Origin: a virus
Direction: 5' to 3' (one strand)
IMG/VR virus record: IMGVR_UViG_3300045988_075135
DNA: 57,983 nucleotides
The notes below the pieces were generated by a model. That model saw only the letters and a list, made by a program, of their open reading frames with translations, had not been told where the DNA came from and made no database searches. Both the position numbers and the translations under genes were made by a program. Shown here piece after piece: positions 1 to 57,983 of this stretch. The first letter of the stretch is position 1. Each line of letters begins with the position of its first letter.

Positions 1-119
1 CAACAGCGCTAACTGCGCGGACTGCCCAATTAGAAAAGTAAAAGACAAAGCTTGCTTAATAAGTTTTATTAAAGAGTACGAAATTGAGAAGGTAGCAGAG
101 CAATTGGAAGTGATGTACG
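1..119. repeat. Terminal direct repeat; identical copy at 57865..57983 (circular-contig overlap or short terminal redundancy)
   Basis: nt 1-119 match nt 57865-57983 base for base when read by eye. A gene reads straight through the junction. Confidence 0.95.
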
Positions 120-316
120 AATGGGTAAAAGAACACCCGACAAAAACGTATAAGACGTATAAGGACGTTTTCCTCGAAAGACTTCCAAATGCAAGGACGG
201 GCGAAGCTGGAAGGCCGTTAGCATGTCGCGATGTAGTATTTGGCATAGTAAAACGTTGTACTAAGAGCTGTAGAGAGTGCTGGAACGAGCCGTACAAGGA
301 GGGAGGGCATGAATAA
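2..316 (+). CDS. Cys-rich hypothetical protein, C-terminal part of the gene that starts at 57827 and runs through the repeated end (~118 aa total)
   Basis: The frame continues from ATG 57827: MTETIYEMSKRMC|NSANCADCPIRK...CTKSCRECWNEPYKEGGHE*. Track ORF 104..316 is its 3' part. Several CxxC pairs; no family recognised. Confidence 0.5.
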   Translation, partial: NSANCADCPIRKVKDKACLISFIKEYEIEKVAEQLEVMYEWVKEHPTKTYKTYKDVFLERLPNARTGEAGRPLACRDVVFGIVKRCTKSCRECWNEPYKEGGHE

Positions 317-797
317 AGTAATTCTGATAGGCAACCTTACCCGTGACCCGGAAACGCGCACCACGACCAGCGGCATAACCTGCTGCGCGTTCTCCATCGC
401 GGTGAACCGTCGCCGCACAAACGCCGATGGCAATCATGACGTTGATTATTTCAACATTACCGCATGGCAGCAGCTCGGCGAGCTGTGCCAGAAGTACCTT
501 GCCAAGGGGCGTAAAGTCTGCGTCGAGGGTTCGATTCAGATACGCACCTATGATGCGCAGGACGGCTCCAAGCGCACGGCTGTTGACGTCATTGCCGACA
601 GTGTGGAGTTTTTATCGCTGCAAAACGCGGGCGGCACCCCGGCGACCTCGGCAGCGCCTACGCACGCTTCGGCAGCGTATGGGCATCGGCGGATGTCTGA
701 CATGCCCGGCAGCAGTGGGAGCGGCGCGGTTGCACCGCCTGCATTTTCCGCGGCGAACGGTTTTACCGAAGTGAACGACGACGAACTGCCATTCTAG
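309..797 (+). CDS. ssb: Single-stranded DNA-binding protein
   Basis: OB-fold SSB N-terminus MNKVILIGNLTRDPETR...FNITAWQQLGE. Gly/Ala/Pro-rich linker and acidic tail DDELPF. Confidence 0.95.
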   Translation: MNKVILIGNLTRDPETRTTTSGITCCAFSIAVNRRRTNADGNHDVDYFNITAWQQLGELCQKYLAKGRKVCVEGSIQIRTYDAQDGSKRTAVDVIADSVEFLSLQNAGGTPATSAAPTHASAAYGHRRMSDMPGSSGSGAVAPPAFSAANGFTEVNDDELPF

Positions 798-824
798 CAG
801 ATTATCAAAACGGGAGGAACGTAC

Positions 825-1241
825 ATGGAACGAGAAGATTTATATAAACTCCGCGGAGGGCTGAAGAACATCGCTCATCTGCGGGAGGAAATCGCGGCGC
901 TGGAATCGCGGAGGCTATCCCCCCGCATTACAGCATACGGCTCAGAGCGTGTGCAGTCCTCCAGCCGGGGCGACATTATGCCTGAACAGGCGGCGCAAAT
1001 GGATGCGCTGATAGCGCGGTATCGAGCCGAGCTTAACGGCACGCTCGCCCTGCAAGCCGAGTTTGAGCGCATGATTGAGCAGCTCAATCCGCTGGAAAAG
1101 CGTATCATGCGTTACTACTACATAGACGGCATGATCTGGGAGCAGATATGGCAGGAGACCAACTACTCGACGCGGCACCTGCTGCGCCTGCACCGCGGGA
1201 TTATGGACAAGCTGTTCCCGTCCGAGCAGAAAACCGGCTGA
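825..1241 (+). CDS. Putative late-gene transcriptional regulator (sigma-70 region-4-like / RinA-ArpU-like HTH)
   Basis: The C-terminal LNPLEKRIMRYYYIDGMIWEQIWQETNYSTRHLLRLHRGIMDKL resembles a sigma region-4 HTH. Located just upstream of the packaging genes. Confidence 0.5.
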   Translation: MEREDLYKLRGGLKNIAHLREEIAALESRRLSPRITAYGSERVQSSSRGDIMPEQAAQMDALIARYRAELNGTLALQAEFERMIEQLNPLEKRIMRYYYIDGMIWEQIWQETNYSTRHLLRLHRGIMDKLFPSEQKTG

Positions 1242-1313
1242 AAATCGGGAAAAGCGCAAACATGTCATACCATGTCACCCTGTTCCCGTTGTATAATGTA
1301 ATCAGTTAAAAAA

Positions 1314-1349
1314 GCGCGAGCGTCTGGCCGATTGGCCGGGCGCTTTTTT
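1314..1349 (+). terminator. Putative intrinsic terminator
   Basis: GC-rich imperfect hairpin gcgcgagcgtctggcc-gatt-ggccgggcgc followed by tttttt. Confidence 0.5.
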
Positions 1350-1381
1350 CATGCGGACAAAGAGGAAATCCGAGTGAAAGA

Positions 1382-1753
1382 GTGAAACACATGGACGGAA
1401 ATCCTCAAAAGGAAAAATACACGCAAAAGCTGGACATTATCCACTACAAGCCTACCGGGAAAAAGCCGAAGCTGTCAGAACTGATTGACGAAAGGAAAAC
1501 TCATGAGCTTCTAACGGATATTATCCTTTCAAAGGTTAGCTGGGATGAACGGCGTTTTCTTATAAAAGCGACCTACCGACATCTTGCCTTTAACTATCAG
1601 AAGATTGCGGAGTATTACGCACACGCTACCAAAGAGATGCAAGAGCTTATGGAAAAGTCGGCGCTGGTTATCATTGATTACGACAACGCGATTGAGAATG
1701 GATATGCGCGATTCTCAAGGCGTATTGATGCAATGACTGATGCCGATGCGTGA
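1382..1753 (+). CDS. Hypothetical protein
   Basis: Track ORF with GTG start (alternative ATG at 1391). Overlaps the next gene by 14 nt. No family recognised. Confidence 0.5.
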   Translation: MKHMDGNPQKEKYTQKLDIIHYKPTGKKPKLSELIDERKTHELLTDIILSKVSWDERRFLIKATYRHLAFNYQKIAEYYAHATKEMQELMEKSALVIIDYDNAIENGYARFSRRIDAMTDADA

Positions 1754-2591
1754 CGATTTTGCAGTTTTCATACTCTCTCATGGTCGTCCGCACAACGTCA
1801 AGACCTACAAGACGCTGGTAAAACAGGGGTACAGCGGCAAGTGGTTTCTTGTGTTGGACAATGAGGACGAAACAATCAACGAGTACATGGATGAGTTCGG
1901 CGAGGAAAACGTAATCGTCTTTGACAAGGCAGCAATAGCCAAGACATTTGACCAAGCGGACTTATCAGACGACCGGCGCACGGTTGTATATGCGCGCAAT
2001 GCTTGCTTTGACATTGCCAAGCAATTAGGGCTGCGCTATTTTCTGGAGCTGGACGACGACTATACTGCTTTTCGTACCAGATATGAAGAAGATGGGAAGC
2101 TGAAATCGAGGCTCGTGTCCGATCTGGATTATGTGTTTGACGCAATGGTTGATTTTCTGACGGACAGTGGCGCGCTTACCGTGGCATTTTCGCAAGGCGG
2201 AGATTTCATTGGTGGACTGGGCAATGCGTTCTGGAAGAATCGGACCAAGCGCAAGGCCATGAACACGTTCTTCTGCGACGTCAACAAGCCATTCAAGTTT
2301 GTTGGACGGATAAACGAGGACGTGAACACTTACACACTTCTGGGCAATCAGGGCGAGCTTATTTTATCCGTTGCCGACGTTCAGTTCGACCAGTTGGACA
2401 CACAAAGCAATGTGGGCGGGATGAGCGATGTATATCTCGACAAAGGGACGTACCTCAAGTCATTCTATTCGGTGCTGTTCTCACCTCAATGCGTGAAGGT
2501 TATCGAAATCGGAAGGCATAAGAGGCCGCATCACCGAGTTGCATGGAATAATTGCACGCCTATGATTATGGATGAAAAGACCAAGCGATAG
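1740..2591 (+). CDS. GT-A-like glycosyltransferase (family not pinned down)
   Basis: 283 aa. Rossmann-like N-half (FAVFILSHGRP...) and a DxD-type motif RYFLELDDDYTAF. Sits between the late regulator and terS. Confidence 0.45.
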   Translation: MPMRDDFAVFILSHGRPHNVKTYKTLVKQGYSGKWFLVLDNEDETINEYMDEFGEENVIVFDKAAIAKTFDQADLSDDRRTVVYARNACFDIAKQLGLRYFLELDDDYTAFRTRYEEDGKLKSRLVSDLDYVFDAMVDFLTDSGALTVAFSQGGDFIGGLGNAFWKNRTKRKAMNTFFCDVNKPFKFVGRINEDVNTYTLLGNQGELILSVADVQFDQLDTQSNVGGMSDVYLDKGTYLKSFYSVLFSPQCVKVIEIGRHKRPHHRVAWNNCTPMIMDEKTKR

Positions 2592-2630
2592 ACGAAAAAA
2601 CCAAGCGATAAACGAAGGGAGTGTTGCAGG

Positions 2631-3077
2631 ATGGCGAAGTTGACGGCAAAGCAGCAGCGTTTCGTCGATGAATATCTTATCGACCTGAATGCGACACAGG
2701 CCGCTATTCGGGCGGGTTATACAGCAAAGTATGCCAACACAAACGCATCAAAACTACTACAAAATACTACAATTCGGGACATGATTGCAAAGCGAATGGC
2801 CGAAAAGGAAGCCGAACTCATAGCAAGCCAGGACGAGGTGCTGCGCTATCTTACCGCGGTCATGCGCGGCGAATCGCACGCCGAGGTCGTTGTGGTGGAA
2901 GGCGTGGGCGAAGGCTGCTCCGAGGCCCGCACCATGCAGAAAGCGCCGGACGAAAAGGAACGGCTCAAGGCCGCCGAGCTGTTGGGTAAACGCTATGCCC
3001 TGTTCACTGAGAAGGTCGAGACAGACACGGATATGGAGCTGAATATTCATGTGGACTATGGCGACGAAAATGGTTAG
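2631..3077 (+). CDS. terS: Terminase small subunit (P27/Terminase_2 type)
   Basis: N-terminal KLTAKQQRFVDEYLIDLNATQAAIRAGYTAKYANTNASKLLQN is the typical small-terminase HTH. Lies directly upstream of terL. Confidence 0.85.
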   Translation: MAKLTAKQQRFVDEYLIDLNATQAAIRAGYTAKYANTNASKLLQNTTIRDMIAKRMAEKEAELIASQDEVLRYLTAVMRGESHAEVVVVEGVGEGCSEARTMQKAPDEKERLKAAELLGKRYALFTEKVETDTDMELNIHVDYGDENG

Positions 3078-3219
3078 AAAGCTTATCCATAAAATCAGGA
3101 AGCATAGATTTTGCAAAAACAACGGCTATCGCTGCCCTGAATGTATTTACCACGAGTTTGTTTTTAATGGGATCATGTTCCGTGGAATCAGATGCCTGTA
3201 TAGGGATGGTGCTGAATGA
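3070..3219 (+). CDS. Small Cys-containing ORF (49 aa), possibly zinc-ribbon
   Basis: ATG at 3070. The stop at 3217-3219 forms ATGA with the terL start. Sequence MVRKLIHKIRKHRFCKNNGYRCPECIYHEF.... Below the track cutoff; supported only by its coupled position. Confidence 0.35.
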   Translation: MVRKLIHKIRKHRFCKNNGYRCPECIYHEFVFNGIMFRGIRCLYRDGAE

Positions 3220-4466
3220 ACCTCAATGTACAGGCAAACCCTTGCTTCCGCGAGGTAGACCATTCTCATAAGCGCTATATCGTCATGAAAGGCAGCGCGG
3301 GCAGCGGCAAGAGCGTTGACACGGCTCAGAACTACATACTGCGGCTGATGCGGGACAAGGGGCGCAATCTGGTTGCCATGCGCAAGTCGGACATAACGAA
3401 CCGCGACAGCACCTTTGCCGAGCTGACCGGCGCGGTGTATCGGATGTTCGGCAGCAATGCCGAGCGGTACTGGCGCATAACGCAGTCGCCGCTCTCCCTC
3501 ACCTGCCTGCATAACGGCAACAAGATTATTTTCCGCGGTGCCAACGACGATAAGCAGCGTGAGAAGCTCAAGTCCATTACCTTCCAGCGCGGCAAGCTGA
3601 CAGACGTATGGCTGGAAGAAGCGACCGAGTTTACGCAGGCTGACCTTGAAATCATAGACGACCGTCTGCGCGGCGACTTGCCCGAAGGCCAGTTCTATCA
3701 GATACGCATGACCTTCAACCCGGTTTCGGCGACGCACTGGATAAAGAAGATTTTCTTCGACATACCCGACCCGAACGTGCTCACCCACCACTCGACCTAC
3801 CTGATGAACCGGTTCGTCGATGACGCTTACAGGGCACGCATGGAGCGCAGGAAGCTGGTAGACCCAGAGGGCTATCGCATATACGGCCTCGGCGAATGGG
3901 GCGAAATCGGCGGCCTGATCTTGCATAACTGGGAAGTAAAGGACATATCGCAGAGCCTTAATGACTATGACGACATCTCCCTTGGCATGGACTTCGGTTT
4001 CAACCACGCCACGGCCATTCTGCTACTGGGGATTAAGGACGACGATATATATGTGCTCGACGAGGTTTACGAGCACGAGAAGGACACCAACGAGATAATT
4101 GAAATCGCCTTAAAGAAGGGCATTCCGACGAACCGCATTATCTGGTGCGACAGCGCTGAGCCTGACCGCATTCTCATGATGCAAAAGGCGGGCTTTCGCA
4201 AGGCGCTGGCCGTAAACAAGGGCGGCTCTGCGGGGTCTGTAAAGGCTCAAATAGACTGGCTCAAGCAGCACCGGATATACGTCCATCCCCACTGCGTGAA
4301 TGTGATAAAAGAGATGCAGCAATGGAAATGGAAAAAGGACGAGCAGAGCGGCGAGTATCTGGACGAGCCCGTGCCGGTCATGGACGACGCTATGGCCGCG
4401 CTGCGGTATGGCGTGGAGAGCTGGCGCAAGGCCAACACCGCGGTTAAGGCGGCGAGGAGGATTTAG
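3216..4466 (+). CDS. terL: Terminase large subunit (PBSX/Terminase_3 type)
   Basis: Walker A MKGSAGSGKS. 416 aa with an ATPase plus a C-terminal nuclease-like half. Canonical position. Confidence 0.95.
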   Translation: MNLNVQANPCFREVDHSHKRYIVMKGSAGSGKSVDTAQNYILRLMRDKGRNLVAMRKSDITNRDSTFAELTGAVYRMFGSNAERYWRITQSPLSLTCLHNGNKIIFRGANDDKQREKLKSITFQRGKLTDVWLEEATEFTQADLEIIDDRLRGDLPEGQFYQIRMTFNPVSATHWIKKIFFDIPDPNVLTHHSTYLMNRFVDDAYRARMERRKLVDPEGYRIYGLGEWGEIGGLILHNWEVKDISQSLNDYDDISLGMDFGFNHATAILLLGIKDDDIYVLDEVYEHEKDTNEIIEIALKKGIPTNRIIWCDSAEPDRILMMQKAGFRKALAVNKGGSAGSVKAQIDWLKQHRIYVHPHCVNVIKEMQQWKWKKDEQSGEYLDEPVPVMDDAMAALRYGVESWRKANTAVKAARRI

Positions 4467-4607
4467 ATGTGCAGGCATATATGGAAAACGATTAACGACG
4501 TGCGCGTCTGCCAGCGCTGCGGGCTGACTGTGCGGCTGCTGGACGGCGCTGTACTGTTCGACCGCAAGCTCCCCGACGTGAAGAAGGGTGGCGGGAAGCG
4601 TGATTAA
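4467..4607 (+). CDS. Small ORF (46 aa) with a CQRC motif
   Basis: The ATG immediately follows the terL stop. Overlaps the annotated portal start. Weak evidence. Confidence 0.3.
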   Translation: MCRHIWKTINDVRVCQRCGLTVRLLDGAVLFDRKLPDVKKGGGKRD

Positions 4608-6078
4608 GGACGAACAGAATATACGGCATAAGTCGCAAAAGTACCCCGATTTCACTGCCGAGATAGAGGCCATTGAAAAGGGCGGTATTACCGACAAGCT
4701 GCTCAACCGCATAATCAAGAAGCACAAGAAGAACGCCGATTATAATAGGAGCCTGATAGATCGGTATGAAGCGTTGGCCGAGCATGTGCCGATTTTCAAC
4801 CGTGAGCCGCGCTTTACCGATGGCGACAAGACAGACATCATCAATCACACGATTAACAACGACTTCTTTTCCGAAATCGTGGATTTCAAAACCGGCTATT
4901 TCGCGGGCAACCCTATCGCCTACTCATACGCTGATACGCACGAGGCGATGGAGACAACTGGCGACGCGGGCGACAGCTATGAAGAAATGCACGCGGCCCG
5001 CGAACAGGCGGCCAAGGCGATTACAGATTTCACCACGCGCACGAATATTTATGATTGCGACATGGAATGCACCAAGTATGCGGCGATATGCGGCTACTGC
5101 GGGAGGCTGTTCTACATCGACCCGGACGGCGACGAGCGCGTGATGGTCGTGCCCCCTAACGAGACTATCATACTATCAAAGACGCGCGACATTACTCAGC
5201 CCACCTACGGGCTGCGCTATTACGTCGTTACGGACATAAACGACACCCAGATAGTCAAGGCCGAGTTCTACGACGACGAGTATATCTACTACGCCGAGGG
5301 CTTTAAGGGCGACTTGCACATTATCGGGTGGCAGACTAACCTTTTCGGCTGCTGCCCGCTGCAAGGCATACCCAACAACCGCGAGATGATGGGCGACGCC
5401 GAGAAGGTGCTGGAGCTGATTGACGCCTACGACCGGGCGCTGTCGGACGCCAACAACGAGATTGACAGCTTTGCCAATGCGTATATGGTGTTCGAGAACG
5501 TAAGTCTGAGTGATGACGAGTTCCGCAAGGCGCAGGCCAGCGGTGCCTTCCAGTTCTTCACCGGCGGCACTGACGGCAAGGTGTATTTCCTCACAAAGGA
5601 CATTAACGACGGATTCATCGAGCACCATCTGGACCGGCTTCAGGAAAACATTTACCGCTTCTCCAAGACGCCCGACATGAGCGATGAGGTATTCGGCACT
5701 GCGAGCGGCATAAGCCTTAAATTCAAGCTGACGGGGCTGGAGACGAAGTGCGGCATGTTCGAGGCCAAGATGATTTCGGCAGGCGCGTACATGTTCAAGT
5801 TGCTGGCGAATATATGGGCCAAGAAACAGATCAAGATTGACCCGCTCCAGTGCGTGATGAGCTTTAAGCGCAACTTCCCTCTCGACCTGCTGAGCGAGGC
5901 ACAGGCAACGCAGCAGCTTATTGCGGCCGGGCTGCCCAAGCGTGTGGCATATGAGATTGCCCTGTCATGTGTGGACGACGTCGAGTATGTAATGCAGCAG
6001 ATCGAAGAAGAGAAGGACAGCATACAGGTCCCTCCCCTTACTGATGATGACGAGGACGACAAGGAGGAGCAGACTTGA
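4588..6078 (+). CDS. Portal protein (SPP1 gp6-like)
   Basis: 496 aa directly after terL. Portal-like sequence with an acidic C-terminus (LTDDDEDDKEEQT). The start could be GTG 4588 or GTG 4600. Confidence 0.9.
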   Translation: MAGSVIKDEQNIRHKSQKYPDFTAEIEAIEKGGITDKLLNRIIKKHKKNADYNRSLIDRYEALAEHVPIFNREPRFTDGDKTDIINHTINNDFFSEIVDFKTGYFAGNPIAYSYADTHEAMETTGDAGDSYEEMHAAREQAAKAITDFTTRTNIYDCDMECTKYAAICGYCGRLFYIDPDGDERVMVVPPNETIILSKTRDITQPTYGLRYYVVTDINDTQIVKAEFYDDEYIYYAEGFKGDLHIIGWQTNLFGCCPLQGIPNNREMMGDAEKVLELIDAYDRALSDANNEIDSFANAYMVFENVSLSDDEFRKAQASGAFQFFTGGTDGKVYFLTKDINDGFIEHHLDRLQENIYRFSKTPDMSDEVFGTASGISLKFKLTGLETKCGMFEAKMISAGAYMFKLLANIWAKKQIKIDPLQCVMSFKRNFPLDLLSEAQATQQLIAAGLPKRVAYEIALSCVDDVEYVMQQIEEEKDSIQVPPLTDDDEDDKEEQT

Positions 6079-6221
6079 ATCTTGATGTACTTGTAATCCT
6101 TGAAAAAGATGGAGCGGTCATCAATCGCTTTGGGGGAAGCAGTGAAGGGCTAACCCCGCCAGCAGAAGATAAAATAGCAATCCTTGATCAGGCTATCCTA
6201 GACATGTCTGTGCTGGCATAA
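6075..6221 (+). CDS. Small ORF (48 aa), hypothetical
   Basis: AAGGAGGAG lies 6 nt upstream of TTG 6075. Overlaps the portal stop and ends 10 nt before the next gene. No homology recognised. Confidence 0.3.
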   Translation: MNLDVLVILEKDGAVINRFGGSSEGLTPPAEDKIAILDQAILDMSVLA

Positions 6222-6231
6222 GGAGGCTAAT

Positions 6232-8112
6232 ATGGCATACAAAAAGCAAAACTTCGCGCGAGGGCAAACGCTGTATGCGTCGCAGTTGAACGCGATGGAT
6301 GGACAGATTGCCGCGAACGAGGCGGCGATTAAAGAGAACAAGCGGGCGATTGAAGCACTTCCGTCTGGCGGCGGGACAACGCTGACGGGGGCACAGGCCA
6401 CGACGCTCGACGCAGGTAGTGCGGCCACAGCGGAAATAGTCGACACGGTTGACGGTAAGGTGCTGAAAATAGGCGTGCCGCGCGGCGAGAAGGGTGAGCG
6501 CGGTGAAACCGGCACGCAAGGCCCACGCGGTGAACAAGGCCCACGCGGCGAACAGGGTGAGCAGGGCATTCAGGGCGTGCAGGGTGAAAAGGGTGAAAAG
6601 GGCGACACGGGCGCAACCGGCCCGGCTGGCCCCACTGGCCCGCAAGGCCCGAAAGGTGAGAAAGGCGATAAGGGCGATACCGGCCCGCAAGGCGCTCAGG
6701 CGAACGTTGATACGACGCTTACGGTAAGCGGCGCGGCGGCGGATGCTAAGGTTGTAGGCGATAAATTGGCGGTGCTGGACGCGCAGGTGGGGGCTATTCA
6801 GCCCGGACTTACGCAGACCGAGAAAAGCGCATTGCTTACCCTGCTGGGCGCGGCGGCATACGGCAGCGATGATATGGCCGCAACGTATGCGTCGCTTAAA
6901 GCCCTATGGGAGGGCGGCGACGTGCCGGTAATGGCGGTCAACGTAACGCCCACAACACTGAACATGACGATGGGCGGCACGGCGACGCTAAAGGCCACGG
7001 TAATACCCGGCACGGCAACCGATAAGACGGTATCGTGGAGCGTCAGCCCCACGGGCATAGTGAACGTAAACGGCGGCAATGTAGAGGCTATAAGCGTGGG
7101 CGAGTGCGTGATTACCGCGACGGCGGGCGGTGTATCGGGTACGTGCACAGTAAGCGTACAGGCGGCGGCGATACCGGCGACTAAGGTTACGCTGAACAAG
7201 AATACGATGACGCTCAACACGGGCGATGTGGAGACGCTGACGGCGACGGTAACGCCCACCAACTCAACCGATGCGGTGGTATGGACGGCCAGCCCGGACG
7301 GCATTGTAAGCGTAACGGGCGGCGTTGTAGAGGCGCTAAAGGCGGGCAACTGCACAATCACGGCCACAGCGGGCAGCAAGTCGGCGACGTGCGCAGTGAC
7401 GGTCAAGGCAAAGGTCGTTGCGGTACAGTCGGTCACGCTGAACAAAAATGCGCTGACGCTGGCCGTGGGCAAGAGTGAGACGCTGACGGCCACTGTACTG
7501 CCCGCGAACTCAACCGACAGAACGGTGGTATGGAGCGTAAGCCCGAGCGGATTTGCAACCGTTACGGGCGGCGTGGTCAAGGCAACGGCGGCAGGAAACT
7601 GTACGGTTACGGCGACGTGCGGCGGGATGAGTGCGAGCTGTACGGTTACGGTGGAGGCGGCGAGCAGCGAACTAAAGGTAGACTCCATCGACAACGACGG
7701 CCTGTCCCGCTTGTGGTCAACCAATACGCCGCTATGCAAGTCAATATACGTGCCGTTTACGATCAAAAAGACGTTTACGCTAAAGCGGCTGGAATTTGAA
7801 ATGCGCACAACTGCCGCCGCAAGCGTTGACTTTAACGTGTACTGCAAGACCGATTCCAAGGACGTAGGCACGGCCAAGGTATCGCTGGGTTCGGGCGACG
7901 TAAGCGTCGTCGTCGATTACGGCAGCGGCATTAAAATGGAGGCCGCCAAAGAATATCAAATCTGGATAAACACCGCCAATCAGGTAATGTGCTATCCCAA
8001 CTTTGCGGGCTATACCGAATCCAACAACGAATACTTTTCGACCGAGGGCAGCGAATACCGATGGAACAACTCCGGCATACGCTACATCGGCTACGTCATA
8101 CTCGTACCCTAA
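6232..8112 (+). CDS. Collagen-like triple-helix repeat protein with three Big_2 (bacterial Ig-like) domains; putative fibre
   Basis: Uninterrupted G-X-Y run GEKGERGETGTQGPRGEQGPRGEQGEQGIQGVQGEKGEKGDTGATGPAGPTGPQGPKGEKGDKGDTGPQG. This is followed by 3 repeats of VTLNKN..TL..G..ETLTATV.P.NSTD..V.W..SP.G...VTGG.V.A...GNCT.TAT. Unique C-terminal domain. Confidence 0.85.
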   Translation: MAYKKQNFARGQTLYASQLNAMDGQIAANEAAIKENKRAIEALPSGGGTTLTGAQATTLDAGSAATAEIVDTVDGKVLKIGVPRGEKGERGETGTQGPRGEQGPRGEQGEQGIQGVQGEKGEKGDTGATGPAGPTGPQGPKGEKGDKGDTGPQGAQANVDTTLTVSGAAADAKVVGDKLAVLDAQVGAIQPGLTQTEKSALLTLLGAAAYGSDDMAATYASLKALWEGGDVPVMAVNVTPTTLNMTMGGTATLKATVIPGTATDKTVSWSVSPTGIVNVNGGNVEAISVGECVITATAGGVSGTCTVSVQAAAIPATKVTLNKNTMTLNTGDVETLTATVTPTNSTDAVVWTASPDGIVSVTGGVVEALKAGNCTITATAGSKSATCAVTVKAKVVAVQSVTLNKNALTLAVGKSETLTATVLPANSTDRTVVWSVSPSGFATVTGGVVKATAAGNCTVTATCGGMSASCTVTVEAASSELKVDSIDNDGLSRLWSTNTPLCKSIYVPFTIKKTFTLKRLEFEMRTTAAASVDFNVYCKTDSKDVGTAKVSLGSGDVSVVVDYGSGIKMEAAKEYQIWINTANQVMCYPNFAGYTESNNEYFSTEGSEYRWNNSGIRYIGYVILVP

Positions 8113-8124
8113 AGGAGAGGCGGC

Positions 8125-10551
8125 ATGAGCATATACGATATTCAGGGGGCGGCCATAAGCGCCGCCTTCGCCGCCGACGGATTAAAACTGAGGGCGGCAT
8201 ACGACATAAGCGGCGCGCGCATATGGACAAACGATCCCATAGACACGGAGTTCAACGGCCAGCACGCCGTATGGAAGTTCAAGCGCATATCCAATATCGC
8301 GAACGTCAATTATTCATCCACCGATGAGGCCGCCATTGACTACAACGACGCGGAGTGGGAAACCGTGCGCGTGCCGCACGATTTCAGCATAGCGAACGAC
8401 TTCCGCGCCGCATCGCCCGCAACATACGAGGGCGGGTATCTGGACGGCGGCGACGCATGGTACAGGACGAGCTTCCGCGTGCCGGATGCGCTTAAAACCG
8501 ATCACACCGCATTATATTTTGACGGCGTATACATGGAGGCGGACGTATACCTGAACGGCGTGCTCATCGGCAAAAACCGCATGGGCTACAATCCGTTCTG
8601 GTTCGATTTGGCGGACAAATTGGCGGACGACATAAACGTACTGGCGGTATTCGTGCGCAACCGTCAGCCGTCCTCCCGCTGGTATTCGGGCAGCGGCATA
8701 TTTAGGCCGGTATACCTGCTGGGACTGGAAAAGGCCGGGCTGACGGCGGCAGAAGTCCAAATCACCTATCCCGACATTGCAGCGACGCACGCGGGCACGG
8801 TAGAGACGATCATAAGCGGCAAGCTGATAAGCACCGCGTCGGGAAGCAAGGCTATCAAGGCGGTAATACGCAAAGGCGGCACGGATATAGCGCAGACCAG
8901 CCAGACGATGCAACTGACGGCGGGCGAAAACGCGCTGAATATCAGCGTAAACGTAAACGCGCCCGAACTATGGGACGTGGGCGCGCCCAATCTGTACACG
9001 GCGGCGATAGTGTGCGGTGAAACCGAAATCAGCAGCACCGTATACGGGTATCGCTGGACGGAATGGAGCAAGGACACGGGCTTCTGGCTCAACGGCAATA
9101 ACATCAAGCTCAAGGGCGTGTGTATGCACCATGATTTAGGCTGCATCGGCGCGGAGGCGAACCGATCCGCAATGGAACGCCAGATAGACAGCATGGTTGC
9201 AATGGGCGCGAATGCGATACGCCTAACGCACAATCCGGGCAGTACGATGTTTTTAGAGCTATGCCGCGACAAGGGCGTTATCGTGGTTGAGGAGCTGTTT
9301 GACCATTGGACAGTGGCTAAGAACCGGTACGATTTTGCGCGATATTACGATGAGTATCACGGCGACGTCATACGCCAAACGCTGCTGCGCGACCGCAATA
9401 ACCCGGCGATAATCATGTGGTCAATTGGCAACGAGATCAACCGCACGGCCAAGTATACCGCCGAGCAGGTGGAACCGATTGTAACCGAAATAATCGCCGC
9501 CGTAAAGCAGTACGACACCACGCGCCCGGTAACGATGGGCGAGGACACGCCCACACTGGACGCGGCGGTAACGTGCATGCAGCTGCTGGACGTATGCGGC
9601 ATCAACTACAAGCAGAATGACCTGAGCATACCTCACAATCTGGGCAAGCCCTCATACGGCAGTGAAACCACGTCGGCGCTGAGTTCGCGCGGCATATACG
9701 CGCACGACGACGAGGGGTATCAGTGCTCCAGCTTTGACGACGATAAAGTCAACTGGGGGAGTTATGCGGCAGTAGCGCTAAAGGCGCACATGGACAGCGC
9801 CTATTCGGGCGGGATATTCGTATGGACGGGCTGGGACTACATAGGCGAGCCTACGCCCTTTAATAAATTCCCGGCCAAGTCCAGCTATTTCGGCATTGTC
9901 GATCTGGCGGGATTTCCCAAGGACGTATACTACATGTACCAGTCGAGATGGACGAGCGCGCCCATGATACACATAGTGCCGATGGACTGGGATAGCTGGA
10001 CTATCGGAGACAGCGTGCCGGTATGGATATATTCCAACTGTGCGAGTGTGGAGCTGATTCAGGATGGCGTATCGCTGGGGACTAAGACGCAGGCCGACAT
10101 CGGCGACAAGTATCAATTCGCATGGGCAGTAACGTATGCCAAGGGCACGCTGACCGCCAAGGGATATGACGCGGGCGGCGCGGTTGTGGCCACGGATGAG
10201 GTCAAGAGTTCGACCGGCGCGGCGGCAAAGCTGATTTTGAGCGCGTACAAGCCCACGGTGGACGTGGCGAGCGACGATCTGGTCTTTATCACATGCGACG
10301 TATGCGATGCAAACGGCGTGCGTGTGGCAAAGGCTGACAATGAGATTTCGTTTAGCTGCGCCGGCGGCACGGTACTGGGCACTGACAACGGCAACGGCGC
10401 GTGTGTCGAGAACATGCGCGCGGCCACAAAAAGCGCGTTTTCGGGCAAAGTACTATGCGTATGCCGTCATGACGGGCAGGCGGGCGATATGATTGTTACC
10501 GCCAGTGCGGGAGGGTTAAGCGACGGAACCATTACCGTAACCAAAGTGTAG
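8125..10551 (+). CDS. Glycoside hydrolase family 2 enzyme (beta-galactosidase/glucuronidase/mannosidase-like)
   Basis: WETVRVPHDFSI, GGDAWYRTSFRVP, LYFDGVYMEADVYLNG, NAIRLTHNP, acid/base MWSIGNEI, and nucleophile region FVWTGWDYIGEP. 808 aa; no signal peptide seen. Confidence 0.9.
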   Translation: MSIYDIQGAAISAAFAADGLKLRAAYDISGARIWTNDPIDTEFNGQHAVWKFKRISNIANVNYSSTDEAAIDYNDAEWETVRVPHDFSIANDFRAASPATYEGGYLDGGDAWYRTSFRVPDALKTDHTALYFDGVYMEADVYLNGVLIGKNRMGYNPFWFDLADKLADDINVLAVFVRNRQPSSRWYSGSGIFRPVYLLGLEKAGLTAAEVQITYPDIAATHAGTVETIISGKLISTASGSKAIKAVIRKGGTDIAQTSQTMQLTAGENALNISVNVNAPELWDVGAPNLYTAAIVCGETEISSTVYGYRWTEWSKDTGFWLNGNNIKLKGVCMHHDLGCIGAEANRSAMERQIDSMVAMGANAIRLTHNPGSTMFLELCRDKGVIVVEELFDHWTVAKNRYDFARYYDEYHGDVIRQTLLRDRNNPAIIMWSIGNEINRTAKYTAEQVEPIVTEIIAAVKQYDTTRPVTMGEDTPTLDAAVTCMQLLDVCGINYKQNDLSIPHNLGKPSYGSETTSALSSRGIYAHDDEGYQCSSFDDDKVNWGSYAAVALKAHMDSAYSGGIFVWTGWDYIGEPTPFNKFPAKSSYFGIVDLAGFPKDVYYMYQSRWTSAPMIHIVPMDWDSWTIGDSVPVWIYSNCASVELIQDGVSLGTKTQADIGDKYQFAWAVTYAKGTLTAKGYDAGGAVVATDEVKSSTGAAAKLILSAYKPTVDVASDDLVFITCDVCDANGVRVAKADNEISFSCAGGTVLGTDNGNGACVENMRAATKSAFSGKVLCVCRHDGQAGDMIVTASAGGLSDGTITVTKV

Positions 10552-10588
10552 GCAGGCTATCGCTTGAAATGAAAACAAGCGATAGAGT

Positions 10589-10615
10589 TGTACCACGATG
10601 TACCAAACTGTACCA
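10589..10615 (+). repeat. Three TGTACCA repeats at exact 10-bp phasing (candidate protein-binding site)
   Basis: TGTACCA at 10589, 10599 and 10609. Preceded by a 10-bp-stem hairpin (ctatcgcttg/caagcgatag, 10557-10585). Confidence 0.4.
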
Positions 10616-10654
10616 AATGAAGGAGTGATTATAATGCCAAACGGAGGCATGAAC

Positions 10655-10978
10655 ATGAAAAAAGCGATGCTGTCGCAGCCGATGGCTGGAAAGACCGAGG
10701 CGGAAATCATTGCGACCCGCGAAAACGCGATTAAAGCGTTGAAAGAACGTGGCTATGAGATAGTAAACACCCTGTTCACAGATGAATGGTACAGCCCAGA
10801 TAAGATGGTGGAGCGCGGCGTAGTGCAGATTCCACTTTGTTTTCTGGCAAAATCGCTTGAGAACATGAGCTTGTGCCATGCTGCGTATTTCTGTAAAGGC
10901 TGGGAAAACGCCCGTGGTTGCCGAATTGAGCACGAAGCGGCTATGGCTTACGGGCTGGAAATAATGTACGAGGCTTAA
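10655..10978 (+). CDS. DUF4406-like (nucleoside 2-deoxyribosyltransferase-like) protein
   Basis: ATG 10655 is preferred because GGAGG lies 7 nt upstream (alternative ATGs at 10634 and 10598). MKKAMLSQPMAGK...CHAAYFCKGWENARGCRIEHEAAMAYGLEI fits my memory of DUF4406. Confidence 0.6.
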   Translation: MKKAMLSQPMAGKTEAEIIATRENAIKALKERGYEIVNTLFTDEWYSPDKMVERGVVQIPLCFLAKSLENMSLCHAAYFCKGWENARGCRIEHEAAMAYGLEIMYEA

Positions 10979-10997
10979 TAACCGGAGGTGATACGGC

Positions 10998-12665
10998 ATG
11001 GCAAGAGACCTTGAATACTATCTGGCGCAGGCACGCCGTATCGCCGAGCACCGGGAGGCGGGCGCAGAGAAAGCCATTCGCAAGGAGTTCAAGGAGCTGC
11101 TCAAGAGCCTGAAAACATACATTGCCAGTGTGCATGAGCAGTATGCGGCGGGCGACGGCTCTCTCTCCTATGCCGACCTTCAAAAGGCGGGTTACGATGC
11201 CCGCTTCCTTGAAGAAATTGAAAGCCGCATATCCGTCGCCACGCCGAAGGTTGCAAGGGAGCTGCACCAACTTGTAAATGATACTTACGAGTTGAGCTAC
11301 AAGAGCATGGTCGAGGGCGTGGATAAGGTTCTGGCCGGAGCGGGCATTGACGATGTGTTTTCCAATGCTGTGGCAATCACGCCGGAGCAGATCATGAAGG
11401 TCGTCAAGAACCCGATCATGGAAGTGGCGCTCGAAAAGAACCACCGGGACATCGTTTACGACATCAAGCAGGCCGTGGCGGTCGGACTGATGAACGGCGA
11501 CCGCTACGCCACTGTTGCCCGGAAAATCAGCGTTGCGTTGGATAAGGAAAACGGCCCTTACAAGAACGCCATGCGAATTGCCCGCACGGAGGCACACCGC
11601 GTCCGGGAAGCCGGAAACATGGACGCAGCCCGGAGTGTGGACAAGGAAATGCAGGGCACTTCTACCGGCTTGCGCATGGTCAAGACATGGCGCACCATGA
11701 AAGATGAGCGCGTGCGCCCCCAGAGCAGACGCAGAAGCAAAAAGGGCGGCTGGACCTCCAAGATGGGCAAAGGCCCTAATCATATGAAGCTGGAAGGCCA
11801 GACGGTGCTTGCCGATGAGCCATTCGACCTGCTGGATGGGAACAAGGCGGATGCACCGGGTCAGAGCGGCGTGGCCGGGCATGACATTAACTGCCGGTGC
11901 TATGTGTCATATGACATGATGACCGACGAGGAGTATTACAAAAAGAGCGGCAAACACTTCCCCGGATGGAAGGGCGATATTGAAAATTCTGAAAATAGTG
12001 GTACAATAGAACCGAAGATAAGCAAGGAGTGCAAGGCCATTGTTGACACGCTTAATCAGCAGGGTGTTGACTACAAGAAAGTCGAAAAGCACACCAAGTC
12101 GCTGACGGAACGCGAGATCATATCTGTGCTGGCTGGCGGAGACAATACAAGCGGCTCATGTGCATCTGTTGGCATTGCCTACATCGGGCAAAAGCATGGC
12201 TTGAATGTGCTTGACTTCCGGGGCGGAAAGAGCATGGAATACTTCTCAAAGAAGATGACGAAGCTGAACATGTTCAAGGCGCTGGGCGCAGCACCCGTCG
12301 AGGAAAGCAGTGCAAAGAGCAACCTGACCAACGGCAAGCGCGTCCTTGCGAAGATGGTCAAGGGGAAAGAGTACTACCTATCTGTGGGCAGACATGCTGC
12401 CATTGTGCGACTGAATGACGATGGCGTTATGCAGTACCTTGAATTGCAGTCCGCAACCCGCAGCGGATGGCATGATTTCGCCAAGGACGTTCGGGACACC
12501 CTCAAATGGCGGTTCGGCTGTTCACCTAGCAGCAGCTATTGGAATGCTGCCTACCTTACGGACATTGACCTGTTCCAAGCCAATGATGATCTAACCACGC
12601 TGCTGGGCTTTATCAACACCAGCGAATCTGAGCAAAGGAAGGGTAAACATGGCACGATCAAATAA
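10998..12665 (+). CDS. Head morphogenesis protein (SPP1 gp7 / Mu F family) fused to a ~240-aa C-terminal putative Cys-His peptidase-like toxin domain
   Basis: MuF hallmarks MRIARTEAHRVREAGN and GHDINCRCYVSY lie in the first ~300 aa. The extension carries SGSCASVGIAYIG ... GRHAAIVRLNDDG ... LELQS. Confidence 0.85.
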   Translation: MARDLEYYLAQARRIAEHREAGAEKAIRKEFKELLKSLKTYIASVHEQYAAGDGSLSYADLQKAGYDARFLEEIESRISVATPKVARELHQLVNDTYELSYKSMVEGVDKVLAGAGIDDVFSNAVAITPEQIMKVVKNPIMEVALEKNHRDIVYDIKQAVAVGLMNGDRYATVARKISVALDKENGPYKNAMRIARTEAHRVREAGNMDAARSVDKEMQGTSTGLRMVKTWRTMKDERVRPQSRRRSKKGGWTSKMGKGPNHMKLEGQTVLADEPFDLLDGNKADAPGQSGVAGHDINCRCYVSYDMMTDEEYYKKSGKHFPGWKGDIENSENSGTIEPKISKECKAIVDTLNQQGVDYKKVEKHTKSLTEREIISVLAGGDNTSGSCASVGIAYIGQKHGLNVLDFRGGKSMEYFSKKMTKLNMFKALGAAPVEESSAKSNLTNGKRVLAKMVKGKEYYLSVGRHAAIVRLNDDGVMQYLELQSATRSGWHDFAKDVRDTLKWRFGCSPSSSYWNAAYLTDIDLFQANDDLTTLLGFINTSESEQRKGKHGTIK

Positions 12666-12864
12666 ATTGTTCAAGAACAACCCTGCCGATAAGATTTGGT
12701 GGGTTGATACCTCCGACGAGGACGGCAGCTTTGTTTTCACATTCGATAAGGAAACGTACTTCAACATGTTTTCCGATTATCCTCACAAGCTGACAGCCGA
12801 GCAGAAGGAAATCTTCGACAGGGAGAATCCATACTGGAAGGATTTTTTCAGCGACAGGCAGTAA
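12649..12864 (+). CDS. Small protein in the immunity-gene position downstream of the MuF-toxin fusion
   Basis: 71-aa track ORF that overlaps the MuF stop by 17 nt. No family recognised. Confidence 0.5.
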   Translation: MARSNKLFKNNPADKIWWVDTSDEDGSFVFTFDKETYFNMFSDYPHKLTAEQKEIFDRENPYWKDFFSDRQ

Positions 12865-12882
12865 ACCATAGCAACAGAACCA

Positions 12883-12912
12883 AGCACTTTGCGAAAGCAA
12901 GGTGCTTTTTTA
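12883..12912 (+). terminator. Intrinsic terminator
   Basis: agcactttgc-gaaa-gcaaggtgct followed by ttttt. Confidence 0.6.
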
Positions 12913-12933
12913 TTGACCACAGGAGGAATAGTG

Positions 12934-13368
12934 ATGCTCCTTGATGTAATTGTGCGATTAATCAGACAAGGAGGTGCGATTGACATGGGCGTCAATCTGC
13001 CAAGCATCACGAAAGACGACGAGGGCAAGTACCTCATGGTAAAGGATGGGCGGCCCGTATGGAGCGCAATACCCGTTAAGTACGTGGAGAGCCTGGACTA
13101 TGACAACATGCTGAACATACGGAGCCTGTCGAGCGGGTCATATGTGCTGTATGGCAAGTTCCAGCCGTTCGCGGGTTCGCCGTCTGTGCTTACGTTCTCC
13201 AGTGCATTGCTGGTGAACATAATCACCAAGACGTCGGGCACGTGGGCGCAGGTATTCTATCCGGCCAGCAACCAAGTGCAATTCCTCTCGATTACAAATG
13301 ACAACTACGAGCGGACGAATATCCCGCTGAATGACCTTTACGCGCTGTTGAATCAAAGCGGCGCTTGA
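12934..13368 (+). CDS. Hypothetical (possibly structural) protein
   Basis: ATG 12934 follows AGGAGGA. Alternative ATG 12985 follows AAGGAGGTG. The track start 12889 lies inside the terminator, so it was not used. Confidence 0.5.
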   Translation: MLLDVIVRLIRQGGAIDMGVNLPSITKDDEGKYLMVKDGRPVWSAIPVKYVESLDYDNMLNIRSLSSGSYVLYGKFQPFAGSPSVLTFSSALLVNIITKTSGTWAQVFYPASNQVQFLSITNDNYERTNIPLNDLYALLNQSGA

Positions 13369-13433
13369 GGAATATATGGCAGGAGGACGACAGTGTGCAG
13401 AAAGTCCGTAACCCGTGCAGGAGGTGGTAATCG

Positions 13434-13571
13434 GTGGATGAAATCGAGGTTTACAACGGCTTGGACAGTACCAGCATAGTGAAGGCGCTGTCCGCGAATC
13501 AGGGCAGAGTGCTGAACGAGAAGATTATGAACGTCGTAAGCGTGACGGACATAGACGCAATATTCGACTAA
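13434..13571 (+). CDS. Small fibre-associated ORF (45 aa)
   Basis: GTG follows GCAGGAGGTGG. LDSTSIVKALSANQGRVLNEK resembles a fibre N-terminal motif. The C-terminal VTDIDAIFD echoes TNAEIDAIFA of the 15415 ORF. Confidence 0.35.
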   Translation: MDEIEVYNGLDSTSIVKALSANQGRVLNEKIMNVVSVTDIDAIFD

Positions 13572-13588
13572 TCAGTGGAGGTAATGAC

Positions 13589-15394
13589 ATGGCTTTTGTC
13601 CCTACCTATTCCACAAATGAGATTTGGCGTGACAACGACCGAACGAGATGTCTGACGGACGACCTTGACGCGATTGAGAGCGATATATCGTCGCTTGAAA
13701 CCGGCAAGGCCTCCAGCAACCATACACACCCGACGAGCCAGATAACGGGGCTGGCGGACGCTCTGGCGGGCAAGGCCTCCAGCACGCACACGCACAGCGC
13801 CGCCGACGTGGGAGCTGCTGCCGCTACACATAACCATGATGCCAGCTACGCGGCGCTATCGCACACGCACGCGCAGTCCAACATTACCGGGCTGGGCACC
13901 GCCCTATCAGGCAAAGCCGACGTCGAGCACACGCACGACCAAGGCGATATAACGGGCCTGACGGGAGCGCTAAGCGGCAAGGCCGCAGCTACTCATACTC
14001 ATGCACAGAGCGACGTTACCGGGCTTGCAGCGGCGCTTGAAGGCAAGGCCGCGGCCAACCACACTCACACCGGCTATGCTTCGTCCACGCACACGCATAC
14101 ACCGGCGAGCATAGGCGCGGCGGCTGAAACCCACGGGCATACAATCGCCAACGTGAGCGGGCTGAGTGACGCGCTGGCGGGTAAAGCGGCTGCAAACCAT
14201 ACGCACAGTTACAACGACCTTACCAATAAGCCCACCATTCCGGCGGCATACACTCATCCGGCAACGCACCCGGCAAGCATGATTACAGGGCTTTCCAGCG
14301 TGGCTACAAGCGGCAAATACAGCGATTTGACCGGGAAGCCTACCATTCCTACGATTCCCGCTTCCCTGCCCGCAAACGGCGGCAATGCGGACACGGTGGA
14401 TGGGAAGCACGCGTCAGCATTCGCGCTGGCCGACCATGTTCATGGCACCACGCCTGTGACCGAGGCAAATACCGATCTTGATAATTATTCTGTCGCGGGG
14501 GTTTATTCCTTTGCCGCCGCGTATCAGCCAGTCAACAGACCTTCCGGTACATCCAACGGATGGCTGGTTGTTGTCCCGTGGACCAGCAATCCGACGACGC
14601 AGACAGTCAAGCAGTTCTGGCTCAGGCATGGCAGCATCAGCTCGAACGACCACGAGGTATACACCCGCACGAAAATCGGCGATTACGGCTGGAGTTCTTG
14701 GGCGAAGGTCATCACATCGAAAGATATGACGATTACCAAAGAAAACGGCGATGTATATGTGTCGTGGACGGGTCAGGATGTCGTCGCAAAGCTGACCGCG
14801 CTTGCTCCCGGCATGTATACGGCCTATTCGCGCGGCGGCGCGTCGGCGGGCACGACAAATGCCCCTAATAGTTCGGAGGGATTCCGGTATCTCATCCACA
14901 AGACGGGCGAAGGCACTACGAATTATGGCTGGGCAATTGCCTTCGGTACATCGGGGTCTGTTTACGCAGGGTATCACGATGCCGGAACATGGCGCGGATG
15001 GCGAGCGCTGTACAAAGGACTGCCGGACCTGCTGTGGAGCGGCGTATATTACATGAGCGCCAACCAAACCGTTACGCCGACCAAGAAGCTGTCAGAGTGC
15101 AAAACGGGCTGGATGCTGCTATGGAGCGATTACGATGTAAGCACGGGCAAAGCAAATGACGGCGATTTCGTAACGACCATCATACCGAAATGGAATCCTT
15201 CTGGCACGACGTGGGCGGGCAAGTCGTTCTACTGCGACGTTCCGAGGTACATCGGCGCGAACCAGTCCGATGTGGCGACGGAAAGCCGGATTATCAAGAT
15301 GATCTATGTCCACGACAACAAGATTGTCGGTCATGCGGCTAACAACCAAGGCGTCCGCTCAGACGTTGTTCTGCGGGCTGTGTATGAAATTTGA
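13589..15394 (+). CDS. Tail-fibre-like protein with tandem HxH repeats
   Basis: About 9 repeats of (S/A)xHTHxxxD(I/V)TGLxxALxGKA, for example NHTHPTSQITGLADALAGKASSTHTHSAADV. Globular ~320-aa C-terminal domain. Confidence 0.8.
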   Translation: MAFVPTYSTNEIWRDNDRTRCLTDDLDAIESDISSLETGKASSNHTHPTSQITGLADALAGKASSTHTHSAADVGAAAATHNHDASYAALSHTHAQSNITGLGTALSGKADVEHTHDQGDITGLTGALSGKAAATHTHAQSDVTGLAAALEGKAAANHTHTGYASSTHTHTPASIGAAAETHGHTIANVSGLSDALAGKAAANHTHSYNDLTNKPTIPAAYTHPATHPASMITGLSSVATSGKYSDLTGKPTIPTIPASLPANGGNADTVDGKHASAFALADHVHGTTPVTEANTDLDNYSVAGVYSFAAAYQPVNRPSGTSNGWLVVVPWTSNPTTQTVKQFWLRHGSISSNDHEVYTRTKIGDYGWSSWAKVITSKDMTITKENGDVYVSWTGQDVVAKLTALAPGMYTAYSRGGASAGTTNAPNSSEGFRYLIHKTGEGTTNYGWAIAFGTSGSVYAGYHDAGTWRGWRALYKGLPDLLWSGVYYMSANQTVTPTKKLSECKTGWMLLWSDYDVSTGKANDGDFVTTIIPKWNPSGTTWAGKSFYCDVPRYIGANQSDVATESRIIKMIYVHDNKIVGHAANNQGVRSDVVLRAVYEI

Positions 15395-15414
15395 CGGTAT
15401 AGGAGGCTATCATC

Positions 15415-15981
15415 ATGAGTAAGCTCATCAATCTGACCGGTCTTACCCGTTTCTGGACGAAGGCGAAGGATTACATCGACACCGCGCTGAATGGCAAGGT
15501 GGACAAGGTAACTGGCAAGGGGCTTTCTACCAATGACCTGACCGCGACGCTGAAAGGCAACTACGACGCGGCCTATACCCACAGCAATAACAGCGACGTC
15601 CATGTGACCGCTGCTCAGAAGACCGCGTGGGACGGCAAAGCGGACGGCGACCACAACCATAACGGCACGTATGCGGCCGCTTCCCATTCTCACGCATATG
15701 CCGACCTGACGGGCAAGCCCACGATTCCCACTAAGGTTTCCCAGTTGACTGACGCCGCCGACTATGCCAAGAAAACGGACATTGCCGGAGTGTACAAGTA
15801 CAAGGGCTCCGTTGCTACCGTGAGCGCGCTGCCCTCCACCGGCGTAACTGACGGAGATGTGTATAACGTCGAGGCCGACGGCTGCAACTACGCATGGACT
15901 GGCACAGAATGGGACGCGCTGGGCGGCACTGTTGCCGTTGAGACGGCGACGAACGCTGAAATCGACGCTATCTTTGCCTGA
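15415..15981 (+). CDS. Tail-fibre-like protein (HxH motifs)
   Basis: DGDHNHNGTYAAASHSHAYADLTGKPTIP and DGDVYNVEADGCNYAWTGTEWDALGG are typical fibre-tip-like motifs. Confidence 0.7.
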   Translation: MSKLINLTGLTRFWTKAKDYIDTALNGKVDKVTGKGLSTNDLTATLKGNYDAAYTHSNNSDVHVTAAQKTAWDGKADGDHNHNGTYAAASHSHAYADLTGKPTIPTKVSQLTDAADYAKKTDIAGVYKYKGSVATVSALPSTGVTDGDVYNVEADGCNYAWTGTEWDALGGTVAVETATNAEIDAIFA

Positions 15982-15996
15982 TCGGAGGGATGAAGC

Positions 15997-16512
15997 ATGG
16001 CGTTCGTTACTCTTGAAGGTCTGCGCCGGTTCTGGCAGAACGTAAGCCAGCGGGCTACCGCTATTTACACGGCGGCATCGTCAGACGGCGTGTCTTATAC
16101 CGTGACAATTCCGGGCGTTACGGAGCTAAAGCATGGAATGCGAATCACCATCAGCCCGGCACGCATGTCAGCGTCAATAAGCCCGACTTTGAACGTGAAC
16201 GGGTTGGGCACGCACGGCATTCGGCTTCCGCTAACGTTTAACAACACTGCGGCCGCCACGCCGAATCTCGCCACCTTTTACTCCGCAGGCAAGCCGCTTC
16301 TACTGATGTACGATGCGTCTTATGCAGGCGGCGTTTGGAAAGCGATGGAGAAGCCCCTCGTGTCTGCGCCGGACTTATACGGCATCACCCCTATTGGGAA
16401 CGGCGGCACTGGGGCTGACAATGCGGCGGACGCGCTGACGAAGCTCGGCGCGGCAAGCAAAGCGTCTCTGGATGCGCTTGCGGCACGGGTTGCAGCGCTC
16501 GAAGCTAAGTAA
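15997..16512 (+). CDS. Fibre-like protein, paralog of the central part of the 36246..37274 fibre
   Basis: SPTLNVNGLGTHGIRLPLTFNNTAAATPNLATFYSAGKPLLLMYD compares with TPTLNVNGLGAKGMRLQLSFNTTATTTPNLTTFFTANKPIRMMYD. Confidence 0.7.
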   Translation: MAFVTLEGLRRFWQNVSQRATAIYTAASSDGVSYTVTIPGVTELKHGMRITISPARMSASISPTLNVNGLGTHGIRLPLTFNNTAAATPNLATFYSAGKPLLLMYDASYAGGVWKAMEKPLVSAPDLYGITPIGNGGTGADNAADALTKLGAASKASLDALAARVAALEAK

Positions 16513-16521
16513 ACAACTAAG

Positions 16522-16559
16522 GCATCATTTTCGTGGCCTCACGAAAATGGTGCTTTTTC
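16522..16559 (+). terminator. Intrinsic terminator
   Basis: 14-bp stem gcatcattttcgtg / cacgaaaatggtgc, loop gcct, then ttttt. Confidence 0.7.
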
Positions 16560-16562
16560 TAT

Positions 16563-16635
16563 GCTGCCATAGCTCAAATGGTAGAGCAGCCGTCTTGTAA
16601 TCGGCAGGTTGAGGGTTCGAGCCCCTCCGGCAGCT
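16563..16635 (+). tRNA. tRNA-Thr (anticodon UGU), hand-folded
   Basis: Acceptor GCTGCC(A)/(C)GGCAGC. D arm GCTC-AAATGGTA-GAGC. Anticodon arm GCCGT-CTTGTAA-TCGGC with one U-U mismatch. T arm GAGGG-TTCGAGC-CCCTC. No encoded CCA. Confidence 0.75.
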
Positions 16636-16763
16636 CTCCGCGGGCCTGCTGCCTGCGGATGCCCCTCCTTTTTATAAGCCGCGGCCTGTAAAAGCGGCTC
16701 TGTTTGTCGTGCTGGGCGCACGGTAGACAGCCCCAGTGCAATTCTGGTTGGGCTTAATTGTGT

Positions 16764-16848
16764 ATGTGGGCGCAGGGCGTGAACTCTTGAATGTGGGCGC
16801 GTTTACTGCGAACTCAATATATATGTGGGCTCGCCAAGGCGGGAACTC
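16764..16848 (+). promoter_or_regulatory. Three direct repeats of a bipartite motif ATGTGGGC(G/T)C-N8-10-GAACTC upstream of the scaffold gene
   Basis: Copies at 16764-16786, 16791-16815 and 16823-16848. The last ends 6 nt before the scaffold AAAGGAGG. Confidence 0.4.
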
Positions 16849-16865
16849 AAAAAGGAGGCTATAAT

Positions 16866-17546
16866 ATGCCAGAAGAAACAACGGGCGGTATCACGGCGGC
16901 TGAACAGGGTGCTACTGGCACTGACCAGTCTGCCACGAACAATGCGAACAATGCGGCCAATACCGGGGGTGCAGCCGAAAACACCCAACCGCAGGAAAAC
17001 TCTCATGACGAAACGAGCATTAATGAGCTGGTACAGCGCGCAGTAGACCGTGCCACGAACAAGCTCGGCAACGAAAACAAGAAGCTCCGCGAACAGCTTG
17101 AAACGCTGAAAAAGTCAAAGCTGACCGCAGATGAGGCCGCAGAGTTAGAGCGGCAGGAGCGTGAAGATGCTCTCGCCGAACGCGAAAAGGCGCTTAAAGA
17201 CAAAGAAAACCGCATGTACGCTATCAAGGCCATTAAGGAAGCCGGACTTGACGACGGCAGCTCCGCCTCGCTCGATCTGGTTGAGTTCGTGCTGGCCGAC
17301 GACGAGGACGGCATAAACGACCGCGTGAAGGCATTCGGCTCGCTGGTGCAGCGCTTTGTCAAAGCCGAGGTTGATAAGACCTTCAAGGCCAATGGGCGCA
17401 CACCCGGCGTAGGCAACGCGGCAGGCACAGGCGATAAGGACGAAACGCCCAGCGGCCTTGCGGTTCAGCTCGGCAAGAATGCGGCCAAAGCGAACGAATC
17501 TTTTAAGACAACCCTCGACTACTATTTGGGAGGTAATAAGCGATGA
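16866..17546 (+). CDS. Capsid scaffolding protein (DUF4355-like)
   Basis: ATG 16866 follows AAAAGGAGG. Charged coiled-coil sequence (NKKLREQLETLKKSKLTADEAAELERQEREDALAEREKALKDKEN). Lies directly upstream of the capsid genes. Confidence 0.8.
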   Translation: MPEETTGGITAAEQGATGTDQSATNNANNAANTGGAAENTQPQENSHDETSINELVQRAVDRATNKLGNENKKLREQLETLKKSKLTADEAAELERQEREDALAEREKALKDKENRMYAIKAIKEAGLDDGSSASLDLVEFVLADDEDGINDRVKAFGSLVQRFVKAEVDKTFKANGRTPGVGNAAGTGDKDETPSGLAVQLGKNAAKANESFKTTLDYYLGGNKR

Positions 17547-18106
17547 AGTTTACCAGCAAATCGGTAACGGCTCCTAAGGAAATCCTTTACAACGACCATT
17601 ATGTCGCCATTCCCTACGATTGCAGCGACATAGCGGACAACGGCGGCATTGTACCTGCGGGCACTATCATTCCCTCGAATGACGCAAATGCTATTGGCGT
17701 GCTGCTGAGTGACGTGAAAAAGGCCGACAATCCCAACGGCACGATTGTTATACACGGCTTTATCAAGCAGGAAGCGCTACCGGCGAATCCCTCCAGCGCT
17801 GCCATTACCGCGCTCAAGAGCATCGTGTTCATGGACAAGCACCGCAAGCCCCAGCCGCAGAAGTACAGCGTAACGTATGATCTGAACGGCGCGACCGGTA
17901 CGGCTGTGACTGACGGCAGCTCGCCTTATTCCGCGGGCGCGACTGTGACCGTTAAGGCCGCGCCGACGATAACCACTTATCCGACCGGCACTACACAGTT
18001 TGACAAGTGGAACACGGCGGCGGACGGCTCCGGCACCAGCTATGCGGCCTCGGCCACGTTTACCATTTACGACAACGTTAAGCTGTACGCCATTTACAAG
18101 GCCTAA
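17543..18106 (+). CDS. Putative head decoration/accessory protein with a C-terminal Listeria-Bacteroides (Flg_new) repeat
   Basis: YSVTYDLNGATGTAV...FDKWNTAADGSGTSYAASATFTIYDNVKLYAIYK fits the Flg_new pattern. Lies between scaffold and major capsid. Confidence 0.6.
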   Translation: MKFTSKSVTAPKEILYNDHYVAIPYDCSDIADNGGIVPAGTIIPSNDANAIGVLLSDVKKADNPNGTIVIHGFIKQEALPANPSSAAITALKSIVFMDKHRKPQPQKYSVTYDLNGATGTAVTDGSSPYSAGATVTVKAAPTITTYPTGTTQFDKWNTAADGSGTSYAASATFTIYDNVKLYAIYKA

Positions 18107-18120
18107 GGAGGTAATGAGAA

Positions 18121-19194
18121 ATGAAGCTTACTGACATCTTTACCGCGCAGGCAATCGCGGCCAATTATACCGAGGTGGCGAGCAATGCCATCCCCTACCT
18201 CGGCACGGGTTTCTTCCCGTCCCAGAAGAAAGCCGGTCTTGACCTGAAATGGATTAAGGGTCACAAGGGCCTGCCCGTTTCCCTGATGCCCAGCAACTTT
18301 GACGCTAAGTCCACATTCCGCGACCGCGTGGGCATTTCCATTTCGGAAACCGAGATGGCGTTCTTCCGTGAATCCATGCTGGTGAAGGAAGCGGATGAGC
18401 AGGAAATCATGCGCATACAGGATTCCAACGACCCGTATGCGGCGACCGTCTTGCAGAACATTTTCGACGACGCACGCACGCTTATCGACGGCGCGAACGT
18501 GGTGCCTGAGCGCATGATAATGCAGCTCCTTGCCCCGCTCGGCGGCGAAATGGGCATTGAAGTGCAGGCCAACAACGTGAGCTATAAGTACAACTACGAC
18601 CCGGACGGCAGTTGGAAGGCCGACCATTACATGTCCATCGAGGACACCGCGGACATGTGGAACGCCTCCGCTACCTGTGACCCGCTCGCCGATCTGGAAG
18701 CGGCGCTCGACGCGCAGGAGGCCAAGAGCGGCAACCGCCCGGAAATCCTGCTCATGTCCAAGCCGACCTTCAAGCTTATTAAGGACAGCGCCAAGGTGCG
18801 CTCCGGCGTGCTGGCGCAGAACGTGACGGCCAACGTCAACTACACCACCGCCCGCGTTCAGGCCTTCGTGGAGGAGGAGCTGAACGTGCGCATAGTCACG
18901 TACACCAAGAAGTTCAAGAAGGAGGACGGCACCGAGGCGAGCTTCTACCCGGACAACATCGTCATGATGCTGCCTAACGGCGCGCTGGGCCGCACATGGT
19001 ACGGCACCACGCCCGAGGAACGCACGCTGTCCAGCAAGGCGGGCGCGAACGTGTCCATCGTCAATACCGGCGTGGCCGTGGCCGTGACCATCACCGACGA
19101 CCCGGTAAACACCAAGACTACCGTTTCCGAGATTGTACTGCCGTCCTTCGAGCGCATGGATGAATGCTATGCGCTACAGGTGGTTTCGGAGTAA
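18121..19194 (+). CDS. Major capsid protein (phage capsid protein E family)
   Basis: 357 aa. MKLTDIFTAQAIAANYTE...LGTGFFPSQKKAGLDLKWIKGHKGLPVSLMPSNFDAKSTFRDR. Canonical position. Confidence 0.9.
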   Translation: MKLTDIFTAQAIAANYTEVASNAIPYLGTGFFPSQKKAGLDLKWIKGHKGLPVSLMPSNFDAKSTFRDRVGISISETEMAFFRESMLVKEADEQEIMRIQDSNDPYAATVLQNIFDDARTLIDGANVVPERMIMQLLAPLGGEMGIEVQANNVSYKYNYDPDGSWKADHYMSIEDTADMWNASATCDPLADLEAALDAQEAKSGNRPEILLMSKPTFKLIKDSAKVRSGVLAQNVTANVNYTTARVQAFVEEELNVRIVTYTKKFKKEDGTEASFYPDNIVMMLPNGALGRTWYGTTPEERTLSSKAGANVSIVNTGVAVAVTITDDPVNTKTTVSEIVLPSFERMDECYALQVVSE

Positions 19195-19217
19195 AAAACC
19201 CATCGGGAGTGAGCTAA

Positions 19218-19364
19218 ATGGCAAAGACATATGACCACGCGGTAAAGTTCGGGGGTAAAATCTATCCCCCGAACACTCCCATTGTGGAGAAGAAAGCCGC
19301 ACCTGCGCAAGCGCAGGAAAAACCGCGCAAGCCTACGAAGGGACGCGGAAAGGGTGAGGCGTAA
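19218..19364 (+). CDS. Small basic ORF (48 aa)
   Basis: ATG 19218. The stop overlaps the next ATG (TAATG). Sequence MAKTYDHAVKFGGKIYPPNTPIVEKKAAPAQAQEKPRKPTKGRGKGEA. Confidence 0.4.
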   Translation: MAKTYDHAVKFGGKIYPPNTPIVEKKAAPAQAQEKPRKPTKGRGKGEA

Positions 19365-19717
19365 TGACTGCGGCTGAACTGATTTCAGCGGGCATACCCA
19401 TTGCGGAGGGTGACGCCATAGCCGCGCTGAGGGCTGAGGCTGCGCTTGACTGGCTGGCCGAATACACCACGCTGCAATTCGACAAGGCGCATCCGGAGAC
19501 CATTGCCGCGCTGCCAGCCTGCGCGAAAATATTCATCCTGAAATACAGCGAGGTTATGAAGCGCAAGAGCGGGCTGGTAAGCCAAAGCATTGAGGGCATG
19601 AGCATGTCGTTTGGCAGCGACAGCTCATTTGCAGGTAACATATGGCAGTTGGCAAACGGGCTGCTGGGCGGTTACATCTCGCAGGTGCGCGTATTTCCTG
19701 CGCGGAAAAAGTGGTGA
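19364..19717 (+). CDS. Head-tail connector/adaptor protein (gp6-like)
   Basis: 117 aa immediately after the capsid gene. Resembles Phage_connect_1-type adaptors (AEAALDWLAEYT...). Confidence 0.7.
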   Translation: MTAAELISAGIPIAEGDAIAALRAEAALDWLAEYTTLQFDKAHPETIAALPACAKIFILKYSEVMKRKSGLVSQSIEGMSMSFGSDSSFAGNIWQLANGLLGGYISQVRVFPARKKW

Positions 19718-19729
19718 AAAAAAGAAGGG

Positions 19730-19918
19730 CTATTCGCCCTCCTTGTCTCGTTCTATGGCTTCGTTGATGGCACGGTTAATGAATCCGTTCACGCTCTCGC
19801 CTTTCGCTTCTGCGTGTGCCTGAATCAAATCTTTCCGGCCTTTCGGCACGGTCAGGTTTATTCGGTCGTATGTTCTAGCGATGTACTTGTTTTGCCATTC
19901 TGCCTTGCGATTTGCCAA
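19730..19918 (-). CDS. Ribbon-helix-helix (Arc/CopG-type) repressor, paralog 1
   Basis: TTG start with an AAGGAGGG SD. YDRINLTVPKGRKDLIQAHAEAKGESVNGFINRAINEAI reads as a beta-strand plus two helices. Confidence 0.8.
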   Translation of the reverse strand: MANRKAEWQNKYIARTYDRINLTVPKGRKDLIQAHAEAKGESVNGFINRAINEAIERDKEGE

Positions 19919-19959
19919 TGGATTCCCTCCTTCCTTGTATTATTATAGCACCGTTCGCC

Positions 19960-20040
19960 ACGTTGCACAACGTATAGAAAGCAACAAAATACGTTGCGCA
20001 ACGTCGTGCAATCCGTCAATAGAAATACGTTGCGCAACGT
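19960..20040. promoter_or_regulatory. Divergent control region with three copies of the dyad ACGTTGCGCAACGT
   Basis: O1 at 19960-19973 (ACGTTGCACAACGT), O2 at 19991-20004, O3 at 20027-20040. TATAAT at 20043-20048 (+) and its reverse complement at 19942-19947 (-). Confidence 0.6.
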
Positions 20041-20080
20041 GCTATAATATAGCCATCAACTACCGCAAGGAGGCATGGCT

Positions 20081-20212
20081 ATGAAGGAAGTTAGAATGGA
20101 ACTGGTACGGTATATCGACAAGATGGACGAGTGTACGCTTCGGCTGATGCTGGGATTTGTAAAGACGCTTTGCGCAGACGATAAAGCGGAGGTCAAAGAT
20201 GAGGCTTGTTGA
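20081..20212 (+). CDS. Leader-like 43-aa ORF, family member 1
   Basis: AAGGAGG SD. MKEVRMELVRYIDKMDECTLRLMLGFVKTLCADDKAEVKDEAC. Overlaps the next ATG by 14 nt. Conserved in 4 copies. Confidence 0.5.
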   Translation: MKEVRMELVRYIDKMDECTLRLMLGFVKTLCADDKAEVKDEAC

Positions 20213-20810
20213 TTTGACCGGGCAAAGGTTCGGGCGGCTGACCGTTATCGAAAGAGCGCCTAACGTAGGACGCAAGACAATGTGGAAGTGCAAATGCGAT
20301 TGCGGCAATTACACTGTTGTTGGGCAAACCGATTTGCATTCTCAAAGAACAAAGTCATGCGGGTGCATGTTTAAGGAGCAACTGGCTGAACGCAATACAA
20401 AGCATGGCCTTAGCAATACTAGGCTGTGCAGTATTTGGCGGGCGATGAAAGGCCGGTGCGACAATCCTAATAATCGAGCGTATAAGAACTATGGTGGTCG
20501 CGGGATTAAGGTATGCGCTGAGTGGGAAAATGATTTGCAGGCATTTTATTCCTGGGCTATCAGCAACGGCTATACGGATGAGCTTTCCATAGACCGTATA
20601 GATGTAAATGGCAACTACTGCCCAGAAAATTGCCGATGGGCAAGCAAGAATGTGCAGGCGAACAACACAAGAGCCAATCGCTATTTGGAATACAACGGCA
20701 AGCGTCAAACAATAGCACAGTGGGGCGCGGAAACCGGTGTACGGCCGGCGACGATTCGTAGGCGCTTGGAATTAGGATGGACAATCGAAAATGCCTTAAA
20801 GACACCTTAA
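20199..20810 (+). CDS. HNH-like (His-less) putative homing endonuclease / DNA-binding protein, paralog 1
   Basis: LTGQRFGRLTV, cysteine cluster WKCKCDCG...SCGC, YGGRGIKVCAEW, and SIDRIDVNGNYCPENCRWASKNVQANN (compare HNH_3 VDHKDGDRQNN..NLRW). HTH-like C-terminus. Confidence 0.7.
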   Translation: MRLVDLTGQRFGRLTVIERAPNVGRKTMWKCKCDCGNYTVVGQTDLHSQRTKSCGCMFKEQLAERNTKHGLSNTRLCSIWRAMKGRCDNPNNRAYKNYGGRGIKVCAEWENDLQAFYSWAISNGYTDELSIDRIDVNGNYCPENCRWASKNVQANNTRANRYLEYNGKRQTIAQWGAETGVRPATIRRRLELGWTIENALKTP

Positions 20811-20824
20811 TCGGTGTCTTTTTT
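20799..20824 (+). terminator. Intrinsic terminator with the gene's stop codon in the loop
   Basis: aagacacc-ttaatc-ggtgtctt followed by tttt. TAA at 20808-20810 lies in the loop. Confidence 0.7.
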
Positions 20825-20848
20825 AATTGAAAGGTGGTGATGCGACAT

Positions 20849-21357
20849 ATGAGTGTAAAGTATACCACAAAAAAAGATGGCTTCCCCAAGATGCAGAAAC
20901 AGCTTGGAGTGCTGAGCGGAGAAGGTATCGAAGTAGGCGTACTAAAAGGCGAATCGGCATGGTTCGCCTCGATACACGAATATGGTTAGGCTGTGACATT
21001 CCCGTCACCAAGAAAATGCGCAAGTATCTGGCGGCGCGCGGGCTGTACCTGAGCAAGAATACCACGCACATCCACATTCCGGAGCGCTCCTTCCTGCGAA
21101 CCGGCTATGACCAGAATATCGACGACGTTAAGAAAAAGGCGGCGCTGCTGGTAGGCGAAGTCGCCAAAGGGCATATGACGGCGCGCGGGTGTATGCAGGC
21201 CGTGGGTATGGATTTGGCGAGCAAGATAAAGGATTATGCGCGCGATCTGGACAGCCCGCCGAACCATCCGTTTACGGTCGAGCAGAAAGGCTCAAGCAAT
21301 CCGCTGGTTGATACCGGCGATATGATAGGCGGCATTAGCTGGAGGGAAGCGAAATGA
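20849..21357 (+). CDS. HK97 gp10-family tail-completion protein, interrupted by an in-frame TAG at 20987 and continuing in the -1 frame
   Basis: Frame A is MSVKYTTKKDGFPKMQKQLGVLSGEGIEVGVLKGESAWFASIHEYG*. The -1 frame continues (L)GCDIPVTKKMRKYLAARGLYLSKNTTHIHIPERSFLRTGYD.... Together they look like one gp10-like protein. Confidence 0.6.
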
Positions 21358-21719
21358 GCAGACAATATTTCGATTTTGACAGCCTGATTGAAGATTTCGC
21401 CAATCCGTTCACCGTGATAACCCACACAGACGGCGCTTATGACAGTAGCGGCGACTGGCGAGAGGGCACCGAAACGCGCACGGAATACACCGGCGCGATT
21501 ATCGCCTTCAAGGAAAGCAAGGTATTCCGCTCCGAGGGCGCAATCACGGCCAAGGACAGGCGGCTGTTCATGCGTAAGAAGCTCCCTGACGCGCTTATTG
21601 GTGCCAAAGTGGAGTACGGCGGACAAACGTACATGATTGAAAGCGAGCTGGAGAACGCCGAGTTTACCGGTGTGTACAGCTACATGCTAAGGTGGGTGAG
21701 CGCGTTTGATACCGTATAG
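21354..21719 (+). CDS. Neck / head-tail joining protein (family not assigned)
   Basis: 121 aa, coupled to the upstream gene (ATGA), within the neck module. Confidence 0.55.
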   Translation: MSRQYFDFDSLIEDFANPFTVITHTDGAYDSSGDWREGTETRTEYTGAIIAFKESKVFRSEGAITAKDRRLFMRKKLPDALIGAKVEYGGQTYMIESELENAEFTGVYSYMLRWVSAFDTV

Positions 21720-22188
21720 CAAGATGCGCGCGGCCATTGCCGGGGGGCTTAAAGACTACCTCGGCGTGCCTGTCATTCGCGGCAATCAGACCGCGCCGCG
21801 CCCGCCCTACCCTTTCGTGGCGTACAACGTGACGACCATCGCCGGGCAAAATGGCGGCTCGTGGCAGGAGCATGAGGACGCGGACCGCAAGCTGGTGCGC
21901 AGCATATGGAGCATAACGGCTCTGTCCAAGGACTGGGACGAGAGCGTCAATCTGGCAGTCAAGGCGCGGCAGTGGTTTGAACATACTGGCCGCGCGGCGC
22001 TGTCCGATCAGGGCTTTACCGTACAGTCAACGACCGACATAACCAACCGTGACAACATACTGACCGTCGAATATGAGCGCATGAACGGCTTCGACGTGTT
22101 CTTCTACGTCTACGATGAAGCGGAGCGCATATCCGACATAAACGGCCATATCGAAACGGCTGATATAACAAGGGAAGAAACGAATTGA
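21706..22188 (+). CDS. Putative tail terminator / neck protein
   Basis: 160 aa directly upstream of the sheath-like gene. TTG 21706 or ATG 21724. Confidence 0.55.
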   Translation: MIPYSKMRAAIAGGLKDYLGVPVIRGNQTAPRPPYPFVAYNVTTIAGQNGGSWQEHEDADRKLVRSIWSITALSKDWDESVNLAVKARQWFEHTGRAALSDQGFTVQSTTDITNRDNILTVEYERMNGFDVFFYVYDEAERISDINGHIETADITREETN

Positions 22189-22207
22189 CCCAAAGGAGGA
22201 ATTGACT

Positions 22208-23215
22208 ATGGCTTTTGACGTAAAAGTCAACATTGACCTGTCCAAACCCGTGGGCTCGGTGGGCTTTGGCATACCGCTGATACTCGTCGAAAATGCCTCT
22301 GCTGCTGTCGCCTACACCGAGGTATCGAGCATGGCGGAGGTCATAACCGCGGGCTTTGCCGCCACGACCGACACATACAAGGCGGTACAGCTCATGTTTG
22401 CGCAGCAGCACGCGCCGAAGTCGGTTGCGGTCTGCGCCGTAACCGGGGACGCGCCTACTGCCCTAGCGGACGACATACTTATCGCCAAAGAGTGGAGGCA
22501 GCTCATCGTGCTTAACGATGGCGACACTGCCAGCACTGTGACGGCAATCAGCACGGCGGTTGAGGCGCTGGACGGCAAGCTGTACTTCGCGGGCCTTGAG
22601 ACCGACGACAGCACCAGCATTACCGTGTCCGGCCTGCGCCGCACGATACTGTTCTACTGCGATAAGACAGACAGCGTGCCGGTGCCCGTGGCCGCGTTTG
22701 TGGGCGAATCCTGCGGTCGCGAGGCGGGCAGCTTTACTTACAAGAACATGACCCTTACCGGTGTGGCTGCGCAGGCGCTCACCGACGCCCAGATCAACGC
22801 CATACATGCCAAGGGCGGCATTACGTTCATCGCCAAAGCTGGCGACAACGTTACTTCCGAAGGCAAGGTTGCCGGGGGCGAGTACATCGACATCATCGAC
22901 AGCGAGGACTACATCGTCCAGCAGCTCGCGTACAAGACGCAGAAGCTGCTTAACGGGGCGGCCAAAGTGCCTTACGACAACAACGGCATTGCCATGTTGG
23001 AAAGCGTGGCCGTTGACGTGCTACAGGGCGCGTACAACAACGGCATGATTGATACCAACGAGGACGGTACACCCGCCTATACCGTGGCTTACGCACTGCG
23101 TGCGGACACTACGGCAGACGACCGCTCCAACCGCAAGTATCTGGGCGGCAAGTTCAGCTTCGCGCTGGCCTGCGCCATACATCAGGTGGAGATTACCGGC
23201 AGCATTAACGTTTAA
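22208..23215 (+). CDS. Putative tail sheath protein (DUF3383-like)
   Basis: ATG follows AAGGAGGA. 335 aa, lying between the neck genes and the tube/chaperone/tape-measure genes. Family assignment is from memory. Confidence 0.55.
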   Translation: MAFDVKVNIDLSKPVGSVGFGIPLILVENASAAVAYTEVSSMAEVITAGFAATTDTYKAVQLMFAQQHAPKSVAVCAVTGDAPTALADDILIAKEWRQLIVLNDGDTASTVTAISTAVEALDGKLYFAGLETDDSTSITVSGLRRTILFYCDKTDSVPVPVAAFVGESCGREAGSFTYKNMTLTGVAAQALTDAQINAIHAKGGITFIAKAGDNVTSEGKVAGGEYIDIIDSEDYIVQQLAYKTQKLLNGAAKVPYDNNGIAMLESVAVDVLQGAYNNGMIDTNEDGTPAYTVAYALRADTTADDRSNRKYLGGKFSFALACAIHQVEITGSINV

Positions 23216-23229
23216 GGGAGGGAAAACGC

Positions 23230-23628
23230 ATGAGTGTTTATACCTATGACGCCAAAGACACCTCGGTCGTCGTGGACGGCACCTACATTACCGGTCTGGG
23301 CGAGGACATGATTTCCGTCGAGAAGGAGGAGGATTTCTTCACTCCTTCCGTCGGCGCGCAGGGCGACATTGTAAAGTCGCAGATCAACAACAGCCTCGGC
23401 ACCATGACCATTACCATTCAGCCTACCAGCCCGCAAAAGAAGTACCTGCTTAGCCTTGCCAAGCGCACTGAGCCGTTCCCGCTGTGGGCGGTAAACAAGA
23501 AGCTGGGCGAGCGCATAGGCGGTACTATGGCCAACCTCAAAACCATGCCCGAGTTCTCCCGCGGCGCGGAGGCCGAGGACATGGAGCTGGAGTTCCAGAT
23601 TTTCGACCTGACTATTGACGCGGGCTAA
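23230..23628 (+). CDS. Putative tail tube protein (DUF3277-like)
   Basis: 132 aa following the sheath-like gene and followed by a terminator and the chaperone gene. Confidence 0.55.
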   Translation: MSVYTYDAKDTSVVVDGTYITGLGEDMISVEKEEDFFTPSVGAQGDIVKSQINNSLGTMTITIQPTSPQKKYLLSLAKRTEPFPLWAVNKKLGERIGGTMANLKTMPEFSRGAEAEDMELEFQIFDLTIDAG

Positions 23629-23652
23629 AAGGGGTCGATTCAGACAGGCTTA

Positions 23653-23680
23653 GGGAGCGGGATCCGCTCCCCTTTTCTTT
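23653..23680 (+). terminator. Intrinsic terminator/attenuator after the tube gene
   Basis: gggagcgg-gat-ccgctccc followed by cttttcttt. Confidence 0.5.
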
Positions 23681-23704
23681 ATCAAAAATTAGGAGGATAA
23701 GAAG

Positions 23705-24016
23705 ATGGCAAACAAATTCTACACGGTCAAAAAGACGATAAACGGCAAGGAATACACGGCGCAGTTCTCCGGCATTTCGACGGCGCTTAAGGCGGTTGAC
23801 GCCAGCTACATTGACGGAACCAGCAATACCAGCGTTGAGCTGCTGAGCAAGTATCTTTTCGACAACATCATCGTTGAGCCGAAGGGCCTGACTGCCGACG
23901 ACTTCGACAGCATGGACGAGTTCAACGAGGTCGTTTCCTTCGCCCGCAAGGTCATGCAGGGCGAATTTCGAGAAGCATCTGAGCAGGGCGCAACTGAAAC
24001 AAAGGGCAAAAAGTAA
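23705..24016 (+). CDS. Tail assembly chaperone (G-like, XkdN-like)
   Basis: 103 aa directly upstream of the tape measure gene. Ends ...GGC AAA AAG TAA. Confidence 0.7.
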   Translation: MANKFYTVKKTINGKEYTAQFSGISTALKAVDASYIDGTSNTSVELLSKYLFDNIIVEPKGLTADDFDSMDEFNEVVSFARKVMQGEFREASEQGATETKGKK

Positions 24017-24173
24017 CTGGGCGCTCTGGCGCCTCGTATTGTCTGACCGCGGATTTGACTATAAGACAGTGTTCGGGCGGCCTATGATGACGCCGCAGGA
24101 CGTGGCTGAGGCAAACTACGCGCTGGACATGCAGATCGAGGCGGAAAAACGCGCGGCCAAGAAGAAACGCTGA
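24009..24173 (+). CDS. Frameshift extension of the tail assembly chaperone (T-like part)
   Basis: The +1 (equivalently -2) frame reads ...KSNWALWRLVLSDRGFDYKTVFGRPMMTPQDVAEANYALDMQIEAEKRAAKKKR*. It has no start codon of its own. The A-run GGCAAAAAG lies at the junction. Confidence 0.5.
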   Translation, partial: KSNWALWRLVLSDRGFDYKTVFGRPMMTPQDVAEANYALDMQIEAEKRAAKKKR

Positions 24174-24220
24174 CGCCATGCCAGCGCTTCTTTTTTTGTC
24201 CGCGGAAAGGAGGCGCTTAA

Positions 24221-25135
24221 ATGGCTACAATTCGTGAGGATGTCGTCAAAATCGGGTTTGACATCGATATGGGCGACCTGAACAAGCTGACCGACGAGCT
24301 TGACGGCCTCAAGAAATCGGTAAGCGGCGGCATAGGCGACGACGCCCTTGACGAGCTGGTCAAGGACACGAAAAAAGCGGCGGACGGGCTGGACGACGTG
24401 AAGGACAGCGTCAAGGGCATAAAGCCGGACGGCATTGACGATACCACCGACGGCCTCAAGGAAACCAGTACCGAGGCGCAGAAGGCGCACGGCAAGCTCA
24501 AAAAGCTAGGTGAAACCAGCATGAACAAGGCCGTGTCCGGTGTTAAAAAGCTGGCCAGCGGGCTGGGCAAGGTTGCCATAGCAGCGGGCAAGGCCGTGGC
24601 AAAGGCTATGGCACTGGCGGCCACGGGCGTTGGCGCAATGGTTACTATGGCCGTAAAGAGCTATGCGGACTATGAGCAGTTGACCGGCGGCGTGGACACA
24701 TTGTTCGGCGGCAGTCAAAGCATAGAGGACTACACCAAATCCATAAGCAAATCGACCAGCGCCATTAAGGAGTTCCAGAAGGCAAACGGGCTTGCCGTCG
24801 ATGGAATTATCGGCCCGAAAACGCGGGCGGCCATCGAGGAAAGTTACAGCAAAATCGGCTCGGCATCGGAAATAGTGCAGAAAAACGCGGCGCAGGCTTA
24901 CAAGACTGCGGGACTATCTGCCAATGACTACATGGAGACCGTTACGTCGTTTTCCGCGAGCCTGATAAGCAGTCTCGGCGGCGACACGGTAAAGGCCGCG
25001 AATTACGCGGACATGGCTATAACGGATATGTCCGACAACGCAAACAAGATGGGCACGGACATGGGTTCCATTCAGGATGCCTATCAGGGGTTTGCAAAGC
25101 AAAACTATACGATGCTCGACAACTTGAAGCTCGGT
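24221..25135 (+). CDS. Tape measure protein, exon 1 (305 codons)
   Basis: The ORF loses TMP-like sequence right after ...QGFAKQNYTMLDNLKLG. The P1 pairing defines the 5' splice site after T25135. Confidence 0.85.
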
Positions 25136-26051
25136 AGACTGTGCCATTGCCGAGCGGCATAAACCTCGTGAAAACGGTGAAACCCCAAACGGATAGTACC
25201 GTGGGCAATACCGTGCGAAGCGTGAAATTGCACTTGACAATCCGGTATTTGCGCAGTAAAATAAAAATAGCAAATACGTGGAGGGCGTCGAGATGATTTG
25301 GAAAAAGATTAAGCAGAATGAGAATTATTCTATCAATGAGCTTGGCGAAGTTCGCAACGATTTGACCGGAGCACTGAAAAAGGCGTACACCAACGCGGCG
25401 AACGGCTATAATTACGTTGATTTGTGGGCAGGTAACAAGTCAACGAAGTGTGCCATTCACAGACTGCTGGCGGAAGCGTTTATTCCTAATCCGGATGGCA
25501 AGCCTACCGTCGATCATAAAGACGGCGATAGGCAAAACAATTCGTTGCAGAACTTGCGCTGGGCAACATATGCAGAGCAGAACAGCCGGTTTAATTCAAC
25601 CGGTGTAAGGAGCCAGAAAGTAAAAGTCACCCACTACGCGGAGAAACGGAAAAAGCGTGGCGGAGGGCATGAAGCATGGCTTGATGCTGACGGCATTATG
25701 TATTTTGATAGGATAACGGATGCTGCTGATTACTTTGGCCTGACAATCGGTTCCATCTCTCTCCTACTCAAGGACGGAAACATCGGGAGACGAGGCAAGA
25801 CCAGAGGGTACAGGTTTGAGTATCTTGACGGTAGCAGAGTGCAATTTCATGAACGTGTAACGACTACCGAAACGGCGGAGGAATCCGAAACGGAGTAGGG
25901 TACACCCAAGCGGGTGGAAGTGCGAGGCCCTGCGCAAGCAGGTGAAGAGATAGTCTGAACTGCATGGAAACATGTAGCTGGGCAAAGGAGCACCCTTCGG
26001 GGTGCTTTTTTATGCCCGGATGCAGCCTAGCGAACTGCATTGAACATTATG
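25136..26051 (+). mobile_element. Group I intron (916 nt) carrying an HNH homing endonuclease ORF
   Basis: The 5' exon ends in U and the intron ends in G. P1: exon gctcggt (25129-35) pairs with intron gccgagc (25149-55), including the U.G pair. P10: gccat (25143-47) pairs with exon 2 atggc (26053-57). S-like element aagagatagtc at 25945-55. Confidence 0.8.
25293..25898 (+). CDS. Intron-encoded HNH homing endonuclease (NUMOD4 + HNH_3 type, I-HmuI-like)
   Basis: NENYSINELGEVRN, AIHRLLAEAFIPNPDGKPTVDHKDGDRQNNSLQNLRWATYAEQN. Confidence 0.9.
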   Translation: MIWKKIKQNENYSINELGEVRNDLTGALKKAYTNAANGYNYVDLWAGNKSTKCAIHRLLAEAFIPNPDGKPTVDHKDGDRQNNSLQNLRWATYAEQNSRFNSTGVRSQKVKVTHYAEKRKKRGGGHEAWLDADGIMYFDRITDAADYFGLTIGSISLLLKDGNIGRRGKTRGYRFEYLDGSRVQFHERVTTTETAEESETE

Positions 26052-29000
26052 TATGGCGGCACGCAGGAAGAAATGAAACGCCTGCTAAAGGACGCTGGCA
26101 AGCTGGCGGGCAAGAAGTTTGACATTAAGAACTACTCCGACATAATCGAGGCCATTCACGTCATTCAGGACGAAATGGGCATTACCGGCACGACCGCTGA
26201 GGAAGCTGATAAGACCATTTCCGGTTCGTTCAATTCGATGAAGGCGGCGTGGAGCAACACGCTCGTCAGCCTTGTGGTCGGCGGTGATTCTTTCGACGAC
26301 TGCATTGACAACCTCGTGGATTCCGCGAAAACCTTTGCAAAAAACGTCATGCCCGCTATCGTCAAGGCGCTGGAGGGCATGGGCGATCTGATAGAGGCGC
26401 TGGCTCCGATTCTCGAAAAAGAGCTGCCCGGCATTATTGATTCGCTGCTTCCCCCGCTGATTAAGGCGGCGACGGCGCTTGTAAAGGGCCTTATTAAGGC
26501 ATTGCCCAGCATCATATCCGCGATAGTGGACGAGATACCGTTTATCCTGCGCGAGCTGTGGGACGGCATCAAGGACGCATTCGGCGAGATACCGGGCATG
26601 AAGAAGGTCGAAACCTTTTTCGGCAAGCTGAATAAGGTATTCACGAAAAACGCGGATAAGCTCAAGAAGATAATCCCCGTGGTTATCGGCCTTATTGGCG
26701 CATTCAAGCTGCTCAAGAAGCTGAAAGGTCTGGGCAGTCTGCTGGGCGGTGTGCTCGGCAAGGGCACCGGCGGCAGCAGCGGCGGGCTGCTCGGCACGTT
26801 TACCAAGCTCGGCAAAACGAAAATGAGCGTCATACTCAAGGGTATGGCGAACCTTGCCATAATACTGGGCGGCCTTACGATACTGGCGGCGGCGCTGATG
26901 TATGTCGCGCCATATATGGCTAGGCTAACGGACGTCAAGTCGCTGGTTAAGGTGCTGGCGGTTATCACCGCGCTGGGGCTGATAGGCTCCGGGCTGGCGA
27001 AATTGGCCGGCATCGTGGGCAAGATACCCGTTGCGACGGTAGCAAAGGGCCTTGCCAACATTGCAATCATCATGGTGGGGCTTGGAGCGCTGACGGCGGT
27101 GCTCATGTGGGTGGCGCCGTATATCGCGGAGCTGTCCGACCTGCGAACCGTGGCAAAGCTGCTGATCGTGATTGCGGCCGTGGGCGTCGTAGGCTCGGCG
27201 CTGGCGGGGCTGGCGGGGCTTGTAGGTGCGATACCGATTACGCTGGTGCTGGAGGGACTTGCCAACATCGCGCTGGCGCTGGGCGGCGTGACGGCCATTA
27301 TAGCCGCGTTCGGCGCGCTCTCGATGATAGACGGCTTTAACGAGTTCATTTCGTCGGGCGGTGAAACGCTCAAGACCATATTCAACATCATAGGCCAGTG
27401 CGCAGGTGCGGTCATAGGCGGCTTTGGCGAGGGCGTATCCGAATCCTTGCCCGCCATAGGCGAGAATCTGGCGGCCTTCGGCACGGCTATTCAGCCGCTA
27501 TTCACCTCATTCTCCGGCATTGATCTGACCGGGTTTAACGACTTTCTGGGTGCCTTCTCCCGGTTCGTGCTGGTCATGACGGGTGAAAAGGTATTGAGCT
27601 TTATTACCGGCGGCGTCAACTATGCCGATCTGGGCACACAGCTTACCGCCTTTGCCGACAATGCAGCGGGGTTCTTTACCACTGTGGCGGCAATACCCGA
27701 GGCGGCGTTCACCAATATCACGCTGCTGTTCAACGCACTGGCGGGCGTAAATGCGCTGCCTAAGGAAGGCGGATTGCTAAGTTGGTTTACCGGGGAATCG
27801 ACCACAGGTATGGCCAACATAGCGGCCAACCTGCCGACACTGGCAACCAGCATATCCTCGTTCATGACCAACCTGGGCGACATAACCGACTTTACGCCGC
27901 TGTCATCCTTGTTCACCGTGCTGAGCGGCGTGAGCGCATTGCCCCAAGAGGGCGGGCTATTTAGCTGGTTCACGGGCGAATCGACAACCGGCATGGCGAA
28001 TATCGCGGCCAATTTGCCGATGCTGGCAACGAGCGTCGCCACCTTCTTTGCAAACCTCGGGGGCATTGCGGACTTTACGCCTATCTCTAGCCTGTTTAAT
28101 ACGCTGGGCAGTGTGAGCGCGTTGCCAAAAGAAGGCGGGCTTATGTCGTGGTTTGCGGGCGATTCCACCGAGGGCCTTGCAAACGTGGCCGCACAGCTTC
28201 CGGGGCTTGCTACAAGCGTGGGCGCGTTCTTTGCCAATCTGGGCGGTGTAACCGACTTTACGCCTATATCGTCGCTGTTCACGGCGCTGGGCGGCATAAC
28301 GGCAATGCCTAAAGAGGGCGGCATAAGCTCGTGGTTCGGCGGCGATTCTTCGACCGGCCTTTCCAACGTGGCAAGCCAGCTCCCCGGTGTAGCGTCCAGC
28401 ATTTCGACGTTCTTTGCCAACTTGGGCGGCATAACGGATTTCACGCCAATTGCAGACCTGTTTAATACACTCAGCTCGATAAAGGTTGATTCGACCGCAG
28501 CGGATAAACAGGGATGGCTCGCGTGGGCCGGAGCGGGCACCAGCCAACTTGAGGACCTTGGCACTGCACTTTCTGCCTTCGCAACCAATGCGGCAACGTT
28601 CTTCGATACGGTGAACGGCCTGAACACCGAAAACCTTGACAGCTTCTTTACGACCGTGGGCAAGGCGGGCGATCTGCCGGACGCGCTGTCGGGCATTGAC
28701 AGCGAGCTGGGCACGCAGATGTCCAATATGGTTACGACCATCGAGACCGGCTTTACCAACGTTAAGACGGCGCTTACATCGGCTGTCAGCAGCATGGTGC
28801 AGACCTGCAACGACAAGTACAACGCCTTCCAGACGGCAGGTGCATATATGATGTCGGGCCTCAAGGCAGGCATGGAGAGCAAGCTGTCCTCGCTGGTAAC
28901 TACTGCACAGGCAATGGCGAGCAAGATACAAAAGGCGTTTGACGTCAAGATGCAAATCAACTCGCCGTCGAAGGTCATGTTTGAGAAAGGCTCCTATGTT

Positions 29001-29294
29001 GGACAGGGCCTTGTAAAGGGCATGGAAAGCACTACACCGTCCATACAGATGGCGGCCAAGCACATGGGCAGCGCGTCGATGCCGTTTGACACGTATAGCC
29101 CGGATGCGGGCAACGTGTACAACAGTTCGAGCAGCAGCGAGCAAACCAGCGTTGCGCCCGTGTTCAACCTGACGATAAGCGGCAGCACCGACGACCGCTC
29201 GCTCGCCCGAAGGGTTAAGCAGTGGGTAAGCGAATCGATAAACGAAACGTTTGAAAGCATGGAGCGGCGAAACCGCCTCGTGCGTGAAACGTAA
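26052..29294 (+). CDS. Tape measure protein, exon 2 (1080 aa)
   Basis: Begins YGGTQEEMKRLLKDAGKLAGKKFDIKNYSDIIEAIHVIQDEMGITGTTAEEA, in frame with exon 1. Long TM-rich and repeat regions follow. Confidence 0.9.
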   Translation, partial: YGGTQEEMKRLLKDAGKLAGKKFDIKNYSDIIEAIHVIQDEMGITGTTAEEADKTISGSFNSMKAAWSNTLVSLVVGGDSFDDCIDNLVDSAKTFAKNVMPAIVKALEGMGDLIEALAPILEKELPGIIDSLLPPLIKAATALVKGLIKALPSIISAIVDEIPFILRELWDGIKDAFGEIPGMKKVETFFGKLNKVFTKNADKLKKIIPVVIGLIGAFKLLKKLKGLGSLLGGVLGKGTGGSSGGLLGTFTKLGKTKMSVILKGMANLAIILGGLTILAAALMYVAPYMARLTDVKSLVKVLAVITALGLIGSGLAKLAGIVGKIPVATVAKGLANIAIIMVGLGALTAVLMWVAPYIAELSDLRTVAKLLIVIAAVGVVGSALAGLAGLVGAIPITLVLEGLANIALALGGVTAIIAAFGALSMIDGFNEFISSGGETLKTIFNIIGQCAGAVIGGFGEGVSESLPAIGENLAAFGTAIQPLFTSFSGIDLTGFNDFLGAFSRFVLVMTGEKVLSFITGGVNYADLGTQLTAFADNAAGFFTTVAAIPEAAFTNITLLFNALAGVNALPKEGGLLSWFTGESTTGMANIAANLPTLATSISSFMTNLGDITDFTPLSSLFTVLSGVSALPQEGGLFSWFTGESTTGMANIAANLPMLATSVATFFANLGGIADFTPISSLFNTLGSVSALPKEGGLMSWFAGDSTEGLANVAAQLPGLATSVGAFFANLGGVTDFTPISSLFTALGGITAMPKEGGISSWFGGDSSTGLSNVASQLPGVASSISTFFANLGGITDFTPIADLFNTLSSIKVDSTAADKQGWLAWAGAGTSQLEDLGTALSAFATNAATFFDTVNGLNTENLDSFFTTVGKAGDLPDALSGIDSELGTQMSNMVTTIETGFTNVKTALTSAVSSMVQTCNDKYNAFQTAGAYMMSGLKAGMESKLSSLVTTAQAMASKIQKAFDVKMQINSPSKVMFEKGSYVGQGLVKGMESTTPSIQMAAKHMGSASMPFDTYSPDAGNVYNSSSSSEQTSVAPVFNLTISGSTDDRSLARRVKQWVSESINETFESMERRNRLVRET
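27753..28484 (+). repeat. Four tandem 183-bp (61-aa) repeats inside the tape measure gene
   Basis: Units start at 27753, 27936, 28119 and 28302: A(L/M)P(K/Q)EGG..SWF.G(E/D)S..G..N.A..LP...(T/S)S...F..NLG...DFTP...LF..L. Confidence 0.9.
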
Positions 29295-29304
29295 AAAGGG
29301 AGGG

Positions 29305-29499
29305 CTATTCGCCCTCCTTGTCGCGTTCTATGGCTTCGGTGATGGCTCTGTTGATGAATCCATTCACGCTCTCGCCTTTCGCTTCTGCGTGTGCCTGAAT
29401 CAAATCTTTCTTTCCCTTAGGCATTGTAAGATTGATTCTGTCGTAATTTGCGGCCATGTATTTGTTGACCGCCTTTTGCTGGGCTTTACTTGTTGCCAT
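29305..29499 (-). CDS. Ribbon-helix-helix repressor, paralog 2
   Basis: ATG 29499 follows AAAGGAGGTG. MATSKAQQKAVNKYMAANYDRINLTMPKGKKDLIQAHAEAKGESVNGFINRAITEAIERDKEGE. The track's 210-aa ORF is an upstream over-extension. Confidence 0.8.
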   Translation of the reverse strand: MATSKAQQKAVNKYMAANYDRINLTMPKGKKDLIQAHAEAKGESVNGFINRAITEAIERDKEGE

Positions 29500-29535
29500 C
29501 AAAGCACCTCCTTTATGCAATATTATAGCGCATTT

Positions 29536-29620
29536 ATATATCTGTGCATATAGACGTATTACACATATTTGCGCAGATATATTCTGTGAATCCGTCAATA
29601 GATATATTTGCGCAGATATA
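29536..29620. promoter_or_regulatory. Divergent control region with three copies of the near-dyad ATATTTGCGCAGATATA
   Basis: 29565-29581 and 29604-29620 are identical. An inverted degenerate copy (atatatctgtgcatata) lies at 29536-29552. TACAAT at 29622-29627. Confidence 0.6.
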
Positions 29621-29659
29621 CTACAATATAGCCACGAACCAATGGAAAGGGGTACGGCT

Positions 29660-29791
29660 ATGAAGGAAGTTAAAACGGAACTGGTACGGTATATCGACAA
29701 GATGGACGAGTGTACGCTTCGGCTGATGCTGGGATTTATAAAGGCGCTTTGCGCAGACGATAAAGCGGAGGTCAAAGATGAGGCTTGTTGA
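29660..29791 (+). CDS. Leader-like 43-aa ORF, family member 2
   Basis: MKEVKTELVRYIDKMDECTLRLMLGFIKALCADDKAEVKDEAC. Overlaps the next ATG by 14 nt. Confidence 0.5.
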   Translation: MKEVKTELVRYIDKMDECTLRLMLGFIKALCADDKAEVKDEAC

Positions 29792-30395
29792 TTTGACCGG
29801 GCAAAGGTTCGGAAGGCTGACGGTGCTTCGCCGGTATGAGAAAAACAACGGTCAGGGGAAACCGCTATGGCTTTGCAAATGCGATTGCGGGCACGAAACG
29901 GTTGCCGCTGGATATTCGCTGAAAAGTGGGAATACAACGTCCTGCGGCTGTTACAAAACCGAACATCCGAACCGTACTAAACATTCTGGCTGTGGAACAA
30001 GGCTATACCGAATTTACAAGAACATCAAGCAGCGTTGTTACAACACAAAATCGCCAATTTACAAGTATTACGGCGCGCGTGGCATCGTGATGTGTGATGA
30101 ATGGGAGAACAGTTTCGAGGCTTTCCGTGATTGGGCGTATTCAAACGGTTACAGGGATACTGATAAACGTTCCGAATACACTATTGACCGCATCGACGTG
30201 AACGGGAATTATTGCCCCGACAACTGCCGATGGGCGTCTCAGAAAGTCCAAACGCGCAATACGCAGCGCACAAGATATGCAACATGCGACGGAGTTACTA
30301 AATCAATCGGTGAATGGGCTGAAGAATGGGGTGTACCGTACAACACAGTATATTTCAAAGCACGGCGGAACAATTGGACTTTAAGCGCACCGTAA
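29778..30395 (+). CDS. HNH-like (His-less) putative homing endonuclease / DNA-binding protein, paralog 2
   Basis: MRLVDLTGQRFGRLTV, WLCKCDCGHE...SCGC, YGARGIVMCDEW, TIDRIDVNGNYCPDNCRWASQKVQTRN. Confidence 0.7.
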   Translation: MRLVDLTGQRFGRLTVLRRYEKNNGQGKPLWLCKCDCGHETVAAGYSLKSGNTTSCGCYKTEHPNRTKHSGCGTRLYRIYKNIKQRCYNTKSPIYKYYGARGIVMCDEWENSFEAFRDWAYSNGYRDTDKRSEYTIDRIDVNGNYCPDNCRWASQKVQTRNTQRTRYATCDGVTKSIGEWAEEWGVPYNTVYFKARRNNWTLSAP

Positions 30396-30408
30396 CGGTG
30401 CGCTTTTT
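30384..30408 (+). terminator. Intrinsic terminator with the stop codon in the loop
   Basis: agcgcaccg-taa-cggtgcgct followed by tttt. TAA at 30393-30395 forms the loop. Confidence 0.7.
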
Positions 30409-30410
30409 AC

Positions 30411-31280
30411 GTGGAGGTGGGTCAAATCGCATTAATCAATAATATGTATATCCATGTTACGGATGAATCAGCTTCGCGGGAGGTGGACGCCACCTCCCAC
30501 CCCGTTGAAAGCGGCATACCCATTACAGATACGGTCAAGCCTAAAGCCCTCACAATCTCGCTGTCGGGCAAAATAGTGGACTACGGCGGCACCAAGGCGC
30601 AGCAGGTCATTGACAAGATAAAAAGCTGGCAGGACAGCGGCTCGCTTATAACGTACCGGGGGCGGAACAATGCCAGCAATATGCAGGTTCGCAGCTTCAA
30701 CACCGACCATCCGAACACCAACAGCGGCGGCGCGGACTTCTCGCTGGAGCTGGAGCAGGTGCGCATCGCCAAGAGTGCATACGCGCCGAAAAAGGCCTCC
30801 AGTGGCAGCACGTTCAGCGCGGCAAGCATAAAGGTAGGCTCGAAGGTTATCTTCAAGGGCGGACCGGTATACGTTGCGTCCGACGCTAAAAAGGCGGCGG
30901 CCACGCGCGGCCGGAGCACCTGCAAGGTAACTATCATCAATACCCGGAGCTGGGGCGTGCATGACTACCACCTCATATCAACCGACGGCGGCAGGGTGTA
31001 CGGCTGGGTTGATTTCAAAAACATCGAGGGCTGCGCGCAGACCGGCACAAGCGGCACGACCAACGCGGGCACGCAGCAAGTGAGCAGCGGTTCCGGCTCG
31101 GCGGTGTATCACACCGTCAAGAAGGGTGATACAGTCTGGGCGCTTGTGAACAAAAAATACAAATACCTGGGCAAATCCGAAAGCTGGGTTATCAATAATA
31201 ACCCGAAAGCCTTCTCGCGCAAGGGAGACGCGCGAACGCTCCAGATAGGCAGAAAGCTGCTTATGGGCTATAAAAAGTAA
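30411..31280 (+). CDS. Tail protein with SH3-like and C-terminal LysM domains (XkdP-like)
   Basis: LysM: VYHTVKKGDTVWALVNKKYKYLGKSESWVINNNPKAFSRKGDARTLQIGRKLLM. The GTG start abuts the cassette terminator. No clear SD; the first in-frame ATG is at 30444. Confidence 0.7.
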   Translation: MEVGQIALINNMYIHVTDESASREVDATSHPVESGIPITDTVKPKALTISLSGKIVDYGGTKAQQVIDKIKSWQDSGSLITYRGRNNASNMQVRSFNTDHPNTNSGGADFSLELEQVRIAKSAYAPKKASSGSTFSAASIKVGSKVIFKGGPVYVASDAKKAAATRGRSTCKVTIINTRSWGVHDYHLISTDGGRVYGWVDFKNIEGCAQTGTSGTTNAGTQQVSSGSGSAVYHTVKKGDTVWALVNKKYKYLGKSESWVINNNPKAFSRKGDARTLQIGRKLLMGYKK

Positions 31281-31291
31281 GGAGGCAGCAA

Positions 31292-31615
31292 ATGGAGACA
31301 CCTGACACGCTTGAAATAAATAAAGAGCTGCTCCCCTACACCTGCGACATGCTGCTGGCCGGGGAGCTGTTCACGCTGAAAGTAAATTACAACGCGACCG
31401 CCGACCTGTTCACGCTGGACCTGTACAAGGACGGCGCGCTGATCTGCGCCGGGGAACCTGTCATTTATGGTGTAAGGCTCTGGCAAGACGTTTACAACCC
31501 GGAGCTGTTCCCCGCCGTGGACATCATCCCGACAGACCCTTCCGGCGAAAGCGATACGGTAACGTTTGACAATCTGGGCAAAACCGTACTGCTGATTATC
31601 GATAATGGCGAATAA
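31292..31615 (+). CDS. Hypothetical tail-module protein
   Basis: 107-aa track ORF with AAGGAGG upstream. No family recognised. Confidence 0.55.
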   Translation: METPDTLEINKELLPYTCDMLLAGELFTLKVNYNATADLFTLDLYKDGALICAGEPVIYGVRLWQDVYNPELFPAVDIIPTDPSGESDTVTFDNLGKTVLLIIDNGE

Positions 31616-31625
31616 AAAGGAAGGG

Positions 31626-31814
31626 CTATTCGCCCTCCTTGTCGCGTTCTATGGCTTCGTTGATGGCACGCTTGATGAAGCCGCCAATGGTTTCACCTCT
31701 TGCGGCGGCATGTTCTTTGATGACTTCTTTCTGCCCTTTGGGAACTTGCAGACGGATGTCGTCATAGGCTTTCTTCGCATAGGCGTTGTTGATTTCCGAG
31801 CGGGTCTTTGCCAC
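31626..31814 (-). CDS. Ribbon-helix-helix repressor, paralog 3 (divergent beta-strand)
   Basis: GTG 31814 lies 5 nt after AAGGAGGTG. (M)AKTRSEINNAYAKKAYDDIRLQVPKGQKEVIKEHAAARGETIGGFIKRAINEAIERDKEGE. Confidence 0.75.
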   Translation of the reverse strand: MAKTRSEINNAYAKKAYDDIRLQVPKGQKEVIKEHAAARGETIGGFIKRAINEAIERDKEGE

Positions 31815-31860
31815 GGAATCACCTCCTTCATGCAATATTATAGCCGGTTCTCATGTAAAT

Positions 31861-31936
31861 GTACATGTACCAAGTAACCAACAATGTACATGTATCTTTG
31901 GCGGGTCCGTCAATAGATAAGTATATGTACATGTAC
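31861..31936. promoter_or_regulatory. Divergent control region with three copies of ATGTACATGTAC (palindrome GTACATGTAC)
   Basis: Copies at 31861-31870, 31886-31895 (GTACATGTAT) and 31927-31936. TATAAT at 31937-31942 directly abuts the third copy. Confidence 0.6.
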
Positions 31937-31974
31937 TATAATATAGCCATCAACTACCGCAAGGAGGCATGGCT

Positions 31975-32106
31975 ATGAAGGAAGTTAAAACGGAACTGGT
32001 ACGGTATATCGACAAGATGGACGAGTGTACGCTTCGGCTGATGCTGGGATTTGTAAAGACGCTCTGCGCAGACGATAAAGCGGAGGTCAAAGATGAGGCG
32101 TGTTGA
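31975..32106 (+). CDS. Leader-like 43-aa ORF, family member 3
   Basis: MKEVKTELVRYIDKMDECTLRLMLGFVKTLCADDKAEVKDEAC. Overlaps the next ATG by 14 nt. Confidence 0.5.
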   Translation: MKEVKTELVRYIDKMDECTLRLMLGFVKTLCADDKAEVKDEAC

Positions 32107-32722
32107 TTTGACCGGGCAGAGGTTCGGGCGGCTGACCGTTATCGAAAGAGCCGAAAGTCAAACTCGGAGCGACGGCTCAAAAATATCGCGCTGGCTGTGC
32201 AAATGCGATTGTGGAAATACCAAGATTGTACGACAGAGCAACCTCGTAAGCGGGCACATTAAGTCGTGTGGATGTCTTAGGATTGAAAAAACGATTGCCC
32301 GTAATCAGATCCATTGCGAATCCTACTCCCGCGTTTATACGATTTGGGAAAACATTAAACAGCGTTGCTTTGATTCCAAGTGCAAAAACTACGCTCGGTA
32401 TGGCGGCAGGGGCATAACGCTTTGCGATGAGTGGCGGTATAGTTTTGAGGCATTCCGCGACTGGGCAATGAAGAACGGGTACAACGACACAATGTCAATC
32501 GACCGCATAGACAATAACGGCAATTACGAACCAATAAATTGTCGCTGGGTATCGAATAAGGTTCAGGCGAACAATCGGCGGAGCAACCGCATGATAACAT
32601 ACTGTGGCAAAACACAAACGCTATCACAATGGGCCGATGAACTAGGCATTGACTACAAGCGATTATGGGCAAGATTATACAAATGCAACTGGCCGATAGA
32701 AAAGGCATTTAAGGCACCCTGA
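32093..32722 (+). CDS. HNH-like (His-less) putative homing endonuclease / DNA-binding protein, paralog 3
   Basis: MRRVDLTGQRFGRLTV, WLCKCDCGNT...SCGC, YGGRGITLCDEW, SIDRIDNNGNYEPINCRWVSNKVQANN. Confidence 0.7.
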   Translation: MRRVDLTGQRFGRLTVIERAESQTRSDGSKISRWLCKCDCGNTKIVRQSNLVSGHIKSCGCLRIEKTIARNQIHCESYSRVYTIWENIKQRCFDSKCKNYARYGGRGITLCDEWRYSFEAFRDWAMKNGYNDTMSIDRIDNNGNYEPINCRWVSNKVQANNRRSNRMITYCGKTQTLSQWADELGIDYKRLWARLYKCNWPIEKAFKAP

Positions 32723-32736
32723 CGGGCGCCTTTTTT
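32711..32736 (+). terminator. Intrinsic terminator with the stop codon in the loop
   Basis: aaggcaccc-tgac-gggcgcctt followed by tttt. TGA at 32720-32722 lies in the loop. Confidence 0.65.
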
Positions 32737-32757
32737 ATTTTGAAAGGGGGTGGTTTT

Positions 32758-33668
32758 ATGAGTAGCACCTCGAAATTGGTTAATAACGGAGAAAACAGAC
32801 TTCGCTCGGCACTGGTACAAGCGTTTGAAAGCTGGACAACGCCCTATGACATTCGGCCAGACGGCGTATTCGGCAGCATGGCTATAATCAAGAGCGGGCA
32901 AGTTACTATTTCTTCGGAGACTTTGGACATTGAATTTCAGGTGCCTTTCTAGGGTCTGACGACGACGTCGAACCCAACGAAGCGGAGATAAAGGTATACA
33001 ACCTGTCAAACAATACGCTCAAGCAGCTTAAAAAGGGCGCGGCCATATCCGTATCGGCGGGCTACAAGGGCGACACCGGCGTGCTGTTCAGCGGCTTTAT
33101 ATCCAAGATAAAAACCGTCCACGAGGGCGCGGACAAGGTGACGAGCATCAACGCGATGGACGACATAAAGGACCATACCGTGGAAAGCATCGCGTTCGCC
33201 AAAGGGACGAAGGCCAGCTACATTCTCAAAAAGCTGATTGACAAGACCGGCATTCCCGTGGCGGTATTCAGCCCGCGGCGCGATTACACATACAAGGATT
33301 CCCAGACCGTGGACGGCGATCTGATGGAGAATATCAGCCGGTACGCCAAGGTGTGCGGCATATCCGTATACGTGAGCAAGGGCAAGATTTATGCGCGCTA
33401 CATCAAAAACGGCGACAACATCAATTTCACGGTTTCCAGCGAGACCGGCCTGATAGGCTCGCCCAGTCCCTTTGAGGAGGAAGTGACCGCCGAGGACTTT
33501 ACCGAAACGGTGAGCGGCTACGAAGTCGAAATGCTGCTGCAACACCGCATGTGTGCGGGCGCAATCGTGGCACTAAAGAGCGTGGACGCGACCGGCACTT
33601 ACCGCGTATGCAAGGGCGAGCACCGCTTCTCCGCGTATGAGGCCATTACCAAGTTCAAAATGTACTAA
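32758..33668 (+). CDS. XkdQ-like baseplate/tail hub protein, interrupted by an in-frame TAG at 32950 and continuing in the -1 frame
   Basis: Frame Y reads MSSTSKLVNN...SSETLDIEFQVPF*. The -1 frame continues (L)GSDDDVEPNEAEIKVYNLSNNTLKQLKKGAAISVSAGYKGDTGVLFSGFI... through to 33668. Confidence 0.6.
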
Positions 33669-33680
33669 GGGGGTGAGCTG

Positions 33681-34085
33681 ATGGGCAGCATGACGTTTGT
33701 CGATTCGGCAATCGAGCGCAAGCTGATGGATTTGCACTGCGCCTACATCGGCAAGGTGGTTTCGACGGATGGAAGCACGGCGACGGTTCAGCCGCTCGGC
33801 AAGATAAAGGAAGTCGGCAGCACATCCGGCAAAACGCAGGCCGTCGTTGCCAACGTGCCGATTGCATGTAAGAAGTTTACGAGCAAGACAATCACCTACC
33901 TCATATCAGCCGATGGCGCTACCCGCTCTGAAACCGTGGCTGTACCTTCCGCGCTGGCTGCGGGCGATCTGGTTGTATGCGTGTGCGCGGACAGGGACAT
34001 TACGGACGCGCGGCGCGGGGTCAACGCTGTGCCTCCGGTCGGGCGGCACACCATATCGGACAGCATTATCGTGGGCATTTTATAG
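33681..34085 (+). CDS. Baseplate spike/hub-associated protein (XkdR / DUF2577-like)
   Basis: 134 aa at the position of PBSX XkdR. LHCAYIGKVVSTDGSTATVQP.... Confidence 0.55.
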   Translation: MGSMTFVDSAIERKLMDLHCAYIGKVVSTDGSTATVQPLGKIKEVGSTSGKTQAVVANVPIACKKFTSKTITYLISADGATRSETVAVPSALAAGDLVVCVCADRDITDARRGVNAVPPVGRHTISDSIIVGIL

Positions 34086-34096
34086 GAGGTGGCGGC

Positions 34097-34453
34097 ATGA
34101 AGGGCTTCGCACTTGATGAAAACGGCGACGTGCTGATTGAGAACGGCGAAATAAGCATGGCCGTCGGTGACAGTCTTTTGCAGCAAAAAGTATGGACGGT
34201 GCTGCGCACCCATCTGGGCGAGTGGTTCTTCGATTGGAATCAGGGAATCGACTTTAACAACCTGCTGGGCAAGCACACCAGCGAGGAGCTTGTGCGCTTC
34301 GAGGTCGAGCGCGGGCTGAGGCAGGTCGATGAGACGTTTGCGATTGTCGATTTTACCTATGAGGTAAACCGGCAGGCGCGCAAGGCCACGGTTTCTTTCG
34401 TAGCGCAGACCTCCAGCGGGGAAACAGTCGGGGGTGATTATACATGGGACTGA
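34097..34453 (+). CDS. Baseplate wedge protein (XkdS / DUF2634, gp25-like)
   Basis: ATG 34097 follows AGGAGGTGG. MKGFALDENGDVLIENGEISMAVGDSLLQQKVWTVLRTHLGEWFFDWNQGIDF. Confidence 0.7.
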   Translation: MKGFALDENGDVLIENGEISMAVGDSLLQQKVWTVLRTHLGEWFFDWNQGIDFNNLLGKHTSEELVRFEVERGLRQVDETFAIVDFTYEVNRQARKATVSFVAQTSSGETVGGDYTWD

Positions 34454-35604
34454 CGGACAACGGCTTTGTGCGCAGGACATACGACGATATTCTGAATGCT
34501 AAAATCCAGCGGGCGAAGGAGCTTTTCGGTGAGGACATCGACACGAGCGACCTTACCCCGCTGGGCAAGTTCATACGCATAAACGCATACGACCAGGCGC
34601 TTGCGGAGGAGGAACTGGAGGCGGTATATTATGCGCGCTTCCCCAACACGGCGACGGGGCAAGCGCTGGACAGGCTGCTGGTATTCGGCGGGCTGACGCG
34701 CAATCCGGCGGTATCAGCAGTGTACAGCGTGAAGATAACCGGCGAGGCGGATACAGTAATCGAACCCGGCTTCCTCGTCGGCACGGAAACGGGCATACAA
34801 TACTACACCACCGAGGAAGCGACCATAGGCGCGGGCGGCACCGTTACGGTAAATGCGGCCTGCACGGAAGCGGGCGTAATCGGCAATGTAAGCGCCGCTG
34901 CGATAAACCTGATAGTTAATCCGGACGCGAATATAACCGCTGTGGCGGGCGTTGAGCGCGTCTCAGCGGGCACGGACACAGAGAGCGACGCGGCACTGCG
35001 CAAGCGGCTGCAAGCGGCATATGCGGGCGCCTCCAGCAGCAATGCAGACGCCATTCGCGCGGCGCTTCTACGAATACCGACGGTGCTGTTCGCGGCGGTC
35101 GTCGTCAATGATGGAGACAAGGCGGACGCGGATGAGCGGCCTCCTCACTCGTTCGAGTGCTACATACTGGGCGGCGAGGACTACGAGGACGAAATCGGAC
35201 AGACCATATTCGATAAGCGGCCAATCGGGATTAAGACAGTGGGCGACAAGGCGGTGACGGTAACTGACGCAAGCGGCAACGCGCAGACGGTTCACTTCTC
35301 GTACTCACCTCATGTACAGATACACGTCAAGGCGCAGATCAAGACCAGCTCGGCCTATCCCAGCGACGGCGCAGGCCGCATATACTCCGCTGTGGCGGGC
35401 TACATTGACGGGCTGGGCATTGGCACCTCGCTGGTGCTATCGACGCTGTACGGGCAGATTTACAGCGTTCCCGGCGTGACGGAGGTAACGTCGCTCACAG
35501 CCTCTACAAATGGCGGCACTACCTACTCTGCGTCCAACGTTACCGTACCTGCCTATGGCGTGGCCGTGTGCGCAGCGGTTGACGTGGAGGTGGTTACGAC
35601 GTGA
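34444..35604 (+). CDS. Baseplate J-like protein (XkdT-like)
   Basis: 386 aa. Typical N-terminus GFVRRTYDDILNAKIQRAKELFGEDIDTSDLTPLGKFI. Canonical order. Confidence 0.8.
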   Translation: MGLTDNGFVRRTYDDILNAKIQRAKELFGEDIDTSDLTPLGKFIRINAYDQALAEEELEAVYYARFPNTATGQALDRLLVFGGLTRNPAVSAVYSVKITGEADTVIEPGFLVGTETGIQYYTTEEATIGAGGTVTVNAACTEAGVIGNVSAAAINLIVNPDANITAVAGVERVSAGTDTESDAALRKRLQAAYAGASSSNADAIRAALLRIPTVLFAAVVVNDGDKADADERPPHSFECYILGGEDYEDEIGQTIFDKRPIGIKTVGDKAVTVTDASGNAQTVHFSYSPHVQIHVKAQIKTSSAYPSDGAGRIYSAVAGYIDGLGIGTSLVLSTLYGQIYSVPGVTEVTSLTASTNGGTTYSASNVTVPAYGVAVCAAVDVEVVTT

Positions 35605-36227
35605 TTATCGGATTTGACCGCGACGACCTTGCGCGCAATCTGCCGGACGCATACCGCAAGGACGCGGAATCGAACAACGCCAAGCTGCTTGCCATTGAAA
35701 AAGGCGAAACGGATACCATGTTCGCGGAGCTGGAGGCCGTGGACGACAGTCTGGACATAAACCGGGCGACCGGCAGCACGCTGGACCTGTACGGCGCGAT
35801 GATTGGGCAGGAGCGCGGCGCGGCTACGGATGAGCAGTACCGCACGCTAATCCGCGCCAAGATACTGCGTAATCTGGCTGGGACTGACTACAACAGCATC
35901 GTATATGCGATTGCGTCGGCACTCGATGGAGCATCACCTACGGACATTGTACTGGTGGAAGAAACGCCGTGCACCGTCCGCGTCGATGCGCTGCCCTACT
36001 CTGCGCTGAACAGCAGCAACATCGACCTGCCAACCGCGATGGCGATTATCAGGCGGCTGATGCCTGCGGGCGTGCGGCTGGAAAGCGTGGGCTTTTCCGG
36101 CACATTCGAGTTCGGCACCGCGGCCACTGATTACGACGCGGACGCGGGCTTCGGCGACGTGGAGCAGACGCTGGGCGGCTACTTTGGCCTTATCGCCGAC
36201 GGCGCGGACAGCAATCTGCCTGTATAA
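35601..36227 (+). CDS. Baseplate/tail protein (XkdU / DUF2313-like, P2 gpI-like)
   Basis: 208 aa. NLPDAYRKDAESNNAKLLAIE...DLYGAMIGQERG.... Follows the baseplate J gene. Confidence 0.7.
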   Translation: MIIGFDRDDLARNLPDAYRKDAESNNAKLLAIEKGETDTMFAELEAVDDSLDINRATGSTLDLYGAMIGQERGAATDEQYRTLIRAKILRNLAGTDYNSIVYAIASALDGASPTDIVLVEETPCTVRVDALPYSALNSSNIDLPTAMAIIRRLMPAGVRLESVGFSGTFEFGTAATDYDADAGFGDVEQTLGGYFGLIADGADSNLPV

Positions 36228-36245
36228 CCGAAAGGAGGTAATTAA

Positions 36246-37274
36246 ATGAACTTTGAAAAAGACGTACCCGAATGGACGGCAGAAGGAACAGAGCCGCCCG
36301 CGTCGCTAAAGTCGGGCGGGTTCACTGCCGGATACAAGCCTCCGGCGGCGTTTTTCAACTGGTTCTGGTCGGGCGTGAGCGCCTGCCTGACGGAGATACG
36401 CACCAAGCTGTCTACTCATAAGCACGCTGCCTCCGACGTGGAGAGCGGCGTTTTTAGCGTGCAGCGGGGCGGCACCGGCAAGGGGTCGGTCACGGCGGGC
36501 AATTATCTTGTGGGCAACGGCACGGGAGCTATGACCGAAAAGACGCCTGCGCAGGTGCTGGCGGACATAGGCGCGGCCAGTGCGGACGCGGTTGACCCGG
36601 TTGTCACGACGACCGGCACGAGTACCGCTTATGTGGCTACTGTGCCCGGCATTAAGGCGCTGACGGCGGGTGTGAGCTTTATCATGGTGCCGCACGTTAC
36701 CAGCAGCACCACTACCCCGACGCTCAACGTCAACGGACTGGGCGCGAAAGGGATGCGGCTCCAGCTCAGTTTCAATACGACTGCGACGACGACGCCCAAT
36801 CTGACGACGTTTTTCACGGCAAACAAGCCGATACGGATGATGTACGACGGCCAGTACTGGAAACCGGCCATACAGAAAACGTCCGCGGATGACTTATACG
36901 GCGCGGTGCCCATCGAGAGCGGCGGCACCGGTGCGGCAACTGCCGCGGGCGCGCTGGAGAATCTGGGCATTACCGCGGCGCTGGCCGGGAAAGCGGTCAA
37001 GAGTGTGGCCGTGACAGTAACGGCCACGGCTGCGGGCTGGACCGGTACAGGGCCTTCGGGGCCTTATACGCAGACGGTAAACGTTACCGGCGTTACGGCC
37101 AGCAACAATATCATCGTAGGCCTGGCAAGCGGCGCGACGGCGCAGCAGCGGGCGGCGGCGCGCGATGCGGCGATGTCGGCAACTGCACAGGGGGCCGGAA
37201 CGATTACAATAACATGCGATGGAAGCAGCGCGCCCACGGTTGATTTGCCCGTGGCCGTTATTATACTCGGATAA
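36246..37274 (+). CDS. Tail fibre protein
   Basis: 342 aa after the baseplate genes. HKHAASDVESGVFSVQRGGTGKGS. Its central block is paralogous to 15997..16512. Confidence 0.75.
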   Translation: MNFEKDVPEWTAEGTEPPASLKSGGFTAGYKPPAAFFNWFWSGVSACLTEIRTKLSTHKHAASDVESGVFSVQRGGTGKGSVTAGNYLVGNGTGAMTEKTPAQVLADIGAASADAVDPVVTTTGTSTAYVATVPGIKALTAGVSFIMVPHVTSSTTTPTLNVNGLGAKGMRLQLSFNTTATTTPNLTTFFTANKPIRMMYDGQYWKPAIQKTSADDLYGAVPIESGGTGAATAAGALENLGITAALAGKAVKSVAVTVTATAAGWTGTGPSGPYTQTVNVTGVTASNNIIVGLASGATAQQRAAARDAAMSATAQGAGTITITCDGSSAPTVDLPVAVIILG

Positions 37275-37289
37275 AAAGGACGTGAGTAC

Positions 37290-38258
37290 ATGGGAATAAT
37301 CAATGCCTTTCCGGGCGGAGACCCGACGAAGGGGTACAAAAGGAAAGTCGAGATAACCACGAGCCAGACGTGGACAGTGCCGGAGGGGGTTAGTGAAATT
37401 GCGGTCAGGCTGTTTGGCGGAGGCGGTAGTGGCGGCGTTGGAAGCTATGGCGGCGGTGGTGGCGGCGGCCACATGGCTTATGCAAAGCTCAACGTTACGC
37501 CGGGGACAAAATATTCAATTGTCATTGGTGCTGGCGGCCAAGCCATGAACCGAAAGACGGAAGACCTTAACGGCGACTACGGTCGGGATGGGCAAGATGG
37601 CAGCGACAGCAAATTCGGCGATGCTTTAATCGCATATGGCGGCGGCAGCGGCGGCGGTTCTGATAAACACGAGAGGGACGGCGGTGACGGCGGTACTGGC
37701 GGCGGCTCATTTGGCTGGGGCGGCGGCTATGCAGCTTCCGGCAACGATGGCTATACAAAGGGCGGAACTGGGACATATGGCGGCGGCGGTGGCAGCGGCA
37801 ATGTTGACAACGCTATCGCAATTGGTGGCGTATATGGCGGTAATGGTGGGAATTTGTCTATGGTATCGCAGTGCGGCATTGAATCGTATGGCGGTAAAAG
37901 GCAGAACTCTACTACTACTATAAAAGAGGGATGCAGCGGCGGCGGTGGCGGTTACAGAGCAAATGGCGGCGACGGATGGGCTCTTTATTCGACAAGCAGT
38001 CTACCATATTATCGCGCGGCTGGTGGCGGCGGTGGTGGCTGGGAAGGCGGCGACGGCGGCAGCGTTGTTACTTTTGATCGTCATGGTGGCGGTGGCGGCG
38101 GGTATAGCTCAAAGAAAATTGCTGGTGATGGCATAGACAACGACAATAAAGTTGATGCGTATGGAGGTAAAGGCTACGGCGCTGGCGGCGGTGGAGGCTA
38201 TTACAAGAGCGGCGCTGGCGCGCCCGGCATCTGCATAATCGAATACTTTACTTACTAA
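37290..38258 (+). CDS. Glycine-rich protein (fibre-associated)
   Basis: 322 aa dominated by GGGG(S/Y)GG runs. Located in the fibre module. Confidence 0.65.
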   Translation: MGIINAFPGGDPTKGYKRKVEITTSQTWTVPEGVSEIAVRLFGGGGSGGVGSYGGGGGGGHMAYAKLNVTPGTKYSIVIGAGGQAMNRKTEDLNGDYGRDGQDGSDSKFGDALIAYGGGSGGGSDKHERDGGDGGTGGGSFGWGGGYAASGNDGYTKGGTGTYGGGGGSGNVDNAIAIGGVYGGNGGNLSMVSQCGIESYGGKRQNSTTTIKEGCSGGGGGYRANGGDGWALYSTSSLPYYRAAGGGGGGWEGGDGGSVVTFDRHGGGGGGYSSKKIAGDGIDNDNKVDAYGGKGYGAGGGGGYYKSGAGAPGICIIEYFTY

Positions 38259-38270
38259 GGTGGTGAACAC

Positions 38271-38624
38271 ATGACCATAGCAGTAATCAAGGACGGCAAG
38301 TGCATCCACATGTGCGTATTCGACGACATGGTAATCGCGCGCAATTTTCTAAGCGCGGGCGTCTGGCCGGGCGCATCGGACGTACTGGAAGCGGCTGACG
38401 GGTACGGCATCGGGGACAGCTACGCGGACGGCGTGTGGACTAAAGCGCCCTCTGAAAAGCCTGAACCGATGGAACCGACGGAACCCACGCCGACGCTGAG
38501 CGAGCGTCTGGCGGCGGCGGAGAAGCAGAATAAACAGCTTACCGCCCAGCTCACGGCGGCAGGAAATCAGATCGAAATGCTTGAGGGCTGTGTCATTGAA
38601 CTGGCGCAAACCGTATATGCGTAA
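38271..38624 (+). CDS. Hypothetical protein (fibre-assembly position)
   Basis: 117 aa. Pro/Glu-rich linker and a C-terminal coiled coil (LSERLAAAEKQNKQLTAQLTAAGNQIEMLE). Confidence 0.55.
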   Translation: MTIAVIKDGKCIHMCVFDDMVIARNFLSAGVWPGASDVLEAADGYGIGDSYADGVWTKAPSEKPEPMEPTEPTPTLSERLAAAEKQNKQLTAQLTAAGNQIEMLEGCVIELAQTVYA

Positions 38625-38694
38625 ATTGCTTACAGGCGCATTGAATGCGCTGGTAATAACATATTGTGCCGTAAGGCACAGGAAGGACGGTATC

Positions 38695-38859
38695 ATGGAT
38701 ATGCTTAAGGTACTTTTCGCGTCTAAGGTTCTCATGGGGCAGATGGAGTTTGAGGCGGTTCCGCGCCTGCTTAAACCGGGCGTGGCACAGGAGATTATCG
38801 ATGCGGGTATGCCGGAGCTTGTGCCGGTAGAGTACGGCGGGACGTTGGCCGCAGAGTAA
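38695..38859 (+). CDS. Small XkdX-like protein (54 aa)
   Basis: ATG 38695 follows AGGAAGGA (alternative ATG at 38617). The last gene before the endolysin, as xkdX is in PBSX. Confidence 0.45.
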   Translation: MDMLKVLFASKVLMGQMEFEAVPRLLKPGVAQEIIDAGMPELVPVEYGGTLAAE

Positions 38860-38938
38860 TCCTTTGCGGACATGCGGTTTCTAAGACGACGACGGGGCGG
38901 CAGCAATGCCGCCCTTATCATTTTGCGAGGTGAGATAA

Positions 38939-39955
38939 ATGGCGGATAAAAGAATGCCGATTGGCAAGTTCGTTACTGAACTGAAAGCGGCGCTCAAACG
39001 CAAAGACGGCTATATCATGGGCAGCAAAGGCCAGAACCCGAAAAAGTGGGCAAAGGACAGTTGGTGGTTTACGCAGTACAGCGGCGAGCAAAAGGAAAAG
39101 GCGCTGTACTGGCGCGAGCACGCGGCCCGCGTCTGGGACTGCAACGGCATGGCCGAGGGTATTTATGAGGACTATACCGGCGTAAACATCAACACGAAGG
39201 CGCGCTACAATTACGCGAACTGGTGCGGCACCAAGGGCAGCGGCACCATACCGGCGCAATACCGCGTGCCGGGCGCGGCGGTGTTTATTCGCTCCGCTAA
39301 GGCGGGCTACATTACGCACGTGGGCTATCTGGTCGAGCCTGTCAACGGCTCGAAACCTACCGGCGACTGGTGGGTTATCGAAGCGCGCGGCGTGATGTAC
39401 GGTGTCGTTAAGACAAAGCTGTCGGCGCGTGGTTGGAACCGCTGGGGTCTCATGACTAAATATTTTGATTACGACCATGCTGCCACGGAACGCGATCCGC
39501 AGCTCGGCGACCGCATTCTAAAGAACGGTTCCGAGGGTGCCGACGTGAAGGCGCTGCAATCTGCGCTCATCCGTCTGGGCTACAACTGCGGGCGCTGGGG
39601 CGCTGACGGCGACTTTGGCGATGCAACGGAGATGGCCGTTACTGCGTTCCAGCAAGACCACGGCTGCACGGCGGACGGCGATTTCGGGCCGGTGACGTAT
39701 GCCGCGCTGAAAAAGGCGCTGGCGGCGCTGGACGACAACTCCGCAGTAACCTCACCGCGCACGGTGCGCATAGTCGGCGGCAACTGCTGGGTGCGCTCGG
39801 AGCCGAACACCAGCGGGAGCAAGCTGGGCGTGGTGGCCGACGGCGATACGTTTGCCTACGGCGGCCAGACGGCGAGCAACGGATGGCATAAGATTAAGTT
39901 GAATGATGGCCGCCTTGGATGGGTATCGGGCAAATACAGCAGGTTGGAGGGCTAA
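38939..39955 (+). CDS. Endolysin: NlpC/P60-like peptidase + PG_binding_1 + SH3 domains
   Basis: Cys in VWDCNGMAEGIY and His in GYITHVGYL. PGB: GSEGADVKALQSALIRLGYNCGRWGADGDFGDATEMAVTAFQ. SH3-like: VRSEPNTSGSKLGVVADGDTF...WHKIKL. Confidence 0.85.
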   Translation: MADKRMPIGKFVTELKAALKRKDGYIMGSKGQNPKKWAKDSWWFTQYSGEQKEKALYWREHAARVWDCNGMAEGIYEDYTGVNINTKARYNYANWCGTKGSGTIPAQYRVPGAAVFIRSAKAGYITHVGYLVEPVNGSKPTGDWWVIEARGVMYGVVKTKLSARGWNRWGLMTKYFDYDHAATERDPQLGDRILKNGSEGADVKALQSALIRLGYNCGRWGADGDFGDATEMAVTAFQQDHGCTADGDFGPVTYAALKKALAALDDNSAVTSPRTVRIVGGNCWVRSEPNTSGSKLGVVADGDTFAYGGQTASNGWHKIKLNDGRLGWVSGKYSRLEG

Positions 39956-39958
39956 GAT

Positions 39959-40288
39959 ATGGAGCAAATAACTCTATCGGACGCCTGGGGCTGGGTGCTG
40001 GCCGCTGCCACGGCTGTTGTCGCACTATCCAAGGCGTGGGAAATACTCAAGAAAAAACTCCATCCGGAGGCGGACATGAGAGAAGAGATCAGGAAACACT
40101 CGCAAAACCTTGCCACTGACGACCGACGGCTGAAACGGCTGGAAGAAAAGCAGGAAGATACGGAGCGTTTTCAGGCCGTCATGTGCCGCGTTATGCTGGC
40201 GCAGCTCAATCACGAGCTGTCCGGCAACGACGTGACAAGCCTTAAAAAGGCAAGGGACGAACTGAACGAATATCTGACAGCCAGATGA
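39959..40288 (+). CDS. Lysis-module membrane protein (N-terminal TM + coiled coil)
   Basis: WGWVLAAATAVVALSKAW is a TM segment, followed by a charged coiled coil. Lies between the endolysin and the holin. Confidence 0.5.
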   Translation: MEQITLSDAWGWVLAAATAVVALSKAWEILKKKLHPEADMREEIRKHSQNLATDDRRLKRLEEKQEDTERFQAVMCRVMLAQLNHELSGNDVTSLKKARDELNEYLTAR

Positions 40289-40302
40289 AGGAGGAATAAC
40301 GT

Positions 40303-40536
40303 ATGAAGGATGTAAAGAAGTGGTTCAAAGCCGCGGGAATCCGGGCGATTAAAACGGTAGCGCAGACGGCTGCGGCGACCATTGGAACGAGCGCCGTACT
40401 GGGCGACGTCAACTGGGTGATGGTAGCGTCTGCCGCGACACTGGCGGGCATACTGAGCCTGCTTACATCGGTGGCGGGTCTGCCTGAGGTGGACACGGGC
40501 ACGCTTGAGGATGACGAGGGCGACGAAGAAGAATGA
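40303..40536 (+). CDS. Holin (LL-H-like)
   Basis: 77 aa. KWFKAAGIRAIKTVAQTAAATIG and a second TM segment WVMVASAATLAGILSLLTSVAG. Acidic tail. Confidence 0.7.
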   Translation: MKDVKKWFKAAGIRAIKTVAQTAAATIGTSAVLGDVNWVMVASAATLAGILSLLTSVAGLPEVDTGTLEDDEGDEEE

Positions 40537-40540
40537 GAAA

Positions 40541-40576
40541 ACGCGGGGCTGCATTGTGCGGCTCCGCGGTTTTTTT
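40541..40576. terminator. Bidirectional terminator at the end of the late operon
   Basis: acgcggggc...gctccgcgg followed by ttttttt. Also ends the convergent minus-strand gene. Confidence 0.6.
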
Positions 40577-40853
40577 ATTTGGCCTCCGGGTGCGATGATT
40601 CCCAAGGCGCGGCGTCTCGCTCGTCGTCCGTTGGGTTGCTCGCCCACAGTCTCCACGTTTTAGCATACGTATCGGCGCGGTAGTCCCAGAAGCCATACGT
40701 AATCATATCATACACAGTCCCCCAACCAATACGAATGCAGCGCCTATACATCAGCTTTTCCATGTACAGATATGGTGCAGTTGTATATGGCCAAGAGCGT
40801 CCGCCCTCCGATTCTATCTGATTAAGGTTTTCAAGCGTTAGCGGCTTTTGCAT
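40575..40853 (-). CDS. Hypothetical moron protein (92 aa)
   Basis: ATG 40853 lies 8 nt after AAGGAGGG. No family recognised. Confidence 0.55.
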   Translation of the reverse strand: MQKPLTLENLNQIESEGGRSWPYTTAPYLYMEKLMYRRCIRIGWGTVYDMITYGFWDYRADTYAKTWRLWASNPTDDERDAAPWESSHPEAK

Positions 40854-40980
40854 GTCTTGTTCCCTCCTTAATTTCTTGTCCTGCACATTTTACCGTTTAA
40901 GAGCAACTGTGCCGACGCTTATAACGTAAGGTACATGTTAATAAGCTAAAGAGAGGCGGGAGGTTTGCGCCTCCCGCCGA

Positions 40981-41388
40981 TCAGTTCTCCTTTATAACCA
41001 CGTCGTCGAAAAAGGCGAAAAGCTGATTGAAGCGGTTGTAATAATTCCATTCAACGCCGGATACAATCTGCGCAAGCGGGACTGTTTCGCCTTCCACCGT
41101 TCCGCAGTTAGAATAATAGCCGTTGAGCATGACGGCACAGTAATCTTCCTTGACGATTTCCTGCATTCTCTGCATGTCCTCCGCTTCAAAGCGGTATCCT
41201 TCACCATAGTCCCCATCTTCTGCCCAGAATACTTCTGCATTCCAAGAACGGCCATTGCGCCAGATTGCTACCCATGCAATACCGCACTCGATTTCGTACT
41301 TATTTCTCCTGCATACTTCCTTCAATGCCGCCATAACGTTCCTACCTTTCTCCCGGTCTATCGCCCGGTCGGGAGGGCTGATACTCAT
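40981..41388 (-). CDS. Hypothetical protein (second gene of the RHH4-controlled operon)
   Basis: ATGA coupling with the upstream gene at 41388 (alternative ATG at 41334). No family recognised. Confidence 0.55.
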   Translation of the reverse strand: MSISPPDRAIDREKGRNVMAALKEVCRRNKYEIECGIAWVAIWRNGRSWNAEVFWAEDGDYGEGYRFEAEDMQRMQEIVKEDYCAVMLNGYYSNCGTVEGETVPLAQIVSGVEWNYYNRFNQLFAFFDDVVIKEN

Positions 41389-42002
41389 CAGCCCCAGTAC
41401 ATCCGAAGCTCGCCGTTGTACATTTCGTAACCCATCGTGCAGTTGCCCCGAATGTTGAACAGGATGTAGTTCCAGTCGGAGGCGTTGTACAGAGCCTTGC
41501 GCTCGTAGGTGCCGACCTTGCGCAGCGCCCTGCTGCGGTTTATCTCGTACTTGGGAACCTCGTGGACTATCACTATCTTGCTCCTGTCGAATCCGAAGTC
41601 GCTTGCAATCATGTCCGCCGCTTCCTCATCGCTCAGCTCCTCGGTGAAGGAGGCGGAGGCCAGTTGCTCGTAGTCGGCCTGCTTTACGTTGTGCTCGTCC
41701 TCATACGGTGCCCAGCCCTGCTCGCGTTCGAGCTTTTCTTCCAACCGCTTGATTTGCTCTTGCTGCATCAGAATATCCTTCTTCAGCGACTTTATATGAT
41801 TCTCAAGCTCCTCGGTCTTTCTCACCTCATTCATCATTCCATTCCGCTGAATCTTCTGGGCTATGCCATTCTTGTTTTGCTTGTAAGCCTCGCAGAATGC
41901 TTTCTTGTCGCCGTCGAACTCCATGTAGGCGGCCTCAATCGCCTTGTACATCGTTGCGGTCGGGTAAATACCAGTCATCTCTTCAAACTCACACATCATC
42001 AT
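41388..42002 (-). CDS. Hypothetical protein, 204 aa (first gene of the RHH4-controlled operon)
   Basis: AAGGAGGA SD. Central coiled coil (ENHIKSLKKDILMQQEQIKRLEEKLERE). No family recognised. Confidence 0.6.
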   Translation of the reverse strand: MMMCEFEEMTGIYPTATMYKAIEAAYMEFDGDKKAFCEAYKQNKNGIAQKIQRNGMMNEVRKTEELENHIKSLKKDILMQQEQIKRLEEKLEREQGWAPYEDEHNVKQADYEQLASASFTEELSDEEAADMIASDFGFDRSKIVIVHEVPKYEINRSRALRKVGTYERKALYNASDWNYILFNIRGNCTMGYEMYNGELRMYWG

Positions 42003-42053
42003 TGTTTTGTTCCTCCTTGTTTTGTTTGCCCCTTGCTTATGTGCTTATTATAC

Positions 42054-42135
42054 GCTTACTTGCGCAAGTAAGCAATCGGCGAAATGGCTAAACATCCATG
42101 TGCTTACTTGTGCAATATGCTTACTTGCGCAAGTA
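42054..42135. promoter_or_regulatory. Divergent control region with the GCTTACTTGCGCAAGTAAGC dyad (perfect 20-bp palindrome) plus two further copies
   Basis: 42054-42073 is perfect, 42102-42115 is degenerate (TTGTGCAA core), and a third copy lies at 42119-42135. TATACT at 42149-42154 (+). The reverse complement of TATAAT at 42047-42052 (-). Confidence 0.6.
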
Positions 42136-42181
42136 TAGAAAAGGGTGCTATACTGGCAATAGTAACGAAGGAGGGGTACTT

Positions 42182-42376
42182 ATGGGCGGTAGAGCAAGCG
42201 CGGCATCCAAGAACAAGTGGAACGAAAAGGCATATGACCGGATTAACTTAACCGTCCCCAAGGGGCACAAGGACGTCATTAAGAAGCACGCGGATGAGCG
42301 CGGAGAATCAGTCAATGGATTCATTGCGCGGGCCATAGCAGAGACTATGGAGCGGGATCAACGAGCTGGAGGATAA
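42182..42376 (+). CDS. Ribbon-helix-helix repressor, paralog 4
   Basis: MGGRASAASKNKWNEKAYDRINLTVPKGHKDVIKKHADERGESVNGFIARAIAETMERDQRAGG. GAAGGAGGGG SD. The stop TAA lies in the loop of ggagga-taa-tcctcc, followed by a T-run. Confidence 0.8.
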   Translation: MGGRASAASKNKWNEKAYDRINLTVPKGHKDVIKKHADERGESVNGFIARAIAETMERDQRAGG

Positions 42377-42460
42377 TCCTCCGGCTTTTTTTGTGCCCGG
42401 CAGGAAAAAGGAGGAAGTGTGTCGAATAGCTCAGAATCACATTTTAGGGAGGGATTACAA

Positions 42461-42916
42461 ATGAGAAAACTTGTCTCGGTGCTACTGGTATGCTTGCTGG
42501 CTATTTGCGTCGCTGTGCCCGTCTGTGCGGACGGGGAAGCTACTGCCATCGACCTTGAGGCGATGAGCCTTGAAGAGCTGCTGGAGCTGCATGAAGCTGT
42601 GGAAGCGGCCATCAGTGCGAAGAATGGCAGTGTGCCATCTCCGATATACAAGGGCATATACGTTGCCGGTGACAGCATAACGGTCGGCAAGTATACGATT
42701 ACCTGCCCAGACGACGGACAGAGTTTTCAAATTGCCACATTCGCGGATCAGGAAACCTACGAAAAGGCATTCGCGGAACAAGACGAATCGCTTGCATCAT
42801 TTCAGTCCTACGTCAATGTTGGCGAGACAGTTTTCGTGCAAGTTGATGAAGGCGCGGTGTTATTAGTGTCAGGCGAAGGAGTAATACAGCCCGTTGTCCT
42901 TGACTTTGCTCCGTAA
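42461..42916 (+). CDS. Secreted protein or lipoprotein, unknown function
   Basis: Signal peptide MRKLVSVLLVCLLAICVAVPVCADGE. Confidence 0.65.
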   Translation: MRKLVSVLLVCLLAICVAVPVCADGEATAIDLEAMSLEELLELHEAVEAAISAKNGSVPSPIYKGIYVAGDSITVGKYTITCPDDGQSFQIATFADQETYEKAFAEQDESLASFQSYVNVGETVFVQVDEGAVLLVSGEGVIQPVVLDFAP

Positions 42917-42920
42917 AAAA

Positions 42921-42943
42921 GAGCCCCCGGCATTAGGGGGCTC
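42921..42943. terminator. Bidirectional hairpin terminator
   Basis: gagccccc-ggcatta-gggggctc, flanked by A-run/T-rich sequence. Confidence 0.6.
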
Positions 42944-42949
42944 CGTTCT

Positions 42950-43081
42950 TCACTTTTTAGTCTGCTGGCGACGGAAGGCCTTGCGGCGTTCCTCATTGCG
43001 CTGCTCGATTTGCTTCATGAGCTCCAGCTTCTCGCGGACCGTCATCCGCTTGAGCTGCTGACGCTTGCCGTTCTTCTTCAT
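42950..43081 (-). CDS. Small basic ORF (43 aa)
   Basis: MKKNGKRQQLKRMTVREKLELMKQIEQRNEERRKAFRRQQTKK. ATGA coupling to the upstream gene. Confidence 0.45.
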   Translation of the reverse strand: MKKNGKRQQLKRMTVREKLELMKQIEQRNEERRKAFRRQQTKK

Positions 43082-43335
43082 GCTGGCTCACCACCTTTTT
43101 TGCCGACGATCTGAATGCCATAGCGCTTACGCTTGGCGCTGCCCTCGCCTCTGATGGCAGTACCACCGAGGTGCTTGTCGATGGCATTCTGCGCGCAGTA
43201 GTGGTTTTTGTACAGGTTATCGTCGCCGGGGATTGATATTTCCCAGCCATACGGCGTGCCGGTTAGGTAGTGGCCGCGGTACTTCATTTTTCTGTATGTT
43301 TCGGGCACCGCGCTGTCTTTCCAAACTATCCGCAT
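43078..43335 (-). CDS. Hypothetical protein, tandem paralog B (85 aa)
   Basis: MRIVWKDS...YRGHYLTG...GW...PGDDNLY...AQNAIDKHLGG. Paralogous to the upstream gene. Confidence 0.6.
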   Translation of the reverse strand: MRIVWKDSAVPETYRKMKYRGHYLTGTPYGWEISIPGDDNLYKNHYCAQNAIDKHLGGTAIRGEGSAKRKRYGIQIVGKKGGEPA

Positions 43336-43604
43336 ATGTGCACGTCCTTTCCGGGCACTGTGCCGATTGTTTTTACGCCGAGCGCGTGCCGTTTAGGATT
43401 GGCTTTCCTTGTTTTCCCGCCCAGCGCGATGTCTATCGCGTTAAACGCGCACTCGCGTGGGAAGTAGACGTTAGTGTCTCCCGGCAGGTCTGTTACCCAG
43501 CCTAGCACTGAGCCGTTGACATAGCCGGTGACTTTTCGCCCGCGGTAAATGAATTCTTGCCCGACCTTAGTTTTGGGATCGCTGTCCTTCCATATAATCC
43601 TCAA
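43326..43604 (-). CDS. Hypothetical protein, tandem paralog A (92 aa)
   Basis: TTG start 8 nt after AAGGAGGA. MRIIWKDS...YRGRKVTG...GW...PGDTNVY...[11 protein letters not shown]. Confidence 0.6.
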
Positions 43605-43635
43605 GTGTATCTTCCTCCTTGAGGGCTTTCCGCGG

Positions 43636-43686
43636 CGTATATATCATGGTGGCGCTATAAAAGACGCCCATCCATCATATATATCG
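43636..43686. other. Candidate attP core (imperfect dyad) at the boundary of xth homology
   Basis: cgtatatatcatgg (43636-49) and ccatcatatatatcg (43672-86) form imperfect inverted repeats around the nested ggcg/cgcc pair and the centre ctataaaag. Confidence 0.3.
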
Positions 43687-43695
43687 ACCTCAAAA

Positions 43696-44040
43696 AAGCC
43701 CATCATAGTTTGTGGCGACCTTAATGTTGCAGCAACCGCGCTGGATTTGCGGAACCCGGATGCCAATCGAGGCAACGCCGGATTTACCGACGAGGAACGT
43801 AGCAAGTTCGCCACCCTGCTGGAGGCAGGGTATACCGACACGTTCCGCGACCTGCACCCCGATGAAGCGAAGTATAGCTGGTGGAGCTATCGAGCGGGTG
43901 CAAGGGCTCGGAATATCGGCTGGCGTCTGGACTACTTCCTCGTGTCCGATTTCGCGCGAGAGTGCATCAGATCAGCCGAAATTCACACTGACATACTCGG
44001 CTCCGACCATGCGCCCATCTCACTTGAGATAGACGTCTAA
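43696..44040 (+). pseudogene. xth: 3' fragment (114 codons) of exodeoxyribonuclease III (xth/exoA), with no 5' half
   Basis: [85 protein letters not shown]...[13 protein letters not shown] is collinear with the C-terminal half of ExoA/XthA. The upstream 49 codons of the ORF are not Xth-like. Confidence 0.8.
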
Positions 44041-45597
44041 TATAAACTCGGCGTTGTTCTCGCGGCTGAAATCGATGTGGTCAATGATGCGCTTGAGATA
44101 CTCGTTTTTGACGTCCGCGTCGAGTGCGTCGTCAAGCAGGGAATCCAGCGCTTCCGAGAGCAGCATAATTTTCTCTTGGTATTCCTCTTTTTCAGGAATA
44201 CTTACTTCCAACGATTCCATCTGTGCCTTAATGGCGTCGAGCCGGGCCGTGTGCTTTGCTTTACGAGCCACAAACTCGTTTGCCGTGTAGATGCCTTCCT
44301 CGTAATCATCAAACGCCTTGGCCAGCTTCTTCTCGACCTTACGCTGCTCGGCTTCCAGTGCGTTGAGCTGGGAGAGAATTGAGTTCTCGTCCACATCGGG
44401 CAGGTTGTCAATCTTGAGCTCGAAGTCCTCAATATAGAGCTTGAGCGCATGAATGAGTGCTTTCATTACGTCCTCTACTGTGGCTGACTTGACCTTGCAG
44501 ACAGTAGACTGACGGTGGTTAAAGCGAGGCGGCGTCGATCTGCCTTTGTAACTCTGGTGCATCATCATCTTACCGCAAGCTTGGCACCTAAGCAGCCCGG
44601 CTAACGGGTTTTTCAACTTGAAGTTGGCCTTTGTCCGGTCGCTATAATAGCGTCTGGAGGCGGCTCTGTAAGTTTCCACGCTGACAAGCGCCTCATGCTT
44701 TCCTTCGTATAACATATAATGGTCCGTATGACACGAGCGCGGGCGGCTGGAGATCAGTTCGCCATTGACCATTGATTTGACCGTCATCCTGTCATTCCAG
44801 CGTACCTTCCCGCTATATGTTGGGTTGGTCAATATGGTCTTGACGGTCGCTGTTGACCATTCGGGGTCGCCTGTGTAGGTGGGCACTGCCATCGTGGTTA
44901 GCGTTCGCGCAATCTTCCCGGCGGACCAGCCTTTTTCAGCACTCCACTCATATATTTGCTTAACGATGGGCGCTTCCTCAGCGTTAGGCACAAGCGTGCG
45001 GCTGGTCCGCGTCTTGAGAATGTCATAGCCGTATGGGCGGTATGAGCCCATGTAGTTACCTTCGACGACGGCTTGCGTCCGGCCACGATCCATGCGGCGC
45101 TTAATCATCTTGTACTCACGGCGCGACATGAAAAGCTCGAACTCCATGTACTCCTCGTCGTCCGGATTGTGCGCCACGTCGTAAACCTTCGTCGGTGTGA
45201 TGACCAGCAGACCGTTGTTGCGGTTCGAGAATTTCAGACAGTCCATGATCTTCTGCGCGTCGCCTTGGCTACCGCGCGATAGGCGGGTTACTTCGACGAT
45301 GATTATTCCGCGATATTTGCCCGCGTAGCAATCGACCATTAGCTTTTGTATCTCCGGGCGCGCCTCGATGGTTTCGCCGGACACAATCTCATGGTATATC
45401 TTCTCTACATATAATCCTTTCCGTGCCGCAAGCTCGGTCAGGATTTTTTTGTGCCGGGCAAGCGTTTCGCCCTCGCCCAGCTTCTCGGCCTCCGCGTCAG
45501 CACGGCTTTTACGCAGATAGATGGCGTATTTGTCCATCTGTGGGTGCAGCGCCGATTCACCAGCGCTGTTTTGTTCTAATGCTGTCACTTGATTCAC
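44020..45597 (-). CDS. int: Large serine recombinase (integrase)
   Basis: GTG start. Resolvase domain YLRKSRAD...RLSRG, recombinase domain, zinc ribbon (C..C...C) and C-terminal coiled coil. 525 aa. Confidence 0.9.
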
Positions 45598-45765
45598 GTC
45601 CTTATGATGTTATTGTATCGGTGTTGCCGCTGTACTTTGCGGGCATCGCCTCCTTTCGTGTAGCATAATTGTGCGGCTGCTCGCATATAAAATAGTGTGG
45701 CATCGTGGCAACGATTACCATTGATTTCAAACTCGTTCCACTCTACAATATTTTCTGACAAGACA

Positions 45766-45787
45766 CCGTTAAAGACACCTTTAACGG
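45766..45787. promoter_or_regulatory. 22-bp palindrome CCGTTAAAGACACCTTTAACGG downstream of a TACAAT box
   Basis: Perfect 9-bp arms. TACAAT at 45744-45749. Lies upstream of the solitary leader-family ORF. Confidence 0.4.
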
Positions 45788-45823
45788 CGTTCGGCCACAT
45801 TTAGGAGGAGGCGACCAAGCAAG

Positions 45824-45946
45824 ATGGAAGCAGACCGCATCAAAACTGAGATTATGCAATACATAGCGAACATGGACGAGTACCACCTCCGACTGATGTT
45901 ATCGTTTATACAAACGCTTAACTCTACAAAAGCAGCGACTGAATAA
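45824..45946 (+). CDS. Leader-family small ORF, solitary member 4 (40 aa)
   Basis: MEADRIKTEIMQYIANMDEYHLRLMLSFIQTLNSTKAATE. About 14 of 27 residues are identical to the cassette leaders over IKTEIMQYIANMDEYHLRLMLSFIQTL. GGAGGAGG upstream. Confidence 0.45.
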   Translation: MEADRIKTEIMQYIANMDEYHLRLMLSFIQTLNSTKAATE

Positions 45947-45957
45947 TCGATACCACC

Positions 45958-45986
45958 AGACTGAACGCCTGCGCGTTCAGTCTTTT
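45958..45986. terminator. Bidirectional terminator overlapping the repressor stop codon
   Basis: agactgaacgc-ct-gcgttcagtct followed by ttttt. Confidence 0.6.
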
Positions 45987-46330
45987 TGCTTTTCGGCAAG
46001 TGACGTTGCCAAAGCGCACAACGTGCGCTGATCCGTCTCGCTCATCTTCAGGTAGGCCCTTACCAAATTGAGGAGGTTAACGTCCTTGATAACGCTCGCC
46101 GCAATTGTACCCATTTCCTCCGGCTCCTCATCCCATCCCATCAAATATCCGGGCGTCACGCCGAGTGCTTGCGCGATTGCTGCTATCTTTTTTTGCGGCA
46201 AATCGCGGAGCCCTAGTTCTATCTTATTTATAGCCGACTTGGTTTTGTAACCTGAACGCTCTGCTAGTTCTTGCTGGGTCATCCCGGCCTTCGTTCGTGC
46301 CTCTGCAATCTTTTGTCCTATATTTGACAT
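45977..46330 (-). CDS. CI-like repressor (XRE-family HTH)
   Basis: IGQKIAEARTKAGMTQQELAERSGYKTKSAINKIELGLRDLPQKKIAAIAQALGVTPGYLMGW. Divergent from the cro-like gene. Confidence 0.85.
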   Translation of the reverse strand: MSNIGQKIAEARTKAGMTQQELAERSGYKTKSAINKIELGLRDLPQKKIAAIAQALGVTPGYLMGWDEEPEEMGTIAASVIKDVNLLNLVRAYLKMSETDQRTLCALATSLAEKQKD

Positions 46331-46349
46331 TTTCTCACCTCCTGCACAT

Positions 46350-46378
46350 ATGATACTACTCGGTAGCCATTATGTCAA
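46350..46378 (-). promoter_or_regulatory. Putative repressor-maintenance promoter
   Basis: On the minus strand, TTGACA (46378-46373), a 17-nt spacer, then TATCAT (46355-46350). Confidence 0.45.
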
Positions 46379-46407
46379 TCTTTTTGGCACAAAGTGCGGA
46401 AAAAGTA

Positions 46408-46436
46408 TTGACAATAGTAAGCTTTGGGGCTATAAT
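46408..46436 (+). promoter_or_regulatory. Putative early rightward promoter
   Basis: TTGACA (46408-13), a 17-nt spacer, then TATAAT (46431-36). Confidence 0.6.
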
Positions 46437-46488
46437 TGCAAGTGCGGTTGGTAGCCTCTAAGCCTACCGATAGAAAGGAGAATATACC

Positions 46489-46707
46489 ATGACTAACACT
46501 ACCCTGCTGAAAGAACGTATTCAGGAATCTGGCCTTCGCCACGGCTTCATTGCCAAGAAACTCGGTATTGGAACCGCTGCTCTTACGAGAAAGATTAATA
46601 ACCGCGTTGAGTTTAAGGCGTCAGAGATAAAGGCGCTGTGCGTACTCCTTGGCATAACCGACCCGGCGGAGCGAGAAGCGGTTTTTTTTGCCGAAAAAGT
46701 AGCCTAA
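46489..46707 (+). CDS. Cro-like / early HTH regulator
   Basis: 72 aa. LKERIQESGLRHGFIAKKLGIGTAALTRKINNRVEFKASEIKALCVLLG. Confidence 0.7.
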   Translation: MTNTTLLKERIQESGLRHGFIAKKLGIGTAALTRKINNRVEFKASEIKALCVLLGITDPAEREAVFFAEKVA

Positions 46708-46793
46708 AAGCCTACTTCATGGCAGTGATAAAGCTGCTAAAGGGTTACTGTAAGTGGACTGAAATCGTTAGTGACGCGGAAGGAGAGAAGTAA

Positions 46794-46943
46794 ATGACTA
46801 CTCTTGAGAAGCTAGAACTGCTGGACGCCATCGAGCGGCGCAACGCTGAAGCGGAATCGCGCTACATGATGCAGCGTAAGGAACGTATTAAGGCCGCAGC
46901 TCAGGCTCGGATACCGGCAGACGAGGGCCGGAACGATGACTGA
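46794..46943 (+). CDS. Small early ORF (49 aa)
   Basis: GGAAGGAGAG SD. Coupled to the next ORF by an 8-nt overlap. Confidence 0.45.
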   Translation: MTTLEKLELLDAIERRNAEAESRYMMQRKERIKAAAQARIPADEGRNDD

Positions 46944-47091
46944 GTACAAGGTCGGCTGCGCCACGGTGCGCATACACGGCCAAGCAGACCAGGCCGCTAT
47001 TAAGGCGGCGACCGAGAGATACATAAAGCGCTGCGACGAACAGCGCAAGCGAAAAGCAAGGGAGGCGAAACGCGATGCAAATAACGGATAA
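46936..47091 (+). CDS. Small early ORF (51 aa)
   Basis: MTEYKVGCATVRIHGQADQAAIKAATERYIKRCDEQRKRKAREAKRDANNG. Part of a chain of overlapping small genes. Confidence 0.4.
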   Translation: MTEYKVGCATVRIHGQADQAAIKAATERYIKRCDEQRKRKAREAKRDANNG

Positions 47092-47275
47092 TCCGCTGGC
47101 GGATTTCGCGAGCTGGGCCGCCGAACAGACAGCACAGCTCGAACGCCTTCCGGTGTGCGCCGATTGCGGCGAGCCGGTGCAGAATGACCACTACTACCTT
47201 ATCAATGATGAGGTTATCTGCCCCGACTGTCTGGAAAGCGGCTACCGCAAGGAAATTGATGAATACATAGAATGA
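47075..47275 (+). CDS. Small zinc-ribbon-like protein (66 aa)
   Basis: CADCGEPV...CPDC (a pair of CxxC motifs). Confidence 0.55.
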   Translation: MQITDNPLADFASWAAEQTAQLERLPVCADCGEPVQNDHYYLINDEVICPDCLESGYRKEIDEYIE

Positions 47276-47289
47276 GGTGAACCGAACTA

Positions 47290-47457
47290 ATGAAGCAAAT
47301 CGACTTTAGAGCCTTGATGCACGTCAAGGCCTGCCGCAACCGGCTGACGCTCCAGCAGTACAAGACGCTGCGCGGGCAGGTGCTCGCAGGCGACGGCGAC
47401 GGAGCCATGAAGGGACTAAGGAAGTTACTTAAAGGCACAAATGATACCAATATTTGA
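47290..47457 (+). CDS. Small early ORF (55 aa)
   Basis: MKQIDFRALMHVKACRNRLTLQQYKTLRGQVLAGDGDGAMKGLRKLLKGTNDTNI. Below the track cutoff. Confidence 0.4.
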   Translation: MKQIDFRALMHVKACRNRLTLQQYKTLRGQVLAGDGDGAMKGLRKLLKGTNDTNI

Positions 47458-47475
47458 TTGATGGAGGTATCACCC

Positions 47476-48306
47476 ATGAAGGAGTTCAAGAGTTTTTACA
47501 AGGAGAACACCGACAGGAAGGCCAACGTGTGGTGCCGGTGGACGACGCGAATTGACACATACGGCTGCGGCTGCGAGCATGATTGCTCTTACTGCTATGC
47601 AAAGGCGCTGCTTAACTTCCGAGGGCTTTGGAATCCGGCGGCTCCCAGCGTGGCAAACGCCGACAAGATTGCACGGAAGATTGCGAAGCTGGAACCCGGC
47701 AGTCTGGTGCGGCTGGGCGGCATGACGGATTGCTTCCAGCCGATTGAGCGGCAGTACGGCGTCACTCACAAGGTAATTCAGATGCTCAACGAGCGCGGCA
47801 TTCATTATCTGATTGTTACCAAGTCCGATATGGTGGCCGAATACATGGACATCATGGACAAACGCCTCGCGCACATCCAGATCACCATTACGACGACCGA
47901 CGACGCGCTGGCGGCCACTTATGAGCACGCCTGCCCGCCGAGCAAGCGTATTGCAGCGATTGAACGGCTGAACGACAACGGGTTCGACGTTTCAGTCAGA
48001 TTGTCGCCGTTTGTGCCGGAGGCCGTGGACATTGAAGCAATCAACGCCATACGCTGCGACAAGATACTGATTGAGTTTCTCAAGGTAAACTCTTGGATTA
48101 AAAAGTGGTTCCACATCGACTATTCGCCCTACACGCTGAAATACGGTGGTTACGAGCATCTACCGCTTGAGCGAAAGATTGAGCTTGTAAACCGGATAAC
48201 CGGCTTCCGCGAGGTGAGCGTCGGCGAGTACGTCAAGGAGCACTACGAGTATTTCCGGGCGCATGTAAACCATAACCCGGACGATTGCTGCAACATAAGA
48301 TTGTGA
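47476..48306 (+). CDS. Radical SAM protein (SplB / DNA-repair-photolyase-like, COG1533-like)
   Basis: ATG follows GGAGG. CxxxCxxC cluster GCGCEHDCSYCYAK. LVRLGGMTDCFQP, HYLIVTKS. Confidence 0.75.
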   Translation: MKEFKSFYKENTDRKANVWCRWTTRIDTYGCGCEHDCSYCYAKALLNFRGLWNPAAPSVANADKIARKIAKLEPGSLVRLGGMTDCFQPIERQYGVTHKVIQMLNERGIHYLIVTKSDMVAEYMDIMDKRLAHIQITITTTDDALAATYEHACPPSKRIAAIERLNDNGFDVSVRLSPFVPEAVDIEAINAIRCDKILIEFLKVNSWIKKWFHIDYSPYTLKYGGYEHLPLERKIELVNRITGFREVSVGEYVKEHYEYFRAHVNHNPDDCCNIRL

Positions 48307-48318
48307 GGAGGTGAGCAT

Positions 48319-48972
48319 ATGGCCGTTGACATGATGGTGCTGAACACCCGCGAGGAATGGCTTAAAAACCGCGGGCGCGGTATCGGCGGCAGCGAGATTT
48401 CCGCTGTCATCGGCTGCAACCCATACATGGACAACGTAACGCTCTGGCAGCGCAAAACCGGGCGCAGCAAGGCCGAGGATATATCCGATAAGCCCTATGT
48501 ACAGTACGGCACTCAGGCCGAGCGCCACCTGCGCGGGCTGTTCCGGCTGGATTTTCCACAATTCAATGTGGAGTATGTGGACAACAACAGTTGGCACAAC
48601 GACCGCTATCCGTGGGCACTGGCCTCGCTGGACGGCTGGCTGACGGATGCGCAAGGCCGGCGCGGCGTGCTGGAGATAAAGACCTCGGACGTGCTTTCCT
48701 CCATGCACAAGGAGCGCTGGAGGGATGGCATACCGCAGAACTACTACTGCCAAGTGCTTTTCTATATGGCGGTTATCGAGGCTGATTTCGCCATACTCAA
48801 GGCACAGCTCCGAACAGAGTACGACGGACTGCCATCGTTCAGCACGCGGCACTACCGCGTTGAGAGGGTGGACGTGCAGGAGGATATGGATTACCTGATG
48901 GAGCAAGGAGCTGATTTCTGGCGGTACATTGAGACCGACACGGAGCCGCCGCTGGTACTGCCCGACATTTGA
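48319..48972 (+). CDS. YqaJ-type viral recombinase exonuclease
   Basis: GIGGSEISAVIGCNPY...LWQRKTG, ASLDGW, and GVLEIKT (PD-(D/E)xK). Confidence 0.85.
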   Translation: MAVDMMVLNTREEWLKNRGRGIGGSEISAVIGCNPYMDNVTLWQRKTGRSKAEDISDKPYVQYGTQAERHLRGLFRLDFPQFNVEYVDNNSWHNDRYPWALASLDGWLTDAQGRRGVLEIKTSDVLSSMHKERWRDGIPQNYYCQVLFYMAVIEADFAILKAQLRTEYDGLPSFSTRHYRVERVDVQEDMDYLMEQGADFWRYIETDTEPPLVLPDI

Positions 48973-48981
48973 TGGGGGTGG

Positions 48982-49626
48982 TTGTCAATAAAGGTGTTGG
49001 AGCTGTTCGCTGGTACGCGAAGCATTTCTAAAGCCTTTGAAAAGCGAGGGCATGAAGTGTTTTCGATTGACTGGTGTAAGGACTACGAAAACATCAGCCT
49101 TTATACCGACGTACTAAAGCTGACGGCGAACGATGTGCTGAGGCTGTTCGGCAGACCCGATGTTATATGGGCGTCGCCGGACTGCACTACATTCAGCATC
49201 GCCGCCATAAGCCATCACCGAAGAAAAAACATAGCAACCGGCAGTCTTGACCCGGTAAGCGAATATGCCAAATACTGCGATCTGGTTGACCGGCATATGC
49301 TGGACTTGATTCAAGAGCTGCATCCTATATTCTGGTTTATCGAGAACCCGCGAGGCGGGCTGCGCAAAATGGAATGGATGCAAGGATTGCCGCGGTACAC
49401 CGTCACCTACTGCCAATACGGCGACACGCGGATGAAACCGACGGACATCTGGACAAACCATCCGAACCCGCGTTTCAAACCGCCTTGCAAAAACGGAGAT
49501 TCGTGCCACGTAAGAGCGCCGAGGGGCGCAAAAACCGGCACGCAAGGGCTAAAAGGAAGCAGAGAGCGAAGCGTTATCCCACCGGCTCTTTGCGACCACA
49601 TCGCCGATATATGCGAAAACCCATGA
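48982..49626 (+). CDS. Compact DNA (cytosine-5)-methyltransferase-like protein (214 aa)
   Basis: Motif I LELFAGTRS. Motif IV-like WASPDCTTFS (Asp before the Cys instead of Pro). Motif VI ENPRGG. TTG start. Confidence 0.65.
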   Translation: MSIKVLELFAGTRSISKAFEKRGHEVFSIDWCKDYENISLYTDVLKLTANDVLRLFGRPDVIWASPDCTTFSIAAISHHRRKNIATGSLDPVSEYAKYCDLVDRHMLDLIQELHPIFWFIENPRGGLRKMEWMQGLPRYTVTYCQYGDTRMKPTDIWTNHPNPRFKPPCKNGDSCHVRAPRGAKTGTQGLKGSRERSVIPPALCDHIADICENP

Positions 49627-49647
49627 GACATTAAGGAGGGGCAAAAC

Positions 49648-50454
49648 ATGGAGCTGAAGGTCAATCCGGTAACGCTGCCGGAACCGATAACATTTAACTA
49701 CGCGGAGCTTAAAGCCGCGCTGACCGAGAAGGTTGAGCACTACGCCAATCTGGTTTACACCGACGAGCAGATTGCCGTGGCCAAGGCCGATCGGGCGAAT
49801 CTGAATCGCCTTAAGAAGGCGTTGAACGACGAACGCCTGCGCCGTGAGAAGGAATACATGGCACCGTTCATGCAATTCAAGGCGCAGGTCGCCGAGATGA
49901 TAGCACTCATCGACAAGCCCGCGGCCATGATTGACAAACAGGTAAAGGAGTTCGAGCAGCAGCAGAAGGCCAAGAAGCTGGAGGCGATAACGGCTTACTG
50001 GGACAGCATCGAGCATCCGGAAGGCGTCAAGCTAATTCGGATTATGTCCGATAAGTGGCTCAACGCTTCGGTCTCCATAAAGAGCATACAGGAGGCCATT
50101 AACGAACGGCTGGAACAGATAAACACCGACCTCGCTGCGGTGCGCGCATTGCCCGCCTACGCTTTTGAAGCAGAGCAAACATATATCAACACCCTCGACC
50201 TTGCCCAAGCCGTCAACGAGGCGCACAGGCTGGCAGAGCTGGCCGAGCGCAAGGCGGCCTATGAAGCCGAACGAGCCAAGCGCCGCGAGGAAGCTGCGGC
50301 AATTAAACCGGCTGAGGCCTCCCCCATTCCCGCGGCTGTGGAAGCGGAGCCGTCCCGCGAGTGGATAGGTTTTCAGGCGCTTCTAACTGTGGACGAGGCG
50401 CGGGCGCTGGGCGCTTACTTCAAGGCGCACGGCATTCAGTACAAGGCCATCTAA
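49648..50454 (+). CDS. DUF1351-like protein (recombination-module accessory)
   Basis: 268 aa. ITFNYAELKAALTEKVEHYANLVYTDEQIAVAKADRANLNRLKKALNDERLRREKEY. Adjacent to RecT. Confidence 0.65.
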   Translation: MELKVNPVTLPEPITFNYAELKAALTEKVEHYANLVYTDEQIAVAKADRANLNRLKKALNDERLRREKEYMAPFMQFKAQVAEMIALIDKPAAMIDKQVKEFEQQQKAKKLEAITAYWDSIEHPEGVKLIRIMSDKWLNASVSIKSIQEAINERLEQINTDLAAVRALPAYAFEAEQTYINTLDLAQAVNEAHRLAELAERKAAYEAERAKRREEAAAIKPAEASPIPAAVEAEPSREWIGFQALLTVDEARALGAYFKAHGIQYKAI

Positions 50455-50465
50455 GGAGGTTGCGG

Positions 50466-50555
50466 ATGAATACCGCGGTACAGATTACGATTGTCATTTG
50501 CGCGACGATTCTCGCGCTCGCAATTATCGGAAATTTCGGAAATAAGAAAGGATGA
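50466..50555 (+). CDS. Small membrane peptide (29 aa)
   Basis: TAAGGAGG SD. MNTAVQITIVICATILALAIIGNFGNKKG. The stop overlaps the recT ATG. Confidence 0.45.
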   Translation: MNTAVQITIVICATILALAIIGNFGNKKG

Positions 50556-51322
50556 ATTTTATGGTTCAGAACAGATTGGCAAAACCCGCGCAGCAGACCG
50601 CGACTGACATGGTTGAATACGAAAGCGACGGTCAGAGAGTAAAACTCAGCCCGGCGATGATACGCAAGTACCTCGTAAGCGGCAACGGTGCCGTGTCCGA
50701 CCAAGAAGTGATGATGTTTTTGAGTTTATGTAAGTTTCAGAAACTCAACCCGTTCCTGAAGGAAGCCTACCTTATCAAGTACGGCAGCCAGCCTGCGACC
50801 ATCGTAACCGGCAAGGAAGCCTTCATGAAGCGGGCGCTGCGCAATCCTAACTACGCGGGCTATGAGGCCGGCGTGGTGGTCATGGACAACCAGACCGGCA
50901 ACATGGAGAACCGCGTCGGCACGATTGTACTGCCGGAGGTCGAAACGCTGCTCGGCGGCTGGGCTACGGTGTACGTAAAGGGCTGGGAACACCCGCTGAC
51001 CGTTACGGTTGCCTTCGACGAGTACTGCCTACGGAAAGACGGCAAGCCCGCTTCTAACTGGGCAATTAAGCCCGCCACGATGATTCGCAAGGTAGCATTG
51101 GTGCAGGCGCTCCGCGAGGCCTTCCCCGCCGATCTGGGCGGCATGTACACGGCTGAGGAGACCGGCGATGCGATTGCCAGCGACATACCGATTGACATAA
51201 CGCCGGACGATGCAGAACCCGCTCAGGCCGCGGAAACGGTCGAGCCGCAGGTGATTGACGCACCGCCTGCCACTTCCACTAAACCGGCGAGCAGCGCCCG
51301 CGACGCGCTGTTCGGCAATTAA
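50552..51322 (+). CDS. recT: RecT/Bet-family single-strand annealing protein
   Basis: VMMFLSLCKFQKLNPFLKEAYLIKYGSQPATIVTGKEAFMKRA. Alternative ATG at 50561. Confidence 0.85.
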   Translation: MNFMVQNRLAKPAQQTATDMVEYESDGQRVKLSPAMIRKYLVSGNGAVSDQEVMMFLSLCKFQKLNPFLKEAYLIKYGSQPATIVTGKEAFMKRALRNPNYAGYEAGVVVMDNQTGNMENRVGTIVLPEVETLLGGWATVYVKGWEHPLTVTVAFDEYCLRKDGKPASNWAIKPATMIRKVALVQALREAFPADLGGMYTAEETGDAIASDIPIDITPDDAEPAQAAETVEPQVIDAPPATSTKPASSARDALFGN

Positions 51323-51333
51323 GGAGTGACGAC

Positions 51334-51645
51334 ATGGACATCCCTAAAGCAGTAGACATACCCGTGGGGCGCGAAAACGCCATTACACGCGAGCAGCTAA
51401 AGCGCACATGGAATTGTTCAGACCGGCTCATGCGGCGCTATATAGCTGATTTACGGGCGCAGGATGATGGAGACGATTACGTTATCGTCTCCTACTCCTC
51501 CGGCAAAGGGTACTACCGCACCGACAACCCTGACGAGATAAGGCACTTCATTAACGAGCAGAGCAAGAGGGCACGGAACACCTTCCGACCGCTGGCCAAG
51601 GCTCGGCGGGTGCTCAAGCGGCTGGAAGTGAACACCAATGGCTGA
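51334..51645 (+). CDS. Hypothetical early protein
   Basis: 103-aa track ORF. No family recognised. Confidence 0.55.
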   Translation: MDIPKAVDIPVGRENAITREQLKRTWNCSDRLMRRYIADLRAQDDGDDYVIVSYSSGKGYYRTDNPDEIRHFINEQSKRARNTFRPLAKARRVLKRLEVNTNG

Positions 51646-52429
51646 TGCTAAAAAGTACTATTACATGCGGCTCAACGAGGCCTACTTTGAAAGCGACGAG
51701 CAAGTGCTGCTGGAGGCTATGCCGGACGGCTACCTTTACTCCAACATATTGCTCAAGCTCTACCTCAAGTCGCTCAAACGAGACGGGCTGCTGATGTTTA
51801 ACGACCGAATCCCCTACAACGCCCAGATGATTGCGCAGATAACGCGGCATCAGGTGGGCACGGTCGAAAAGGCGCTGGACATATTCCAGCAGCTCGGAAT
51901 CGTGGAAATTATGGACAGCGGCGCGATATACATGCTGGACGTGCAGAATTTCGTAGGCAAGACCACAACCGAGGCCGACCGCATCCGGGCGTATCGGGCC
52001 AGAATTGAGACCGAGAAAAAGGCACTGGAGGCCTCCCGTACAAATGTACAGGATGTTCCGTACATTTGTACACCAGAGAAAGAGATAGAGAAAAAGTTAG
52101 AGAGAAAGAAAGAGAGAGAGATAGACGCCCACTCCGCTCCCGCTTCGGGGAAATCCCCCCGCCATAAATACGGGCAGTATGAAAACGTACTGCTGAGCGA
52201 CGAGGACATGGGCAAGCTCAAAGCGGAGTTCCCCGCAGACTGGGAGCAACGTATAGAACGGCTCTCAGAGTATATGGCAAGTAAAGGCACGAAATACAAG
52301 AACCACTTGGCTACGATACGAGCTTGGGCTAAGAAGGATAAAGATAAGGAGGCGAAAGCAGGTGGAACGAATGGCGGCACTGCTGGAGGGTATGCAGAAG
52401 GCGACCCCCGGCTTGGAACATGGATTTGA
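51638..52429 (+). CDS. Phage replisome organiser (N-terminal domain) / DnaD-like
   Basis: KKYYYMRLNEAYFESDEQVLLEAMPDGYLYSNILLKLYLKSLKRDGLLMFNDRIPYNAQMIAQIT. Confidence 0.75.
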   Translation: MADAKKYYYMRLNEAYFESDEQVLLEAMPDGYLYSNILLKLYLKSLKRDGLLMFNDRIPYNAQMIAQITRHQVGTVEKALDIFQQLGIVEIMDSGAIYMLDVQNFVGKTTTEADRIRAYRARIETEKKALEASRTNVQDVPYICTPEKEIEKKLERKKEREIDAHSAPASGKSPRHKYGQYENVLLSDEDMGKLKAEFPADWEQRIERLSEYMASKGTKYKNHLATIRAWAKKDKDKEAKAGGTNGGTAGGYAEGDPRLGTWI

Positions 52430-53240
52430 GGCGTTAAGCCCCAAAGAATACGAGCAGCGCAAGGTTGATATGTACAATGCGTCTGTGGGCGAACTGGACA
52501 AGGAGGACGGCTACACCTGCGAGGCGTGCCACAATAAGGGTTCCGTCGCCGTACTGATTTACAACGAGATGTACGGTTACTGGGCGGAAGCGCTCCGGCC
52601 ATGCAAGTGCCAGAAGGTGCGCAGCGCCATACGCAGACTTGAGCGCTCCGGGCTCAAGGACGCCGTGAAGAAATACTCGTTTGAGATGTATGAGGCAAAA
52701 GAGCCGTGGCAGGCGGGCATGAAAGAGGCGGCAGTTCGGTTCTGCTCCGACCCTGAACGCCGGTGGTTCTTCATCGGCGGCCAGAGCGGAGCCGGAAAGA
52801 CCCACCTCTGCACGGCCATTGCGGTTCAGCTTCTAAGGCAGGGGCAGGCGGTGCGCTACATGCTGTGGCGGGATGAGATAACCTTCCTCAAAGCTCAGAT
52901 CACCGATGCAGAGGTGTACGAGACGGCGATTAAGGAGCTAAAGGAAACCGACGTGCTTTACATAGACGACCTGTTCAAGACCGGCAAGGACGAGCTGGGC
53001 CGCCCGAAGGCACCGACTGCGGCGGACGTCAACGCCGCCTTTGAGATACTCAACTACCGCTACAATAACCCATCGCTTACCACGATAATCAGCACAGAGC
53101 GCACGATAAGCGAGCTGGCCGACATAGACGAGGCCATTGCGGGGCGCATCGCGGAACTATCCAAGCGCGGCGGGTACTGCATCAACATCAAGCACGACAG
53201 CACGCGCAACTACCGTCTGAACGGGATAACTGAGCTATGA
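52362..53240 (+). CDS. DnaC/IstB-like AAA+ helicase loader
   Basis: Walker A GGQSGAGKTHL and Walker B VLYIDDL. The start is uncertain (68-nt overlap with the upstream gene). Confidence 0.8.
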   Translation: MERMAALLEGMQKATPGLEHGFEALSPKEYEQRKVDMYNASVGELDKEDGYTCEACHNKGSVAVLIYNEMYGYWAEALRPCKCQKVRSAIRRLERSGLKDAVKKYSFEMYEAKEPWQAGMKEAAVRFCSDPERRWFFIGGQSGAGKTHLCTAIAVQLLRQGQAVRYMLWRDEITFLKAQITDAEVYETAIKELKETDVLYIDDLFKTGKDELGRPKAPTAADVNAAFEILNYRYNNPSLTTIISTERTISELADIDEAIAGRIAELSKRGGYCINIKHDSTRNYRLNGITEL

Positions 53241-53632
53241 GGGGGCGTAATATGGCACTGGAAGTGCGCACTGAGAGTGCGGAACAGCGGGCGCTATTTG
53301 AGTGGGCTGCACTGCGCGAGGGCAAATGGCCGGAGTTAAGCCTGCTCCACCACATACCAAACGGCGGGAGCCGCAACAAGGCCGAGGCGGCGCGGCTGAA
53401 GCTGGAGGGCGTCAAGGCGGGTATACCGGACATACACCTGCCCGTCGCCCGCGGGCCTTACCACTCGCTTTACATCGAAATGAAGCGCGTCAAAGGCGGC
53501 AGGGTTTCCCCGGCGCAGAAAGTAATCATGCGCAAGGCGGAGGCATACGGCAACAAGTGCGTCGTGTGCCGAGGGTTCGACGAGGCCGTGAAGGCGATAA
53601 CGGATTACATGGAGCTGGAGGCGAAGGCATGA
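53237..53632 (+). CDS. VRR-NUC domain nuclease
   Basis: GIPDIHLP...LYIEMKRVKGGRVSPAQK (PD...ExK). Alternative ATG at 53252 with a better SD. Confidence 0.8.
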   Translation: MRGRNMALEVRTESAEQRALFEWAALREGKWPELSLLHHIPNGGSRNKAEAARLKLEGVKAGIPDIHLPVARGPYHSLYIEMKRVKGGRVSPAQKVIMRKAEAYGNKCVVCRGFDEAVKAITDYMELEAKA

Positions 53633-53829
53633 GCATTGATTACCGAAACTCCGAGCACTATGCCGATCCGACGGCGCACCGCGCGATTACACAGGCACGC
53701 AGTGAGGAACCGGATTATCGCGCGAGCGTGCTGATAAGCAAGCTAAAGAAAGAGATTGACCGCGCGGGGTTTGAGCTGCTCGCGCGCATTGAGATACGAG
53801 ACAGGACAAGCGGACGGGATTACCGATAA
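53629..53829 (+). CDS. Hypothetical protein (66 aa)
   Basis: ATGA coupling to the VRR-NUC stop. MSIDYRNSEHYADPTAHRAITQARSEE.... Confidence 0.5.
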   Translation: MSIDYRNSEHYADPTAHRAITQARSEEPDYRASVLISKLKKEIDRAGFELLARIEIRDRTSGRDYR

Positions 53830-53840
53830 GGAGAGCGGAA

Positions 53841-54179
53841 ATGATTAACGTTGTATTTTTCGCGGCGGGACTGGCCGCTGGCGTCGGCCTCATGGTGTAT
53901 TCAAACGTCTGCACGCGCAACGCGGTTGACGCCGAGAGGCAGCGCGGCGAGAAGCGGCTTACCAACGAGGTGCACTATTCCGACCGGCTGCTGAACGCGG
54001 CGCGCGAGGCCGAGCGCCAGCGGGAGGACTACCGCGAGCGGCTTGCCCACGAGCGCGGCTACCGCGACGGCTACGAGGCCGGACGCCATTCCCCCGCCGC
54101 GGCTGCCGAGCGGTTCGCGCAGAGCTTTGAAGGGCGCGGCGGTGAAGTAAAGTTCATCAATCGTACCAAGCAGGGCTAA
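53841..54179 (+). CDS. Membrane-anchored hypothetical protein
   Basis: N-terminal TM segment MINVVFFAAGLAAGVGLMVYS followed by a charged region. Confidence 0.55.
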   Translation: MINVVFFAAGLAAGVGLMVYSNVCTRNAVDAERQRGEKRLTNEVHYSDRLLNAAREAERQREDYRERLAHERGYRDGYEAGRHSPAAAAERFAQSFEGRGGEVKFINRTKQG

Positions 54180-54205
54180 CCAAACGGGATAAGGAGGATG
54201 GAGCC

Positions 54206-54694
54206 ATGAGTTATCTGGAAGAACAGCTCGACATCAAGGAGGGAGAACCGCATTACAAGGCGGCAATGTACGTAAAGGAACACGGTTTAACACTGCTGGA
54301 TTTCGACTGCTGGGCGCACTTGGAGGATTTGCTCGGCATTGAGATAAGCTACGAGAACTACTGCAAGGCTGACAGCACTATTGTAGGCGATCTGCTGGAA
54401 GTAGAACGCGGCGACGAAGACTACCTTTGCATCCTGCAAGCTCTGATAGGCGAACAGCCACAGCGCCCCACCATCTTCACGGTGGCGATTAAAAACCTTG
54501 AGTGCGATGAGGCGGATATTTGGATAAGCTCCTTCTCCACGCGCGAGGCAGCGGAAGCCTTCAAACAGGAAGCGAAGCGCAAGCTGGCCGTGTACAACGT
54601 CACGACGGCTCAAGTCTGTCTCGATTCCGGCTATCTGGACAACGATATGTACCTGAGCTGGCTGGACGACCGATACGGGGACGATGATTTGTGA
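54206..54694 (+). CDS. Hypothetical acidic protein
   Basis: 162-aa track ORF with an AAGGAGGA SD. No family recognised. Confidence 0.55.
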   Translation: MSYLEEQLDIKEGEPHYKAAMYVKEHGLTLLDFDCWAHLEDLLGIEISYENYCKADSTIVGDLLEVERGDEDYLCILQALIGEQPQRPTIFTVAIKNLECDEADIWISSFSTREAAEAFKQEAKRKLAVYNVTTAQVCLDSGYLDNDMYLSWLDDRYGDDDL

Positions 54695-54725
54695 AAAAGG
54701 AATACAATAGACTGGCGAGGCGCTT

Positions 54726-55604
54726 ATGAGTACAACGAGTAAAAAGGCCTTTGCGGCAGGGTTCAACCAGCTCTGCCGCACCCGCCAGCGCGGGAGTGCA
54801 TGGGCGGATTTGGTTCAGGTAATTGCCTGCTCAATAGCCAACGCGGTTGATAAGCGGTTTTTCGACGAGCGGGAAGCGCAGTATATGCGGATTATCGGCC
54901 AGTACAGCAAGGATGAGCAGCAGCTTTTCCCGGAGCTGTTCAACCTGATAATTGAGAGCATGGACGAGAACCCAGACCAAGATTTCCTTGGCGAGATGTA
55001 CATGACTTTGGAGTTGGGAAACGGCAACGCTGGGCAATTCTTCACGCCCTACGATATATGCCGCTGCATGTCTGAAGCCACAATCGATGGCCGTCGCGCG
55101 CGGGAGATGGTTGACAAGCAAGGGTACATCAGCATAAACGACCCGGCATGTGGCGCAGGTGCCACGCTTGTCTCCGCTGCCAATACACTCAGGCGTCTGG
55201 ACATCAACTACCAGACTTCTGCCTTGTTTGTTGGGCAGGACTTGGACGGCACCGTCGCGATGATGTGCTACATACAGCTATCATTACTGGGCTGCCCGGG
55301 GTACGTTCACGTTGGCGATACACTTACCGACCCGATGACCGGCTCGACGTTATTCGGCGACGGCAAACCCTCAACATGGTGCACGCCGATGTTCTTCCGC
55401 GATGTATGGGAGCACCGCCGCGCTATTGCCATGCTTGAGCACATGCTGGGCAAGCCCATACAGGCCGCTCCTGCGGCGGCAGCAATGGAACCTATGGAGT
55501 ACAAGGCCGAGCCTGAAAAGCTCGTCAGCGCGGCTCCTACGGCGGCAAAGCAGGGAAAGAGGCGGCAATCCAAACCGGAGCAGTTATCCATCTTCGACTT
55601 GTAA
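54726..55604 (+). CDS. N6-adenine DNA-methylase-like protein with a degenerate catalytic motif
   Basis: HsdM-like GQFFTPYDI, motif I NDPACGAGATL and an acidic VGQDLD. At the position where NPPF/Y is expected, the sequence is TPMF (55383-55394). Confidence 0.6.
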   Translation: MSTTSKKAFAAGFNQLCRTRQRGSAWADLVQVIACSIANAVDKRFFDEREAQYMRIIGQYSKDEQQLFPELFNLIIESMDENPDQDFLGEMYMTLELGNGNAGQFFTPYDICRCMSEATIDGRRAREMVDKQGYISINDPACGAGATLVSAANTLRRLDINYQTSALFVGQDLDGTVAMMCYIQLSLLGCPGYVHVGDTLTDPMTGSTLFGDGKPSTWCTPMFFRDVWEHRRAIAMLEHMLGKPIQAAPAAAAMEPMEYKAEPEKLVSAAPTAAKQGKRRQSKPEQLSIFDL

Positions 55605-55618
55605 AAGGAGGGCACAGC

Positions 55619-55753
55619 ATGACACCACGGGAAGCATGTATTAAATTCTGCCGCTCCTCGGCCACTATGGCCGAGGTTGCGCGGGAGTACGGCACGGACG
55701 AGGAGACTATGCGCGATATTATAGGTGCAGCGTGTGCGGAATTAGTTACATGA
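55619..55753 (+). CDS. Small HTH-like ORF (44 aa)
   Basis: AAAAGGAGGG SD. MTPREACIKFCRSSATMAEVAREYGTDEETMRDIIGAACAELVT. Confidence 0.45.
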   Translation: MTPREACIKFCRSSATMAEVAREYGTDEETMRDIIGAACAELVT

Positions 55754-55868
55754 ATCCCGAATTTACGAAAGGCGACAAATGGAGTTTTTACCCGAACTGC
55801 GGGGCGAAGATGGACGGGTAACACTGCTGGGAATGATGGTGGACGAACTGTTGATAAGGAGGCAGAAC

Positions 55869-56255
55869 ATGTTTGGCAAGAAAATCGGGATAATCCTTTC
55901 TTTGGTGAGCGTTATGTTGTTACTTGCAGCGTGCTCAGAGGCAGACAAGGTTGACAGCAATCTCAGCAAGCAAGCTGACTATTTCGAGTGCGAGCGCCGC
56001 ATAACGGTCTACAACGCTCGCACGGATAAGGTCATACTGGAGGCCGAAGGCTACATGAGCATATCCAATAATTCCGACAACGAGCTGGTCGTAATGGTCA
56101 AGACCGGGCCTGCAACATATAAAAAGAACTACATATATCTCAACGACTATACGCTGTACGTAGTGGAGGACATCACCGGCACGCATACAGACCCTTATCA
56201 CTACAAGATATACTTCCATACCGACGTACTGCCGGATGTGGAAATGAGACCGTAA
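55869..56255 (+). CDS. Lipoprotein, unknown function
   Basis: ATG follows TAAGGAGG. Lipobox MFGKKIGIILSLVSVMLLLAAC. Confidence 0.7.
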   Translation: MFGKKIGIILSLVSVMLLLAACSEADKVDSNLSKQADYFECERRITVYNARTDKVILEAEGYMSISNNSDNELVVMVKTGPATYKKNYIYLNDYTLYVVEDITGTHTDPYHYKIYFHTDVLPDVEMRP

Positions 56256-56277
56256 AGTGCGAGGAGGTTGAGCACCG

Positions 56278-56487
56278 ATGAAACCTAAACCCTCACCCGC
56301 CCCACGCGACACGCCCACCCGCACGACCTGCGCCGACTGCCGGTGGGCACGCTGGCCTTACGTATGGTATGCGGAAACCGGGGAGTGCGAGATCAATCGC
56401 CGGACATATATCACGCGCGAGATGGAGATATGCAATTTGTTCAAAAGGATTGAACAGCGATGCGGAGGTAATAGAAATGGGAAGTAA
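56278..56487 (+). CDS. Small Cys-containing hypothetical protein
   Basis: 69 aa. TCADCRW...GECEI...EICN. Overlaps the DUF5131 start. Confidence 0.5.
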   Translation: MKPKPSPAPRDTPTRTTCADCRWARWPYVWYAETGECEINRRTYITREMEICNLFKRIEQRCGGNRNGK

Positions 56488-57289
56488 GACAAAAATTGAT
56501 TGGGCAGACAGCTCGTGGAATCCAGTTACCGGCTGCTTGCATGGCTGCGAATACTGCTATGCGCGGAGGATTGCAGAGCGGTTTGGCTCAAAGCAAAAGC
56601 CAGAATCTATCGAACGTTCAGTATTAAATGCCCCAATGCGTTGCACCGATCTCTATTCGTACATGCGTATGGCAGGGATCAGCCAGGGAAAGGTGCAGCC
56701 CTATCCTTTCGACTTTTCCCCGACCTTCCACCGCTATAAGCTGGATGAGCCGAAAAGCTGGAAGAAGTCGCGCAACGTTTTTGTTTGCAGCATGGCAGAC
56801 TTGTTCGGCGAGTGGGTGCCGGATGAGTGGATTCAGGAAGTTTTCAAGGCTTGCGATGCTGCACCGCAACACAGATATATTTTTCTGACTAAAAATCCAC
56901 ACCGCTACTATGACTTAATCGAAAAAGGCATACTCACCGAGCATGACAACTGGTGGCTCGGAAGTACGATTGATGGTGATAGCGCAAAAAAGAAGCGTTT
57001 TCAGGAGCGGGGATATAATTCTTTCGTAAGTATAGAACCGCTGCTTGAACCAATATACGTTGGGCTAGGCTCGTTTGGTAGTGACGAATGGGTGATTATA
57101 GGCGCTGAAACGGGCAACCGCAAAGGGAAAGTAGTGCCTGACCGCTCTTGGATAGACCTTATCGTAAGCGCGGCGAATATTACCAGGATGAAGGTGTTTA
57201 TGAAAGAATCCCTGCGCGAAATCATGGGTGACGACTTCCGGCAGGAACTTCCGTGGGAGGATGTGAAAGATGATGGCGACGGAAAATGA
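56477..57289 (+). CDS. Phage Gp37/Gp68 family protein (DUF5131; radical-SAM-like Cys motif)
   Basis: ATG follows GCGGAGG. KIDWADSSWNPVTGCLHGCEYCYARRIAERFG is the family's signature N-terminus. Confidence 0.85.
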   Translation: MGSKTKIDWADSSWNPVTGCLHGCEYCYARRIAERFGSKQKPESIERSVLNAPMRCTDLYSYMRMAGISQGKVQPYPFDFSPTFHRYKLDEPKSWKKSRNVFVCSMADLFGEWVPDEWIQEVFKACDAAPQHRYIFLTKNPHRYYDLIEKGILTEHDNWWLGSTIDGDSAKKKRFQERGYNSFVSIEPLLEPIYVGLGSFGSDEWVIIGAETGNRKGKVVPDRSWIDLIVSAANITRMKVFMKESLREIMGDDFRQELPWEDVKDDGDGK

Positions 57290-57821
57290 CGATCTGATTA
57301 GCCGAAAGGCGGCAATTAACAGGATAAAGGCGTACTGTAATGGTTGCGACAACGATAACGGGGTAAGGTGCAGTGCTTGCCAGATTGCCGATGCGATGGC
57401 CGCAGTAGATGAAGTCGAGGCAGCGTCGGTAAAGTACGACATGTGGACAGATGCCATGCGCCTGTTAAGGTGCTTCTCAGGCAGTTTCATCAACCAGAAT
57501 GGAGACTTTATCGCACTTTTGACGTCCAGTGCCACTTTCCGTCTCACCGATTGTGAAAGCGAGAATGACATTAAGTGCAAGGTGCTGGAATGGCTTTCAT
57601 ATGCGGCCACCAAAGGGCAGCCGTATAGAACCAATAAACTCAACCAGAGATTTCGGCAATTTGTGCAGAGCGGGATTAATCAATATCTTGAAACAGCATT
57701 TTCTCATGAAGATTTTGTCGAGATATACACCTACCTTGGGAACTGCTGCAATCATCAAAAAACGCTGCGCTTTATCGAATCTGGATTTGATATGGCTCTA
57801 CTACCTACAAGGGAAGTGTGA
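57270..57821 (+). CDS. Hypothetical protein (183 aa)
   Basis: Track ORF with an N-terminal CNGCDNDNGVRCSAC cluster. No family recognised. Confidence 0.55.
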   Translation: MMATENDDLISRKAAINRIKAYCNGCDNDNGVRCSACQIADAMAAVDEVEAASVKYDMWTDAMRLLRCFSGSFINQNGDFIALLTSSATFRLTDCESENDIKCKVLEWLSYAATKGQPYRTNKLNQRFRQFVQSGINQYLETAFSHEDFVEIYTYLGNCCNHQKTLRFIESGFDMALLPTREV

Positions 57822-57826
57822 AAGCA

Positions 57827-57983
57827 ATGACTGAAACGATCTACGAAATGAGCAAGCGGATGTGCAACAGCGCTAACTGCGCGGACTGCCCAATTAGAAA
57901 AGTAAAAGACAAAGCTTGCTTAATAAGTTTTATTAAAGAGTACGAAATTGAGAAGGTAGCAGAGCAATTGGAAGTGATGTACG
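57827..57983 (+). CDS. N-terminal part of the Cys-rich gene that continues at nt 120..316 after circularisation
   Basis: ATG at 57827. The reading frame passes through the 119-bp repeat into 2..316. Confidence 0.5.
   Translation, partial: MTETIYEMSKRMCNSANCADCPIRKVKDKACLISFIKEYEIEKVAEQLEVMY
57865..57983. repeat. Terminal direct repeat, second copy of 1..119
   Basis: Identical to nt 1-119. Confidence 0.95.

Follow-up and report, generated by a model that had tools for sequence, protein, structure and literature searches.

The late operon of the phage studied here is interrupted by three co-linear units of about 1.1 kb, and our comparisons suggest that these cassettes are probably individually mobile elements of the homing-endonuclease type, inserted recently among the tail genes. 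Nor can they be regarded as neutral insertions between genes, since two of them are accompanied by a TAG micro-insertion that breaks the essential gene downstream. The window (the whole stretch analysed, 57,983 nucleotides of IMG/VR record IMGVR_UViG_3300045988_075135) holds all three, and each of them combines a ribbon-helix-helix (RHH) gene on the minus strand with three dyads private to the cassette, an ORF of 43 aa, a gene H and terminators:

19364-19717: head-tail adaptor gene, upstream neighbour of cassette 1
19718-20828, plus strand: cassette 1 (R1, micro-protein and H1), directly 3' of the TGA stop of the head-tail adaptor gene
19722-19744, minus strand: terminator of R1, overlapping the R1 stop codon
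19730-19918, minus strand: R1, putative RHH repressor, 62 aa, TTG start (Pfam Arc 22.6 bits, cutoff 20.4; phrog_13890, E 5e-25)
19960-20048: control region 1, three O1 dyads and the plus-strand promoter
20049-20082, plus strand: predicted hairpin ATAGCCAT-N18(SD)-ATGGCTAT, starting right 3' of the -10 box
20081-20212, plus strand: micro-protein ORF ("leader"), 43 aa, 14-nt overlap with the H1 start
20199-20810, plus strand: H1, 203 aa, HNH_3-like (phrog_374 "HNH endonuclease", E 9e-80)
20798-20824, plus strand: terminator of H1
29295-30410, plus strand: cassette 2, directly 3' of the TAA stop of the tape-measure gene; R2 29305-29499 (minus strand), O2 dyads 29538, 29565 and 29604, promoter 29599-29627, hairpin 29628-29661, micro-protein 29660-29791, H2 29778-30395, terminator 30385-30408
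31616-32740, plus strand: cassette 3; R3 31626-31814 (minus strand, GTG start), O3 dyads 31859, 31884 and 31925, promoter 31914-31942, hairpin 31943-31976, micro-protein 31975-32106, H3 32093-32722, terminator 32713-32736

A sequence-only reading had described these units, and every part that it described is present, including the ORF that overlaps the start of H by 14 nt in each cassette and the cassettes' own terminators, which are intrinsic-terminator-like hairpins at both ends of each. Its statement that the units fall exactly between two structural genes holds for the left edge; at the right edge the first 12-64 codons of the downstream gene are replaced, and at sites 1 and 3 this gene is broken by a 5- or 8-nt TAG insertion that had been missed. 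With the insertion of cassette 3, the 107-aa gene upstream also lost its last four codons, and two genes that overlap where the site is empty became separated. The GC content of the cassettes, 0.467-0.478 against 0.54-0.58 in the flanks, indicates foreign composition (cassette 1, 0.478 with flanks of 0.55-0.58; cassette 2, 0.467).

The three RHH genes (62-64 aa) match phrog_13890 with E 4e-16 to 5e-25, and R1 and R2 pass the Pfam Arc cutoff. The switch proposed earlier, a dedicated divergent RHH gene with private operators, is real at the sequence level: O1 (ACGTTGCGCAACGT, at 19960, 19991 and 20027), O2 (ATATTTGCGCAGATAT) and O3 (ATGTACATGTA) occur in three copies each and, at up to two mismatches, are confined to their own control regions, apart from one stray O1-like site at 56765, so that by dyad search one genome holds three orthogonal operator specificities. 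The third O1 dyad lies within the spacer of the cassette 1 promoter (TAGAAA-17-TATAAT, 20020-20048). R1, R2 and R4 have a common β-strand, DRINLT, and operator cores T/CTGCGCAA; R3 has the β-strand DDIRLQ and the core ATGTACAT. A fourth copy of the RHH module, at 41.4-42.4 kb, controls unrelated cargo, and the module is therefore generic in this phage; in L110, an RHH gene and a small ORF lie upstream of a NUMOD4/HNH_3 endonuclease that retains the His. The novelty claimed for the arrangement is tempered by this fourth module and by a 2026 preprint, which mentions in passing Arc-family RHH genes adjacent to homing endonuclease genes and describes repression of IS605 TnpA/TnpB promoters by Arc.

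The 43-aa ORF, whose block is 96-100% identical in nucleotides between cassettes, is not the leader peptide it was taken for; profile searches (43 representatives of 30-45 aa at E<=1e-3) place it in a free-standing micro-protein family that normally adjoins cI-like repressors. The hairpin at 20049-20082 covers its Shine-Dalgarno sequence and start codon and, by analogy with T4 I-TevI and mobE, whose regulation is a precedent for control of cassette expression, may block translation of read-through late transcripts. The folding energy is -10 to -14 kcal/mol in all three cassettes; the z values of only -1.3 to -2.7, weakly better than shuffled sequence, count against such a role.

Empty-site alleles in related phages had been set beforehand as a test of mobility, and clean ones were found for all three sites in phages whose flanks match the window at 96-99% identity. 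L010-L012 lack cassettes at sites 2 and 3, and site 1 is empty in L013 and L014 (contigs 048148 and 052893), which have no cassettes and whose capsid protein is 100% identical. Cassette 2 is present in L334-L336; cassette 3, missing also from L334, is found in contigs of five further samples. Occupancy assorts independently: the window has sites 1, 2 and 3 filled, and contig 086537 has sites 0 and 1, its fourth cassette corresponding to an empty site at ~4598-4637 in the window. The left flanks are 99-100% identical right up to the insert, and on the right the replaced codons belong to diverged tracts of ~170 bp (site 1), ~45 bp (site 2) and ~250 bp (site 3) that are common to other occupied alleles.

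The type of H tracks the site. Site 1 carries the H1 clade (64-99% identical to H1) in the window, L115 and L001-L009, together with a more distant H (48% identical) in L056, and H2 occupies site 2 in the window and L334-L336; in the same way, the type of I-HmuI-like endonucleases in Skunavirus is reported to track the insertion site (PMC12724721). The RHH/operator modules, on the other hand, reassort, since 086537 combines an R3-type module with H1, and in L334 H2 goes with an R1-type module; the breakpoints fall within the near-identical "leader" block. As all comparator phages are metagenome assemblies, these mosaics could in principle be assembly chimeras; the R1 and H2 pairing was found in two independent assemblies. 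At site 1 of L001, L005 and L008 there are bare H genes with an upstream gap of only ~75 bp.

The genes downstream of the three sites are altered as follows:

20829-20991, plus strand: cassette 1-linked diverged tract, which supplies a new ribosome-binding site and replaces the N-terminal part of the Neck1/tail-completion gene
20984-20991, plus strand: TAG micro-insertion in Neck1, GGT-TAG-GC, with the 5 nt TTAGG inserted within a Gly codon
30411-30452, plus strand: diverged first ~12 codons, brought in with cassette 2, of an intact Dit-like gene (289 aa)
32741-32957, plus strand: cassette 3-linked diverged tract, in which the first 64 codons of the baseplate-hub gene (32758-32952) are replaced
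32950-32957, plus strand: 8-nt TAG micro-insertion TAGGGTCT, at the end of the cassette 3-linked tract

The tract at site 1 has 63-87% identity to empty alleles against 97-100% beyond it, and it recurs in the occupied allele L115. The empty Neck1 allele reads TAT GGC TGC GAC; the window has a candidate take-off codon GGT, the TAG stop and a candidate landing codon GGC at +5, between an N-terminal ORF (20849-20989) and a C-terminal part that runs on to 21357. With a +5 hop the product would be 163 aa long and colinear with the intact homolog. All 12 H-bearing loci (10/10 plus the window and L115) have an interrupted Neck1, and all 71 H-less loci (49+22) have an intact one. Three independent insert types, GG[TTAGG]C, TAT[TAGCTAC]GGT and TGG[TAGG]CTT, all fall inside nine codons (AWLASIHEYGC) that form the most conserved ~24-27 nt of the gene among 58 unique intact alleles. 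The baseplate-hub gene (phrog_196) is one 300-aa ORF in the empty allele; in the window its remaining part, 32958-33668, lies in the -1 frame, and the split into 64 and 195 aa recurs in L336, L337 and L339, from three further samples. Slippage by -1 from TTC to TTT would produce a protein of 303 aa that contains an LGS insertion. An in-frame TAG, the rarest stop of the late genes (2 of 23), starts all four insert types. Such matched codons for take-off and landing are suggestive of ribosome hopping or -1 frameshifting, with predicted junction peptides EYGCDIPVTK for Neck1 and VPFLGSDDDVEPNEAEIK for the hub. On the other side, matched codons could be a by-product of microhomology-mediated repair, the perfect match is missing in two of the four insert types, and the H family as a whole does not show the split-gene signature (one candidate in 189 loci).

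H1, H2 and H3 (203-209 aa, 51-54% pairwise identity) match PHROG families annotated HNH with E down to 1e-80. In H1, for which the AlphaFold2 model has a pLDDT of 91, a Zn ribbon precedes a ββα core with D132-R133 and an HTH-like tail. The earlier assignment of an HNH_3-like core with Arg for the catalytic His is borne out by the family profile, whose IDRID...NCRW...Q..N block aligns with I-HmuI (1u3e, E=0.0035) at its D-H...N...N motif. All 31 diverse homologs have the Arg, and Asp132, Asn144 and Asn156, at the metal-site positions of the family, are likewise invariant; no His is invariant among the 31, and His69 of the linker occurs in only ~27. Pfam HNH_3 does not match the H proteins, and neither the full chain nor the core domain has a significant Foldseek match in the PDB. 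The homing-element reading is supported by the empty alleles, the H-site pairing and the co-conversion-like tracts, and weakened by the family-wide lack of the canonical His, the general base of ββα-Me nucleases, which counts against cleavage. Also against it, terminators at the cassette 3' ends should be polar on essential downstream genes.

The H proteins could be nuclease-dead, domesticated DNA-binding proteins (regulators or exclusion factors), and the cassettes "morons" spread by homologous or illegitimate recombination and selection and not by self-generated breaks. Besides the Arg found in every member examined and the failed Pfam and structural searches, this would fit the richness of H in DNA-binding modules (Zn-ribbon and HTH-like repeats) and its BFVD relatives, variously annotated as AP2 or DNA-binding protein. 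We consider it quite improbable, because the invariant Asp132, Asn144 and Asn156 are hard to explain in a dead site, insertion is precise and site-specific, with H fixed to its site and regulators that reassort, the tracts beside the cassettes are asymmetric and co-conversion-like, and micro-insertions of the target gene occur only in H-bearing genomes, in its most conserved stretch. Site-fixed H, asymmetric tracts and H-linked micro-insertions are, at the sequence level, hallmarks of endonuclease-driven homing and self-immunity. A different emphasis, possible although rather doubtful, is that the main selected function is competition between phages: H, expressed by a lysogen or an infecting phage from its RHH-controlled promoter, would destroy or marker-exclude cassette-less relatives, homing would be a by-product, and the distinct RHH specificities would serve as immunity types, so that several cassettes could be present together without repressing one another. 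The promoter of each cassette, independent of the late operon and absent from the bare site 1 genes, the orthogonal operators and the reassorting modules are consistent with this, as are the marker exclusion reported for expressed I-HmuI-like endonucleases in Skunavirus (PMC12724721) and the nuclease genes that mark exchange boundaries between competing phages (PMC10448857). PADLOC, however, places the cassettes in no known defence system, and competition is compatible with homing and does not exclude it.

The TAG inserts themselves may be seen as repair scars that inactivate Neck1 and the hub, leaving a defective prophage or two translated pieces without recoding. Insertions of 4-8 nt with flanking microhomology look like end-joining products, a conserved in-frame Met lies 24 nt 3' of the site 1 stop, and homing endonucleases are known to leave genes in pieces (mobE in Aeh1 nrdA, split Topo2L without bypass). 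That such scars are the whole explanation nevertheless seems unlikely. The GGTTAGGC insertion must have been maintained for long, because it is common to H1 lineages only 64-70% identical in phages with ~80% capsid identity. TAG begins every insert type, in two types the take-off and landing codons are perfectly cognate, and one type allows perfect re-pairing at -1. In L056, neither of two pieces would retain LASIHEYGC, the most conserved motif; at site 3 it is 41 codons to the next start codon, and the cassette 3 allele occurs in at least five samples.

Our results are best accommodated if each cassette is a free-standing selfish element in the late operon of what would be a temperate myovirus-like phage of gut Oscillospirales (Clostridia), an account that we regard as probable as a whole. 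H would be a modular DNA-binding protein derived from HNH_3/I-HmuI. The divergent Arc/Mnt-like RHH protein would bind the three private dyads that overlap both promoters and repress its own gene and the micro-protein/H operon; a transient burst of H would therefore be expected on entry of the DNA into a cell that lacks the cognate RHH, and in the lysogen expression would be tightly silenced, or low and autoregulated. In cassette-less genomes, H would recognise a conserved sequence at the 5' end of the gene that follows its insertion site, and nick or cut it. Repair off the cassette-bearing genome would copy in the cassette and a stretch of the downstream gene, and the donor polymorphisms in that stretch would protect the new host genome from being cut again. 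The determinant of this resistance at sites 1 and 3 would be the 5- or 8-nt insertion that starts with an in-frame TAG in the most conserved part of the target gene. It is probably tolerated because ribosomes bridge it (at site 1 by a +5 hop, GGU to GGC, and at site 3 by a -1 slip, UUC to UUU) or because the protein remains functional when made as two pieces; Neck1 and the hub are low-copy virion proteins, and therefore a low bridging efficiency may suffice. The combination of H with a TAG micro-insertion at both sites would thus follow the same logic as T4 mobA and the gene 60 bypass.

The sequence-only reading had described three co-linear units of about 1.1 kb in the tail-gene operon (cassettes 1, 2 and 3, at 19718-20828, 29295-30410 and 31616-32740), and these units are real, as a three-way DNA alignment gives 78% mean column identity. 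Each cassette has a gene for a ribbon-helix-helix protein (RHH; R1-R3), a control region of ~160 bp with three private dyad copies, a 43-aa ORF with a 14-nt overlap into the next gene, and a gene for an HNH_3-like protein of 203-209 aa (H1-H3; pairwise identity 51-54%); both the control region and the overlap are present as had been claimed. A sigma-70-like plus-strand promoter is found in each unit, with the third dyad sitting in its -35/-10 spacer, and terminator-like hairpins are located at both ends. The cassettes are AT-richer than their surroundings (GC 0.47 versus 0.54-0.58). R1 and R2 score above the Pfam Arc cutoff (22.6 and 22.0 bits versus 20.4); R3 lies under the Pfam cutoffs and matches phrog_13890, the family matched by all three, with E 4e-16.

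RHH genes of the three cassettes and their family matches
19730-19918, minus strand: RHH gene R1, Pfam Arc and phrog_13890
29305-29499, minus strand: RHH gene R2, Pfam Arc and phrog_13890
31626-31814, minus strand: RHH gene R3, phrog_13890

Identity between the cassettes is very patchy: it reaches 92-100% in the 3' half of the RHH gene, the small ORF and the first ~15 codons of H, being highest in the last two, and is ~40-65% in the rest of the unit.

Relatives were gathered by anchoring on the capsid and Dit-like genes, and three IMG/VR contigs proved 96-99% identical to the window outside the cassettes. None of the three contigs has a cassette at site 2 or 3 (the insertion sites of cassettes 2 and 3), and in two of them site 1 is empty. 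The earlier proposal of homing elements gains from this alignment of relatives, since empty alleles exist for sites 1, 2 and 3 with flanks 96-99% identical. Contig 086537 carries a cassette at site 1 plus a fourth cassette, for which the window has an empty site (~4598-4637); two further assemblies carry cassette 2 only, and site 3 is empty in one of them, L334. Each cassette starts directly after the upstream stop codon, with left flanks 99-100% identical to the empty alleles. On the right, a diverged tract of ~170, 45 and 250 bp (sites 1, 2 and 3) replaces the 5' end of the downstream gene; this tract is 57-87% identical to the empty alleles, identity returns to 97-100% beyond it, and the same tract is present in other occupied alleles.

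At site 1, genes of the H1 clade (64-99% identical to H1) are found in the window and 086537 as well as in L001-L009, distant phages with only ~80% capsid DNA identity to the window, and a more distant H (48% identical to H1) is located at the same site in L056. Together they span at least six lineages, and in the distant phages (L001-L009 and L056) H is adjoined by no RHH or small ORF. H2 is found at site 2 in four genomes despite swapped regulators. As the best relatives of H2 and H3 in IMG/VR are ~50% identical, site-tracking by these two proteins is testable only inside this phage lineage, and the site-specificity of H3 is seen within one lineage only. A metagenome scan with the H1-clade alignment returned only distant family members (<=56% identical), and megablast of 17.5 kb against GenBank phages gave no match. 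The hosts of the relatives point to gut Oscillospiraceae, Ruminococcaceae and Acutalibacteraceae. Site occupancy, the flank tracts and the pairing of H with its site, as they appear in the aligned alleles, are those typical of homing endonuclease genes that stand free (PMC2988022; PMC12724721). The T-even seg/mob genes and the I-HmuI-like HNH endonucleases of Skunavirus described there likewise have intergenic placement inside conserved operons, and the free-standing genes share with the cassettes presence or absence among close relatives, co-conversion of flanks and clustering of lineages by insertion site.

Several other differences between close relatives were observed. The fourth cassette in 086537 (locus L173) has an RHH ~70% identical to R2, an identical 43-aa product and an H only 50% identical to H3, and the first ~18 codons of the gene downstream of it are diverged; its empty site in the window, 4598-4637, is located between ORFs 3216-4466 and 4588-6078. 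The tape-measure intron also assorts independently among the relatives. A 916-bp insertion at 25136-26051 divides the tape-measure gene into two parts (24221-25162 and 26040-29294) and carries a canonical NUMOD4/HNH_3 endonuclease ORF (25278-25898) and a sub-threshold match to the group I intron model RF00028 (25808-25977; 25.9 bits, E 2.8e-4). This insertion is missing from 048148, 052893 and L335 but found in 086537 and L334, and is therefore another independently assorting mobile element. Compared with 086537 (L173), the window has ~3 kb extra at ~6317-10984, in the region of a 626-aa (6232-8112) and an 808-aa (8125-10551) ORF, which is another large indel between close relatives.

The main new result concerns the split genes downstream of the cassettes. 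Downstream of cassette 1, a 51-aa and a 113-aa ORF match the Neck1/tail-completion family at consecutive profile positions. The empty alleles of site 1 read ...CAC GAG TAT GGC TGC GAC... and the window reads ...CAC GAA TAT GGT TAG GCT GTG AC..., so that a 5-nt insertion produces an in-frame TAG and a frameshift. This insertion, GGTTAGGC, is common to the window, 086537 and two of the distant phages with a bare H (L001 and L005); L008 has a different insertion of 7 nt (TAT TAG C TAC GGT), and L056 one of 4 nt, six codons upstream (TGG TAG G, followed by CTT). Neck1 is broken in 12 of 12 H-bearing loci (all 10 surveyed, the window and L115) and unbroken in all 71 loci without H (49 viral, 22 MAG). 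All three insert positions are inside AWLASIHEYGC, the most conserved 24-27 nt of the gene among 58 unique intact alleles, which is covered by the top four of 86 windows. The baseplate-hub gene downstream of cassette 3 forms one ORF of 300 aa in empty alleles (L012 and L334 included); in the window it has an 8-nt insertion, TAGGGTCT, between TTC and GAC, exactly where the diverged tract ends, which leaves ORFs of 64 aa and 195 aa. Cassette 3 goes with the same split in L336, L337 and L339, the three further samples with contigs reaching that far. At site 2 and at the site of the fourth cassette there are short diverged tracts only, and the downstream ORFs are unbroken.

An in-frame TAG begins all four insert types, and TAG is the rarest stop in the late genes (2 of 23). 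Perfect cognate take-off and landing codons are present in two insert types (GGT/GGC at +5, TAT/TAC at +7), the pair in L056 is partial (TGG/AGG at +4), and a perfect -1 re-pairing site, U-UUC-UAG (TTC to TTT), is found in the insert at site 3. The conceptual recoded products are colinear with the intact homologs, with junction peptides EYGCDIPVTK for a +5 hop and VPFLGSDDDVEPNEAEIK for a -1 slip. From these features of the inserts we infer that ribosomes may bridge them by recoding. The alternatives to recoding are that Neck1 and the hub protein are made in two pieces, or that the prophage is defective. A phage suppressor tRNA reading TAG was considered and set aside, as the only tRNA is tRNA-Thr(TGT) and a change of frame is required anyway; this tRNA gene, located at 16563-16636 just upstream of the scaffold and capsid genes, does not encode a suppressor. 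A downstream stimulatory hairpin at site 1 was likewise dropped, since on inspection it is not conserved in L001 or L005.

Recoding of such inserts would have one precedent. In the T4 MobA/gene 60 system, as it is presented in Bonocora et al. 2011 (as cited in PMC5009743) and in Manning & Atkins 2022 (bioRxiv 10.1101/2022.08.31.505936), self-nicking is prevented by an insert close to the nick site, which ribosomes bypass with the help of matched codons and a stop at take-off; according to Manning & Atkins 2022, the T4 bypass cassette 'remains unique'. Going by these accounts of T4, the likeness to sites 1 and 3 includes a free-standing HNH-type endonuclease gene immediately upstream of the targeted gene and an insert located ~46-64 codons into that gene and found only with the element. 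Both systems also have the insert in a highly conserved region as a proposed block to self-cleavage, a stop codon after the take-off codon (here a candidate one), matching take-off and landing codons (here candidate pairs, perfect in two insert types), and an endonuclease (here putative) and insert that make up one mobile unit, with diverged 'homR'-like sequence around it. On the same accounts the differences are considerable: the gene 60 insert is 50 nt long, whereas those described here are 4-8 nt and show no obvious nascent-peptide signal, stem-loop or Shine-Dalgarno sequence inside them; the targets are the virion genes Neck1 and baseplate hub of temperate Clostridia phages instead of a topoisomerase gene; the putative endonuclease has Arg for the catalytic His, and the element also carries an RHH switch; finally, one insert (site 3) fits a -1 slip and not a hop, and recoding is here a proposal from sequence. 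Because the inserts are of 4-8 nt and are without the bypass elements of gene 60, the cassettes are an analogue and not a member of the MobA/gene 60 type.

It is tentatively proposed, as a serious possibility that still falls short of being probable, that the cassettes constitute a second independent natural system working on the mobA/gene 60 principle. In the homing-type cassettes of these temperate gut Clostridia phages, 4-8-nt TAG-initiated 'savior' inserts would make the best-conserved stretch of an essential virion gene immune to self-cleavage, their decoding would rely on short ribosome hops (+5, +7) or on a -1 shifty-stop frameshift, and the endonuclease would be placed under interchangeable, orthogonal and reassorting RHH 'immunity' switches.

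H belongs to a very large phage family, with >8,000 homologs at E<1e-5. Its best PHROG match is phrog_374 'HNH endonuclease' (E 9e-80; PHROG families annotated HNH are matched at E ~1e-80), and its relatives in BFVD are labelled HNH endonuclease, PVL ORF-50-like, AP2 or HTH homing endonuclease. Searched against PDB, the family profile finds the I-HmuI homing endonuclease (1u3e, E=0.0035), with LTIDRID..GNYEP.NCRW....Q.NN of H aligned on VVDHKDG....NLRW....N.EN, and hhalign of H with the window's own HNH_3 protein gives E=0.07. Across 31 diverse homologs the metal-ligand Asp/Asn positions (Asp132, Asn144, Asn156) do not vary; equally invariant is Arg133, which takes the place of the general-base His where beta-strand 1 ends, and no His is invariant anywhere in the alignment. 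The HNH_3-like core with Arg replacing the catalytic His, recognised earlier in the window alone, is thus a property of the family. AlphaFold2 models of H are confident (full chain, pLDDT 91; core, pLDDT 86) and predict a beta-beta-alpha unit at residues 130-155; Foldseek against PDB did not confirm this fold, with no significant neighbour of the full-length or core models (the best HNH entries for the core, 4h9d and 3ldy, are at E>2). Searches with phmmer (H1 against PDB sequences) and NCBIfam returned nothing and nothing meaningful, respectively, and Pfam HNH_3 (PF13392) has no match to the H proteins. Given the I-HmuI profile match and the invariant Arg133, H apparently derives from the HNH_3 lineage yet fails one defining feature, the catalytic His. 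Like H, I-HmuI and the HNH_3 proteins are phage-borne and modular, with NUMOD/HTH-like DNA-binding tails and a beta-beta-alpha core that aligns in the profile (GY..L.vDh.D....N...NLRW.t...N..N); unlike them, H has Arg for the general base, escapes the Pfam model, and carries Zn-ribbon repeats where NUMOD4 would be. In the alignment of 31 members, a conserved core is preceded by one to four N-terminal Zn-ribbon repeats (LTGxRFGRLTV...CxCxCG...SCGC) and followed by one to three C-terminal HTH-like repeats. Their numbers (1-4 and 1-3) vary by tandem duplication, for example in P0008, P0053 and P0036, and the alignment suggests that target-site specificity may be tuned by the number of these modules. 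Splitting of downstream genes was rejected as a general trait of the H family, with one candidate in 189 loci.

The cassette RHH proteins are of Arc type, each with three private putative operator dyads overlapping the promoters that it would regulate, and the specificities of protein and operator appear to co-vary: the beta-strand DRINLT occurs with the operator core TGCGCA, and DDIRLQ with ATGTACAT. These modules are exchanged between cassettes. The site-1 cassette of 086537 joins an RHH 100% identical to R3 and R3-type operators to an H 99% identical to H1, and the site-2 cassette of L334 joins an R1-type RHH and operators to H2. The breakpoints are located in the near-identical RHH 3' end and small-ORF/H 5' block, which are homogenised because recombination breakpoints between cassettes fall there. 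A conserved structured RNA in the near-identical leader block was ruled out (212-nt fold, z = -0.1); inter-cassette recombination explains the identity better. Among 81 RHH-anchored viral loci the partners of RHH are mostly not H, with antirepressor-like and other unrelated proteins among the ones inspected; an RHH is nearby in only a handful of 160 diverse H loci, and the small ORF in none. The regulatory module is separable and generic. A toxin-antitoxin or defence system was considered as well; PADLOC gave no meaningful hits, and since RHH is divergent from H rather than co-operonic and co-transcribed with it, the arrangement is not that of a type II toxin-antitoxin pair.

Related layouts occur elsewhere. 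In L110 (IMGVR_UViG_3300045988_036514, ~3171-4180) an RHH homolog and a 36-aa leader-like ORF, MSDYYKSAIVEMLKNMSDEDLAFFYTLMEKALLGVS, are divergently arranged, and after the ORF comes a canonical NUMOD4/HNH_3 endonuclease keeping the catalytic His; the RHH/leader control layout is therefore used with a different endonuclease family too. A fourth RHH paralog in the window (R4; 42182-42376, plus strand) has unrelated cargo: it is divergent from a two-gene operon of a 204-aa ORF (41388-42002, minus strand) and a 135-aa ORF (40981-41388, minus strand; phrog_17847). Three dyads of the TTACTTGCGCAAGTAA type lie in the R4 region (40981-42376), at 42056, 42104 and 42121, and its switch architecture is that of the cassettes.

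The 43-aa ORF had earlier been labelled a leader, a label that was not borne out, as the first 30 residues characterise a family of proteins of 30-45 aa that are free-standing. Searching for homologs by exact words turned up nothing but near-identical copies; a profile search of this micro-protein gave 43 representatives at E<=1e-3, with the consensus M.e.lK.El..YI..MDEY.LRl.LsF.k.L. A 40-aa paralog (MEADRIKTEIMQYIANMDEYHLRLMLSFIQTL...) is encoded at 45824-45946 on the plus strand of the window, between a large serine recombinase/integrase gene (44020-45597, minus strand) and a cI-like HTH repressor gene (45977-46330, minus strand), and homologs are located beside cI-like HTH genes in other contigs too (L455, L456). 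The micro-protein probably has a regulatory role tied to the lysis-lysogeny switch.

Arc repression of a mobile-element nuclease has been shown for IS605, and Arc genes adjacent to homing endonuclease genes have only been listed (bioRxiv 10.64898/2026.09.24.754181). In IS605 Arc (same source) and in Mnt/Arc-Pant of P22 immI, as in the cassettes, a small Arc-type RHH is divergent from a nuclease or cargo gene, dyad operators overlap the divergent promoters' -35/-10 boxes, and the proposed role is restraint of the element's own expression. The cassettes differ in that their cargo is a phage homing-type gene in a late operon, their operators are putative, and several orthogonal RHH/operator types are present in one genome and reassort between cassettes. 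Many free-standing endonuclease genes of T4 are promoter-less or regulated by the endonuclease, as in I-TevI autorepression; the cassettes have instead a separate divergent RHH, three private operators and an added micro-protein gene as an exchangeable control module. A hairpin that may sequester the ribosome-binding site just after the element's own promoter is a feature shared with free-standing homing endonuclease genes; in the cassettes it starts right after the -10 box and spans the Shine-Dalgarno sequence and start codon of the small ORF, with z of -1.3 to -2.7 (weak).

Under the mechanism proposed here, H would recognise the downstream gene at its conserved 5' region in genomes that lack the cassette, and repair would copy the cassette plus its immunising tract into them. 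RHH would repress the divergent promoters via the private dyads, so that expression would come as a burst in naive cells and be silent in the lysogen; orthogonal RHH specificities would let several cassettes coexist, and the hairpin would form only on read-through transcripts, in the manner described for I-TevI and mobE. The novelty claimed in the sequence-only reading stands in part: the H family and free-standing homing-type genes are known, and Arc near homing endonuclease genes had been noted, but in the literature we found no description of exchangeable RHH/micro-protein switches on phage homing-type genes. Nor was a description found there of short TAG-initiated protective insertions linked to such genes.

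What do these cassettes mean for the phages that carry them? A family of >8,000 phage proteins, routinely annotated 'HNH endonuclease', has an invariant Arg for the canonical catalytic His. If the reading of the inserts is correct, the strategy of endonuclease plus protective insert extends past a single case to new genes, a new endonuclease clade and very short inserts, which would be simple natural substrates for stop-codon-stimulated hopping and frameshifting; the upside would be substantial if recoding and cleavage were confirmed. A homing-type gene with an Arc-type repressor module of its own, which can be exchanged and has several orthogonal specificities per genome, would bear on the silencing of selfish nucleases in lysogens and on the avoidance of cross-repression between cassettes. 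With empty, occupied and recombinant alleles all at hand, the cassettes would, if correctly interpreted, provide a population-resolved case of homing-type elements that are actively invading a structural operon, and reshuffling in it, in phages abundant in human and animal guts.

Follow-up and report, generated by a model that had tools for sequence, protein, structure and literature searches.

Three of the four Arc-like ribbon-helix-helix (RHH) repressor genes in this genome appear to belong to mobile cassettes of the free-standing homing-endonuclease type, each carrying a putative nuclease gene behind a private repressor and its operators, and the fourth serves a resident switch. We put the probability of this combined reading at about 0.7. 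The window, by which we mean the whole 57,983-nt stretch of viral DNA analysed, is a complete temperate myovirus genome with a 119-nt terminal repeat, sheath, tape-measure and baseplate genes, a serine integrase and an HTH repressor gene (45977-46330).

The initial annotation had described four RHH reading frames, each opposite a region with three dyads of its own; both the frames and the operators were recovered, the latter at counts above those expected from shuffled sequences, compared unit by unit. R1 (19730-19918, minus strand, TTG start, 62 aa; terminator at 19722-19744, minus strand), R2 (29305-29499, minus, ATG, 64 aa), R3 (31626-31814, minus, GTG, 62 aa) and R4 (42182-42376, plus, ATG, 64 aa; terminator at 42363-42387) have the β-strands RINLTV, RINLTM, DIRLQV and RINLTV, respectively. 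All four match phrog_13890 (E 1e-16 to 1e-25), R1 (22.6 bits) and R2 (22.0 bits) exceed the Pfam Arc threshold (20.4 bits) and R3 and R4 score under the Pfam thresholds, similarity to Arc being marginal by sequence (E 0.07-0.5). The helices and tails of R1, R2 and R3 are almost the same, and after PKG R1 and R2 differ, as had been noted, at exactly two residues (R to K and N to T).

In unit 1, the dyad ACGTTGC[G/A]CAACGT has three matches against 0.03 expected: a weak copy (19960-19973) that covers the RHH1 -35 region (the -10 of this minus-strand promoter being at 19942-19947) and two more (19991-20004 and 20027-20040), the third lying within the spacer of the plus-strand cargo promoter (TAGAAA at 20020, 17-nt spacer, TGcTATAAT ending at 20048). 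Copies of the unit 2 dyad lie at 29538, 29565 and 29604 (0.02 expected), the first (29538-29553), earlier placed at 29536, having its true start at 29537/8; the others span 29565-29580 and 29604-29619, the RHH2 -10 is at 29522-29527 (minus) and the cargo promoter (plus) has TAGATA at 29599, a 17-nt spacer and TACAAT ending at 29627. The dyad of unit 3, TGTACATGTA, starts at 31860, 31885 and 31926 (0.10 expected). Its three sites stand (operators at 31859-31870, 31884-31895 and 31925-31936), the positions reported for them (31861, 31886 and 31927) being those of an inner GTACATGTAC, but the operator consists of tandem ATGTAC hexamers and its register is therefore ambiguous. Here the RHH3 promoter (minus; TGTACA at 31865-31860, 17-nt spacer, TATAAT at 31842-31837) has its -35 inside the first operator, and the cargo promoter (plus) has TAGATA at 31914, a 17-nt spacer and TATAAT ending at 31942.

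The promoter scan bore out the claim that a cargo promoter adjoins the last operator in cassettes 1-3 (TAGA[AT]A, 17 nt, TATAAT/TACAAT). That each unit has one copy with a weakened centre holds for units 1 and 2 (CTGTGCA in the weak first copy of the latter) and not for unit 3, whose weak copy is altered in the flank. No further copy of any of the four dyads occurs in the 58-kb window outside its own control region. In 35 of 46 control regions, with operator spacings of ~36 and ~31 bp, the best of the three copies is the one nearest the cargo; mismatches are 1.59 for the cargo-proximal, 3.24 for the middle and 2.72 for the RHH-proximal position.

The switch in unit 4, related to those of the cassettes as a member of their family, is resident and lies next to the lysogeny module. 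Its dyad, GCTTACTTGYGCAA, is found at 42054/42060, 42102 and 42119 (0.06 expected): operator 1 (42054-42073) is a perfect 20-nt palindrome, operator 2 (42102-42115; half site plus core, TTGTGCAA) retains the left arm and core alone (14/20 nt), and operator 3 (42119-42136) covers the -35 region of the RHH4 promoter, preceding its -10 (TATACT, 42149-42154, plus, read by eye) as reported, at a distance of 12 rather than ~14 nt. The layout of this unit had been taken to differ from that of the cassettes, and a minus-strand TATAAT (42047-42052, read by eye) had been missed that lies 1 nt from the palindrome and faces the divergent gene at 41388-42002; since the palindrome adjoins this cargo-side promoter box, the two layouts are the same. 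The cargo genes, C4 (41388-42002, minus) and C4b (40981-41388, minus), match the function-unknown families phrog_15742 and phrog_17847, with no match to either gene in Pfam or NCBIfam. Two sibling genomes (086537 and 048148) keep both RHH4 and its cargo.

Units 1-3 are cassettes of ~1.1-1.2 kb, positioned between late structural genes and composed of an RHH gene, operators, a 43-aa ORF (S), an HNH-like endonuclease gene and a terminator. Each begins with a divergently transcribed RHH gene and its terminator, after which come ~150 nt of control DNA (three operators flanked by two back-to-back promoters), S, the overlapping HNH-like gene, a terminator and, last, a substituted 5′ start of the late gene that follows. 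Cassette 1 (19718-20829, plus) lies downstream of the gene that follows the major head protein, ahead of the neck/tail-completion gene, and is absent from siblings 048148 and 052893, in which the equivalent of window position 19717 is joined to 20830. Low GC is seen in the cassettes, 0.48 in cassette 1 against 0.55-0.58 in its flanks. The downstream late gene at site 1 has a recoded 5′ end (20849-21000, plus), its identity to the empty allele being 0.67-0.83 over the first 150 nt and 0.87-1.0 thereafter, and the upstream flank is 0.9-1.0 identical. Cassette 2 (29295-30444, plus) follows the tape-measure gene, precedes the next tail gene and extends into the latter's start, of which ~11 codons are recoded (30411-30444); cassette 3 (31611-32799, plus), between two baseplate-region genes, likewise includes the replaced 5′ end of the gene that follows, and both are missing from all three siblings (086537, 052893 and 048148). 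The empty sites are clean for all three cassettes, in flanking DNA that is 93-99% identical, and every occupied site has a recoded start in the gene downstream, with divergence limited to 30-150 nt after the insert. Sibling 086537 carries a fourth cassette at window position 4598-4637, a site that is empty in the window genome.

The acidic S1 ORF (20081-20212, plus) overlaps the start of the endonuclease gene; together with S2 (29660-29791, plus) and S3 (31975-32106, plus) it forms a set ~97% identical in nucleotides across cassettes, and S1 homologues make up just two clusters among 5.8 billion proteins. C1 (20199-20810, plus; terminator at 20798-20821, plus), an HNH-like (PVL ORF-50-like) putative free-standing homing endonuclease, C2 (29778-30395, plus) and C3 (32093-32722, plus) all match phrog_374 (E 9e-80, 2e-70 and 6e-79, respectively), C2 being 52% identical to C1 in amino acid sequence. 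C1 aligns to the ββα motif of I-HmuI, with R133 in the catalytic His position, and in 43 diverse family members the position of I-HmuI His75 is an invariant Arg, because of which nuclease activity of C1-C3 seems doubtful. The lack of a match for the whole C1 model among solved structures adds to this doubt. That the cargo consists instead of HNH-derived DNA-binding proteins (regulators or defence/counter-defence factors carried as 'morons'), in cassettes that owe their movement to nothing more than ordinary homologous recombination among mosaic phages, is an unlikely alternative but one with several observations in its favour: besides the Arg, C1 has zinc-ribbon and HTH-like DNA-binding modules, its neighbours in BFVD bear mixed names, including AP2 and 'DNA-binding domain protein', and no nuclease model in Pfam or NCBIfam matched the C protein. 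Against it, the AF2 model of C1 (pLDDT 91.8) keeps the ββα topology, intergenic insertion in conserved late operons with clean presence/absence and an adjacent diverged tract is the standard signature of free-standing homing endonucleases, and in two relatives (L019 and L021) this RHH/operator/small-ORF module is followed, in the endonuclease slot, by canonical NUMOD4+HNH_3 enzymes.

That the RHH-plus-operator modules are units exchangeable between cassettes can be seen directly: R3 with its own operators is joined to endonuclease C1 at site 1 in L028 and L177, and R1 with its own to C2 at site 2 in L180 and L181. Such exchanges proceed by recombination in the near-identical S ORF and in the RHH 3′ end and terminator. 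Cognate RHH/operator pairs always move together as S stays constant and the endonuclease varies, so neither S nor the endonuclease reads the operators.

These swaps bear on the proposal of the initial annotation that four switches had diverged in place for insulation, a single switch having been duplicated four times in this genome and its strands, arms and operators having drifted apart against cross-regulation. Four distinct specificities do coexist, the helices and tails of R1-R3 are alike as described above, and in genomes or loci with several RHHs (the window, 086537, L171, L133, L136, L146 and L037) no two RHHs share an operator type, although few such pairs would be expected by chance. 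Divergence in place is nevertheless improbable, given near-identical siblings without cassettes 1-3, the occurrence of R1 and R3 modules, unchanged, beside different endonucleases and at different sites in other phages, and dozens of further specificities in unrelated contigs. The identical copies elsewhere suggest that R1-R4 are not one another's closest relatives, and near-identity of S and the RHH 3′ end beside endonucleases that share just 52% identity is more readily explained by recent recombination than by an old duplication. Since the modules occur in other phages with other endonucleases, the variety of specificities points to a population-wide pool, and insulation may be a by-product or an advantage that was selected. 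A toxin-antitoxin-like pair, with the RHH neutralising the endonuclease (or S) through direct contact, in the manner of RHH antitoxins, and the operators limited to conditional autoregulation, finds some encouragement in weak RHH matches to the antitoxin families TacA1, RelB and DUF6290 and in a nuclease-like partner, but is very improbable, as the genes are divergent rather than operonic, the RHHs (62-64 aa) lack a toxin-binding extension past helix B, one RHH serves both C1 and C2 (~47-52% identical) where a contact antitoxin should co-vary with its toxin, and the RHH family also fronts early genes and, in the same slot in L001 and L018, Bro-N/ANT antirepressors.

The suggestion that β-strand and operator core co-vary, and that the N-terminal arm parallels the flanks, could be examined far beyond four examples with 72 distinct RHH/operator pairs, collected in two scans of viral (phage) contigs. 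Distance between operator centres (6 bp) correlated with β-strand distance when the arm was held fixed (partial r 0.59), and distance between flanks (outer 5 bp) with N-arm distance when the strand was held fixed (partial r 0.34), each with 0/5000 permutations as extreme in partial Mantel tests, which ignore shared ancestry; a Fisher test of the recognition code gave p = 5e-10. Both cross terms (strand with flank, arm with centre) were null over the same pairs, and mutual information was concentrated at strand positions 1, 3 and 5, which correspond in alignment to Q9, N11 and R13, the residues of Arc that contact bases, and at arm positions -10 and -11. That the cross terms are null and the signal alternates over positions 1, 3 and 5 speaks against an artefact of phylogeny alone. 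Judged from this covariation, a two-part rule holds in which the β-strand would specify the central 6 bp and the N-terminal arm the outer 5 bp. Exceptions are RINLT-type proteins with atypical centres or no detectable operators (e.g. L116 and L098), including the L058-L080 group, which is in a non-divergent context. RINVTF proteins keep R, N and T but have the asymmetric centre TGCACC, so that inward-facing residues also matter.

We infer that one RHH dimer would bind each ~16-bp palindrome, its two-stranded β-ribbon reading the central 6 bp through positions 1, 3 and 5 (R, N and T in RINLT) and its N-terminal arm, predicted to be helical, reading the outer 5 bp on each side, where the two residues before a conserved N-K-[Y/W] would weigh most. 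With the best operator in the cargo promoter spacer and weaker copies toward or over the RHH promoter, the cargo would be shut off first, and self-repression would set in only at higher repressor concentration. The most likely role of the RHH is tight, self-limiting repression of a selfish putative nuclease. More speculatively, the endonuclease might fire only where the cognate RHH is absent, as on entry or co-infection, and be silent in a lysogen; we offer this burst-on-entry logic purely as an inference.

This arrangement recalls several known systems. As in P22 immI, where Arc and Mnt act on ant, small phage RHH repressors have operators overlapping back-to-back promoters; the β-strand aligns with that of Arc residue by residue, and relatives of the present switch front antirepressors as immI does. 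Arc binds its 21-bp operator as two dimers, whereas here a single dimer apparently occupies each dyad-centred palindrome of 16-20 bp with a long arm on the flanks, and the operators are three and graded, before endonuclease-like or function-unknown genes rather than ant. Three spaced operators between divergent promoters, the strongest on the target promoter and a weaker one on the repressor's own, are also found in lambda OR (PR and PRM), and would imply a similar ordered occupancy with negative autoregulation. In contrast to OR, the fold is RHH rather than HTH, the ~31-37 bp spacings are wider, and there is no evidence in this system of positive autoregulation or of a Cro-like antagonist. 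The free-standing seg/mob genes of T4-like phages are likewise intergenic inserts, polymorphic among close relatives, with adjacent divergence, and I-TevI, which is autorepressed, is a recognised case of an endonuclease whose expression has to be restrained. Unlike these, the present cassettes bring their own trans-acting repressor, three operators and a small leader ORF, their regulatory module is shuffled among cassettes, and the catalytic His is replaced by Arg. A literature search returned no description of endonuclease cassettes with a dedicated RHH repressor and triple operators. A further parallel is the Arc of IS605-family transposons, a selfish element's RHH that represses the nuclease/transposase promoters of its own element and has predicted contact residues N5/N7/T9 in the same alternate-residue pattern (10.64898/2026.09.24.754181); that element is an IS carrying TnpA/TnpB and not an endonuclease cassette of a phage, and the abstract and DNA-recognition section of the report describe no triple graded operator, arm/flank code or module swapping. 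Artificial transcription factors engineered from RHH proteins with swapped β-strands (PMC3413123) made the strand a portable specificity determinant synthetically, and in the present family nature provides strand and arm variants by the dozen together with the sites they recognise, so that the arm would be a second, separable determinant.

In units 1-3, a 43-aa open reading frame, S (20081-20212, 29660-29791 and 31975-32106), faces the RHH repressor gene (R1-R3) and overlaps by 14 nt the start of a cargo gene (C1-C3) of ~205 aa from phrog_374, 'HNH endonuclease'. These three units lie as cassettes in what is, from its exact 119-nt terminal direct repeat (1-119 and 57865-57983), a complete 57,864-bp phage genome, either terminally redundant or assembled as a circle, with myovirus late genes (among them the major head protein, 18121-19194, the sheath, 22202-23215, the tape measure and baseplate genes) and a lysogeny module with a serine integrase (44020-45597, minus strand) and an HTH repressor (45977-46330, minus strand). 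Of the late-operon gaps that they occupy, one follows the head genes, one follows the tape measure gene and one separates baseplate-region genes, and the GC content of the cassettes is 0.48-0.50 compared to 0.55-0.59 in their surroundings. In nucleotide alignments the cassettes are mosaics: S with its leader (S itself being ~97% identical among the three) and the RHH 3' end with the terminator are ~97-100% identical, the operators and the RHH N-terminal halves differ, and the endonucleases share a mere 52% amino-acid identity.

Megablast of window positions 19000-43000 against GenBank phages gave no match, and an annotated relative is therefore lacking. Comparison with three sibling phage contigs (086537, 048148 and 052893), whose flanking DNA is 93-99% identical to the window, revealed site 1 (19718-20829) to be empty in 048148 and 052893, and sites 2 (29295-30444) and 3 (31611-32799) to be empty in all three. 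At site 0 (4598-4637) it is the window that is empty and 086537 that holds a further, fourth cassette, in which S accompanies an R2-like RHH and an endonuclease sharing 50% identity with C3. Presence and absence at sites 0-3 have the clean junctions of a free-standing homing endonuclease cassette, and the DNA beside the inserts has the corresponding divergence: compared with the empty allele, identity is 0.9-1.0 in the upstream flank right up to the junction but drops at all occupied sites to 0.43-0.83 over the initial 30-150 nt of the downstream gene before returning to ~1.0. The start of the downstream gene is recoded at site 0 of 086537 too. Free-standing homing endonuclease genes such as T4 seg/mob are typically flanked by divergence of this kind. 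The downstream gene in each case also acquires a new ribosome-binding site from the cassette. Terminator-like hairpins on the plus strand lie directly 3' of the endonuclease genes (20798-20821, ~30386-30409 and ~32712-32735), inside the late structural operon, so that late transcription must read through them or restart.

The phrog_374 matches of C1-C3 have E values of 1e-70 to 1e-80, and the more than 7900 members of the protein family are unnamed. Searches of C1-C3 against Pfam and NCBIfam returned nothing usable (a sub-threshold CapR match only, and no Pfam HNH), a single-sequence PDB search with C1 found no match, and a Foldseek comparison of the full-length C1 model to PDB structures gave only noise, with E of at least 0.15. 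A profile search and BFVD were more informative on C1 than whole-model Foldseek. The C1 AF2 model (pLDDT 91.8) has a ββα element at residues 130-154, on which the best PDB match of the cargo family profile, I-HmuI (1U3E, E 0.027), aligned exactly, and its BFVD neighbours carry the names HNH, HTH homing endonuclease, PVL ORF-50-like and AP2. The invariant D132-R133 aligns with D74-H75 of I-HmuI, and hence the general-base His is Arg in the cargo family. At two viral-contig loci (L019 and L021), canonical NUMOD4+HNH_3 enzymes lie behind the same RHH/operator/small-ORF module. The cargo of units 1-3 may be a nuclease, an assignment that we regard as uncertain: the confident ββα model, its alignment with I-HmuI and the NUMOD4+HNH_3 relatives favour it, and the negative family and PDB sequence searches and the Arg in place of His weigh against it. 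For S, no family was found in Pfam, PHROGs or NCBIfam, and its homologues form only two clusters among 5.8 billion proteins.

The initial annotation had proposed four RHH genes, with R1 and R2 differing at two residues from PKG onward, and both points were confirmed. All four proteins fall in phrog_13890 (E 1e-16 to 1e-25); R1 (22.6 bits) and R2 (22.0 bits) pass the Pfam Arc threshold of 20.4 bits, with R3 and R4 under thresholds, and among PDB entries a family profile picks out 2K1O (E 3e-4), Arc and AmrZ. The repressors thus belong by sequence to the RHH superfamily, and the R4 AF2 model (pLDDT 84), a monomer in which the strand cannot pair, has its order of a β-strand followed by two helices: an extended segment at residues 18-28 and helices at 29-39 and 44-62, with an extra N-terminal helix at 4-17. 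The RHH family counts at least 1268 members. Some RHHs in other viral contigs (L005, L024-L027 and L030-L036; gene at ~2501-2880 in most of them) are 122-126 aa long, with a ~60-aa C-terminal extension past the RHH domain, and have triple operators of the same kind farther from the start codon.

Three copies of a dyad had been reported in each control region, and the count stood, with minor corrections to coordinates and details; none of the dyads occurs elsewhere in the window, and 0.02-0.10 copies would be expected by chance. In cassettes 1-3 the cargo-proximal operator occupies the spacer of a scan-called promoter, TAGA[AT]A-17 nt-TATAAT/TACAAT, and the RHH-proximal operator and the -35 region of the RHH promoter overlap (called by promoter scan in cassette 3 and by eye in the others). 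The weakened centre noticed in one copy per unit belongs to a gradient in operator quality: among 46 distinct three-operator regions, with operator spacings of ~36 and ~31 bp, the cargo-proximal copy was nearest the symmetric consensus in 35, and mean mismatches to consensus were 1.59 for this copy versus 3.24 and 2.72 for the other two. Such a gradient would give tight repression of the cargo and autoregulation solely at higher repressor levels, a behaviour resembling that at lambda OR, and from this we infer that the endonuclease would be expressed only in a repressor-free cytoplasm. The proposed repression parallels that by Arc in IS605 elements (bioRxiv 10.64898/2026.09.24.754181).

Between the middle and cargo-proximal operators, a conserved ATCCGTCAATAGA (20011-20023, 29590-29602 and 31905-31917) includes the cargo promoter's -35 hexamer, and its complementary strand reads TTGACGG; in relatives TC[AT]AT[AT]GAC is retained at this position. 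The conserved CCGTCAATAGA was also considered as a site for a separate factor or as a promoter directed leftward, with TTGACG on the complementary strand, for which no matching -10 was seen by eye; it is most simply read as the cargo promoter's -35 region. Unit 4 has a promoter-like match on the minus strand (TTGCCA, 16 nt, TATACT).

The RHH and its operators behave as one portable module. At site 1 of sibling 086537 and of an ENA contig (L028 and L177), C1 (98% identical) is found with R3 and the unit-3 operators, and at site 2 of two other contigs (L180 and L181), C2 (93% identical) is found with the unit-1 operators and an R1 identical to that of the window. Since RHH and operators always travel jointly, with S constant and the endonuclease varying, the RHH, and not S or the endonuclease, would be what reads the operators. 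When modules are swapped, S may double as the homology arm.

The same kind of module elsewhere fronts Bro-N/ANT antirepressors, an ORF6N-domain protein and early-gene clusters, and in two relatives (L001 and L018) an RHH would control an antirepressor, as in the P22 immI Arc/Mnt-antirepressor switch. Units 1-3 differ from that switch in their HNH-like cargo, and the cargo of unit 4, conserved with its unit in the siblings, had no ANT, Bro-N or KilA match. Unit 4 is also not the main repressor, given the CI-like HTH gene upstream of the integrase operon. A type II toxin-antitoxin module, in which an RHH antitoxin shares an operon with its toxin and binds it through an extension, was given low weight: the genes here are divergent, the RHH ends just past helix B, and the same RHH is paired with differing cargo. 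Duplication in place was likewise given little weight. Possible orthogonality among the RHHs of one genome draws no support from a lack of same-type pairs, since these would be rare by chance in any case.

Operator sequence was related to RHH sequence across viral contigs. A first scan for RHH loci used the pattern YD[RD]I[NR]L[TQ][VM] and was biased because it held the β-strand itself; a second used a helix-only alignment, with the pattern GES[VLT]N[GAS]FI. Pooled, they yielded 160 loci, and an automated repeated-palindrome search gave 72 distinct triples of arm (the N-terminal segment preceding the strand), strand and half-site. In partial Mantel tests on these triples, with ancestry not modelled, the operator centre (central 6 bp) followed the strand given the arm (r 0.59) and the flank (outer 5 bp) followed the arm given the strand (r 0.34), values reached in none of 5000 permutations each. 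The reciprocal associations in the same triples, centre with arm given the strand (r 0.02) and flank with strand given the arm (r -0.21), were not significant.

Individual pairings follow the same pattern. The inner half-site is TGC with 33 of 39 R[IV]NLTx strands but with 4 of 33 others (Fisher p = 5e-10). Under the arm SSAVK[ND][RK][YW]NAK[AT]YD the flank is always ATACT, and the centre is TGC with RINLTM, GTA with EIKVRV, TAT with AIPLRV and GAT with QLPIRV; under QQKAV[NTS]KY.. the flank is ATAT[CT], and the centre is TGC with RINLT, GTC with EIKVRV, AAC with RFGLTM and CAC with RIELTV. Strand positions 1, 3 and 5 share mutual information with the three dyad-adjacent bases (z 9-13) and none with the flank (z ~0), positions 2 and 6 have z ~0, and arm positions -10 and -11, which immediately precede a conserved N-K-[Y/W], covary with flank positions 1-4 (z 7-12). 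In a profile alignment to Arc, R/N/T of the strand fall on Q9/N11/R13, the base-contacting residues of Arc. This covariation fits a dimer β-ribbon in the major groove, with alternate strand residues reading bases, and since variation in the strand is matched at the centre and not in the middle of the half-site, a single dimer centred on every dyad is the simplest interpretation. The arm, a predicted helix at residues 4-17, would reach the flanks of the site. The central 6 bp would be specified by strand residues 1, 3 and 5, and the outer 5 bp by arm residues -10 and -11, a two-part code that, if true, could be used in designing orthogonal repressors.

We tentatively propose, with a probability of about 0.3, that the RHH/operator specificities are 'immunity types' of selfish nucleases, and that the separable two-part recognition code is a natural by-product. 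Where a resident phage already makes the same RHH, an incoming cassette would be silenced and unable to home; rare specificities would therefore be favoured, and by exchanging RHH plus operators via the conserved S ORF and terminator an endonuclease would escape resident repression. In the usual description, homing endonucleases are bare genes relying on borrowed promoters of the host genome or phage. Each cassette here would come with a dedicated repressor, graded operators and a leader ORF, all tradable between cassettes, and the selfish nucleases of temperate gut phages would gain a further level of control and perhaps of competition. A literature search for homing endonucleases with RHH/Arc-like repressors or operators found no such cassettes described, and the nearest reported system is the IS605 Arc. 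Portability of the RHH β-strand is already known from engineering work (PMC3413123); what the present case would add to such known kinds of system is a regulated, modular endonuclease cassette and a natural two-part RHH recognition series. The family offers dozens of natural repressor/operator combinations, with two segments of the protein mapping to two separate parts of the site, which makes the long-standing question of an RHH recognition code directly testable; orthogonal synthetic switches could also be built from these pairs.

The tape-measure gene is itself interrupted by a 916-bp insert (25136-26051) with a NUMOD4+HNH_3 ORF (25278-25898), missing from siblings 048148 and 052893 with a clean in-frame junction. 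The last base of the insert is G and that of the preceding 5' exon is T, and 25808-25977 weakly matches an Rfam group I intron (25.9 bits, gathering score 50); the insert probably represents a group I intron that encodes its own homing endonuclease. Further along the same gene (27849-28471), a ~74-nt repeat occurs four times at 183-nt spacing with 64-73% identity, corresponding to a 61-aa protein repeat. The ORF at 43549-44040, adjoining the integrase, matches the C-terminal part alone of Exo_endo_phos (Pfam E 3e-14) and may be a fragment or short variant of it.
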